In this document: positions 1 to 64,000 of the stretch, piece by piece
Numbering within the stretch: the first letter of the stretch is position 1
How the letters are laid out: every line of letters starts with the position of its first letter
NCBI GenBank assembly: GCA_051362555.1
Contig: CM120641.1
Span: 28,340,401-28,404,400, forward strand
Direction: 5' to 3'
DNA from: Lingula anatina
Lineage: Eukaryota; Animalia; Brachiopoda
DNA length: 64,000 nucleotides
Notes under the pieces: generated by a model
Told to the model about the DNA's origin: nothing
Database searches by the model: none
The model's input: only the letters and a program-made list of their open reading frames with translations
Translations under genes and position numbers: made by a program

Positions 1-2094
1 CCAGTAACGCACCCCTTAGTCAAGAATCTGAACAAATCAATGTTGGGCAGGTATGCTCTATTTTCTACAAGCGTTTGGTGATTTTATCAACTTGATTGTC
101 AAGTGCCAGACCTTTTGTTCCCAGGTACCAGTAGCAAACTTTATCAGATAACAATCTGACACTAACCATCCTGCACTAACAGCGCTGTAAACCCAGTTAT
201 CAATGGTGTCATCTTTACCTGTATCTTTACCGGTATTATGCCAGTGGTACGTTTGATACATTTGAGTAAGGAAATATGCTTAATGCTTATATTCATTTAT
301 AATACATGTACGTTAGCATCAACCTGTTAATAAAAACTTGGAAACTTTCAATGTTATTACACAATAACAGTATAATGATGGGAAATGTTATGATTAAATG
401 CTTAGAAGAATAATAAAAACAGATTATGTGAAATACAAAATGAATTGATTTTATTTGGGTTATTTATTTCAAACCAATTAATTATCAAACATGAAGCTTA
501 TAAAAACACTCGCAGATATATGAAATATAACCCTGCTGGTACACAGATCTACAGTTCTAAAATGCAAATACCAAGTACATGTTCCTTTCACACACCACTG
601 ATGAGATGTGAATAATCATATGCATAAAGCAGTAATATATCACAAGAAATGTGTACTAAGCAAGATATTTCTACAAGTAACCTCATTAATCAGTCAGGCA
701 ACCTCATAATGCACCCAATAAATGTAGAAATTTGAGCTAGAGAAATTCTACATACAGGCATGACAGATTTACCATATATTGCCACCAACCCTTAACTGAA
801 TGGGCATAGAAAGAACAAAGTGAGTCTCCCTCCCATTAAAAATAAGAAATAAAAATAAATAAATAAAAAACAGATACTGTCATTCTTAATACTGAAAAAC
901 AATGGCACCTTGCAGCCTTCACTGCCTCACTTTTTGCAGACAATGTTCTAGTCACTGTAACTGTGTACTTTTGATGAGGCATAGATGCAAGAATAACTCC
1001 TTTGAAGTATATTGTGAAGGTCTCTTTTGTCATAAATCTGCCACGTATAACCTGAATGTACATATTGCGATTCACACCGCAGCAGCTTGTCTTAGTAAGG
1101 ACTCAACCAGTTGAAAACCTGAGGCACAGCTTCAGGGACAAGATCACACAATCTACTTTAGTATCCTTGCTGTGATGATGGATCTACTAGTACATTATCT
1201 ACAGTATGTCTTGTCCTTCTGATTTCTCTAATACCATTTCCCCTGATCTATGCTCACATCAATCTCTACAGCTTTACCAACTGCTACACAGTTTTTACAT
1301 CTGAAAGTATAAAGCAAAAATTGTAATAAAGCACTATCAATTTACTTGTTAGATATTGATTTGAGGGCAAGAGAAAAAGGCAGAAACCTCATATCATAAT
1401 CAAGATAATTGAAAATCAAATAATGCATAATCAAATAGCTTTAATTGTATACACTACTGATGATTTAATCTTTAAACTTCAGCATAAATTTATCTTGTTA
1501 AAGCATAGCCACTTTATCAAAATGTGCTTGAACAAATAATAATAATAATGATAATAATAATAAACAACCTGCACACAAGATGGAACATGGAGGTCAACTG
1601 CCATAAAATAAGTTGATTTGTACTTGGTAGCCTGAGAAATAGTATCAGGTATTAATTTGAACAGTAAATTGAGTAATAATACCACAATGACACACGCATA
1701 CGGTGTTATGTAACAAAATTCATGCATTACTTGCTGTGGCAGTGTCCTCCTCAACCTATCGTGCACCGCAGGTTTTGATTTTCAATGTCATCAAAAAATT
1801 TTATTGTTGTTAGTTTGATCTATGTATCTGCTATTCAAATAATATTGTTTGGAAAATAACTAACTGATTTAATTTTGCTTTTGCAACATGAAATAATCAT
1901 TAACTTTGCCGGTTCACGTGTATACAGTACCTTGCTATCAGTGCTGCTCTTTTCTCCCCAACTCGCCACTGACAGGCTAACCACATCGTTTCAAAACAAC
2001 GTTGGTATTCTCCTTTACTTTTGGTGTTGGCAGTTTCGTCCCTGGGACATCGTTTCGGTTAAAAACAACGTATCGTTTTCACCCATCTATGCAT

Positions 2095-2190
2095 TGCTCC
2101 TGTACAAAATGGCCGCCTGTTGCCCCCCCAAGGGAAAAATCGTAGCACGTGGGTAGTTACGCAAGACCTGTGACGTATAACGCGCGCATC
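2095..2190. promoter_or_regulatory. CpG-rich promoter-like patch (YY1-like AAAATGGCCGCC, E-box CACGTG, CRE-like TGACGT, CGCGCGCA) upstream of KDELR exon 2
   Basis: Cluster of CpG-containing housekeeping-promoter motifs in CpG-poor surroundings; motif matches only, no expression data. Confidence 0.4.
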
Positions 2191-2217
2191 GTTATTGTTT
2201 GATATCTGTGAACATTA

Positions 2218-2726
2218 AGGGGCCCGCACACGGTGAGCATTTGGCGCGCGCCACTTGCGCTGCGCCGTTTTCTCATCGTGTGCGGGGGTATTTTGGTGAG
2301 ATTTTTGCCTCACGCGCGGCTGAGCAAAATTTCTCACGTGTTTGATTTTTTTTGTCTCTTGAGGCAAATGTCTCAGCGTGTGCAGGGTGCAAGCGCCGAT
2401 TGCTCACGCCATGCTAACAATGCGCATGTGCCAGTAGCCGGAAACAAACAAAAATGGCAGCCCCCAGCGAAGTCAACAAAAATGTACACAGTTATAGTTA
2501 GTCTGATTGATTAACGTGGTCACCATTATCCATTACTATCAGAAAAAACAACAATATGTAATGTTTCCTTAAACACATGATCTCACAGTTCACAGTGCGT
2601 CCGCTAGGGGCAGGCCGGGAGGCACCTCTGCTGAGCAAAGAGCGCATCGTTTGCAGGGAGCTGAGAAGCGCGAGCATCTGGCGCAACGCAAGTGGCGCGC
2701 CGAATGCTCACCGTGTGCGGGCCCCT
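2218..2726. mobile_element. PIF/Harbinger (Tourist-like) MITE, ~509 bp
   Basis: ~50-bp TIRs AGGGGCCCGCACACGGTGAGCATT(T/C)GGCGCG... / ...AATGCTCACCGTGTGCGGGCCCCT; 3-bp TSD TTA at 2215-2217 and 2727-2729; no transposase ORF. Confidence 0.85.
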
Positions 2727-3477
2727 TTATCAGATCCAGACAGGACGGAAGCCCCTTCGCTGGCATCCTTCAAGAGTTAATTTTTATAGAAACATCTGAC
2801 ATGGCAAACAAAGTGAAGGGGATTTAAATCTGACCTGTCCTATACCCCTTTCCTCAACTAAAATAAAGATCTGTAAGTGAACTAAGAAACTAGGAAGTCG
2901 AGCTGTGATAACACCAGTTTTAATTGATACATTTTACTAGCATACAGTTGATGTATTAAGCTGTGCCCTAGTTGTGGATGTTTATATAGTAAATTATTCT
3001 CAGTTGCATATAATAAGTATTTTTGTATGTTCTTTTTGTCACACTTACACATTTTGCCAAGTGGTAAAATGAGAAGAAATTAAACTGATTTAAAAAGGCA
3101 TGCCACTCATCCATAATAATGACATGACTCAAGAGGTTGCTGTTCCTAGAACTTATCCAGTTCTGCTAAGCTGCATGTGTCATTGAATTAATGAGATGCT
3201 CATTTTGAAACTATAATATTAGCACATATTTAAGTATCTTCATGTCTGAATAATAATTACTATAAGATGGCAGTTGTGTGTATTATAATTTTTCCACCTG
3301 TATGGTTCAGGTTTTTGCTTTTTTTTGTCGTTGTAACAGGCTTACATTATACAAAACTGTTTTTAAAACTTTTTAATGTCCTCAACAAAAGCTTCTTTAA
3401 AAAGATGTTTTTTCTTTTCATTTACATAAATATTCAACTATATAAATTTTACCATTTATGATATTTTATTATTCCAG

Positions 3478-4487
3478 GTGTTTCTGGCAAAAGTCAGATC
3501 CTGTTTGCCTTGGTCTTCATCACAAGGTACTTGGATTTGTTTACCAACTTCATCTCTGTGTACAACAGTTTGATGAAGGTCATTTTCATTGCATCGACTG
3601 TTGCCACCGTGTACCTCATGTACATCAAGTTCAAGGCCACCTATGACAGCAACCACGATACATTCAGGATAGAGTTCCTGGTGGTGCCTGTGGGAGGACT
3701 GGCATTTTTGGTCAACCATGATTTCACCCCACTGGAAGTAAGTGTGAAGAAAACATAGAAGCAACGATAATCCCCTTGACTAATTCACATACATACTGAT
3801 ATGTTGAATAGGTGTTGTCCCTTAATTACCTATCAAAGATATTCAAGTGATCTAGTTGTGACTATCTTCTTGGCTTTATTTTCAGATTTTGTGGACTTTC
3901 TCAATTTACCTAGAATCTGTGGCTATCCTCCCTCAGTTGTTTATGATCAGCAAAACTGGTGAAGCCGAGACCATCACCAGCCACTATTTGTTTGCCTTGG
4001 GTTCCTACAGAGCACTGTACCTTCTCAACTGGATCTACCGCTATTACTTTGAGGGCTATTTTGACCTCATCGCAGTGGTGGCTGGATGTGTGCAAACAAT
4101 ACTCTACTGTGATTTCTTTTATCTGTATATAACAAAAGGTAATTCTTTTGTGTTTGGTTTTGGGAATAGTAACAGGTATATAAAATTGCATTGTCTATAT
4201 AGGAGTTAAGAATTCTTCGTGTATGCCATTTTATTTAATAGGTTTAGGTATACATTGTCCCTAATTACTATGTACATGATATAAAGCTTTTAATTAGTAG
4301 GAATTAAATTAAAAGGGAAATGAGACGAATGTGCTAACCCTGTAGTGCATACTGAATGTGTGTGAATTTGCATGCTTGTGATAATTTGGTGGAAAAAAGT
4401 TGTCTTTGTACCATACAAAGTGAGATGATTTCATATTGTTTTTCATTTTCAGTTATGTGGGGAAAGAAACTAAGCTTACCAGCATAA
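3478..4487 (+). CDS. KDELR: ER lumen protein-retaining receptor (KDEL receptor/ERD2), 5'-partial; exons 3478-3737, 3886-4138, 4453-4487
   Basis: Spliced translation [35 protein letters not shown]...[43 protein letters not shown]...[17 protein letters not shown]; GT-AG introns with consistent phases. The first coding exon (~30 aa) was not found in the window. Confidence 0.96.
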
Positions 4488-6095
4488 CCACTTCAGTAGG
4501 ACACAGTAACTGTTTAAAGCACTCAAGTTGATGTCAATTTATATATAGTAATCAAATGCAGGAGGACAGCTCATAATATTCAGGTCAATTGTGGATGATA
4601 GGATGAGGCAAAGCAGAATGAATGAAGATACAATCCTGGACATTACCTGCGACTTTTAACGATTCACAACTACCTAAATCTTCCATTAACAATGTTTTGT
4701 AAACAAAAAGTTTTCTTTTCATTAGTCATGTTTACTAGAAATGTCACTTAGTTTTACATTTTTCTGAAAGAACCCATGGAAAGGTGTAAACTTGGAAAAA
4801 AAATATTCAAAGAACTGCTACACCAGTAATTCAAAATCTGTTGGACATGTTCTGATGATGCTGGATACTTGCAACAAATGTTCTTTTATCTCGGTCTGAA
4901 TATTGGCCCCTTTGGTTGAGAACAAATATTCTTCTCATTTAAATGAAATATTTTTAGAATGGAAATCCAGAGCTGGGATGTCCTGAATATTGTTGGTGCT
5001 GTGTGCGTAAGGTGTACCATGTGGCTTTCAGGGCATCTAGAACCCAGTAAAATGCTTCACACGATTAGTACATAGAGTACATTAGTACATGTGAAGAGGT
5101 GATCTTTCAGTCGGGAAGGCATGGTATGCTTTGACGTGTTATTTTGGTCAAGATGGTGGGTCCGACGTTGCTTTAAAATGAAAAGTAGTTCATGTTGACA
5201 CACTTACTAGGTGTAAATAAGTTTCTGTAAGGGGTCAAGGCTGTTTGTTTAAGATTATGCTTTATAAAGATGGTGTTAATGTTAAGATGCTAGTTTTTTA
5301 CGTGTAGGTATTTCTATTCGTCTGTATACAAAGTCACTTAAAACAGCATTTTAAACATGCCTTGTAAAATGTAGAAATAATATATCAGAGAAATTTTGAT
5401 ATTTATTCATGGCTTGAGGTAATTCTGTTATTTGACATGGCATGTGTTGTTAAAAATGTCTAACTTCAAGCATGGTTATGCGATCACAGTGATGGATGTT
5501 TAACAGAAATGTTAGTTTCTTTGAAATTTATCAGAGTTGGCCTTTATCAAGTCAATAAATACATACACTATATATATATATACATAAAATCATCTTTTTA
5601 TTTCAATGATAAGGGTTTTCATGTCATGCAGAGGTATTTCGAGAAATACTTCATTCTGCTCAAACTCGTTATCAATATCTTCACCAGTTTTTTGTTACCT
5701 CGATCAAACCTGCAGTCTATGGTCATCAAGTGCTTTTTTTTTCTGATTAAACAAGAAGTAAAGATTGGCCTTAACAGGCCACTAAATTGAGTTATTAATA
5801 CAACCTGTAAAATGTAAAAAGTCATCAATAAACAAACCATTAGTGAGTAACAGAACTTCCAACTCCCCATCTCTGATGTTTACGTATTAATGAATGCTTT
5901 AAGTCATCCAACCAGTCTATGGAACTGGAACAAGTCGCATTATATGCAAAAGGATATTTCTTGATGACAAAACCATTTCAGTTAGCCTTGTTACAAAACG
6001 GTTGATTCAAATGAATACTGGATCCAGTCTGAGGCTCTGTACAAGTTGCTAACTTCCTTAATGTTTCTCACTGAGATTTCATTTCCAGAGATAGT

Positions 6096-7496
6096 CTAAT
6101 ATGTTTCCAATATTTTAACTAGGCACCAATTCACATCACTTAAATGTAGTTGGTCCTAAAAAAAAAAATAATAAAAAGAGCATTATTATGATTACTTTGT
6201 CTTGGAATTGTGTGTGCAAGTTAAACAGTCAATTTGATACAACTTTTAAAAATAATTTTTGCCAATTAAATACATTTTAAAACCAAAAAAATATGACGAG
6301 CAATATGACTTTAAATACATAAATTATTACCAATAATTTCAAACAAGTGTCACCTTCAATGACGTGTCCCTAGACCTCAGTGAAACCACGCCATTAATAA
6401 AGGTCTTCTCATCAATGATAACACAATAAGGTATACCGCTCTCGTCCATTCTATAACAAAAAACGGTTGACCAATAAGTTTGACATTGAATAACATAATT
6501 TTGATAGAAAAAAAAAAAAAATGTTGCAGTCATATTTGTCACAATACCACATTTTAACTCTGCTATAACTGATATAGTTTTTTTCACAATTATTCTCGTT
6601 TAAAAAAAGGAGAGTATTTGGGATTGTGGTACTTAAGTTACACATGAAATACATCTCCATGTTTGTATTTGAAGACAAAGCATGCTCTGTTGGGCTGTTA
6701 CTGGCTTTGTCAGTAAAACTGAAATAATGCTTTAAATTATATAAATATTTCCTATTGAAATTGGTTGTGATTGAACTGTTCAGTAAATCACCAATGAACC
6801 ATTCTTAACAAATTAATGTTAAAGATGAACTGGAAGGCGATTTTTTGTCACAAAAGCTGACCAAATGCCACCATGTAGTATCAAATAGCATAACATAAAG
6901 AAATACCAAAAGGCATTGTTTCAAAAAAAAATTTTTTTTTTGCAAACCATCTGGCCATCATAGAAAAAGTGGAAAATGGATGTCTAAATGACTGCTGCAC
7001 AGAATTTCTGGAAAAAGGTTTGTGAGTTAAAATAATATGGGTATTTGGATGCAAATTCTGAAAGCCTAGGTTGGTTACCATATTGGTGACAATAAGGCAA
7101 CCCTGAAAATAAGTTATTTCTGTTTTAGACCTCCCCTTAGTTCCTTTTTCCCCAACTTGAATCCTATTCTTCGTAGTTCATGAGACTCAGAGAGCTCTAT
7201 TTGTCTAATGTATCATTCCTATAGATAGATAAGTGAGAACACTAATGTGACATACAAGGTTCTTTCTTTCAAAACAAAGCATTATTTACTTTGTGTAGAT
7301 ACTGTCAAGAGTAGATTCCTTCAGGTGGAGCGCCATGATGCCACTTTCACTCAATAATAGGCCAACATAATCTGCAACTTCTCTCATTTCTGAGGTTGAA
7401 TGGCCTTGGGAGTGTACAGTTGCCACAGCCACTTTATATGGAGCTAACCTTGGATGTAAATGAATGACCTAAAACAACATGACATATTTCAAGGAT

Positions 7497-7530
<34 letters not shown>

Positions 7531-8658
7531 ATAGTTTTCACTCCATTATATGTTGTCTGGCTTATTTTCAGTGAAAAGACAAAACGGATATTTGTCATAT
7601 TTCAAAGGCAAACTACTTTTTTCACAATTTTTCAGACAGATTAAAAATGAACCCCCTTGAAAAAACTAATGACACTGCTTTGAAAAAAATGGCAGATTTC
7701 ATTTGAATATTTGTATTTTAACATGATAACAAACAGTCTCTCTCTCTCTGCTTACTTTCTTCATTTCCTTAGTGTCACTGTTTTTCACACCTTCTTCATA
7801 AGAATCCACAAGATACGCTAACATTGCCTGCTCTAGAATTGTGGAAGATTCTATCAATTGTGGAACCACTGACTTCTTTCCTATTGTTACCTGATAAACA
7901 GAAACATCACATGACAAAAGATGGACTAAGAAAAAATAAGGAAATAACCACAAAAATTTAAAAGACAAAGATGTTAGTCTGACTTTAGTGTTTACAATAA
8001 CTTTTCTTGCCATGCTTTCTTTTTGAACTAATTTTCTTTTAACCATTTGCTTTGTCAAATTAATGTAGCCAAAGTAAAGCATGGTGAATAAAAAGAAGTA
8101 AACTTTTTTCTTTGAAATTGAAAATTTTTTTCAACCTGTGATAAAGTGTCAAGCTCCCCGATTGTTTCTACTCTTTTCACTGTGATGGTTTCAACATTAT
8201 CAAGTCCCCAAGGAAATGCAAACTTTATACAAATTTGTTGTTGGTGCAAATCTTCGTTTTCTTCCTCGTCAGCAGTAATAAAATTTGGTGGGTATTTAGA
8301 AAACTACAAAAATAAATAAATAATCCAAATGACATACATCATTCTTATGCATGAAATATGCACATTCTTGTCACAGAGTATGCCTGTTAAATAGCCCAAA
8401 ACTGTGTTTGCCAGACAAATATAAATTAAATGCTTACAAAAAAGAAATCCAAACCTTTACTTATGTAAGAAAAACATACTTGAAACTATGCAAAATTGCT
8501 CAAATGATATTTGTCTCAGGATAGTATGTATCAAGAAGTCAACTATGTACCGTTCTCCACCAGTTTAACCTCTCCTGTACCCAATAGCCAAACCACTTGT
8601 TTGTGTCCTTTGGAGACACAAAGTATTGTAAGAGTAGCTGAGTAAATACTGAACTTCT

Positions 8659-8700
<42 letters not shown>

Positions 8701-11700
8701 GAATTACTTACTGAAACACATAACTTCATCAATGTTTATCGCAAGATAACATCCTTATCTATGAGATAAAAAAAAACAAGATTTCTTTATGTAACTATCT
8801 TATTCTCACAACAGCTATCAAAATGATATTAATATGACACAGACCAATGGTACAGTAGTATATAATATACTGTTTAATTTTAAAACTCATTTCTTTAATT
8901 CACCAATTATCAAATATGTAAACTTATACTTTGAGGGCATACTTACTGGTATATAAATTTTGACTGATCTATGTTTTCTCTAGTGAAACACTTTCCACAC
9001 TGAACAATGCCAAGGGGAAGTCTGTGATTCATCTCACTGAAGACATATGGATACCACAATAAGGTCCCTAATGATAAGACAAAATTGTACTCTTTCTCAT
9101 GCAGATTTAATGTTATACACCATACAAAAGTATTTTCAAAGTCCTGCAAAGTCTTAAAAATTAGAGGCCTGGACAAAAAATCTTTATGTTAAGAAATCTC
9201 TTATCAGTAAACAGAATACTTCTCGTAAAAAACAGTGAGGTTGTAATTCTTACCTTTGGCCAGTGATGGTGGTAAAAATAAGGGATTTTCTTTGTCCATT
9301 CTGAAAATGTCAACCATACATGTACATATTACACAAAAATCATACAAAAATGTTGCATTGATAGGTCAGATTCACACAGTTTAGGTTTAAATACATTTCC
9401 CTATATATTACACCACATGGTAATTCAAGAGTGGCAGACATTACTAAATTTGCAAAGCCAGCATTTTTGCATCTTAAGAAATACTATATATAAGACTAAA
9501 ATTCATTTACATATTGCATACAGAGGGTTTCTTTTTCGTTTATACAAAAGCATATCTTTGCAAATGTGTCCCAAAAACTAACCCTCCAAACAACCTTTTT
9601 TTATATATATACTCTGAAGTGCCGAATAATAGTGCCTACTGAAATAATTGTGCCCCCGGAAAAACTTTCAGAAACTAATAATAGTGCCTAGCAGAATAAT
9701 TGTGCCCCCTGGAAAAACTCCCAATATTTAATAATAGTGCCTAGCGGAATAATTGTGCCCCCGACACCCACCCCCTGGAAAATTTTATCAAATTTAATAA
9801 TTTCAATAAATAATTGCAATGGCAATTTCAAATAGTATTTCAATCTGGAAAAATTATGTTTTGACTATTAAACATAACAAAAACACAATATCTAGACAAA
9901 TTTACCTTTGATTTTATACATGTAGTTTAACATATTTTAACCATTTAGAGTTTGCCAACTTAACTGTTTTTAAGGTCAAACCATTTTCAAAGCGACTCCC
10001 GCTACTAGTTATACGTAGTTTGGGATGTAATTTATAATCAACAACTTCAAACACCGTGAAATAAATTCTTCAGAATTAAAGAGATAAAAAATCACACTTA
10101 TCATCAATTTGAGTTCTTCGTTTGTTCATTTATATGGTTCTATTCAGTTATGGAAATTCATATCCAATGCATAGGTTTCTATGCGAAATACTGACTTAAC
10201 CCAGTTTTACAACGCTACTGCTTTCACAAAACTTACCCGTAAATCAATAGAAAATCTTCTTATAAAATCAACAAAGTGCACTTTATTTGCTCTATTTTTA
10301 TCAGTGAATATACGTAAACTATAAAAACACAACAGGCGGTCTGAATTTCGGAACATGACAAAGTGACTGAGAAAGTGTATTTGTGACACGTGACTAAATG
10401 TTGTCGAGAACAGTTGCCTCATTTCGTTCTGTCTCGTATACTTCAAATAAGGCACAGAACTGCGAAAACAAGGCGCTCACAGGGAGATAATAACTACTGG
10501 TTATTTTAAGGCACACGTGCATGCGTATTTCCGTTACTACCAAACCAAGTGCTCAGAAGCATGGGATTACGTACAGTATGTAAACAGAATGCCATATTTG
10601 CTTAGAAATAAATATAATTTTCAGTTAGCATGAGTGAAAATATACGTTGTTGTTCCATTCAGCCCAGCGAGGCGGTGCTTTTGACAAATTTCAGTGAGGC
10701 GCTTGCATATTTAAATGCAGTGGAAACACTGACTTTTATTTACGCTAAAAAAAAGTTGGAATGTACCGAGTAGTGCGACAGGTCATTAATAAAAATTAAC
10801 TTGTCCTATGAAACGATCATTAACATTTTCGAAACGTTCAACAGTATTTCCAACCGGCACAGTGACTGCCAAATAATTGTGCCGTGTGGATAATGTGGGG
10901 AAAATTATTAATCATGCCGGGGAAAATAAGATTGTGCCGGGTGGAAAATTTCCGGGAAAAAAATAATCGTGCTAGCACTATTATTTGGCACTTCAGAGTA
11001 AAAATCTACTGTTTACGTTTAGTAGCATATTATTTCTTGTTAATATCAGTCTTCTTGTAAATATGTAAGTGGTAATTTTCCCAACAAATGTCATGGATTT
11101 TCATGTTGACCACATATTTAACTTTTCATGAAAAATGATACTACTCAAAGCAAATGATTAAGAGTCATCTTAAATAAACTTACTTATTCTTAACAATCTT
11201 TTTATGAACAAAGGTGTCTTAACTTTCCACTTAAAAGACAAGGAAAATGTCAACATTGTTATGTTTCAGTATTTATTCTTCTTCCATAATTACAGTAAAT
11301 TGTTAAATAATTATTCCATTGTCTAAATTCTGTCTTTACCAAATTAGCTGTCAAAAATGGCTACATCGTATTACAAAATGATGGGAATTATATATAATTT
11401 TAATTATATTATTTAGTTATAATTTACTGATACAATTCATACCAATAAAAACAGGGGCAGATTGAGGCCATCTTCTGGGTCTTTGAGAAGATGGTCAGAT
11501 TTTCAAGTTAACATTGCCAGGTATCTAATTTTTTTCTGTCGGAAGACGGTCAAAAATGGAGGATGGATCAAGATAATTTTGAAAACTGTCAGAAAATATT
11601 TCTGGAACCACCCCTGACAAACCATCTAGTAATTGCATAGCATCAATAAATATCTAACTATTTATGTATTTGAAAATTGTTATTCTATTAACTTCAAATA

Positions 11701-12683
11701 TATATAACAGACAGTCAGATGATTGCTCAATCTCCGATTCTGTCTGCAGTTGGTGGTACAAGATCTCCTTTTGTATTGTGGAATAACACCAAGATATCAA
11801 GACCAGGGCCCCCTAACTCAAAAGCATCGCGACATTGCAAATAGCAATATCACATAGATGCTACAGTGTATTATATGGGGCGAGTATGGGCGAGTTATGG
11901 AATCGAGACGCTTGCGCTCGGTCACAATGCGCGATCCTTTCGAGTTACAGGGCCCAGATGGAAATCAGGTAATGCTACTATACATACCCTATAGGAACAC
12001 TATCTGGACAGGAGGTCTGGGTAGTATTGATTACAGGGTAAATACTTGGTTTGTTTAACACCACTGAATCCCACCTGAAAAAAAGTGAATTGAAATATAC
12101 ATCATGTTAAATCATGTTATTGTCAAATGGCATTATCGATATTAGCACGGAATACTTGCCTTAGCACTCCTATTGACGATTTTGATATGGACGCTGTGCT
12201 AACACAAAAATCGTCAATAGGAGTGCTAACGCATTAATTTCGTGCAATATCAATATCAATGACAACCTGCAATTTAAACTGGCATTTTAAATTACTGGTA
12301 ACATTCCACTGCCTATGACAATGTTTACGTCGGTTATATAAAAATCGTTAGTACATTATACAGACAAAACGCATTGTGGTTTTCTCTAGAAATAAATAAC
12401 TTCAGCGCAATTTTCAACACTGTATAATTATTACACAGTGATCAATGACAGTAACGACAAGTACATGTGCTGAAAGTGAAAATGCAACTTTCATAAGCAT
12501 TGCAAATCAAAGCAGGGTAACATTGATTAATGGCAATACTTACCATTCCTTCAGTATATTACTACTAAATGCTGCACCCATAGGCCCAAAGTCATAGCAT
12601 GTGAGCAAGGAACCATTTACCCTGCTTTCAACGGGGAATACAAAACCATGCTTCGTGCATAGTTTTGCGATCTTTTCCAGCAT
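6096..12683 (-). CDS. POLG2: Mitochondrial DNA polymerase gamma accessory subunit (GlyRS-like), 379 aa; exons 12683-12544, 12074-11988, 9300-9254, 9067-8947, 8656-8551, 8303-8136, 7890-7756, 7468-7290, 6450-6354, 6155-6096
   Basis: Manual splicing gives a 1140-nt open frame with GT-AG introns: MLEKIAKLCTKHGF...YDFGPMG...KEWWDSVV; RLPLGIVQCGKCF; WFGYWVQERLNWWRTFSKYPPNF; FAFPWGLDNVETI; VIHLHPRLAPYKVAV; DESGIPYCVIIDEKTFINGVVSLRSRDT. These match POLG2/class IIa synthetase-like motifs, and the protein is too short and degenerate for GlyRS itself. Confidence 0.9.
6823..7000. mobile_element. Diverged partial relative of the TTAA-MITE at 15380-15756/27322-27702
   Basis: TTAA|AGATG...TTTTTGTCACAAAAGCTGACCAAATGCCA...CAAAAGGCATTGTTT aligns by eye with 27322-27420. 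Confidence 0.6.
7499..7527. repeat. (AG)n microsatellite in POLG2 intron
   Basis: Directly visible. Confidence 0.95.
8661..8698. repeat. Poly-A run (~38 nt), forming the polypyrimidine tract of a POLG2 acceptor on the minus strand
   Basis: Run abuts the minus-strand GCAG acceptor at 8657-8660. Confidence 0.9.
9612..10998. mobile_element. Non-autonomous Tc1/mariner (pogo/Tigger-like) DNA transposon, ~1.39 kb, in POLG2 intron 2
   Basis: TIRs CTCTGAAGTGCCGAATAATAGTGC / GCACTATTATTTGGCACTTCAGAG; TA TSD on both sides; subterminal AATAATAGTGCC/AATAATTGTGCC repeats (three ~52-bp units at the left end); no DDE ORF. Confidence 0.85.
11807..11954. mobile_element. Short Harbinger-like MITE (~148 bp)
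   Basis: Imperfect TIRs GGCCCCCTAACTCAAAAG / CTTTCGAGTTACAGGGCC flanked by CAG direct repeats (11804-11806, 11955-11957). Confidence 0.65.
12120..12265. repeat. Long inverted repeat/hairpin in POLG2 intron 1
   Basis: Perfect 23-bp arms TTAGCACTCCTATTGACGATTTT (12161-12183) and AAAATCGTCAATAGGAGTGCTAA (12207-12229), plus an imperfect outer stem. Confidence 0.85.
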
Positions 12684-12932
12684 GGTCAAAAGTCTCCCTC
12701 TCTTTGTAAATCAGTCTCGTTTTGGCACTTTTACTTTCAACACTGATAGCGAGGTATTCTCTCCAAATGCAGTTTGTACTGATCATTCTGATTAGTCCGT
12801 AGTGACCTCTCTTAAAATTTTGTCCAATTGTAAGGACCGATTGATCAGGACTATAGAAAGCGGGTAAGGTCAATCAAATTAGGGCGAGGGGTTTGTTGAC
12901 ATTTAAGTCAAGTGTGTGATTTTTTTTCCGAA
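12684..12932. promoter_or_regulatory. Putative bidirectional promoter shared by POLG2 and DAGLB
   Basis: Divergent start codons only 249 bp apart (POLG2 ATG at 12683 minus; DAGLB ATG at 12933 plus). Confidence 0.75.
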
Positions 12933-15900
12933 ATGCCGGGGCTGGTGGCATTTGGTCGACGGTGGGGCATTGGCAGTGACGACCTTTTCCTTCCAGCTGT
13001 CATTGAACTCTTAGTTAGATTGAGTTGGTGAGTAATTATCCGTTAAAACAACCACTTTTTATTTATAATATTAACGAAGTTTCAATATTGGAAATAAGAA
13101 TTGAACTCTGATTTATTAAGTTAATGTTGGTTTGAATGGCAATATCCAGACCCAAACCATTTCACGTTTCCTTTGCAGTGTCATTTCATTATGATATCAT
13201 GTTTTAGATCTATATTTGGTTGGAGCTTCAAGATATCGGTGACACACGCACGTTCACACATTATTCATGGACTTTAAAAAGGGCTTTACTAAGTTTTGTT
13301 TTACTTTATACTGCATGGGTACAGATATAAAGTACATGTGGACATATAGTAATTTAAAGGTCAGATGCGTATTTTTTCAATGATTTATTGCTATATCTAA
13401 TTAAAATTAAATGAAGATGACTTGTAGATGAACCACAGGGCTTAATTTATTTTGTGGTTATTAAAATTCCTATTACTGTACTTCCAGGTTAATTCCAATT
13501 GCTGCAGTTTTTGCTTGGCATCACAGTGTTGTGGAAGAGTGCAATGGCAAAGAAATTCTCAAAATCTTCTACATTGGTGTATTGACAATAATATGCTGCC
13601 ATGTTGTCCTCGTGCTGGGCACAGGCTACTTGTCAACGAGGGGCACAATTCTCAATATTCGACCAAGGCGACACATCACCAAATTCCTATATCTGAGAGT
13701 TGCTCTGTTTTTTCCGGAGTTAGTTTGGAACATATTGGGGGCAATATGGGCATTTGATGAATCTTTAGACTGTGATACACATGTTGTGTGGACAGTGAAA
13801 GGGGTTGTAATTTCAATGTGGGTTTTGCTTCTGGGAGTTTTTATAGGGCTATTGATTGTGTTTGATCCCCTTGGAAAGAAGCCTGTGACAGTTGACACAC
13901 CAAGTAACAGTCCCCGAGGACAGGGGGACATTGAACAGATAGAGAGTGGAGACAGAGACCAGGTGCTCAGTGGACTATCTACTGCCACTTCTAGAGTGTG
14001 GAGAAACAGGTAGGTGCACATACCCAGGACTGCTTAGTTCCTGAGTCCTTTTAGTTAAATTATATTAATTCTTAAGACATTGTGTAATTGATTAAATTTT
14101 GTGTATGAAATTAGATTTATTAAGTGCATATAGCCACTTAATGATACTATGATAAAAATGGTGAATCTGCTTATAAACCAGGTTTACAATTTTGTCTTTG
14201 AAAATTCCATATAGGATTTTTAGTACTGAATTACTTACATTGTCTGTTCCTTGGTCATAAAATGAATGTACCTAATGGTGTCTGAATATTTACTGGTATA
14301 AAGTTGCACCTGGATCTCATTTCATAGGGCTGTTATAGGGCTGTTACATTGTACATACATAAATGCTGGTATATGTAGTGAAGGATTTACTGATTCATCA
14401 TTCTGCTGTTGGAATTGCATGTATATATTATTTGAACCGAACAACCATATACAATGTACTAGTTCTGCTGATAACTATCCTGCTGGCGAATATATGTCTC
14501 ACTGTGTATGAAATTCATACCAAGAAGATTGAAAGAATATTTGCATTTGATGATAATTGGTATATATCCATACCATCCATAGATTGTTTGGACGAAGATT
14601 CTATATAACTTAAACCATGGAGTAAATAATCAAAAAGTCAGTGCCACAAACTTTATTCACCACATTGCTGGATTTTAAGCTGTTGGTACATGTATAAACC
14701 TCATACCAAAAGAATTCTAACACACCTAATTTTACCACATCAACTATGATAAGATTGGATGTTGCCATATTGGACAATGTGTGCATATATTTATTTACAT
14801 TGCTTAGATAATCATACTATTCTTAGTCAATTTTCACATTTCATTATCTGTTCAGGGACTATAGGTTAATGTTATAGTACACCAGGATAGATAAAAAATA
14901 GCTACATCTGTCCATAATTAATAAATGCATAATGAATATATTTGTTTATGACTATCATTATAAAATTTTTGTGAGATGATATAATAATGATTGGCAGGTC
15001 ATGATTCTCTGTGATTTAAAGCAGTTTATATTATTGTTAAGTTAAGTTAATTTTTTTTTGTATTTTTCATAATGCAACAGTGAAGCATAGATCTACAATA
15101 CAACTTGTTTACTTAAAGTAAAGTTTTAAGTGGATATAACATTATTATTAATTTTTTTTATTTTCAGAATGAGAGTGCTCTGCTGTTGTGTAGGCTGTGA
15201 TGAAAATAGCAGGGAAGCATTCACTGAAATTGGAAATTTGTTTTCTGGGTTCTTTCAGGTACATTTTTTTTTTTGTTTTTCAAATTGTACATATCCTCGT
15301 TGAATATTTACAAAAATATTTTCCTTTATTTTTGAATTTTATTTTCAAATCTTTAAAGTGACTGAATCAGATATATTAAAGGTACATGCGAATCGAGCAT
15401 CGGTGGAGCTTGGATTCCCAGTAACACATGTAAACCACTTCTACTAGATTCTTATATGACTCAAATAAATTCGACATGCCAAGGGATAAACTGAATAGAT
15501 CACTCAATCAGCCATAAAAGAACTTTATACTGCTCCTTTCTTTAAATTTTTGGTTGTAAATTTAACCTACTTTTGTGACCTACTTTCCTGCCCCATTGAC
15601 ATACAGCTTAGAATGCCAGCAGAAAAATCCGTTCAAACGTCATTTTCGGGTAAAATTAAACAATGCCTTTTGGTAATTCTTTTAGTTATACTACTTGAAA
15701 CTATATGCTGGCATTTGGTTGGTTTTTGTGACAAAAAATTGACTTTGTATGCATCTTTAAATGATTGTTTTCTCCTTCAGAATATTGATCTTGTGCCCAC
15801 TGACATAGCAGCAGGATTGGTGCTGCTCCAAATGCAACAAGAGCAAGAGGACCTCAGAACCAGCTCTGTGTCTAGCTCCCCAAGGGAGCCAACAGATGGT

Positions 15901-18900
15901 GAAAGTGACTCATCTTCCCAAGATAGGACATTCCTTAGTCAGCGTGATTCTTCGTCTCGGAAAGAACTTGTGTCTCCCAACAGCATACCAAAAGATTGGA
16001 TGACTATAGACTTAATGGCACATTATATAAAGTTTGCTCTTGCCAGTTATGGATGGCCCCTTTATATGTTTACTCATCTTTTTACTGGACTCTGCCGTCT
16101 TGGGGCAGCTTGGAGGTAAGCTGAAGAGCTTTCAAAAGTGTGCTGTTTTGTTGCCATTATGGTAGATGAGATTGAGGTTTGAGAAAAAGATGGAACCTTC
16201 ATATTTGTGGCATGTATAATTATTGTATATCAATTGCATTTCCTAGCATATTTTATCCTTTTTTTTTCACAATGCATGATAGTCAAATTATGGGTTAATA
16301 ATTGAACTATTCTATATATTATTATAAGCTGTGCAACCACTTTAGTTGGGTACCTCTTTAGTAATAATTAGGCAGTTTATGTAAAAAGCAATGCCCTTTC
16401 GAATATTTTTGAGAAAAAATTTACAAGACAAAATACAAAATCTAGTTCACTGGCAATTATAACCATTAAAAATCTATATGACAAAGGCAGGAGAATGAGG
16501 ACCAATTTCTTTTAATTTTCTGAGTTCTTTGACTTTATATTAAATAAAAATAAACCTCTGACCCTTTTTAAGTGTCACTTTTTATATCTATACAATTTTT
16601 AAAAAATCATTGAATATCCAAAATTATATTACATATCAGTTTACACCTAAATCTAATTTTATATTCTTTAATGTGAACAAAAATTCTGTTTTTCTGAAGT
16701 GATGAGTGTGATAATTTTTTGCAGCCTTCAGGATAGGCAAAACATTAATCTAATAACTGAGGAATGCTGTATTACATCACGCAATCTGTTATCTGACGAA
16801 TCAGGCGTAATGTGAGTTTTGAAAACATAGGGAATGTTTTCAGGTAGAAAATAACAATTAGTGTTGATAGGATCTCTAAAATTCCAAGCATTTCCAGTAA
16901 AGTAAGTGAAAAAATGTCAAACTAAAAGCACAATTGTTTGTTAAAGATTTAGTCCTTCCCCCTTGCCTGTAACATTTTTCTCATCATTTCGTGTTGTATA
17001 GTATCCAGTAATTTTTTCCTGCCATGTGAAATATTTGGAATTTTAGAGATACAAACCCCTTTTTACATTAACTTCCCTTGGCTTAGATTTGCTCATGCCT
17101 TCACTGTCATAGGACTGACTACTAATATAGCAAGGGTTATAGAATTAGATTTAGTTTGCCATCCAGTTGTCTTATGCCTATCAATTTCGTTCCCCCCCCC
17201 CCCCCCCCCCTAAGTGTGCTAGCAAACTTTGAAGGAAAGTTGATGTGTTTTTTTATATTCATTAGAATATCTAAATCTGTCTTATTTTTTCAAGTTTTGA
17301 ATTCAATTTTGGTTCATAATTTAATGATGATATGGGAAGAAGGCAGTATATTGGTTTGGTTCTGCTTCTGTGGTTGGTTGACATATTTTGCTGCATCTTT
17401 TAGAATTTTGTGGTTTACCTTGAAGAGTAAAATATTTGCATATTATAACTTTGCTTCATATGTGTGTATGTATGTATGTATGTATGTATGTATGCATGTA
17501 TGGCAATAGAGGATTGTATATTTTTACAGATACTGTATTTTAAAAGGTACTAGTAACTCCATCGGTTTTACCCACTAAAATGGATTTTCCCGGGAAAATT
17601 AGCACTTGTTTTCATGAATCATTTCATAATTTATCTGTCTCTCTCAGCACTTGGATTCTACCTTAAATTAAATTTATAAATTTTTATGGCCAGTTATTAT
17701 AATCTGTGACCATCGTCCTGAGTTCCAGTGGAATTATCAACATCACACACGCTCAAGAAACAATTTATTTCAGGGATTAAATCATTTTTAAAGTGTATGT
17801 AAGGTTTTCTAAGAAGCCGTGGATGGAAAAAATAAACATTTCGGGGATATTTAAACCCATGGAGTGTACCTTTAAAGTCATATATTCTTAGAATTAGAAC
17901 TTTGCCACTGAGTGGTAGCAACAAAAAAGTTCTCTTCAGAGTAGAATTTCTATACAGAAAAAACACCACAAATGCTCTGTAGACATTTTCAATGATTCCA
18001 AAATTATTTATAAGAAAGATTGATTATTTTTCCTATTGAAAAGCTCAGTCATTGTCATGTTCATGTGTTTATGTGTGTATCTGTGCATGTATGTATTTAT
18101 GTATGAATGTATTACATTTAATGCATTGTATGTTTTTTATGCTTATAGTTTTTATGTATGAACAGTGTTTGTGTGTTAATAAATAAAAATGCCACTAAAT
18201 GGAGATTAGGAGGAAAATTAATAATTAATTATGATTTCTGAATATTGCCCCCCCTCTTTTTTTTTTTTTTGTTTGTTTGTTTGCTGAATCACATCTTTAA
18301 GTAACAAAAAAGAGTGTTATTTAATAACTGGCATGGAAACTAAGTGAACCATTTGTTTGTTAGTGTCTGTAAGCAACATTATGCAAAAAGTTTTGGATGG
18401 AATAGGAAGAAATTTTCAGAATAAGTTAGTAATGGGCTAGTTTAAAAGTTGTAACATGTTGGTGATGATCCATTTATTGATTAATGGTTAATTATTAGTT
18501 AATTATTTATCTTGGTGGATGTCTGCACTCGCTGAGTCTAGCCGTGTACAATTTTGTTGTACAAGATCATACAGTTATACTGTTGGCTTCAGGTGCTGTT
18601 CATGTATGCTTCCTGGAAGAAACCTGCATGTGGTGGACGATAATTGTTGTCAGTGCCATACTGCAGCCATCAAAAAAATTGCTCAAATTCCAAGTGAAGA
18701 CATTATATATGCCAGTTTTCATAACAAAGTAGGTTTCTATTTACAAGTTCCCAGCCTCTCAAGTTTCAAGGTTTCTTTTTTGTATTTTTTTTTTTTTTTG
18801 CATGAATTAAAGAAAAAGAAAAGGGTATTTTATATTCTTGTTACATGTAGTTGCATTAGTTTATTCCATTTGTTTGAACTTTATATAAGGGTTTGTAAAA

Positions 18901-21048
18901 ATTTCTTCTTTGAAAAATACATATCAGAATCTTGAAATGATTTGTTATGAACTGCCACTTGTGTAGTTTGCTGTAATGCAGTCATATTTTACTTTCAGGT
19001 TTATGAAATTCCATTTTTTGTTGCTCTTGACCATGAATACCAAACAGTGGTGGTTGCAGTAAGAGGAACACTCTCTTTTAGGGTAGGTGGAATGGAAATA
19101 ACTAGAAAATGACTTTTGCACAGCATAAAACACAGCAGTTATATATAAGCCAGTTACATACTCTTTTAAAAAAAGTCGGGTAAATTAAGTAAGTTACTAC
19201 ATAAAACCAGATGGATAGAATTTTAAACTTTCAATGGCCCATATATGTACGTACATTACACTATGTTGTTCAAATTTCAGCTTTTTGTTATCTCACAAGT
19301 TGTTATTAACAACATATAAATACATTGGTGACTTGTGAAAAATCACAGAGAACGAATATATGCACTTTGGAATTGTGTATCATAGCTAGGTAAATTCTTC
19401 ATTTAATTTGGCAATGAACAGGGTTTGATGCTGTAGGGTTTGCTTGTTCTTTGTGGAGATTAAAAAGTGAAATCTCAGTTCATGAAGGATGAGATTTTTT
19501 CCCTACTAACAGCAGATTTTTGACTTTTTGGGAGCCAAAAATATCAGACCTAGGCAGCCCTCTGGATTCCTCACCATATTTTCTGACTATTTTACTAAAT
19601 GGCAGTCTCATCCCTGGATTATGTTCACAGGATGTGCTAACTGATCTGACAGCTGAAGATGAAGATGTGGAGGTAGCGGGCTGCCAGGAGACATGTGCAC
19701 ACAGAGGAATGCTACGAGCTGCCCAGTTTGTACAGAAAAAATTAGAGGAAAAAATGATTTTGCTGAAAGCATTTGAAAAAGCTCCAGTAAGTAGTGAAAT
19801 AAAGTCTGTATAATGTTGCAAGACTTTTTTAATTCTTAGATTCTTAAAAGAAATTGATTTCTTTTCTTTGTGGTTTAAATGTAAGTTGGTGAACTTGTTG
19901 CATAATGATTGTTTGCCCACTTTGAAAGCAGAGACTTAGTGAGTTGACATTTTTATTAATTTGTTTTTTTTCCATATTGTATTCAGCATACACCACTCTC
20001 TAGAAATCTACAGGGGGCAATATGTGAGGTGTCATTATATCATTCTTTTGCAGGATTATAAACTTGTGCTAACTGGACACAGTCTTGGTGCTGGCACAGC
20101 AGCTTTACTTGCCATGTTGCTGAGACCCAAGTATCCTGATTTGATGTGCTTCTCATTCTCTCCACCAGGGGGCCTTATGAGGTAAATTAGAGATTGCAGA
20201 CATTTATGGAAAAGGGAGGTTTCTGGGGTCCTTGATGTAGCAAAAAAGTATAAAAAATACAAAAAAAGTTTCTAATGTTTAATGATATTAGACAAAATGG
20301 AAAACTTGAAAGTATTAATTAGTCAGAGTGGTAATGCTTGACAACAAAAATAGCATATTATGTGCACAGTGCTCATGCATGTGCATGCTCACATACCGGT
20401 ACACACACACATATACAGTGTAATGTAATCCATCTTTCCTATTTAACATGTAGATATTTTGGCATTATAGTGAATCAACCTGATATTGTGAACACAACCA
20501 GGTATTTTAAATCATTTTGTCTTTGTAGTCTTCCATTATCCAAGTACACAGAGGAGTTTATATGTTCAGTGGTGTTGGGCAAGGATGTAGTGCCAAGGTT
20601 AGGCATTATGACTATGGAGAAGATGAAAGTTCAGCTACTCCAAGCAATCAGGGACTCAAATAAACCAAAGGTAATTTTCAGTTTTCAAAATGAGCAGCCA
20701 TTACATGAGATTCTATGGTGTTCATATGTGTTGATATGCTGAGTCAGCTCAAGTTATTTGCCTGAAAAGAGTTTTGATAATTTTAGTCCCATTAAAAGTT
20801 GAATTATGTTTGAAATATATTTAATCAAGTCTATATTGCAGCATATTTTTGTATTTAAAGTAACTTTTGCTTAATCTAAATGTGCCTTCTATTGTAGCAC
20901 CATATATTTGCCAGAGGATGTTGGAATGCATTCTGTAAGAGAGGTGGACAGGCCAATGAGGAGTCCGAGAGACGTCTGCTGGACCAAACTAGTTCTGTCG
21001 CTACCTACAGCTCCACTGTTGCCAAAGAAATTGATGTAATATATATCT

Positions 21049-21086
<38 letters not shown>

Positions 21087-22342
21087 TAGACTGTAAAAAA
21101 TTAAAATAAAGATAATAATAGATAAAAATAATAATCCTGATTATAATAATTATAATAAACCATGTAATGCCTCTAGATGAATTTTCAAAAATTAATAAAT
21201 AATTTCCTTCCTATATATGAGATTATTTTCTTTTCTATCCCAATGCTGCTTTTTGAACTTCTGAATCATTAGTCACAACATGAAATTGGAATTGAGGTAC
21301 TTAATGGCTTATGAACTTTGTGCAATTTGTTATATTGGGACAATGCAAGCAAATATATATTATAAGGCTTTTGTGTGAGCACTGACTCGTAGTGCTAAAA
21401 TTTATCTTTTGGTGTTTTAAAACATTTAAACATTTATTTTAAAACAGTTGTGTGTGGCAATGCATGCAAAATGCCTGACCTGGTTTTACTTTAAATTGTG
21501 CAGATTATTTAACTTATTGCATAACAAATTTTTTTCAATTTTTTATCTTCTTTACCATTAATGAGAGAATAAGCCGTATATGATATAGGTAAATATATCT
21601 CAAAGAATGACAAAATTTTAAAATACTAAACATAATGTAGTTATTTCATGCATATATCCATGTAGTGCATGCTTGTTTTGTTTTTGAAAGGAAATTTATC
21701 AAAAATATGAATGTACCTGACATTTTTATTTCCCCTGTAGGAGGCGCTCCAGGAAGCCATCATGTCTAGTGGGCGCTCCAGGGTCACTAAGAGACATCTT
21801 TACCCACCAGGTCAAGTGATGCACATAGTAGAGGCAGAACCAAGCACGTGAGTGATTCCAATATTATTATTATTATTTCAGAGATGAATATAGGATGATT
21901 GGTTGAACTGGTTTTGACAAAACCGGTTTTGTCAAATATACTTTAGCTAAAAATATTCCAGCTAAAGGTATTCATAAAGTGAAAATCAAAAATTTTACTC
22001 AATAGGTAATTACATTAGCAGATGATTTTTGCAAATTTTATTAGATAAGGAAATTTGATGAAAATGACAGTCATGCATTTACATAAAAAAGCTATTTGAT
22101 GAAAATTGTATTCTGTGTTTTCTTTTAAAGATAAGTTTGCTTCTTTTCTTCCCTGCAGGGCCTGCTACAGTTTACCCACTTACACATCTTTTTGGAGCAA
22201 TGCCCAGAATTTCACAGAGGTTTTAGTACACCCAAGAATGGTCCCAGATCACATGCCAGATGCTGTGATGAAAGCTTTAGACCAACTGAAAGAGAAGAAA
22301 GAACCTATTTACATGAATGGCAGGCACCATGTTGTTTGTTGA
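12933..22342 (+). CDS. DAGLB: sn1-specific diacylglycerol lipase, beta-type, 705 aa; exons 12933-13027, 13488-14009, 15168-15258, 15781-16115, 18593-18728, 18999-19082, 19631-19786, 20054-20181, 20529-20670, 20898-21035, 21741-21847, 22159-22342
   Basis: N-terminus [21 protein letters not shown]; four TM segments; [11 protein letters not shown]; YGWPLY; VVAVRGTLS; lipase_3 triad motifs GHSLG, GKDVVPR, DHMPD; LYPPG. All introns are GT-AG and in phase (2118 nt). It ends shortly after the catalytic His, lacking the long DAGLA tail. Confidence 0.93.
15380..15756 (+). mobile_element. TTAA-flanked MITE (Kolobok/piggyBac-type), ~377 bp
   Basis: TTAA on both sides; termini AGGTACAT...ATGCATCT; near full-length reverse-complement copy at 27322-27702. 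Confidence 0.85.
17459..17500. repeat. (TATG)n microsatellite
   Basis: Directly visible. Confidence 0.9.
17545..17871. mobile_element. Second family of TTAA-type MITE (~327 bp)
   Basis: Imperfect TIRs AGGTAC(TAGTA)ACTCCATCGGTTTTA / TAAACCCATGGAGTGTACCT with TTAA-like flanks. Confidence 0.65.
21052..21082. repeat. (CT)n microsatellite in DAGLB intron 10
   Basis: Directly visible. Confidence 0.95.
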
Positions 22343-23771
22343 TAATAAGAGTATGTGTTGAAAAGATTTAAGCAGATAGTTATGCTTATGTGCCTTTTAT
22401 TTTGAAAAAAAAGTTTTTAAAAATGTTCATAATGAAGAACTGCTGGTCAGAAGAAAGGGGTGAAACATGTACGGGTTATTGGAGGCATGTTTATATCTAC
22501 TTTTGGTCATATTTGATGCTGATATTCTGATAGGTTCAGATCTGTGCTAGTAAGTACATGTAGCTTGTTCTCATCTCAAGTCTTTGAATTATTCCCAAAA
22601 TAACAGAAATAAAAACTGAAGTTGTGAATGAGAATAGCAAGTTTCAGACTGCAGCCGCAGCCCAAACTGTTGACTTCTGTGGGCTTTTAGGTGCTATAGC
22701 TTGGGCAGTGCAGTGCCATCAGCAAGTAATGCTGTTGCTGTGATGATTCTAGGCAACTTGGCAATGTGAATGTTTTGCACAAATGTGTCATTAATATTCT
22801 CTGTGTTATTGAATTTTTTAAGTGCTAGCAAAGACAGAAAAGTGAAGATCGAATTAGTTTATGTTATGTATTTCTTGTTATTGTTATTGTTTTCTATGTC
22901 TTTATAAATACTGTAACCTCTAGGAAGATGTCCCAAATTTTAAGTCTCAGTTTTCTGCAAGGTGCTTATTATTATCAACTTGAAATAAATATGTTTTAAT
23001 ACTCTTCAAGCAAGATTGTAAGAAAAAGACAGTGAACTGGCTAAATAAAACCATGTTACTTGAAGTGAGCTTTATCATCTCTATATAAAAGAAAGGAGGG
23101 ATCGATCAAATTATGCGGGTCATATATTATATAAATTCTTCTGTTCTTTTTGGCCAATGAGAATGTAAGGATATGTGATCTTGGCAATAAAAACATATTT
23201 CCAAAATTGCAAGCATTTGGTCAGCTACCTAACTAGTTTACCCCAATAAGAATAAGTGCTTCATGTTAACATGATAAATGAATGTTGTTGGTTATGTTAT
23301 GTTGATATGTGGGACAATCTCTACCGCACACATGTATGCCTCTGGGTGTCTTAATTCCTTGTTGAATGGTTGAATACGTATCTTTAAATAAAATTAAACA
23401 AATGACGTTTCTCGATACCTCTGTCAAGCAGTGAAATTTTTCGACCTACATACCGTTGGAAGTTGAGATTTTTATTCAAATGCAATGAAAACTAACCTGA
23501 GAACAATGTTGAGTCGAACGCAACCGATTTAAACCAGTTCCACTGAGTATTTTTCTGAACGATCTTCACCTATCCTTGATGCGTGACATGCGAAAGGCAA
23601 CCTTGTACCATTGAAAGTGCATTTTGAAAGTTGCTCCCCTTCTGTAAAATTTTATCAATGGTATTTTATCGTTTAAAATGATCATAAGAAAAGGACCTGG
23701 CTTTATGTATTCTGATATTATTTATGCAGGAGATTATATGTTTAAAAAGAAGTATCCAAAAAGTATCAAAT

Positions 23772-24233
23772 TGTAATAACCAGTCGGTTTGGTTATTAAG
23801 GTTCTTTGACCTCTTTTTCAACAAAAGACAACTGAGGCAGGCAGGAATAGTTTTCTGCTACATGATTTATTCAATCCACTGTACAACTCAGGTCTCTGCT
23901 CTCTTTCTCCATCTCTCTCTGTGGTAACTATAACTATGTCTCTAACTCTCTCAGGCTATGTCGCTTCTTTAATACTCTATACTCTGTCTATCATAATTTA
24001 CATTTCAAATGAACTTCCATAACTGGCATGCAACATGCCATGCCTATATACATTAACTTAATTGTAGATACATTAAAATTAAATCTTGATTTACATTTTA
24101 AATGAACTTCTCTTAAACTGCCATGCAACATGTCATGTCCATATACATTTGAATAATTAAAAATTAAACAAATATGCATATCTCATGTATGCAAATTTAG
24201 AAGACTATCAGTACTAATTAACGGTACACTACA
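23772..24233 (-). mobile_element. Solo LTR (462 bp), probably Ty3/Gypsy
   Basis: TGTA...TACA termini; 4-bp TSD AAAT (23768-23771, 24234-24237); on the minus strand a U3-like ~93-bp internal duplication (23996-24160), a TATA-like TATTAAA, then AATAAA. Confidence 0.7.
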
Positions 24234-26651
24234 AAATGCCACATTCCAAATAGCTGGGTGGCTTAGTCCATTATTGCAAAATAAAAGGGGAATGTGGGAG
24301 TAATAGAAGAACCAAGATTTTAGGATAAATCGTTAAAGATTTCATTTGCCATACTACCAGTAGGCCTATATATGTATTCGTTTTTGAAGAATATCTTAAG
24401 TTGGAAAATTTTGAAGTTAAGTGCTTCTTTTCCATTAAAAGTCATTTTTTCTTGTTCTTGTTTCCTACTAATTAAACTTCTCCACGCCACATGAAAAAAC
24501 TTCGAAGCAGTTCTCATTATGAAGTCGGTTAAGGTTCATTATTTTACTATGAATAAACTAATATATTAGCAGAGCCACAGTCCGTAATGGTAAACAGAAT
24601 ATAAATGTTATGTTCAGCCTACTCGTAACTCAGGATTGTGCAGGATTACCAGTCTTGGGAAAGCGCGAGTGGCGTCAAATGTCCCAGCTGGCTGCCTGCC
24701 TACATTGCATTTGTAGACGTAAACGCTTATAAGCTTTCTTGAAGCAAGATAATTTTTATATTCAAACAGGAATTATATCTACTGTGTAGAACTGGAAAAA
24801 GTGCCCAAAATTGGCACTGTGACTTTCAATACCATCGACCTGTGTGCATCTACACCGCCATGACCGTCTTTCAATCGACAATGCCACATACTGTAAATAA
24901 GGAAAATATCTAAGTCTTGCTTGATTTAATAACTTAATTATTAACTATAAATGTATAATATATTGATTCATTTAATGCTAAATTACAATCGCTTTGTGGC
25001 AAAATTGCAGGCTCGGGCCTATTTTCACCTCAAAAAGATGACAAATTACACGAGTCATTAATATATTAATAAATTACCCGTATGTTTCAGTTTTAATAAA
25101 TATACATCAGAATTATATTTTATACAAATATAGCAACACACTGTGCTCACAGAAAAAAAAAATGAAAATTAGAATAAGACATTTTTCATAAAAAACAAAA
25201 CAATTAGTAAATAGAATATTATAGCATTTGTTTATGTAACAGCTTTAGATAACTATTTTCTATTATTATTTAAAAGCAGTTATATATTAAACAAAGATAA
25301 AGAGCAAATGTATTTTACGTGTAACTGGGTGGTCCTGACCCCTCCCCCTTCGGTTTCTGAAAAATATATCATCAATATTCCCTTCTTGAAAAAAAATTGA
25401 CTAGCTGAATCATAGTTCTTAACCCCCCCCTCCCCCCCCCACACACACACACACGAAAGTTTTTTAAACCATGCCAGTTCTGAACAGTGAAAAGGGGGAC
25501 TATGGAGCTCTGCATGCCATCTTCTTTTAAGTAGTTAAAATATTTAAGCAAATGTAAAAAGTAACTAAAACATTAAATCACACCAAGTAGGCCTATATTA
25601 TCCTTTCGTTATGATTTCTCTGGACAACTCCACATAAATATAGCAAAAATGTATTATCACTTTATCTTTATTATTATCATCTGTGAAACAAGAAATGAAA
25701 TGAAAGTTTCTTCAAAGTGCATTGTGGATCAGTGTATATTGTAAGTAAGTGTTCCAGTGTAAGCGGACAAGGTCGTCCAATGATGGCCTGGGGCAGGTTT
25801 ATAAACTTGATATCATGTCAACAAGTTGCAAGGACACTGTCAATAATATTTGGGGGAGAGGCATTGCGTGGTTTCCGTCCAAAAACTATTATAGCTGTAC
25901 ATTGATTCTTCCCTCCAAGGTAAATGCGCGTTTTTTTTTCTGTTTAAACAAAAAAAGTTTAGGTATGAAAACGCTGAATGCATTTCAAACGTAGGTGTAT
26001 ATACAATGCAATAATAAAATTTGGATCTCATTCTCATACGACACCCGACATACGACAGGATGCTGACGACAGCAGCGCCCCCAGCCGACAATCTAAGATT
26101 GGAAGTCTAAGAGCGGGCAATTGTGAAGCGGGATGGACATGTTGCGTTTCACTCCAGAGGAGTACAAAGGACGCGAAGTGAGAGCGATTTTCTTCGGGCA
26201 ACCGCCTTCAAATCTCATGTGATCCTACGCCAATACATCGCACCTGAGGACAGCTTCTTTACTAGCACAAAACATCGAATGTTTCGTCTTTTCCCCATGG
26301 TGTGCTTCTGTGAATTCGACCCTTCAATCCATGCGAACTCTTCGCTCTGGGTAATGTACATGTACAAATAACACTCAGCTCTTAGCCCGGACCTCGAATA
26401 ACCGCTGCAGAAAAATTAATCGTAAATGGACTGAAATCCAAGCTACTGGAGATGGGTTAGTGCCACCATGTTATACTCTCTTTTCATTTCTGTCATATTC
26501 CTCTCTTGAAAGTTGAATGCCCTTTGAGGCCAGAACCTAAACCTTCATATGCCCTATTTAGGTCACGCTTGTTTGGTTGTCGTGTTTCTCTTCTAAGGCT
26601 GATGTGCATTTTCTCTCAAGTGTGAGTGAGTGTTTTTCCCTTTTGTGTATT

Positions 26652-27745
26652 GTTTTTATGTACAGACACATTTTTACATTTGGATTGTAAGTTTCAATCC
26701 AAATGTAAAAATGTGTATTGTTTTTATGTACAGACACATTTTTACATTTGGATTGAAACTTACAGAACTGATGAATATTCATTGTACACAGGTCAAGTTA
26801 GAAGATTGGCATGATCAGGCCATTTATATAAAAGCTGTTCTGTTTTTTAACTTTTTTCAGCATATATGCGCCACTGATAACACATTTCAAGGAAAATCAA
26901 TTGGCCAATTGTCTAGAAATTCACAGGCGTGATCAGTCTTACTGAAATACAGATTTAGTTCGAAAATAAGCTTGATTGGTTAAGTTTTGTTTTTGCATAT
27001 GTGTTTTTTCCTCAGATTTAATTCTGAGGCATGTTAACAGTCTCATTTTTTAACTACATGTAATTAGATATGTAAAGGTGTTCTTTTGGCATTTTCTGCA
27101 CCTTAACAATATTGTTAGTTGATTATATAAAAATGATGGTAAACCTGTTATTGTGTATTGTGTAATAAAGTTTCAAAAATGGAAATAAACTCATATCTTT
27201 ACAGTTTGTCAGATTCAATCATTCACTATGTTCAGAATCTCAGAATGGAGCAAATAGGGCATTTGAAATTGTTCTATTGATATTTTTCCTTTGTCAACAA
27301 TTTTCTAAGTTGATCGTTTAAAGATGCATACAAAGTCAATTTTTGTCACAAAAACCAACCAAATGCCAGCATATAGTTTCAAGTAGTATAATTAAGAGAA
27401 TTATCAAAAGGCATTGTTTAATTTTACCCAAAAATGATGTTTGAATGGATTTTTCTGCTGGCATTCTAAGCTGTATGTCAATGGGGCAGGAAAGTAGGTC
27501 ACGAAAGTACTGTAGGTTAAATTTACAACCAAAAATTTAAAGAAAGGAGCAATTTAAAGGTCTTTTATGGCTGATCGAGTGATCTATTCAGTTTATCCCT
27601 TGGCATGTCGAACTTATTTGAGTCATATAATAAACTAGTAGAAGTGGTTTACATGTGTTACTGGGAATCCACGCTCCATCGATGCTCGGTTCGTATGTAC
27701 CTTTAACAAGGCAGCAAAGCTGTCAAATGTACAGACAAAAGACAG
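26652..27745 (+). mobile_element. Helentron/DINE-1-like non-autonomous element (HINE), rearranged 5' end, interrupted by a TTAA-MITE
   Basis: Starts TTTTTATGTACAGACACA and is homologous in reverse to 28280-28830; ATGTACAGACA recurs near 27727, after the MITE. Confidence 0.6.
27322..27702 (-). mobile_element. TTAA-flanked MITE nested in the HINE-like element
   Basis: Reverse complement of 15380-15756; TTAA at 27318-27321 and 27703-27706; host homology resumes on both sides. Confidence 0.85.
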
Positions 27746-28279
27746 GAAATAACTATGCACAAAATAGGCTACTGTCAATTCTGATGCAAAAGAACATTAT
27801 GTTAAACTGCAAATTCAACATCAAATTTTAATTATGCTCAACAGGTAATACCAATGTAAGTAAAATGTGTAACAAGTTCACACTTTGAAAATGTATAACT
27901 TCCAGAAAAAGAAGCCAATTAGACTGCTTTTCCAACTCCGGCTGCATTTTAGTCCTGTATTTCTTTTTTGAAAGTTTGGCAATCATAAGTAACATGGTTT
28001 TCCCATAATGGTCATCATGGCAGCAGTGCCCAAAATAGTTTTTTTTTTTTTAATTTTGATGCAAGATTACATAATGTTTAACAGCACAATGACCATCAAT
28101 TTTAATAATAAAATATTAGTATTATGGATATTCAGAAAATGTGACTAGCAAAGGTCTTCAGGCCCATGGAACTTCAAAGTCACAACTTGAAAATGCCAAA
28201 ATGTGAAACAAGACAGCACTGTTCTGATATGTTTTTTTTTTTTTTCATTTTTAACAATTTTAAACATAAAACAAAATTA

Positions 28280-28968
28280 ACAGTTTACTGCCGTTTTTAT
28301 ATGATCAACTAAGAAAATTGATGATATGGGAAAAATATCAATAGAGCAGTGTTAAATGTCCAATTTCTTCCATTCTGAGATTCTGAATGATTGAATCTGA
28401 CAAACTGCAATGATATTAATTTATTTCCATTTTGAACATTTATTACACAATACACGATAACAAGTTTACCATCATTTTTACATAATCAACTAATAATGTT
28501 GTAAAGATGCAGGAAATGCCAAACAAACACTTTTACGTATCTTACTAACTAAATAATGAAACTGTTAACATGCCTAAGAATTGAATCTGAGGAAATGTGA
28601 AAAAACAGCATAACTTCTAAAATAGTGGCCGATTTTCGAACACTCAACCTGCGTTTTAGTAAGATTGACCACTCCTGTGAGTTTCATGACAACAGGCCTA
28701 ACGGTTTTCCTTAAAATGTGTTTACAGGGTTGCATATATGCTGAAAAGTGAAAAAACAGCCCTATCATGCTGATTTTCGAACTTGACCTGCGTTTTATGA
28801 ATATTCATCAGCTCTGTAAATATAAAGCCAAAAAGTAAAACTGTCCTCCACTTATCGTCTTTACAAGGAAAGTGCATGGCGACGGCATCGGCATCGGCGA
28901 CGGCGACGGCGACGACAGACGCAGGTGATGGCAATATGTACAGACACATCTGTGTCTGTACATAAAAA
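28280..28968 (-). mobile_element. Helentron/DINE-1-like non-autonomous element (HINE)
   Basis: On the minus strand: T-run, 14-bp-stem hairpin TATGTACAGACACA-GA-TGTGTCTGTACATA (28935-28964), (GTCGCC/GATGCC)n microsatellite (28878-28918), then two ~140-150-bp core repeats. This is the HINE architecture. Confidence 0.7.
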
Positions 28969-29324
28969 TACAGTAAATTGCTCATTTTGTTTTATGTAAA
29001 AAAGGTGTTGAAAATGGAAAGAAAATCATTTCCGTACAGTTATCTCTTGTTTACATTTTGGTATTTTGAAGGTGTGACTCTGAACTTCCATGACCTTGAA
29101 GACCTTTCCATGTCACATTTGTTGAATATCCATTATTCTTTTATTTTATTATTAAACTAAACACATCTAGGCTAAAAGGGTGAACCATGCTTAGGTGCAA
29201 ATCAAGCTTAGGAGCTTAATGCGTTGAAAAAATCAGACAAAGCAGGCACTTGGATGTTTTGTACCAAAAATAAAAACATTTCAGGTCATTTTAATGTCTT
29301 TTCATGCAAGAATGTCTAACAACT

Positions 29325-29473
29325 GGGGTTGATACAATGTTGTTATCTGACGTTGATACAACGTTGTTATCTGAGGTTGAGTCAACTTTCAAATCCAATG
29401 ATAATCCAACGTATTATCAACGTTATGGTTCAACATTGTTTCAACGCTAAAACACGATAATTTGCCCACTGGG
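29325..29473 (-). mobile_element. Terminal fragment of a CACTA/EnSpm-like DNA transposon
   Basis: End CCCAGTGGGCAAA (reverse strand) with multiple CAACGTTG-like subterminal repeats; only one end present. Confidence 0.5.
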
Positions 29474-29662
29474 ATCCCTATTTTGGGCACTGCCTCCCCA
29501 GTGACCATTAAAGGAAAACCATGTCACTTTCACTTCTCCAACTTTAAGAACTCAAACAAAGAAAAGTAGCATAGGACTTAAACATAGCTTGAAACTAAAC
29601 ATAGTTGAAAAACCTATCTTATTGGTTAATCGCTCTGGAAATTATATAGAATAGATTTCAAG

Positions 29663-32600
29663 GTTGGTAAATTTTATTTTATTTATTTATTTTGGGGGGT
29701 GGGGGTGGGGGGTGGTAGGATGGGTAAATTGAAAAAAATCTAATCTTGCTTTTCATTTCTTTTTACAGAACAAAGAAGATGATGTCCACACCCGGACATG
29801 GACTTCACTCTTGGATCCAAGCTAAGGTTAGTAAATTTTATTTTTTGGGGGTGGTGAGAGGGGTAAATTGAAAAAATCTAACCTTGTATTTAATTTCTTT
29901 TTACAGGACAAAGAAGATGATGAGCGACCCCACCAGGACATAGACTTCACTCTTGGATCCAAGTTAAGGTTAGTAAATTTTATATTTCTGGGGTGGTGGG
30001 ATGGGTTAATTGAAAACATCTAATCTTGTTTTTCTATTCTTTTTACAGGACAAAGAAGATGATGAGCGACCCCACCCGACATGGACTTCACTCTTGGATC
30101 TAAACTAAGGTTAGTAAATTTTATTTTTTTGGGGGTAGCGGGATGGTTAAATTGAAAAAATCTAATCTAGTTTTTCATTTATTTTTACAGGACAGAGAAG
30201 ACGATGGGCGACCCCACCCAGACATAGACTTGACTCTTGGATCCAAGCTAAGGTTAGTAAATTTTATTTTTCTTTGGTGGCGGAAAGGGTAAATTAAAAA
30301 TATCTTATCTTGTTTTTCATTTCTTTTTACAGGTCGAAAAAGATGATGAGCGACTCCACCCGGACATGGACTTCACTCTTGGATCCAAACTAAGGTTAGT
30401 AAATTTTATTTTTTTTTGGTGATGGGATGGGTAAATTGAAAACATCTAATCTTGTTTTTCTATTCTTTTTACAGGACAAAGAAGATGATGAGCGACCCCA
30501 CCCGGACATGGACTTCACTCTTGGACCCTAGCTAAGGTTAGTAAATTTTATTTTTCTTTGGTGATGGGATGGGTAAATTGAAAACATCTAATCTTGTTTT
30601 TCTATTCTTTTTACAGGACAAAGAAGATGATGAGCGACCCCACCCGGACATGGACTTCACTCTTGGACCCTAGCTAAGGTTAGTAAATTTTATTTTTCTT
30701 TGGTGGTGGGATGGGTAAATTGAAAATATCTAACCTTGTTTTTCATTACTTTTTACAGGACAAAGAAGATGATGAGCAACCCCACCCGGAACATGGACTT
30801 CACTGTTGGATCCAAGCTAAGGTTAGTAAATTTTATTGTTTGGGGGTAGCAGGATGGTTAAATTGAAAAAATCTAATCTAGTTTTTCATTTATTTTTACA
30901 GGACAGAGAAGATGATGAGCGACCCCACCCGGACATGGACTTCACTCTTGGATCCAAGCTAAGGTTAGTAAATTTTATTTTTTGGGGGTAGTGGGATGGT
31001 TAAATTGAAAATATCTAACCTTGTTTTTTATTTCTTTTTACAGGACAAAGAAGATGATGAGCAACCCCACCCGGACATGGACTTCACTCTTGGATCCAAG
31101 CTAAGGTTAGTAAATTTTATTTTAAGGGGGTAGTGGGATTGTTAATTTGAAAAAATCTAATCTAGTTTTTCATTTACTTTTACAGGACAAAGAAGATGAT
31201 GAGCGACCCCACCCAGACATGGACTTCACTCTTGGATCCAAGCTAAGGTTAGTAAATTTTATTTTAAAGGGGTAGTGGGATTGTTAATTTGAAAAAATCT
31301 AATCTAGTTTTTCATTTATTTTTACAGGACAAAGAAGATGATGAGCAACCCCACCCGGACATGGACTTCACTCTTGGATCCAAGCTAAGGTTAGTAAATT
31401 TTATTTTTTGGGGGGTAGTGGGATGGTTAAATTGAAAAAATCTAATCTTGTTTTTCATTTCTTTTTACAGGACAAAGAAGATGCTGATTGACCCCACCCG
31501 GAACATGGACTTCACTCTTGGATCCAAGCTAAGGTTAGTAAATTTTATTTTTTGGGGGGTAGTGGGATGGTTAAATTGAAAAAATCTAATCTTGTTTTTC
31601 ATTTCTTTTTACAGGACAAAGAAGACGATGAGCAACCCCACCAGGACATGGACTTCACTCTTGGATCCAAGCTAAGGTTAGTAAATTTTATTTTTTTTGG
31701 TGGTAGGATGGTTAATTTGAAAATATCTTATCTTGTTTTTCATTTCTTTTTACAGGACAAAGAAGATGATGAACGACCCCACCCGGACATGGACTTCACT
31801 CTTGGATCTAAGCTAAGGTTAGTAAATTTTATTTTTCTTTGGTGGTAGGATGGTTAATTTGAAAATATCTTATCTTGTTTTTCATTTCTTTTTACAGGAC
31901 AAAGAAGATGCTGATTGACCCCACCCGGAACATGGACTTCACTCTTGGATCCAAGCTAAGGTTAGTAAATTTTATTTTTTGGGGGGTAGTGGGATGGTTA
32001 AATTGAAAAAATCTAATCTTGTTTTTCATTTCTTTTTACAGGACAAAGAAGACGATGAGCAACCCCACCAGGACATGGACTTCACTCTTGGATCCAAGCT
32101 AAGGTTAGTAAATTTTATTTTTTTGGTAGTGGGATGGGTAAATTGAAAATATCTAACCTTGTTTTTCATTTCTTTTTACAGGACAAAGAAGATGATCAGC
32201 AACCCCACCCGGACATGGACTTCACTCTTGGATCCAAGCTAAGGTTAGTAAATTTTATTTTAAGGGGGTAGTGGGATTGTTAATTTGAAAAAATCTAATC
32301 TAGTTTTTCATTTACTTTTACAGGACAAAGAAGATGATGAGCGACCCCACCCAGACATGGACTTCACTCTTGGATCCAAGCTAAGGTTAGTAAATTTTAT
32401 TTTAAAGGGGTAGTGGGATTGTTAATTTGAAAAAATCTAATCTAGTTTTTCATTTACTTTTACAGGACAAAGAAGATGATGAGCAACCCCACCCGGATAT
32501 GGACTTCACTCTTGGATCCAAGCTAAGGTTAGTAAATTTTATTTTTTTTGGTAGTGGGATGGGTAAATTGAAAATATCTAACCTTGTTTTTCATTTCTTT

Positions 32601-35600
32601 TTACAGGACAAAGAAGATGATCAGCAACCCCACCCGGACATGGACTTCACTCTTGGATCCAAGCTAAGGTTAGTAAATTTTATTTTAAGGGGGTAGTGGG
32701 ATTGTTAATTTGAAAAAATCTAATCTAGTTTTTCATTTACTTTTACAGGACAAAGAAGATGATGAACGACCCCACCCGGACATGGACTTCACTCTTGGAT
32801 TTAAGCTAAGGTTAGTAAATTTTATTTTTCTTTGGTGGTAGGATGGTTAATTTGAAAATATCTTATCTTGTTTTTCATTTCTTTTTACAGGACAAAGAAG
32901 ATGCTGATTGACCCCACCCGGAACATGGACTTCACTCTTGGATCCAAGCTAAGGTTAGTAAATTTTATTTTTTGGGGGGTAGTGGGATGGTCAAATTGAA
33001 AAAATCTAATCTTGTTTTTCATTTCTTTTTACAGGACAAAGAAGATGATGAGCGACCCCACCAGGACATGGACTTCACTCTTGGATCCAAGCTAAAGTTA
33101 GTAAATTTTATTTTTTTTGGTAGTGGGATGGGTAAATTGAAAATATCTAACCTTGTTTTTTATTTCTTTTTACAGGATAAAGAAGATGATGAGCAACCCC
33201 ACCCGGACATGGACTTCACTCTTGGATCCAACCTAAGGTTAGTAAATTTTATTTTAAGGGGGTAGTGGGATTGTTAATTTGAAAAAATCTAATCTAGTTT
33301 TTCATTTACTTTTACAGGACTAAGAAGATGATGAGCGACCCCACCCGGACATGGACTTCACTCTTGGATCCAAGCTAAGGTTAGTAAATTTTATTTTTTT
33401 TGGTAGTGGGATGGGTAAATTGAAAATATCTAACCTTGTTTTTCATTTCTTTTTACAGGACAAAGAAGATGATCAGCAACCCCACCCGGACATGGACTTC
33501 ACTCTTGGATCCAAGCTAAGGTTAGTAAATTTTATTTTAAGGGGGTAGTGGGATTGTTAATTTGAAAAAATCTAATCTAGTTTTTCATTTACTTTTACAG
33601 GACAAAGAAGATGATGAACGACCCCACCCGGACATGGACTTCACTCTTGGATCTAAGCTAAGGTTAGTAAATTTTATTTTTCTTTGGTGGTAGGATGGTT
33701 AATTTGAAAATATCTTATCTTGTTTTTCATTTCTTTTTACAGGACAAAGAAGATGCTGATTGACCCCACCCTGAACATGGACTTCACTCTTGGATCCAAG
33801 CTAAGGTTAGTAAATTTTATTTTTTGGGGGGTAGTGGGATGGTCAAATTGAAAAAATCTAATCTTGTTTTTCATTTCTTTTTACAGGACAAAGAAGATGA
33901 TGAGCGACCCAACCAGGACATGGACTTCACTCTTGGATCCAAGCTAAAGTTAGTAAATTTTATTTTTTTTGGTAGTGGGATGGGTAAATTGAAAATATCT
34001 AACCTTGTTTTTTATTTCTTTTTACAGGATAAAGAAGATGATGAGCAACCCCACCCGGACATGGACTTCACTCTTGGATCCAACCTAAGGTTAGTAAATT
34101 TTATTTTAAGGGGGTAGTGGGATTGTTAATTTGAAAAAATCTAATCTAGTTTTTCATTTACTTTTACAGGACTAAGAAGATGATGAGCGACCCCACCCGG
34201 ACATGGACTTCACTCTTGGATCCAAGCTAGGGTTAGTAAATTTTATTTTATGGGGGTAGTGGGATGGTTAAATTGAAAAAATCTAATCTACTTTTTCATT
34301 TCTTTTTACAGGACAAAGAAGATGATGAGCAACCCCACCCAGACATGGACTTCACTCTTGGATCCAAGCTAAGGTTAGTAAATTTTATTTTTGTGGGTTA
34401 GTGGGATGGTTAAATTGAAAAATTCTAATCTAGTTTTTCATTTCTTTTTACAGGACAAAGAAGATGATGAGCGACCCCACCCGGACATGGACTTCACTCT
34501 TGAATCCAAGCTAAGGTTAGTAAATTTTATTTTTCTTTGGTGGTGGGATGGGTAATTTGAAAATAACTTATCTTGTTTTTCATTTCTTTTTACAGGACAA
34601 ATAAGATGATGAGCGACCCCACCCGGAACATGGACTTCACTCTTGGATCCAAGCTAAGGTTAGTAAATTTTATTTTTTGGGGGGTAGTGGGATGGTTAAA
34701 TTGAAAAAATCTAATCTTGTTTTTCATTTCTTTTTACAGGATAAAGAAGACGATGAGCGACCCCAGCAGGACATGGACTTCACACTTGGATTCAAGCTAA
34801 GGTTAGTAAATTTTTTTTTTTTGGTAGTGGGATGGGTAAATTGAAAATATCTGACCTTGTTTTTCATTTCTTTTTACAGGATAAAGAAGATGATGAGCAA
34901 CCCCACCCGGACATGGACTTCACTCTTGGATCCAACATAAGGTTAGTAAATTTTATTTTAAGGGGGTAGTGGGATGGTTAATTTGAAAAAATCTAATCTA
35001 GTTTTTCATTTACTTTTACAGGACAAAGAAGATGATGAGCAACCCCACCCGGACATGGACTTCACTCTTGGATCCAAGCTAAGGTTAGTAAATTTTATTT
35101 TTGTGGGGTAGTGGGATGGTTAAATTGAAAAATTCTAATCTAGTTTTTCATTTCTTTTTACAGGACAAAGAAGATGATGAGCGACCCCACCCGGACATGG
35201 ACTTCACTCTTGGATCCAAGCTAAGGTTAGTAAATTTTATTTTTTTTGGTAGTGTGATGGGTAAATTGAAAATATCTAACCTTGTTTTTCATTTCTTTTT
35301 ACAGGACAAAGAAGATGATGAGCAACCCCACCCGGACATGGACTTCACTCTTGGATCCAAGCTAAGGTTAGTAAATTTTATTTTAAGGGGGTAGTGGGAT
35401 TGTTAATTTGAAAAAATCTAATCTAGTTTTTCATTTACTTTTACAGGACAAAGAAGATGATGAGCGACCCCACCCATAAATGGACTTCACTCTTGGATCT
35501 AAGCTAAGGTTAGTAAATTTTATTTTTCTTTGGTGGTAGGATGGTTAATTTGAAAAAATCTAATCTTGTTTTTCATTTCTTTTTACAGGACAAAGAAGAT

Positions 35601-38600
35601 GATGAGCGACCCCACCAGGACATGGACTTCACTCTTGGATCCAAGCTAAGGTTAGTAAATTTTATTTTTTTTGGTAGTGGGATGGGTAAATTGAAAATAT
35701 GTAACCTTGTTTTTTATTTCTTTTTACAGGATAAAGAAGATGATGAGCAAACCCCACCCGGACATGGACTTCACTCTTGGATCTAAGCTAAGGTTAGTAA
35801 ATTTTATTTTAAGGGGGTAGTGGGATTGTTAATTTGAAAAAATCTAATCTAGTTTTTCATTTACTTTTACAGGACAAAGAAGATGATGAGCGACCCCACC
35901 CGGACATGGACTTCACTCTTGGATCCAAGCTAAGGTTAGTAAATTTTATTTTAAGGGGGTAGTGGGATTGTTAATTTGAAAAAATCTAATCTAGTTTTTC
36001 ATTGACTTTTGCAGGACAAAGAAGATGATGAGCGACCCCACCCGGATATGGACTTCACTCTTGGATCCAAGCTAAGGTTAGTAAATTTTATTTTTGTGGG
36101 TTAGTGGGATGGTTAAATTGAAAAATTCTAATCTAGTTTTACATTTCTTTTTACAGGACAAAGAAGATGATGAGCGACCCCACCCGGACATGGACTTCAC
36201 TTTTGAATCCAAGCTAAGGTTAGTAAATTTTATTTTTCTTTGGTGGTGGGATGGGTAATTTGAAAATATCTTATCTTGTTTTTCATTTCTTTTTACAGGA
36301 CAAAGAAGATGGTGAGCGACCCCACCCGGAACATGGACTTCACTCTTGGATCCAAGCTAAGGTTAGTAAATTTTATTTTAAGGGGGTAGTGGGATTGTTA
36401 ATTTGAAAAAATCTAATCTAGTTTTTCATTTACTTTTACAGGACAAAGAAGATGATGAGCGACCCCAGCAGGACATGGACTTCACTCTTGGATCCAAGCT
36501 AAGGTTAGTAAATTTTATTTTAAGGGGGTAGTGGGATTGTTAATTTGAAAAAATCTAATCTAGTTTTTCATTGACTTTTACAGGACAAAGAAGATGATGA
36601 GCGACCCCACCCGGATATGGACTTCACTCTTGGATCCAAGCTAAGGTTAGTAAATTTTATTTTAAGGGGGTAGTGGGATGGTTAAATTGAAAAAATCTAA
36701 TCTAGTTTTTCATTTACTTTTATAGGACAAAGAAGATGATGAGCGACCCCACCCGGACATGGACTTCACTCTTGGATCTAAGCTAAGGTTAGTAAATTTT
36801 ATTTTTCTTTGGTGGTAGGATGGGTAATTTGAAAATATCTTATCTTGTTTTTCATTTCTTTTTACAGGACAAAGAAGATGCTGAGTGACCCCACCCGGAA
36901 CATGGACTTCACTCTTGGATCCAAGCTAAGGTTAGTAAATTTCATTTTTTTGGGGGTAGTGGGATGGTTAAATTGAAAATATCTAACCTTGTTTTTTATT
37001 TCTTTTTACAGGATAAAGAAGATGATGAGCAACCCCGACCGGACATGGACTTCACTCTTGGATCCAAGCTAAGGTTAGTAAATTTTATTTTTTGGGGGGT
37101 AGTGGGATGGTTAAATTGAAAAAGTCTAATCTTGTTTTTCATTTCTTTTTACAGGACAAAGAAGACGATGAGCGACCCCAGCAGGACATGGACTTCACTC
37201 TTGGATCCAAGCTAAGGTTAGTGAATTTTATTTTTTTGGGGGGTAGTGGGATGGTTAAATTGAAAAAATCTAATCTTGTTTTTCATTTCTTTTTACAGGA
37301 CAAAGAAGACGATGAGCCACCCCACCAGGACATGGACTTCACTCTTGGATCCAAGCTAAGGTTAGTAAATTTTTTTTTTTGGTAGTGGGATGGGTAAATT
37401 GAAAATATCTAACCTTGTTTTTTATTTCTTTTTACAGGACAAAGAAGATGATGAGCAACCCCACCCGGACATGGACTTCACTCTTGGATCTGAGCTAAGG
37501 TTAGTAAATTTTATTTTAAGGGGATAGTGGGATTGTTAATTTGAAAAAATCTAATCTAGTTTTTCATTTACTTTTACAGGACAAAGAAGTTGATGAGCGA
37601 CCCCACCCGGACATGGACTTCACTCTTGGATCCAAGCTAAGGTTAGTAAATTTTTTTTTTTTGGTAGTGGGATGGGTAAATTGAAAAAATCTAATCTACT
37701 TTTTCATTTCTTTTTACAGGACAAAGAAGACGATGAGCAACCCCACCAGGACATGGACTTCACTCTTGGATCCAAGCTAAGGTTAGTAAATTTTATTTTT
37801 TTTTGGTAGTGGGATGGGTAAATTGAAAATATCTAACCTTGTTTTTCATTTCTTTTTACAGGACAAAGAAGATGATCAGCAACCCCACCCGGACATGGAC
37901 TTCACTCTTGGATCTGAGCTAAGGTTAGTAAATTTTATTTTTGTTTGGTGGTAGGATGGTTAATTTGAAAATATCTTATCTAGTTTTTCATTTACTTTTA
38001 CAGGACAAAGAAGTTGATGAGCGACCCCACCCGGACATGGACTTCACTCTTGGATCCAAGCTAGGGTTAGTAAATTTTATTTTATGGGGGTAGTGGGATG
38101 GTTAAATTGAAAAAATCTAATCTACTTTTTCATTTCTTTTTACAGGACAAAGAAGATGATGAGCAACCCCACCCGGACATGGACTTCACTCTTGGATCCA
38201 AGCTAAGGTTAGTAAATTTTATTTTTGTGGGTTAGTGGGATGGTTAAATTGAAAAATTCTAATCTAGTTTTTCATTTCTTTTTACAGGACAAAGAAGATG
38301 ATGAGCGACCCTACCCGGACATGGACTTCATTCTTGAATCCAAGCTAAGGTTAGTAAATTTTATTTTTCTTTGGTTGTGGGATGGGTAATTTGAAAATAT
38401 CTTATCTTGTTTTTCATTTCTTTTTACAGGACAAAGAAGATGATGAGCGACCCCACCCGGAACATGGACTTCACTCTTGGATCCAAGCTAAGGTTAGTAA
38501 ATTTTATTTTTTGGGGGGTAGTGGGATGGTTAAATTGAAAAAATCTAATCTTGTTTTTCATTTTTTTTTACAGGACAAAGAAGACGATGAGCGACCCCAG

Positions 38601-41600
38601 CAGGACATGGACTTCACTCTTGGATCCAAGCTAAGGTTAGTAAATTTTTTTTTTGGTAGTGGGATGGGTAAATTGAAAATATCTAACCTTGTTTTTCATT
38701 TCTTTTTACAGGACAAAGAAGATGATGTGCAACCCCACCCGGACATGGACTTCACTCTTGGATCCAAGCTAAGGTTAGTAAATTTTATTTTAAGGGGGTA
38801 GTGGGATTGTTAATTTGAAAAAATCTAATCTAGTTTTTCATTTACTTTTATAGGACAAAGAAGACGATGAGCAACCCCACCAGGACATGGACTTCACTCT
38901 TGGATCCAAGCTAAGGTTAGTAAATTTTATTTTTTTTGGTAGTGGGATGGGTAAATTGAAAATATCTAACCTTGTTTTTCATTTCTTTTTACAGGACAAA
39001 GAAGATGATCAGCAACCCCACCCGGACATGGACTTCACTCTTGGATCCAAGCTAAGGTTAGTAAATTTTATTTTTGTTTGGTGGTAGGATGGTTAATTTG
39101 AAAATATCTTATCTTGTTTTTCATTTCTTTTTACAGGACAAAGAAGATGCTGAGTGACCCCACCCGGAACATGGACTTCACTCTTGGATCCAAGCTAAGG
39201 TTAGTAAATTTTATTTTATGGGGGTAGTGGGATGGTTAAATTGAAAAAATCTAATCTAGTTTTTCATTTCTTTTTACTGGACAAAGAAGATGATGAGCGA
39301 CCCCACCCGGACATGGACTTCACTCTTGGATCCAATCTAAGGTTAGTAAATTTTATTTTTCTTTGGTGGTGGGATGGGTTATTTGAAAATATCTTATCTT
39401 GCTTTTCATTTCTTTTTACAGGACAAAGAAGATGATGAGCGACCCCACCCGGAACATGGACTTCACTCTTGGATCCAAGCTAAGGTTAGTGAATTTTATT
39501 TTTTTGGGGGGTAGTGGGATGGTTAAATTGAAAAAATCTAATCTTGTTTTTCATTTCTTTTTACAGGACAAAGAAGACGATGAGCCACCCCACCAGGACA
39601 TGGACTTCACTCTTGGATCCAAGCTAAGGTTAGTAAATTTTTTTTTTTTGGTAGTGGGATGGGTAAATTGAAAATATCTAACCTTGTTTTTTATTTCTTT
39701 TTACAGGACAAAGAAGATGATGAGCAACCCCACCCGGACATGGACTTCACTCTTGGATCTGAGCTAAGGTTAGTAAATTTTATTTTAAGGGGGTAGTGGG
39801 ATTGTTAATTTGAAAAAATCTAATCTAGTTTTTCATTTACTTTTACAGGACAAAGAAGTTGATGAGCGACCCCACCCGGACATGGACTTCACTCTTGGAT
39901 CCAAGCTAAGGTTAGTAAATTTTTTTTTTTTGGTAGTGGGATGGGTAAATTGAAAAAATCTAATCTACTTTTTCATTTCTTTTTACAGGACAAAGAAGAT
40001 GATGAGCAACCCCACCCGGACATGGACTTCACTCTTGGATCCAAGCTAAGGTTAGTAAATTTTATTTTTGTGGGTTAGTGGGATGGTTAAATTGAAAAAT
40101 TCTAATCTAGTTTTTCATTTCTTTTTACAGGACAAAGAAGATGATGAGCGACCCTACCCGGACATGGACTTCACTCTTGAATCCAAGCTAAGGTTAGTAA
40201 ATTTTATTTTTCTTTGGTGGTGGGATGGGTAATTTGAAAATATCTTATCTTGTTTTTCATTTCTTTTTACAGGACAAAGAAGATGATGAGCGACCCCACC
40301 CGGAACATGGACTTCACTCTTGGATCCAAGCTAAGGTTAGTAAATTTTATTTTTTGGGGGGTAGTGGGATGGTTAAATTGAAAAAGTCTAATCTTGTTTT
40401 TCATTTCTTTTTACAGGACAAAGAAGACGATGAGCGACCCCAGCAGGACATGGACTTCACTCTTGGATCCAAGCTAAGGTTAGTAAATTTTTTTTTTGGT
40501 AGTGGGATGGGTAAATTGAAAATATCTAACCTTGTTTTTCATTTCTTTTTACAGGACAAAGAAGATGATGAGCAACACCACCCGGACATGGACTTCACTC
40601 TTGGATCCAAGCTAAGGTTAGTAAATTTTATTTTAAGGGGGTAGTGGGATTGTTAATTTGAAAAAATCTAATCTAGTTTTTCATTTACTTTTATAGGACA
40701 AAGAAGACGATGAGCAACCCCACAAGGACATGGACTTCACTCTTGGATCCAAGCTAAGGTTAGTAAATTTTATTTTTTTTGGTAGTGGGATGGGTAAATT
40801 GAAAATATCTAACCTTGTTTTTCATTTCTTTTTACAGGACAAAGAAGATGATCAGCAACCCCACCCGGACATGGACTTCACTCTTGGATCCAAGCTAAGG
40901 TTAGTAAATTTTATTTTTGTTTGGTGGTAGGATGGTTAATTTGAAAATATCTTATCTTGTTTTTCATTTCTTTTTACAGGACAAAGAAGATGCTGAGTGA
41001 CCCCACCCGGAACATGGACTTCACTCTTGGATCCAAGCTAAGGTTAGTAAATTTTATTTTATGGGGGTAGTGGGATGGTTAAATTGAAAAAATCTAATCT
41101 AGTTTTTCATTTCTTTTTACTGGACAAAGAAGATGATGAGCGACCCCACCCGGACATGGACTTCACTCTTGGATCCAATCTAAGGTTAGTAAATTTCATT
41201 TTTCTTTGGTGGTGGGATGGGTTATTTGAAAATATCTTATCTTGCTTTTCATTTCTTTTTACAGGACAAAGAAGATGATGAGCGACCCCACCCGGAACAT
41301 GGACTTCACTCTTGGATCCAAGCTAAGGTTAGTGAATTTTATTTTTTTGGGGGGTAGTGGGATGGTTAAATTGAAAAAATCTAATCTTGTTTTTCATTTC
41401 TTTTTACAGGACAAAGAAGATGATGAGCCACCCCACCAGGACATGGACTTCACTCTTGGATCCAAGCTAAGGTTAGTAAATTTTATTTTTTTTGGTAGTG
41501 GGATGGGTAAATTGAAAATATCTAACCTTGTTTTTTATTTCTTTTTACAGGACAAAGAAGATGATGAGCAACCCCACCCGGACATGGACTTCACTCTTGG

Positions 41601-44600
41601 ATCTGAGCTAAGGTTAGTAAATTTTATTTTAAGGGGGTAGTGGGATTGTTAATTTGAAAAAATCTAATCTAGTTTTTCATTTACTTTTACAGGACAAAGA
41701 AGATGATGAGCGACCCCACCCGGACATGGACTTCACTCTTGGATCCAAGCTAGGGTTAGTAAATTTTATTTTATGGGGGTAGTGGGATGGTTAAATTGAA
41801 AAAATCTAATCTACTTTTTCATTTCTTTTTACAGGACAAAGAAGATGATGAGCAACCCCACCCGGACATGGACTTCACTCTTGGATCCAAGCTAAGGTTA
41901 GTAAATTTTATTTTTGTGGGTTAGTGGGATGGTTAAATTGAAAAATTCTAATCTAGTTTTTCATTTCTTTTTACAGGACAAAGAAGATGATGAGCGACCC
42001 TACCCGGACATGGACTTCACTCTTGAATCCAAGCTAAGGTTAGTAAATTTTATTTTTCTTTGGTGGTGGGATGGGTAATTTGAAAATATCTTATCTTGTT
42101 TTTCATTTCTTTTTACAGGACAAAGAAGATGCTGAGTGACCCCACCCGGAACATGGACTTCACTCTTGGATCCAAGCTAAGGTTAGTAAATTTCATTTTT
42201 TTGGGGGTAGTGGGATGGTTAAATTGAAAATATCTAACCTTGTTTTTTATTTCTTTTTACAGGATAAAGAAGATGATGAGCAACCCCGACCGGACATGGA
42301 CTTCACTCTTGGATCCAAGCTAAGGTTAGTAAATTTTATTTTTTGGGGGGTAGTGGGATGGTTAAATTGAAAAAGTCTAATCTTGTTTTTCATTTCTTTT
42401 TACAGGACAAAGAAGACGATGAGCGACCCCAGCAGGACATGGACTTCACTCTTGGATCCAAGCTAAGGTTAGTGAATTTTATTTTTTTGGGGGGTAGTGG
42501 GATGGTTAAATTGAAAAAATCTAATCTTGTTTTTCATTTCTTTTTACAGGACAAAGAAGACGATGAGCCACCCCACCAGGACATGGACTTCACTCTTGGA
42601 TCCAAGCTAAGGTTAGTAAATTTTTTTTTTTGGTAGTGGGATGGGTAAATTGAAAATATCTAACCTTGTTTTTTATTTCTTTTTACAGGACAAAGAAGAT
42701 GATGAGCAACCCCACCCGGACATGGACTTCACTCTTGGATCTGAGCTAAGGTTAGTAAATTTTATTTTAAGGGGATAGTGGGATTGTTAATTTGAAAAAA
42801 TCTAATCTAGTTTTTCATTTACTTTTACAGGACAAAGAAGTTGATGAGCGACCCCACCCGGACATGGACTTCACTCTTGGATCCAAGCTAAGGTTAGTAA
42901 ATTTTTTTTTTTTGGTAGTGGGATGGGTAAATTGAAAAAATCTAATCTACTTTTTCATTTCTTTTTACAGGACAAAGAAGACGATGAGCAACCCCACCAG
43001 GACATGGACTTCACTCTTGGATCCAAGCTAAGGTTAGTAAATTTTATTTTTTTTTGGTAGTGGGATGGGTAAATTGAAAATATCTAACCTTGTTTTTCAT
43101 TTCTTTTTACAGGACAAAGAAGATGATCAGCAACCCCACCCGGACATGGACTTCACTCTTGGATCTGAGCTAAGGTTAGTAAATTTTATTTTTGTTTGGT
43201 GGTAGGATGGTTAATTTGAAAATATCTTATCTAGTTTTTCATTTACTTTTACAGGACAAAGAAGTTGATGAGCGACCCCACCCGGACATGGACTTCACTC
43301 TTGGATCCAAGCTAGGGTTAGTAAATTTTATTTTATGGGGGTAGTGGGATGGTTAAATTGAAAAAATCTAATCTACTTTTTCATTTCTTTTTACAGGACA
43401 AAGAAGATGATGAGCAACCCCACCCGGACATGGACTTCACTCTTGGATCCAAGCTAAGGTTAGTAAATTTTATTTTTGTGGGTTAGTGGGATGGTTAAAT
43501 TGAAAAATTCTAATCTAGTTTTTCATTTCTTTTTACAGGACAAAGAAGATGATGAGCGACCCTACCCGGACATGGACTTCATTCTTGAATCCAAGCTAAG
43601 GTTAGTAAATTTTATTTTTCTTTGGTTGTGGGATGGGTAATTTGAAAATATCTTATCTTGTTTTTCATTTCTTTTTACAGGACAAAGAAGATGATGAGCG
43701 ACCCCACCCGGAACATGGACTTCACTCTTGGATCCAAGCTAAGGTTAGTAAATTTTATTTTTTGGGGGGTAGTGGGATGGTTAAATTGAAAAAATCTAAT
43801 CTTGTTTTTCATTTTTTTTTACAGGACAAAGAAGACGATGAGCGACCCCAGCAGGACATGGACTTCACTCTTGGATCCAAGCTAAGGTTAGTAAATTTTT
43901 TTTTTGGTAGTGGGATGGGTAAATTGAAAATATCTAACCTTGTTTTTCATTTCTTTTTACAGGACAAAGAAGATGATGTGCAACCCCACCCGGACATGGA
44001 CTTCACTCTTGGATCCAAGCTAAGGTTAGTAAATTTTATTTTAAGGGGGTAGTGGGATTGTTAATTTGAAAAAATCTAATCTAGTTTTTCATTTACTTTT
44101 ATAGGACAAAGAAGACGATGAGCAACCCCACCAGGACATGGACTTCACTCTTGGATCCAAGCTAAGGTTAGTAAATTTTATTTTTTTTGGTAGTGGGATG
44201 GGTAAATTGAAAATATCTAACCTTGTTTTTCATTTCTTTTTACAGGACAAAGAAGATGATCAGCAACCCCACCCGGACATGGACTTCACTCTTGGATCCA
44301 AGCTAAGGTTAGTAAATTTTATTTTTGTTTGGTGGTAGGATGGTTAATTTGAAAATATCTTATCTTGTTTTTCATTTCTTTTTACAGGACAAAGAAGATG
44401 CTGAGTGACCCCACCCGGAACATGGACTTCACTCTTGGATCCAAGCTAAGGTTAGTAAATTTTATTTTATGGGGGTAGTGGGATGGTTAAATTGAAAAAA
44501 TCTAATCTAGTTTTTCATTTCTTTTTACTGGACAAAGAAGATGATGAGCGACCCCACCCGGACATGGACTTCACTCTTGGATCCAATCTAAGGTTAGTAA

Positions 44601-47600
44601 ATTTTATTTTTCTTTGGTGGTGGGATGGGTTATTTGAAAATATCTTATCTTGCTTTTCATTTCTTTTTACAGGACAAAGAAGATGATGAGCGACCCCACC
44701 CGGAACATGGACTTCACTCTTGGATCCAAGCTAAGGTTAGTGAATTTTATTTTTTTGGGGGGTAGTGGGATGGTTAAATTGAAAAAATCTAATCTTGTTT
44801 TTCATTTCTTTTTACAGGACAAAGAAGACGATGAGCCACCCCACCAGGACATGGACTTCACTCTTGGATCCAAGCTAAGGTTAGTAAATTTTTTTTTTTT
44901 GGTAGTGGGATGGGTAAATTGAAAATATCTAACCTTGTTTTTTATTTCTTTTTACAGGACAAAGAAGATGATGAGCAACCCCACCCGGACATGGACTTCA
45001 CTCTTGGATCTGAGCTAAGGTTAGTAAATTTTATTTTAAGGGGGTAGTGGGATTGTTAATTTGAAAAAATCTAATCTAGTTTTTCATTTACTTTTACAGG
45101 ACAAAGAAGTTGATGAGCGACCCCACCCGGACATGGACTTCACTCTTGGATCCAAGCTAAGGTTAGTAAATTTTTTTTTTTTGGTAGTGGGATGGGTAAA
45201 TTGAAAAAATCTAATCTACTTTTTCATTTCTTTTTACAGGACAAAGAAGATGATGAGCAACCCCACCCGGACATGGACTTCACTCTTGGATCCAAGCTAA
45301 GGTTAGTAAATTTTATTTTTGTGGGTTAGTGGGATGGTTAAATTGAAAAATTCTAATCTAGTTTTTCATTTCTTTTTACAGGACAAAGAAGATGATGAGC
45401 GACCCTACCCGGACATGGACTTCACTCTTGAATCCAAGCTAAGGTTAGTAAATTTTATTTTTCTTTGGTGGTGGGATGGGTAATTTGAAAATATCTTATC
45501 TTGTTTTTCATTTCTTTTTACAGGACAAAGAAGATGATGAGCGACCCCACCCGGAACATGGACTTCACTCTTGGATCCAAGCTAAGGTTAGTAAATTTTA
45601 TTTTTTGGGGGGTAGTGGGATGGTTAAATTGAAAAAGTCTAATCTTGTTTTTCATTTCTTTTTACAGGACAAAGAAGACGATGAGCGACCCCAGCAGGAC
45701 ATGGACTTCACTCTTGGATCCAAGCTAAGGTTAGTAAATTTTTTTTTTGGTAGTGGGATGGGTAAATTGAAAATATCTAACCTTGTTTTTCATTTCTTTT
45801 TACAGGACAAAGAAGATGATGAGCAACACCACCCGGACATGGACTTCACTCTTGGATCCAAGCTAAGGTTAGTAAATTTTATTTTAAGGGGGTAGTGGGA
45901 TTGTTAATTTGAAAAAATCTAATCTAGTTTTTCATTTACTTTTATAGGACAAAGAAGACGATGAGCAACCCCACAAGGACATGGACTTCACTCTTGGATC
46001 CAAGCTAAGGTTAGTAAATTTTATTTTTTTTGGTAGTGGGATGGGTAAATTGAAAATATCTAACCTTGTTTTTCATTTCTTTTTACAGGACAAAGAAGAT
46101 GATCAGCAACCCCACCCGGACATGGACTTCACTCTTGGATCCAAGCTAAGGTTAGTAAATTTTATTTTTGTTTGGTGGTAGGATGGTTAATTTGAAAATA
46201 TCTTATCTTGTTTTTCATTTCTTTTTACAGGACAAAGAAGATGCTGAGTGACCCCACCCGGAACATGGACTTCACTCTTGGATCCAAGCTAAGGTTAGTA
46301 AATTTTATTTTATGGGGGTAGTGGGATGGTTAAATTGAAAAAATCTAATCTAGTTTTTCATTTCTTTTTACTGGACAAAGAAGATGATGAGCGACCCCAC
46401 CCGGACATGGACTTCACTCTTGGATCCAATCTAAGGTTAGTAAATTTCATTTTTCTTTGGTGGTGGGATGGGTTATTTGAAAATATCTTATCTTGCTTTT
46501 CATTTCTTTTTACAGGACAAAGAAGATGATGAGCGACCCCACCCGGAACATGGACTTCACTCTTGGATCCAAGCTAAGGTTAGTGAATTTTATTTTTTTG
46601 GGGGGTAGTGGGATGGTTAAATTGAAAAAATCTAATCTTGTTTTTCATTTCTTTTTACAGGACAAAGAAGATGATGAGCCACCCCACCAGGACATGGACT
46701 TCACTCTTGGATCCAAGCTAAGGTTAGTAAATTTTATTTTTTTTGGTAGTGGGATGGGTAAATTGAAAATATCTAACCTTGTTTTTTATTTCTTTTTACA
46801 GGACAAAGAAGATGATGAGCAACCCCACCCGGACATGGACTTCACTCTTGGATCTGAGCTAAGGTTAGTAAATTTTATTTTAAGGGGGTAGTGGGATTGT
46901 TAATTTGAAAAAATCTAATCTAGTTTTTCATTTACTTTTACAGGACAAAGAAGATGATGAGCGACCCCACCCGGACATGGACTTCACTCTTGGATCCAAG
47001 CTAGGGTTAGTAAATTTTATTTTATGGGGGTAGTGGGATGGTTAAATTGAAAAAATCTAATCTACTTTTTCATTTCTTTTTACAGGACAAAGAAGATGAT
47101 GAGCAACCCCACCCGGACATGGACTTCACTCTTGGATCCAAGCTAAGGTTAGTAAATTTTATTTTTGTGGGTTAGTGGGATGGTTAAATTGAAAAATTCT
47201 AATCTAGTTTTTCATTTCTTTTTACAGGACAAAGAAGATGATGAGCGACCCTACCCGGACATGGACTTCACTCTTGAATCCAAGCTAAGGTTAGTAAATT
47301 TTATTTTTCTTTGGTGGTGGGATGGGTAATTTGAAAATATCTTATCTTGTTTTTCATTTCTTTTTACAGGACAAAGAAGATGATGAGCGACCCCACCCGG
47401 AACATGGACTTCACTCTTGGATCCAAGCTAAGGTTAGTAAATTTTATTTTTTGGGGGGTAGTGGGATGGTTAAATTGAAAAAATCTAATCTTGTTTTTCA
47501 TTTCTTTTTACAGGACAAAGAAGACGATGAGCGACCCCAGCAGGACATGGACTTCACTCTTGGATCCAAGCTAAGGTTAGTAAATTTTTTTTTTTGGTAG

Positions 47601-50600
47601 TGGGATGGGTAAATTGAAAATATCTAACCTTGTTTTTCATTTCTTTTTACAGGACAAAGAAGATGATGAGCAACCCCACCCGGACATGGACTTCACTCTT
47701 GGATCCAAGCTAAGGTTAGTAAATTTTATTTTAAGGGGGTAGTGGGATTGTTAATTTGAAAAAATCTAATCTAGTTTTTCATTTACTTTTATAGGATAAA
47801 GAAGATGATGAGCGACCCCACCCGGACATAGACTTCACTCTTGGATCTAAGCTAAGGTTAGTAAATTTTATTTTTCTTTGGTGGTAGGATGGGTAATTTG
47901 AAAATATCTTATCTTGTTTTTCATTTCTTTTTACAGGACAAAGAAGATGCTGAGTGACCCCACCCGGAACATGGACTTCACTCTTGGATCCAAGCTAAGG
48001 TTAGTAAATTTTATTTTTTGGGGGGTAGTGGGATGGTTAAATTGAAAAATTCTAATCTAGTTTTTCATTTCTTTTTACATTCTTTTTACAGGACAAAGAA
48101 GATGATGAGCGACCCCACCCGGACATGGACTTCACTCTTGGATCCAAGTTAAGGTTAGTAAATTTTATTTTTTGGGGGGTAGTGGGATGGTTAAATTGAG
48201 AAAATCTAATCTTGTTTTTCATTTCTTTTTACAGGACAAAGAAGACGATGAGCAACCCCACCAGGACATGGACTTCACTCTTGGATCCAAGCTAAGGTTA
48301 GTAAATTTTATTTTTTTTGGTAGTGTGATGGGTAAATTGAAAATATCTAACCTTGTTTTTCATTTCTTTTTACAGGACAAAGAAGATGATGAGCAACCCC
48401 ACCCGGACATGGACTTCACTCTTGGATCCAAGCTAAGGTTAGTAAATTTTATTTTAAGTTGGTAGTGGGATTGTTAATTTGAAAAAATCTAATCTAGTTT
48501 TTCATTTACTTTTACAGGACAAAGAAGATGATGAGCGACCCTACCCGGACATGGACTTCACTCTTGGATCCAAGCTAAGGTTAGTAAATTTTTTTTTTTT
48601 TGGTAGTGGGATGGGTAAATTGAAAAAATCTAATCTACTTTTTCATTTCTTTTTACAGGACAAAGAAGATGATGAGCAACCCCACCCGGACATGGACTTC
48701 ACTCTTGGATCCAAGCTAAGGTTAGTATATTTTATTTTTGTGGGTTAGTGGGATGGTTAAATTGAAAAATTCTAATCTAGTTTTTCATTTCTTTTTACAG
48801 GACAAAGAAGATGATGAGCGACCCTACCCGGACATGGACTTCACTCTTGAATCCAAGCTAAGGTTAGTAAATTTTATTTTTCTTTGGTGGTGGGATGGGT
48901 AATTTGAAAATATCTTATCTTGTTTTTCATTTCTTTTTACAGGACAAAGAAGATGATGAGCGACCCCACCAGGAACATGGACTTCACTCTTGGATCCAAG
49001 CTAAGGTTAGTAAATTTTATTTTTTGGGGGGTAGTGGGATGGTTAAATTGAAAAAGTCTAATCTTGTTTTTCATTTCTTTTTACAGGACAAAGAAGACGA
49101 TGAGCGACCCCAGCAGGACATGGACTTCACTCTTGGATCCAAGCTAAGGTTAGTAAATTTTTTTTTTTGGTAGTGGGATGGGTAAATTGAAAATATCTAA
49201 CCTTGTTTTTCATTTCTTTTTACAGGACAAAGAAGATGATGAGCAACACCACCCGGACATGGACTTCACTCTTGGATCCAAGCTAAGGTTAGTAAATTTT
49301 ATTTTAAGGGGGTAGTGGGATTGTTAATTTGAAAAAATCTAATCTAGTTTTTCATTTACTTTTATAGGACAAAGAAGACGATGAGCAACCCCACAAGGAC
49401 ATGGACTTCACTCTTGGATCCAAGCTAAGGTTAGTAAATTTTATTTTTTTTGGTAGTGGGATGGGTAAATTGAAAATATCTAACCTTGTTTTTCATTTCT
49501 TTTTACAGGACAAAGAAGATGATCAGCAACCCCACCCGGACATGGACTTCACTCTTGGATCCAAGCTAAGGTTAGTAAATTTTATTTTTGTTTGGTGGTA
49601 GGATGGTTAATTTGAAAATATCTTATCTTGTTTTTCATTTCTTTTTACAGGACAAAGAAGATGCTGAGTGACCCCACCCGGAACATGGACTTCACTCTTG
49701 GATCCAAGCTAAGGTTAGTAAATTTTATTTTATGGGGGTAGTGGGATGGTTAAATTGAAAAAATCTAATCTAGTTTTTCATTTCTTTTTACTGGACAAAG
49801 AAGATGATGAGCGACCCCACCCGGACATGGACTTCACTCTTGGATCCAATCTAAGGTTAGTAAATTTCATTTTTCTTTGGTGGTGGGATGGGTTATTTGA
49901 AAATATCTTATCTTGCTTTTCATTTCTTTTTACAGGACAAAGAAGATGATGAGCGACCCCACCCGGAACATGGACTTCACTCTTGGATCCAAGCTAAGGT
50001 TAGTGAATTTTATTTTTTTGGGGGGTAGTGGGATGGTTAAATTGAAAAAATCTAATCTTGTTTTTCATTTCTTTTTACAGGACAAAGAAGATGATGAGCC
50101 ACCCCACCAGGACATGGACTTCACTCTTGGATCCAAGCTAAGGTTAGTAAATTTTATTTTTTTTGGTAGTGGGATGGGTAAATTGAAAATATCTAACCTT
50201 GTTTTTTATTTCTTTTTACAGGACAAAGAAGATGATGAGCAACCCCACCCGGACATGGACTTCACTCTTGGATCTGAGCTAAGGTTAGTAAATTTTATTT
50301 TAAGGGGGTAGTGGGATTGTTAATTTGAAAAAATCTAATCTAGTTTTTCATTTACTTTTACAGGACAAAGAAGATGATGAGCGACCCCACCCGGACATGG
50401 ACTTCACTCTTGGATCCAAGCTAGGGTTAGTAAATTTTATTTTATGGGGGTAGTGGGATGGTTAAATTGAAAAAATCTAATCTACTTTTTCATTTCTTTT
50501 TACAGGACAAAGAAGATGATGAGCAACCCCACCCGGACATGGACTTCACTCTTGGATCCAAGCTAAGGTTAGTAAATTTTATTTTTGTGGGTTAGTGGGA

Positions 50601-53600
50601 TGGTTAAATTGAAAAATTCTAATCTAGTTTTTCATTTCTTTTTACAGGACAAAGAAGATGATGAGCGACCCTACCCGGACATGGACTTCACTCTTGAATC
50701 CAAGCTAAGGTTAGTAAATTTTATTTTTCTTTGGTGGTGGGATGGGTAATTTGAAAATATCTTATCTTGTTTTTCATTTCTTTTTACAGGACAAAGAAGA
50801 TGATGAGCGACCCCACCCGGAACATGGACTTCACTCTTGGATCCAAGCTAAGGTTAGTAAATTTTATTTTTTGGGGGGTAGTGGGATGGTTAAATTGAAA
50901 AAATCTAATGTTGTTTTTCATTTCTTTTTACAGGACAAAGAAGACGATGAGCGACCCCAGCAGGACATGGACTTCACTCTTGGATCCAAGCTAAGGTTAG
51001 TAAATTTTTTTTTTTGGTAGTGGGATGGGTAAATTGAAAATATCTAACCTTGTTTTTCATTTCTTTTTACAGGACAAAGAAGATGATGAGCAACCCCACC
51101 CGGACATGGACTTCACTCTTGGATCCAAGCTAAGGTTAGTAAATTTTATTTTAAGGGGGTAGTGGGATTGTTAATTTGAAAAAATCTAATCTAGTTTTTC
51201 ATTTACTTTTATAGGATAAAGAAGATGATGAGCGACCCCACCCGGACATAGACTTCACTCTTGGATCTAAGCTAAGGTTAGTAAATTTTATTTTTCTTTG
51301 GTGGTAGGATGGGTAATTTGAAAATATCTTATCTTGTTTTTCATTTCTTTTTACAGGACAAAGAAGATGCTGAGTGACCCCACCCGGAACATGGACTTCA
51401 CTCTTGGATCCAAGCTAAGGTTAGTAAATTTTATTTTTTGGGGGGTAGTGGGATGGTTAAATTGAAAAATTCTAATCTAGTTTTTCATTTCTTTTTACAT
51501 TCTTTTTACAGGACAAAGAAGATGATGAGCGACCCCACCCGGACATGGACTTCACTCTTGGATCCAAGTTAAGGTTAGTAAATTTTATTTTTTGGGGGGT
51601 AGTGGGATGGTTAAATTGAGAAAATCTAATCTTGTTTTTCATTTCTTTTTACAGGACAAAGAAGACGATGAGCAACCCCACCAGGACATGGACTTCACTC
51701 TTGGATCCAAGCTAAGGTTAGTAAATTTTATTTTTTTTGGTAGTGTGATGGGTAAATTGAAAATATCTAACCTTGTTTTTCATTTCTTTTTACAGGACAA
51801 AGAAGATGATCAGCAACCCCACCCGGACATGGACTTCACTCTTGGATCCAAGCTAAGGTTAGTAAATTTTATTTTAAGTTGGTAGTGGGATTGTTAATTT
51901 GAAAAAATCTAATCTAGTTTTTCATTTACTTTTACAGGACAAAGAAGATGATGAGCGACCCCACCCATAAATGGACTTCACTCTTGGATCTAAGCTAAGG
52001 TTAGTAAATTTTATTTTTCTTTGGTGGTAGGATGGTTAATTTGAAAAAATCTAATCTTGGTTTTCATTTATTTTTACAGGACAAAGAAGATGATGAGCGA
52101 CCCCACCAGGACATGGACTTCACTCTTGGATCCAAGCTAAGGTTAGTAAATTTTATTTTTTTTGGTAGTGGGATGGGTAAATTGAAAATATCTAACCTTG
52201 TTTTTTATTTCTTTTTACAGGATAAAGAAGATGATGAGCAACCCCACCCGGACATGGACTTCACTCTTGGATCCAAGCTAAGGTTAGTAAATTTTATTTT
52301 AAGGGGGTAGTGGGATTGTTAATTTGAAAAAATCTAATCTAGTTTTTCATTTACTTTTACAGGACAAAGAAGATGATGAGCGACCCCACCCGGACATGGA
52401 CTTCACTCTTGGATCCAAGCTAAGGTTAGTAAATTTTATTTTAAGGGGGTAGTGGGATTGTTAATTTGAAAAAATCTAATCTAGTTTTTCATTGACTTTT
52501 ACAGGACAAAGAAGATGATGAGCGACCCCACCCGGATATGGACTTCACTCTTGGATCCAAGCTAAGGTTAGTAAATTTTATTTTAAGGGGATAGTGGGAT
52601 GGTTAAATTGAAAAAATCTAATCTAGTTTTTCATTTCTTTTTACAGGACAAAGAAGACGATGAGCAACCCCATCAGGACATGGACTTCACTCTTGGATCC
52701 AAGCTAAGGTTAGTAAATTTTATTTTTTTTGGTAGTGTGATGGGTAAATTGAAAATATCTAACCTTGTTTTTCATTTCTTTTTACAGGACAAAGAAGATG
52801 ATGAGCAACCCCACCCGGACATGGACTTCACTCTTGGATCCAAGCTAAGGTTAGTAAATTTTATTTTAAGGGGGTAGTGGGATTGTTAATTTGAAAAAAT
52901 CTAATCTAGTTTTTCATTTACTTTTACAGGACAAAGAAGATGATGAGCGACCCCACCCATAAATGGACTTCACTCTTGGATCTAAGCTAAGGTTAGTAAA
53001 TTTTATTTTTCTTTGGTGGTAGGATGGTTAATTTGAAAAAATCTAATCTTGTTTTTCATTTCTTTTTACAGGACAAAGAAGATGATGAGCGACCCCACCA
53101 GGACATGGACTTCACTCTTGGATCCAAGCTAAGGTTAGTAAATTTTATTTTTTTTGGTAGTGGGATGGGTAAATTGAAAATATGTAACCTTGTTTTTTAT
53201 TTCTTTTTACAGGATAAAGAAGATGATGAGCAACCCCACCCGGACATGGACTTCACTCTTGGATCCAAGCCAAGGTTAGTAAATTTTATTTTAAGGGAGT
53301 AGTGGGATTGTTAATTTGAAAAAATCTAATCTAGTTTTTCATTTACTTTTACAGGACAAAGAAGATGATGAGCGACCCCACCCGGACATGGACTTCACTC
53401 TTGGATCCAAGCTAAGGTTAGTAAATTTTATTTTAAGGGGGTAGTGGGATTGTTAATTTGAAAAAATCTAATCTAGTTTTTCATTGACTTTTACAGGACA
53501 AAGAAGATGATGAGCGACCCCACCCGGATATGGACTTCACTCTTGGATCCAAGCTAAGGTTAGTAAATTTTGTTTTAAGGGGGTAGTGGGATGGTTAAAT

Positions 53601-56600
53601 TGAAAAAATCTAATCTAGTTTTTCATTTCTTTTTACAGGACAAAGAAGATGATGAGCGACCCCACCCGGACATGGACTTCACTCTTGGATCCAAGCTAAG
53701 GTTAGTAAATTTTATTTTTCTTTGGTGGTGGGATGGGTAATTTGAAAATATCTTATCTTGCTTTTCATTTCTTTTTACAGGACAAAGAAGATGATGAGCG
53801 ACCCCAACCGGAACATGGATTTCACTCTTGGATCCAAGCTAAGGTTAGTAAATTTTATTTTTTTGGGGGGTAGTGGGATGGTTAAATTGAAAAAATCTAA
53901 TCTTGTTTTTCATTTCTTTTTACAGGACAAAGAAGATGATGAGCAACCCCACCAGGACATGGACTTCACTCTTGGATCCAAGCTAAGGTTAGTAAATTTT
54001 ATTTTTTTTGGTAGTGGGATGGGTAAATTGAAAATATCTAACCTTGTTTTTTATTTCTTTTTACAGGATAAAGAAGATGATGAGCAACCCCACCCGGACA
54101 TGGACTTCACTCTTGGATCTGAGCTAAGGTTAGTAAATTTTATTTTAAGGGGGTAGTGGGATTGTTAATTTGAAAAAATCTAATCTAGTTTTTCATTTAC
54201 TTTTACAGGACAAAGAAGATGATGAGCGACCCCACCCGGACATGGACTTCACTCTTGGATCCAAGCTAGGGTTAGTAAATTTTATTTTATGGGGGTAGTG
54301 GGATGGTTAAATTGAAAAAATCTAATCTACTTTTTCATTTCTTTTTACAGGACAAAGAAGATGATGAGCAACCCCACCCGGACATGGACTTCACTCTTGG
54401 ATCCAAGCTAAGGTTAGTAAATTTTATTTTTGTGGGTTAGTGGGATGGTTAAATTGAAAAATTCTAATCTAGTTTTTCATTTCTTTTTACAGGACAAAGA
54501 AGATGATGAGCGACCCTACCCGGACATGGACTTCACTCTTGAATCCAAGCTAAGGTTAGTAAATTTTATTTTTCTTTGGTGGTGGGATGGGTAATTTGAA
54601 AATATCTAACCTTGTTTTTCATTTCTTTTTACAGGACAAAGAAGATGATCAGCAACCCCACCCGGACATGGACTTCACTCTTGGATCTAAGCTAAGGTTA
54701 GTAAATTTTATTTTAAGGGGGTAGTGGGATGGTTAAATTGAAAAAATCTAATCTAGTTTTTCATTTCTTTTTACAGGACAAAGAAGACGATGAGCGACCC
54801 CAGCAGGACATGGACTTCACTCTTGGATCCAAGCTAAGGTTAGTAAATTTTTTTTTTGGTAGTGGGATGGGTAAATTGAAAATATCTAACCTTGTTTTTC
54901 ATTTCTTTTTACAGGACAAAGAAGATGATGAGCAACCCCACCCGGACATGGACTTCACTCTTGGATCCAAGCTAAGGTTAGTAAATTTTATTTTAAGGGG
55001 GTAGTGGGATTGTTAATTTGAAAAAATCTAATCTAGTTTTTCATTTACTTTTACAGGACAAAGAAGATGATGAGCGACCCCACCCGGACATGGACTTCAC
55101 TCTTGGATCCAAGCTAAGGTTAGTAAATTTTATTTTTTTTGGTGGTGGGATGGGTAATTTGAAAATATCTTATCTTGTTTTTCATTTCTTTTTACAGGAC
55201 AAAGAAGATGATGAGCGACCCCACCCGGAACATGGACTTCACTCTTGGATCCAAGCTAAGGTTAGTAAATTTTATTTTTTTGGGGGTAGTGGGATGGTTA
55301 AATTGAAAAAATCTAATCTTGTTTTTCATTTCTTTTTACAGGACAAAGAAGACGATGAGCGACCCCAGCAGGACATGGACTTCACTCTTGGATCCAAGCT
55401 AAGGTTAGTAATTTTTTTTTTTGGTAGTGGGATGGGTAAATTGAAAATATCTAACCTTGTTTTTCATTTCTTTTTACAGGACAAAGAAGATGATGAGCAA
55501 CCCCACCCGGACATGGACTTCACTCTTGGATCCAAGCTAAGGTTAGTAAATTTTATTTTAAGGGGGTAGTGGGATTGTTAATTTGAAAAAATCTAATCTA
55601 GTTTTTAATTTACTTTTACAGGACAAAGAAGATGATGAGCGACCCCACCCATAAATGGACTTCACTCTTGGATCCAAGCTAAGGTTAGTAAATTTTATTT
55701 TTTTTGGTAGTGGGATGGGTAAATTGAAAATATCTAACCTTGTTTTTTATTTCTTTTTACAGGATAAAGAAGATGATGAGCAACCCCACCCGGACATGGA
55801 CTTCACTCTTGGATCCAAGCTAAGGTTAGTAAATTTTATTTTAAGGGGGTAGTGGGATTGTTAATTTGAAAAAAATCTAATCTAGTTTTTCATTTACTTT
55901 TACAGGACAAAGAAGATGATGAGCGACCCCACCCGGACATGGACTTCACTCTTGGATCCAAGCTAAGGTTAGTAAATTTTATTTTAAGGGGGTAGTGGGA
56001 TGGTTAAATTGAAAAAATCTAATCTAGTTTTTCATTTCTTTTTACAGGACAAAGAAGACGATGAGCGACCCCACCAGGACATGGACTTCACTCTTGGATC
56101 CAAGCTAAGGTTAGTAAATTTTATTTTAAGGGGGTAGTGGGATTGTTAATTTGAAAAAATCTAATCTAGTTTTTCATTTACTTTTACAGGACAAAGAAGA
56201 TGATGAGCGACCCCACCCATAAATGGACTTCACTCTTGGATCTAAGCTAAGGTTAGTAAATTTTATTTTCCTTTGGTGGTAGGATGGTTAATTTGAAAAA
56301 ATCTAATCTTGTTTTTCATTTCTTTTTACAGGACAAAGAAGATGATGAGCGACCCCACCAGGACATGGACTTCACTCTTGGATCCAAGCTAAGGTTAGTA
56401 AATTTTATTTTAAGGGGGTAGTGGGATTGTTAATTTGAAAAAATCTAATCTAGTTTTTCATTGACTTTTACAGGACAAAGAAGATGATGAGCGACCCCAC
56501 CCGGATATGGACTTCACTCTTGGATCCAAGCTAAGGTTAGTAAATTTTATTTTAAGGGGGTAGTGGGATGGTTAAATTGAAAAAATCTAATCTAGTTTTT

Positions 56601-59600
56601 CATTTCTTTTTACAGGACAAAGAAGATGATGAGCGACCCCACTCGGACATGGACTTCACTCTTGGATCCAAGCTAAGGTTAGTAAATTTTATTTTTCTTT
56701 GGTGGTGGGATGGGTAATTTGAAAATATCTTATCTTGCTTTTCATTTCTTTTTACAGGACAAAGAAGATGATGAGCGACCCCAACCGGAACATGGACTTC
56801 ACTCTTGGATCCAAGCTAAGGTTAGTAAATTTTATTTTTTTTGGTAGTGGGATGGTTAAATTGAAAAAATCTAATCTTGTTTTTCATTTCTTTTTACAGG
56901 ACAAAGAAGATGATGAGCAACCCCACCAGGACATGGACTTCACTCTTGGATCCAAGCTAAGGTTAGTAAATTTTATTTTTTTTGGTAGTGGGATGGGTAA
57001 ATTGAAAATATCTAACCTTGTTTTTTATTTCTTTTTACAGGATAAAGAAGATGATGAGCAACCCCACCCGGACATGTACTTCACTCTTGGATCTGAGCTA
57101 AGGTTAGTAAATTTTATTTTAAGGGGGTAGTGGGATTGTTAATTTGAAAAAATCTAATCTAGTTTTTCATTTACTTTTACAGGACAAAGAAGATGATGAG
57201 CGACCCCACCCGGACATGGACTTCACTCTTGGATCCAAGCTAGGGTTAGTAAATTTTATTTTATGGGGGTAGTGGGATGGTTAAATTGAAAAAATCTAAT
57301 CTACTTTTTCATTTCTTTTTACAGGACAAAGAAGATGATGAGCAACCCCACCCGGACATGGACTTCACTCTTGGATCCAAGCTAAGGTTAGTAAATTTTA
57401 TTTTTGTGGGTTAGTGGGATGGTTAAATTGAAAAATTCTAATCTAGTTTTTCATTTCTTTTTACAGGACAAAGAAGATGATGAGCGACCCTACCCGGACA
57501 TGGACTTCACTCTTGAATCCAAGCTAAGGTTAGTAAATTTTATTTTTCTTTGGTGGTGGGATGGGTAATTTGAAAATATCTTATCTTGTTTTTCATTTCT
57601 TTTTACAGGACAAAGAAGATGATGAGCGACCCCACCCGGAACATGGACTTCACTCTTGGATCCAAGCTAAGGTTAGTAAATTTTATTTTTTGGGGGGTAG
57701 TGGGATGGTTAAATTGAAAAAATCTAATCTTGTTTTTCATTTCTTTTTACAGGACAAAGAAGACGATGAGCGACCCCAGCAGGACATGGACTTCACTCTT
57801 GGATCCAAGCTAAGGTTAGTAAATTTTTTTTTTTGGTAGTGGGATGGGTAAATTGAAAATATCTAACCTTGTTTTTTATTTCTTTTTACAGGAGAAAGAA
57901 GATGATGAGCAACCCCACCCGGACATGGACTTCACTCTTGGATCCAAGCTAAGGTTAGTAAATTTTATTTTAAGGGGGTAGTGGGATTGTTAATTTGAAA
58001 AAAATCTAATCTAGTTTTTCATTTACTTTTACAGGACAAAGAAGATGATGAGCGACCCCACCCGGACATGGACTTCACTCTTGGATCCAAGCTAAGGTTA
58101 GTAAATTTTATTTTAAGGGGGTAGTGGGATGGTTAAATTGAAAAAATCTAATCTAGTTTTTCATTTCTTTTTACAGGACAAAGAAGACGATGAGCGACCC
58201 CACCAGGACATGGACTTCACTCTTGGATCCAAGCTAAGGTTAGTAAATTTTTTTTTTTTGGTAGTGTGATGGGTAAATTGAAATTATCTAACCTTGTTTT
58301 TCATTTCTTTTTACAGGACAAAGAAGATGATCAGCAACCCCACCCGGACATGGACTTCACTCTTGGATCCAAGCTAAGGTTAGTAAATTTTTTTTTTTTG
58401 GTAGTGGGATGGGTAAATTGAAAAAATCTAATCTACTTTTTCATTTCTTTTTACAGGACAAAGAAGACGATGAGCAACCCCACCAGGACATGGACTTCAC
58501 TCTTGGATCTAAGCTAAGGTTAGTAAATTTTATTTTCCTTTGGTGGTAGGATGGTTAATTTGAAAAAATCTAATCTTGTTTTTCATTTCTTTTTACAGGA
58601 CAAAGAAGATGATGAGCGACCCCACCAGGACATGGACTTCACTCTTGGATCCAAGCTAAGGTTAGTAAATTTTATTTTAAGGGGGTAGTGGGATTGTTAA
58701 TTTGAAAAAATCTAATCTAGTTTTTCATTGACTTTTACAGGACAAAGAAGATGATGAGCGACCCCACCCGGATATGGACTTCACTCTTGGATCCAAGCTA
58801 AGGTTAGTAAATTTTATTTTAAGGGGGTAGTGGGATGGTTAAATTGAAAAAATCTAATCTAGTTTTTCATTTCTTTTTACAGGACAAAGAAGATGATGAG
58901 CGACCCCACCCGGACATGGACTTCACTCTTGGATCCAAGCTAAGGTTAGTAAATTTTATTTTTCTTTGGTGGTGGGATGGGTAATTTGAAAATATCTTAT
59001 CTTGCTTTTCATTTCTTTTTACAGGACAAAGAAGATGATGAGCGACCCCAACCGGAACATGGACTTCACTCTTGGATCCAAGCTAAGGTTATTAAATTTT
59101 ATTTTTTTTGGTAGTGGGATGGTTAAATTGAAAAAATCTAATCTTGTTTTTCATTTCTTTTTACAGGACAAAGAAGATGATGAGCAACCCCACCAGGACA
59201 TGGACTTCACTCTTGGATCCAAGCTAAGGTTAGTAAATTTTATTTTTTTTGGTAGTGGGATGGGTAAATTGAAAATATCTAACCTTGTTTTTTATTTCTT
59301 TTTACAGGATAAAGAAGATGATGAGCAACCCCACCCGGACATGTACTTCACTCTTGGATCTGAGCTAAGGTTAGTAAATTTTATTTTAAGGGGGTAGTGG
59401 GATTGTTAATTTGAAAAAATCTAATCTAGTTTTTCATTTACTTTTACAGGACAAAGAAGATGATGAGCGACCCCACCCGGACATGGACTTCACTCTTGGA
59501 TCCAAGCTAGGGTTAGTAAATTTTATTTTATGGGGGTAGTGGGATGGTTAAATTGAAAAAATCTAATCTACTTTTTCATTTCTTTTTACAGGACAAAGAA

Positions 59601-62600
59601 GATGATGAGCAACCCCACCCGGACATGGACTTCACTCTTGGATCCAAGCTAAGGTTAGTAAATTTTATTTTTGTGGGTTAGTGGGATGGTTAAATTGAAA
59701 AATTCTAATCTAGTTTTTCATTTCTTTTTACAGGACAAAGAAGATGATGAGCGACCCTACCCGGACATGGACTTCACTCTTGAATCCAAGCTAAGGTTAG
59801 TAAATTTTATTTTTCTTTGGTGGTGGGATGGGTAATTTGAAAATATCTTATCTTGTTTTTCATTTCTTTTTACAGGACAAAGAAGATGATGAGCGACCCC
59901 ACCCGAAACATGGACTTCACTCTTGGATCCAAGCTAAGGTTAGTAAATTTTATTTTTTGGGGGGTAGTGGGATGGTTAAATTGAAAAAATCTAATCTTGT
60001 TTTTCATTTCTTTTTACAGGACAAAGAAGACGATGAGCGACCCCAGCAGGACATGGACTTCACTCTTGGATCCAAGCTAAGGTTAGTAAATTTTTTTTTT
60101 TTGGTAGTGGGATGGGTAAATTGAAAATATCTAACCTTGTTTTTCATTTCTTTTTACAGGACAAAGAAGATGATGAGCAACCCCACCCGGACATGGACTT
60201 CACTCTTGGATCCAAGCTAAGGTTAGTAAATTTTATTTTAAGGGGGTAGTGGGATTGTTAATTTGAAAAAAATCTAATCTAGTTTTTCATTTACTTTTAC
60301 AGGACAAAGAAGATGATGAGCGACCCCACCCGGACATGGACTTCACTCTTGGATCCAAGCTAAGGTTAGTAAATTTTATTTTTCTTTGGTGGTGGGATGG
60401 GTAATTTGAAAATATCTTATCTTGCTTTTCATTTCTTTTTACAGGACAAAGAAGATGATGAGCGACCCCAACCGGAACATGGACTTCACTCTTGGATCCA
60501 AGCTAAGGTTATTAAATTTTATTTTTTTTGGTAGTGGGATGGTTAAATTGAAAAAATCTAATCTTGTTTTTCATTTCTTTTTACAGGACAAAGAAGATGA
60601 TGAGCAACCCCACCAGGACATGGACTTCACTCTTGGATCCAAGCTAAGGTTAGTAAATTTTATTTTTTTTGGTAGTGGGATGGGTAAATTGAAAATATCT
60701 AACCTTGTTTTTTATTTCTTTTTACAGGATAAAGAAGATGATGAGCAACCCCACCCGGACATGTACTTCACTCTTGGATCTGAGCTAAGGTTAGTAAATT
60801 TTATTTTAAGGGGGTAGTGGGATTGTTAATTTGAAAAAATCTAATCTAGTTTTTCATTTACTTTTACAGGACAAAGAAGATGATGAGCGACCCCACCCGG
60901 ACATGGACTTCACTCTTGGATCCAAGCTAGGGTTAGTAAATTTTATTTTATGGGGGTAGTGGGATGGTTAAATTGAAAAAATCTAATCTACTTTTTCATT
61001 TCTTTTTACAGGACAAAGAAGATGATGAGCAACCCCACCCGGACATGGACTTCACTCTTGGATCCAAGCTAAGGTTAGTAAATTTTATTTTTGTGGGTTA
61101 GTGGGATGGTTAAATTGAAAAATTCTAATCTAGTTTTTCATTTCTTTTTACAGGACAAAGAAGATGATGAGCGACCCTACCCGGACATGGACTTCACTCT
61201 TGAATCCAAGCTAAGGTTAGTAAATTTTATTTTTCTTTGGTGGTGGGATGGGTAATTTGAAAATATCTTATCTTGTTTTTCATTTCTTTTTACAGGACAA
61301 AGAAGATGATGAGCGACCCCACCCGGAACATGGACTTCACTCTTGGATCCAAGCTAAGGTTAGTAAATTTTATTTTTTGGGGGGTAGTGGGATGGTTAAA
61401 TTGAAAAAATCTAATCTTGTTTTTCATTTCTTTTTACAGGACAAAGAAGACGATGAGCGACCCCAGCAGGACATGGACTTCACTCTTGGATCCAAGCTAA
61501 GGTTAGTAAATTTTTTTTTTTGGTAGTGGGATGGGTAAATTGAAAATATCTAACCTTGTTTTTCATTTCTTTTTACAGGACAAAGAAGATGATGAGCAAC
61601 CCCACCCGGACATGGACTTCACTCTTGGATCCAAGCTAAGGTTAGTAAATTTTATTTTAAGGGGGTAGTGGGATTGTTAATTTGAAAAAAATCTAATCTA
61701 GTTTTTCATTTACTTTTACAGGACAAAGAAGATGATGACAACCCCACCCGGACATGGACTTCACTCTTGGATCCAAGCTAAGGTTAGTAAATTTTATTTT
61801 AAGGGGGTAGTGGGATGGTTAAATTGAAAAAATCTAATCTAGTTTTTCATTTCTTTTTACAGGACAAAGAAGACGATGAGTGACCCCACCAGGACATGGA
61901 CTTCACTCTTGGATCCAAGCTAAGGTTAGTAAATTTTTTTTTTTTGGTAGTGTGATGGGTAAATTGAAATTATCTAACCTTGTTTTTCATTTCTTTTTAC
62001 AGGACAAAGAAGATGATCAGCAACCCCACCCGGACATGGACTTCACTCTTGGATCCAAGCTAAGGTTAGTAAATTTTATTTTAAGGGGGTAGTGGGATTG
62101 TTAATTTGAAAAAATCTAATCTAGTTTTTCATTTACTTTTACAGGACAAAGAAGATGATGAGCGACCCCACCCATAAATGGACTTCACTCTTGGATCTAA
62201 GCTAAGGTTAGTAAATTTTATTTTCCTTTGGTGGTAGGATGGTTAATTTGAAAAAATCTAATCTTGTTTTTCATTTCTTTTTACAGGACAAAGAAGATGA
62301 TGAGCGACCCCACCAGGACATGGACTTCACTCTTGGATCCAAGCTAAGGTTAGTAAATTTTATTTTAAGGGGGTAGTGGGATTGTTAATTTGAAAAAATC
62401 TAATCTAGTTTTTCATTGACTTTTACAGGACAAAGAAGATGATGAGCGACCCCACCCGGATATGGACTTCACTCTTGGATCCAAGCTAAGGTTAGTAAAT
62501 TTTATTTTAAGGGGGTAGTGGGATGGTTAAATTGAAAAAATCTAATCTAGTTTTTCATTTCTTTTTACAGGACAAAGAAGATGATGAGCGACCCCACCCG

Positions 62601-64000
62601 GACATGGACTTCACTCTTGGATCCAAGCTAAGGTTAGTAAATTTTATTTTTCTTTGGTGGTGGGATGGGTAATTTGAAAATATCTTATCTTGCTTTTCAT
62701 TTCTTTTTACAGGACAAAGAAGATGATGAGCGACCCCAACCGGAACATGGACTTCACTCTTGGATCCAAGCTAAGGTTATTAAATTTTATTTTTTTTGGT
62801 AGTGGGATGGTTAAATTGAAAAAATCTAATCTTGTTTTTCATTTCTTTTTACAGGACAAAGAAGATGATGAGCAACCCCACCAGGACATGGACTTCACTC
62901 TTGGATCCAAGCTAAGGTTAGTAAATTTTATTTTTTTTGGTAGTGGGATGGGTAAATTGAAAATATCTAACCTTGTTTTTTATTTCTTTTTACAGGATAA
63001 AGAAGATGATGAGCAACCCCACCCGGACATGTACTTCACTCTTGGATCTGAGCTAAGGTTAGTAAATTTTATTTTAAGGGGGTAGTGGGATTGTTAATTT
63101 GAAAAAATCTAATCTAGTTTTTCATTTACTTTTACAGGACAAAGAAGATGATGAGCGACCCCACCCGGACATGGACTTCACTCTTGGATCCAAGCTAGGG
63201 TTAGTAAATTTTATTTTATGGGGGTAGTGGGATGGTTAAATTGAAAAAATCTAATCTACTTTTTCATTTCTTTTTACAGGACAAAGAAGATGATGAGCAA
63301 CCCCACCCGGACATGGACTTCACTCTTGGATCCAAGCTAAGGTTAGTAAATTTTATTTTTGTGGGTTAGTGGGATGGTTAAATTGAAAAATTCTAATCTA
63401 GTTTTTCATTTCTTTTTACAGGACAAAGAAGATGATGAGCGACCCTACCCGGACATGGACTTCACTCTTGAATCCAAGCTAAGGTTAGTAAATTTTATTT
63501 TTCTTTGGTGGTGGGATGGGTAATTTGAAAATATCTTATCTTGTTTTTCATTTCTTTTTACAGGACAAAGAAGATGATGAGCGACCCCACCCGGAACATG
63601 GACTTCACTCTTGGATCCAAGCTAAGGTTAGTAAATTTTATTTTTTGGGGGGTAGTGGGATGGTTAAATTGAAAAAATCTAATCTTGTTTTTCATTTCTT
63701 TTTACAGGACAAAGAAGACGATGAGCGACCCCAGCAGGACATGGACTTCACTCTTGGATCCAAGCTAAGGTTAGTAAATTTTTTTTTTTGGTAGTGGGAT
63801 GGGTAAATTGAAAATATCTAACCTTGTTTTTCATTTCTTTTTACAGGACAAAGAAGATGATGAGCAACCCCACCCGGACATGGACTTCACTCTTGGATCC
63901 AAGCTAAGGTTAGTAAATTTTATTTTAAGGGGGTAGTGGGATTGTTAATTTGAAAAAATCTAATCTAGTTTTTCATTTACTTTTACAGGACAAAGAAGAT
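29663..64000 (+). repeat. ~142-bp tandem satellite array (~240 monomers, runs off the window) with exon/intron-like monomer and higher-order repeats
   Basis: Consensus GACAAAGAAGATGATGAGCGACCCCACCCGGACATGGACTTCACTCTTGGATCCAAGCTAAG|GTTAGTAAATTTTATTTTTTGGGGGGTAGTGGGATGGTTAAATTGAAAAAATCTAATCTTGTTTTTCATTTCTTTTTACAG repeated head-to-tail without interruption. Confidence 0.98.

What the first reader, a model, noticed from the sequence alone, without database searches (positions are those of the whole stretch)
29663..64000. A >34-kb satellite whose monomer is a complete exon+intron splicing unit (~240 tandem cassettes)
Seen: each ~142-bp monomer splits into a 62(63)-nt exon-like part and a ~80-nt intron-like part (e.g. 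intron 29827-29906, exon 29907-29968). All U2-type signals are in the right order on the + strand: AAG|GTTAGT donor, G-runs just downstream, a TCTAAT/TCTAAC branch-point consensus ~25-30 nt before the acceptor, a long pyrimidine tract, TTTTTACAG|G acceptor, and a GAAGATGATGAG purine-rich enhancer-like exon start. I saw no copy that lost the donor GT. Neighbouring changes usually leave a valid site (TAG, GCAG, AA|GT, GG|GT); one variant lineage loses AG (ACTG at ~39277, 41120, 44528, 46371, 49791). Established: these are canonical spliceosomal signals, and repetitive RNAs such as human SatIII and Drosophila hsr-omega bind splicing proteins. Inference: an exon with its flanking intron was amplified into satellite DNA. 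It may be a hundreds-of-exons lncRNA, a splicing-factor sponge, a circRNA source, a Dscam-like alternative-exon bank, or an inert fossil of such an amplification.
Basis: partly seen in the sequence, partly recalled or inferred. Interest (0 to 1): 0.9.

Follow-up and report, generated by a model that had tools for sequence, protein, structure and literature searches.

The report
Spliced exon amplified into satellite DNA
In a brachiopod (Lingula) genome, a 142-base unit made of one short exon plus one short intron is repeated more than 240 times inside a likely non-coding gene whose RNA is spliced at these signals, but many spliced exons seen are diverged relatives, so most satellite copies are likely skipped or missing in the animals sampled.

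Summary
Observation confirmed: 241 complete intron+exon units (29663 to beyond 64000), 242 of 242 donors GT, 236 of 241 acceptors AG, with higher-order repeats. The host is Lingula anatina or a very close relative (neighbouring DAGLB 99% identical). Public RNA reads show that the unit is a real exon: sense-strand joints skip exactly the 80-nt GT..AG intron (6, 2, 2, 0 reads in four runs), exon follows exon (1, 0, 7, 0 reads), and a unique upstream exon ending at 26455 is spliced to an array-type exon (7 reads). The spliced chain cannot code (62-nt exons; longest ATG frame 54 codons). Against a hundreds-of-exons RNA: many sense reads carry letters found in none of the window's copies, and exon depth is about 7-25 times that of the 5' exon, not 240 times. 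Splice-signal positions vary about half as much as matched positions (modest, partly post hoc). No hairpin, Rfam family or protein was found. It is built like C19MC/SNORD host genes but has no visible intronic cargo. The scan noted similar arrays on other DNA before (e1-7270033, e1-9814498). New variant of a known kind.

The parts
26000..26455 (+). Unique upstream exon of the RNA (3' end exact; 5' start only approximate, likely the first exon); donor GG|GTTAGT at 26456; GC 44-46% with CpG o/e about 1 at 25750-26500
   Evidence: Loose end of 7 X1 reads before the array acceptor matches 26425-26454 exactly and only there; sense depth 2.3-3.2 in X1, 0 in X4; CpG
26456..29662 (+). Large first intron with nested inverted-repeat (MITE-like) dispersed repeats
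   Evidence: Inverted repeats I1-I8; read depth up to about 1400 from reads mostly 90-95% alike, i.e. other copies
29663..29826 (+). Edge unit 0: 106-nt intron-like part (GTTGGT..ACAG) and a 58-nt diverged exon 29769-29826
   Evidence: use of the 29663 donor not seen in RNA
29827..29906 (+). Intron of unit 1 (80 nt): GTTAGT donor, G-runs, CTAAC branch-like word, pyrimidine tract, ACAG acceptor
   Evidence: Sequence; joint 'skips 80, GT..AG' in 6, 2, 2, 0 reads of X1, X2, X3, X7, all on the sense side
29907..29968 (+). Exon of unit 1 (62 nt)
   Evidence: Sense depth peak 47, 24, 26 in X1-X3; 'goes back 62' joints 1, 0, 7, 0
29827..64000 (+). Satellite of 240 further intron+exon units (about 142 bp), open at the window end; higher-order periods of 13, 16, 24, 26, 37 monomers; no AATAAA on the + strand
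36818..47382 (.). Perfect duplication of 5314 bases at a lag of 5251 bases (37 monomers): very recent duplication or assembly artefact

Best explanation
The array lies inside a spliced, likely non-coding RNA gene that starts at a unique exon near 26000-26455 and is built of short homologous exons with short introns, and one exon+intron cassette of this gene was likely amplified by unequal crossing-over into a satellite whose copies are likely mostly left out of the mature RNA in the animals sampled. Shown: sense-strand splicing at the unit's own GT and AG, exon-to-exon joins, the join from the upstream exon, diverged sister exons of about 58-63 nt in the RNA that are not in the window, and no reading frame. 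Inferred: because the repeat unit spans a whole intron and a whole exon and no frame has to be kept, every new copy arrives with a working set of signals; unequal exchange then builds the higher-order repeats, leaving older, more diverged units at the edge; mild selection (or recent origin) keeps the signals. The mature RNA likely holds the 5' exon plus a handful of mostly diverged exons that lie beyond position 64000 or on other alleles; the satellite copies appear at low level, partly unspliced. The likely role, if any, is that of a low-abundance nuclear RNA whose nascent form would offer about seven paired donor/acceptor sites per kb; this last step is untested.
For: RNA strand calibrated on DAGLB in X1 and X4 (first mate on minus only). 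Joints skipping 80 nt GT..AG: 6 reads (2 starts) X1, 2 X2, 2 X3, 0 X7; going back 62: 1, 0, 7 (6 starts), 0; none on the antisense side. Upstream-exon join: 7 X1 reads, agreement 0.8, exact unique match ending at a GT. Loose ends show further spliced sister exons; four short words from them have 0 matches in the window at 3 mismatches; joints imply unit lengths 63, 62, 58 (my arithmetic). Sense X1 reads carry exon letters 47G (13 of 21), 49T (11 of 22), 53A (14 of 22) found in 0 of 199 window 62-nt exons. Depth over the two laid exons in X1 (47+11) against 2-8 over the 5' exon gives about 7-25 exons per RNA, not 241 (different likeness cut-offs, 88 and 82). In-silico spliced chain of 15,431 nt: longest ATG frame 54 codons. 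Edge units 1-6 differ from the consensus at 8-13 sites against block means of 5.0-6.5. 23 splice-signal positions carry 10 variant letters against 19.9 expected (P 0.003; without CpG 19.6, shift rank 2 of 139). AATAAA 0 times on the + strand of the array.
Against: Read numbers are small (28-62 reads per run; 6-26% of each run read) and the tissues are unknown. The tables do not link alleles to joints: in X2 and X3 only 3 of 11-13 sense reads carry the non-window letters at 47 and 53, so some junction reads, notably the 7 in X3, may come from window-type copies. The RNA is from other animals (X7 and X8 differ from the window at DAGLB exon sites), and the diverged exons could belong to a paralogous locus. 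X2 and X3 hold unspliced reads on both strands with window-type letters (DNA carry-over or antisense RNA). GT+AG alone are not significantly conserved (1 vs 3.5, P 0.08), the position sets were fixed after I had seen the column table, and an AG-less copy spread to 5 places. The joined form could not be checked in DNA runs (section 5b not given).
Confidence: 0.6

Rival explanations
1. The satellite copies are live exons: in the right tissue or allele the gene makes an RNA of more than 15 kb with hundreds of near-identical 62-nt exons, or a nascent RNA that concentrates spliceosomes at the locus (as proposed for chicken LL2R).
For: 242 of 242 donors and 236 of 241 acceptors intact; signal positions vary about half as much as matched ones; no AATAAA on the sense strand; 7 X3 joints go back exactly 62 and 10 of 13 X3 sense reads have window-type letters at exon position 53; 5 X1 sense reads run unspliced into a window-type intron.
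Against: Depth ratio about 7-25 rather than 241; most X1 sense exon reads carry letters absent from the window; X4 has almost no reads (0.35).
Confidence: 0.22
2. The satellite is a neutral, silent expansion in this haplotype; the expressed gene is another allele or a paralog with a short diverged array, and the signals persist only because the copies are young.
For: Mean pairwise difference is only 5.7% in exons and 10.4% in the 3' part of introns; a perfect 5.3-kb duplication; core GT+AG conservation not significant; most X1 exon reads are non-window types.
Against: The upstream exon in the reads matches this window exactly over 30 nt; the wider signal set is conserved beyond matched positions; animals X2 and X3 seem to carry window-type copies (both-strand reads).
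Confidence: 0.13
3. Protein-coding repeat gene or Dscam-like bank: an acidic 20-22 residue repeat, read either through a donor 4 nt further in (66-nt exons) or one exon at a time.
For: One frame is open in most single exons, and 66-nt exons would chain up to 269 codons without a stop.
Against: Joints skip 80 and go back 62, not 76 and 66; 39 exons of 63 nt and in-frame stops break the chain; the upstream exon has no ATG in that frame; neighbours are spliced to neighbours; no protein hit (0 of 30 candidates, weak evidence; Atlas best 0.78).
Confidence: 0.03
4. Host gene for a small RNA cut from each intron (mirtron or snoRNA), as in C19MC or SNORD115/116.
For: Same architecture of repeated exons in a non-coding spliced RNA (PMC2691840, PMC3413130, passages).
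Against: Four introns, one exon and three whole-unit folds all have z between -0.4 and +1.6; none of 24 Rfam matches at E<=1 in 25500-32000 falls in the array; introns vary more between copies than exons.
Confidence: 0.05

Closest known systems
C19MC-HG, the repeated-exon non-coding host transcript of the primate C19MC cluster (PMC2691840; passages read)
   Same: Spliced, non-coding RNA of repeated homologous exons (123 nt, 37 segments); RT-PCR ladder in steps of one exon; spliced exons often did not match the reference, and it was unknown whether all repeated exons are spliced.
   Different: Units there are 400-700 nt, carry a pre-miRNA and Alus, about 46 copies; here 142 nt, 241+ copies, higher-order repeats, no hairpin, in a brachiopod.
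SNORD115/SNORD116 host RNAs and rat Bsr/RBII-36 (PMC3413130; passages read)
   Same: Long non-coding RNAs of repeated exons and repeated introns in tandem.
   Different: Each intron there holds a box C/D snoRNA at imprinted mammalian loci; no such cargo was found in these 80-nt introns.
Chicken LL2R tandem repeat RNA (bioRxiv 10.64898/2026.03.19.712899; abstract and passages read)
   Same: Single-locus array of hundreds of copies (360 x 446 bp) read on one strand from an upstream start, rich in splice sites, poor in polyadenylation signals, proposed to gather splicing factors.
   Different: LL2R has a threefold excess of predicted donors and is thought to be spliced poorly; here donors and acceptors are 1:1 and exon-to-exon splicing is seen in reads; no condensate data exist here.
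SmPoMuc genes of Schistosoma mansoni (PMC2576457; passages read)
   Same: An exon with its flanking introns in tandem repeats under concerted evolution, copy number varying between individuals.
   Different: Coding 27-bp exon in 1-kb units, at most about 20 copies; here non-coding 62-nt exons, 142-bp units, 241+ copies.
Firre lncRNA with its exonic local repeat RRD (PMC4820808; passages read)
   Same: A lncRNA whose exons repeat one sequence; RRD retains RNA in the nucleus through hnRNPU, a model for what a repeated exon can do.
   Different: RRD copies are dispersed within the locus, not head-to-tail satellite; retention and protein binding are untested here.

Membership tests
Repeated-exon small-RNA host genes (C19MC-HG, SNORD115/116 hosts, Bsr) | Spliced RNA without coding frame | tested here: met
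   Joints and upstream-exon join; longest ATG frame 54 codons
Repeated-exon small-RNA host genes (C19MC-HG, SNORD115/116 hosts, Bsr) | Tandemly repeated homologous exons spliced to each other | tested here: met
   Skip-80 and go-back-62 joints in 3 of 4 runs
Repeated-exon small-RNA host genes (C19MC-HG, SNORD115/116 hosts, Bsr) | A miRNA or snoRNA encoded in each repeated intron | tested here: not met
   No Rfam match in the array at E<=1; no stable fold; small-RNA data not available
Satellite DNA with higher-order repeats | Long head-to-tail array of short monomers with higher-order periods and diverged edges | tested here: met
Satellite DNA with higher-order repeats | Heterochromatic or centromeric place, other arrays in the genome | not testable with these tools
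   No genome is held for this window; the array begins 7 kb from an expressed gene
Dscam-type mutually exclusive exon cluster | Coding exons in a common frame, one chosen per mRNA | tested here: not met
   62/63-nt exons, neighbours spliced together, no ATG in the open frame
Coding exon+intron tandem repeats (SmPoMuc type) | Exon length a multiple of three, open frame across repeats | tested here: not met
   199 of 241 exons are 62 nt; chain stops within 91 codons
Architectural satellite RNAs (LL2R; SatIII and hsr-omega recalled) | Nascent RNA retained at the locus, recruiting splicing factors into a nuclear body | not testable with these tools
   Needs RNA-FISH and immunostaining
Architectural satellite RNAs (LL2R; SatIII and hsr-omega recalled) | One-strand transcription, few polyadenylation signals | tested here: inconclusive
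   AATAAA 0 on +, 236 on -; spliced reads sense only, but X2 and X3 hold unspliced reads on both strands
Mirtron cluster | Whole intron folds into a hairpin | tested here: not met
   4 of 4 introns fold worse than the mean of their shuffles

The most novel reading that the evidence does not exclude
A satellite DNA whose every monomer is a working exon+intron kept by selection: in some tissue or stage the gene is read through the whole array and either splices hundreds of near-identical 62-nt exons into one RNA of more than 15 kb, among the most exon-dense genes known, or acts as a nascent scaffold that loads spliceosomes about every 142 bases, with array length as a tunable, allele-variable dial.
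Probability: 0.22. Interest if true: 0.82.

Novelty: new variant of a known kind. Interest (0 to 1): 0.6.

Why it matters
It is a directly readable case of satellite DNA born from a working splicing unit inside a live gene, with RNA evidence for the parent exons and the 5' exon. It makes two questions testable in one locus: how the spliceosome treats hundreds of equal, closely spaced exons (include, skip en bloc, or stall), and whether splice signals in a homogenising satellite are under selection. It also warns that repeat masking can hide whole non-coding genes in invertebrate genomes.

Tried and rejected
No whole genome is held, so the array's 3' end and other copies could not be read. The run index listed no RNA holder of 27000-31000; the 9 runs came by species label. 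The first lay (20000-29972) was swamped by dispersed repeats at 26660-29656 and showed no array joints among the rows kept. Rfam: 24 weak matches, all to a palindromic repeat at 26655-26771, all below gathering score. Folding: no hairpin. Protein search with two exons in frame: 0 of 30 candidates, only 136-2000 residues searched; Atlas: one hit at 0.78, no family. Metagenome scan with a 27-nt acceptor word: 0 matches. No homology of exon or intron to the flank 1-29600 beyond 11-12-nt words. The 66-nt exon reading via an inner GT was rejected on the joints. The first exact-repeat scan had a filter that hid long repeats; it was redone. Paper searches for this kind of array returned 0 papers, nothing on this locus and LL2R as the nearest case (33); the Lingula genome preprint 10.1101/2024.05.28.596352 (passages) names satellites only as a class, and its supplements, which could list the repeat, were not open to me. 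PMC4233971 (passages) was not relevant.
Full report
Setting. The window holds an ER lumen receptor gene (PF00810) and a class 3 lipase gene (PF01764) on the + strand; one exon of the latter is 99% identical to a protein named diacylglycerol lipase beta of Lingula anatina, whose exons map to 12933-22339. So the host is this brachiopod or a very close relative. No whole genome is held.

The observation. One array runs from about 29.7 kb to the window end, period 142, 241.5 copies. I parsed 241 complete intron+exon units, 120 of them distinct. Exons are 62 nt (199), 63 (39), 61 (2), 58 (1). All 242 donors begin with GT (240, the first at 29663, the last seen); 236 of 241 acceptors end in AG, five read ACTG, at spacings that match the higher-order repeats. 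Monomer identity recurs at lags of 37, 24, 16, 26 and 13 units, and 5314 bases are duplicated without a difference at a lag of 5251. Edge units differ more from the consensus (8-13 sites) than the block means (5.0-6.5). Scored with matrices from 11 native introns of the lipase gene (1 of 12 junctions dropped), the donor and acceptor are in the upper native range, and 1.0% of 3000 shuffles reach both on one strand.

Is it spliced? No indexed RNA run was listed as holding the stretch, but 9 raw-read runs with the same species label were offered; I laid 6 of them in two calls. In one search (X1, X4, X7, X8 on 20000-29972), the lipase exons show that X1 and X4 are stranded (sense = first mate on minus) and X7, X8 are not. 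X1 had sense-only depth of 10.1 in the array bin and 2.3-3.2 at 25994-26659; X4 had 0.35 and 0. In one search (X1, X2, X3, X7 on 29560-30040; 62, 39, 51, 28 reads; X2 and X3 are of the same study as X1, their strand not calibrated separately) joints skip exactly 80 nt from GT to AG in 6, 2, 2, 0 reads and go back exactly 62 nt in 1, 0, 7, 0 reads, all on the sense side. The junction word is absent from the window. Seven X1 reads enter an array-type exon from a sequence that matches 26425-26454 exactly and nowhere else in the window; a GTTAGT donor follows at 26456. The region 25750-26500 is GC- and CpG-rich, as a start region would be. So the unit is a real exon of a spliced RNA found in poly(A)-selected libraries, and a gene that starts 3.3 kb upstream feeds into exons of this family.

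Which copies are spliced? Here the data go against the boldest reading. In X1, 13 of 21, 11 of 22 and 14 of 22 sense reads carry letters at exon positions 47, 49 and 53 that occur in 0 of 199 window 62-nt exons. Loose ends show further spliced sister exons that begin like the array exon but continue differently; four short words from them have no match in the window at 3 mismatches, and the joints imply lengths of 63, 62 and 58 nt. Depth over the two laid exons in X1 (about 47 + 11) against 2-8 over the upstream exon (3.23 over a bin of which 129 of 333 bases are exon) gives some 7-25 exons per RNA, far from 241; 3' bias would widen the gap. In X2 and X3 the non-window letters are a minority (3 of 11-13), but these runs also hold 6-7 unspliced antisense reads with window-type letters, so a like number of sense reads may be DNA carry-over. 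The tables do not link alleles to joints, so some junctions, above all the 7 in X3, may come from window-type copies. That no read is 99% alike means little, since other window exons are at most 96.8% alike to the laid exon. The RNA is from other animals; X7 and X8 differ from the window at several lipase exon sites where X1 or X4 do not.

Coding? One frame is open in a single exon, but 62 nt shifts the frame into a stop in the next exon; the in-silico chain of upstream exon plus 241 exons (15,431 nt) has a longest ATG frame of 54 codons, and the upstream exon has no ATG in the open frame. A donor 4 nt further in would give 66-nt exons and up to 269 open codons, but the joints show 80/62. No protein relative was found (0 of 30 candidates, weak evidence; Atlas 0.78). 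No intronic cargo is visible: no Rfam match in the array, no hairpin in 8 folds.

Selection. Counting each variant letter once per position over distinct introns and exons (unit 0, the two 92-nt introns and the unalignable intron positions 12-25 left out), 23 splice-signal positions hold 10 variants against 19.9 expected from base-matched positions (P 0.003); six core positions 1 against 4.9 (P 0.02); GT+AG alone 1 against 3.5 (P 0.08). Without CpG sites the result holds, and the 23-position mask ranks 2nd of 139 shifts. The sets are nested and were fixed after I had seen the column table, and recurrent mutation is not counted, so this is a modest signal. The + strand has no AATAAA, but that is one motif per monomer, not 241 facts.

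Mechanism. Shown: splicing at the unit's sites, the upstream join, diverged sister exons, no frame. Inferred: an older non-coding gene of short homologous exons; one cassette spanning a whole intron and exon multiplied by unequal exchange into a satellite, each copy born with its signals; the mature RNA in the sampled animals holds a handful of mostly diverged exons that lie beyond 64000 or on other alleles. Untested: nuclear retention, spliceosome loading, circles. I put this at 0.6, the live many-exon or scaffold reading at 0.22, a silent haplotype-specific expansion at 0.13.

Known kin. It is built like C19MC-HG (PMC2691840, passages) and the SNORD115/116 and Bsr hosts (PMC3413130, passages) but fails their defining intronic small RNA; it resembles chicken LL2R (abstract and passages) in scale and one-strand reading but has paired sites and real exon joins; SmPoMuc (PMC2576457, passages) is the coding counterpart; Firre RRD (PMC4820808, passages) shows what a repeated exon can do. 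SatIII and hsr-omega are recalled, not read. My searches found no description of this locus or of a 142-bp satellite whose monomer is one exon plus one intron; the library lacks most subscription papers, and the supplements of the Lingula genome preprint were closed. Earlier notes of this scan report similar arrays in a mushroom (21 units, with RNA) and another animal (286 bp, no RNA); I did not test them and do not count them as support. Verdict: real, non-coding, a new variant of a known kind; interest 0.6.

Noticed in passing
window 3462-4488 (+) and 12933-22345 (+): ER lumen receptor (KDELR) gene and diacylglycerol lipase beta gene lie close together; from memory these two are also neighbours in human, which would be an old linkage.
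   Followed up: partly
P0001 against window 15166-19786: The public 1045-residue lipase model repeats about 300 residues (about 207-505 and 510-805) that map to one set of exons in the window: likely an assembly artefact of the older model, or an allele with an internal duplication.
   Followed up: partly
window about 6300-12710 (-): Short minus-strand exon-like frames (12540-12707, 7289-7468, 6380-6529) that look from memory like the accessory subunit of mitochondrial DNA polymerase, head to head with the lipase gene; Pfam found nothing in these three pieces.
   Followed up: partly
window 26644-26771: Palindromic, partly duplicated AT-rich repeat (31-nt perfect arms) that draws 24 weak miRNA-family matches below gathering score; likely a small mobile repeat.
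   Followed up: partly
window 26660-29656: Nested inverted-repeat elements in the first intron with very high read depth from other genomic copies, mostly antisense in X1 and X4 at 27659-28990.
   Followed up: no
window 23663-24661: Low read depth on both strands in several runs between the lipase gene and the upstream exon, with many differences from the window; probably another dispersed repeat.
   Followed up: no
window 51420-51511 and one more copy: Two introns of 92 nt carry a 12-nt duplication of the pyrimidine tract in which only the second copy ends in AG, so the acceptor is kept.
   Followed up: no
window 26426-26461: The end of the unique upstream exon shares the words ATGGAC, ATCCAAGCTA and the GTTAGT donor with the array exon's 3' half, which hints that the cassette's donor side derives from, or shares an ancestor with, this exon.
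   Followed up: no
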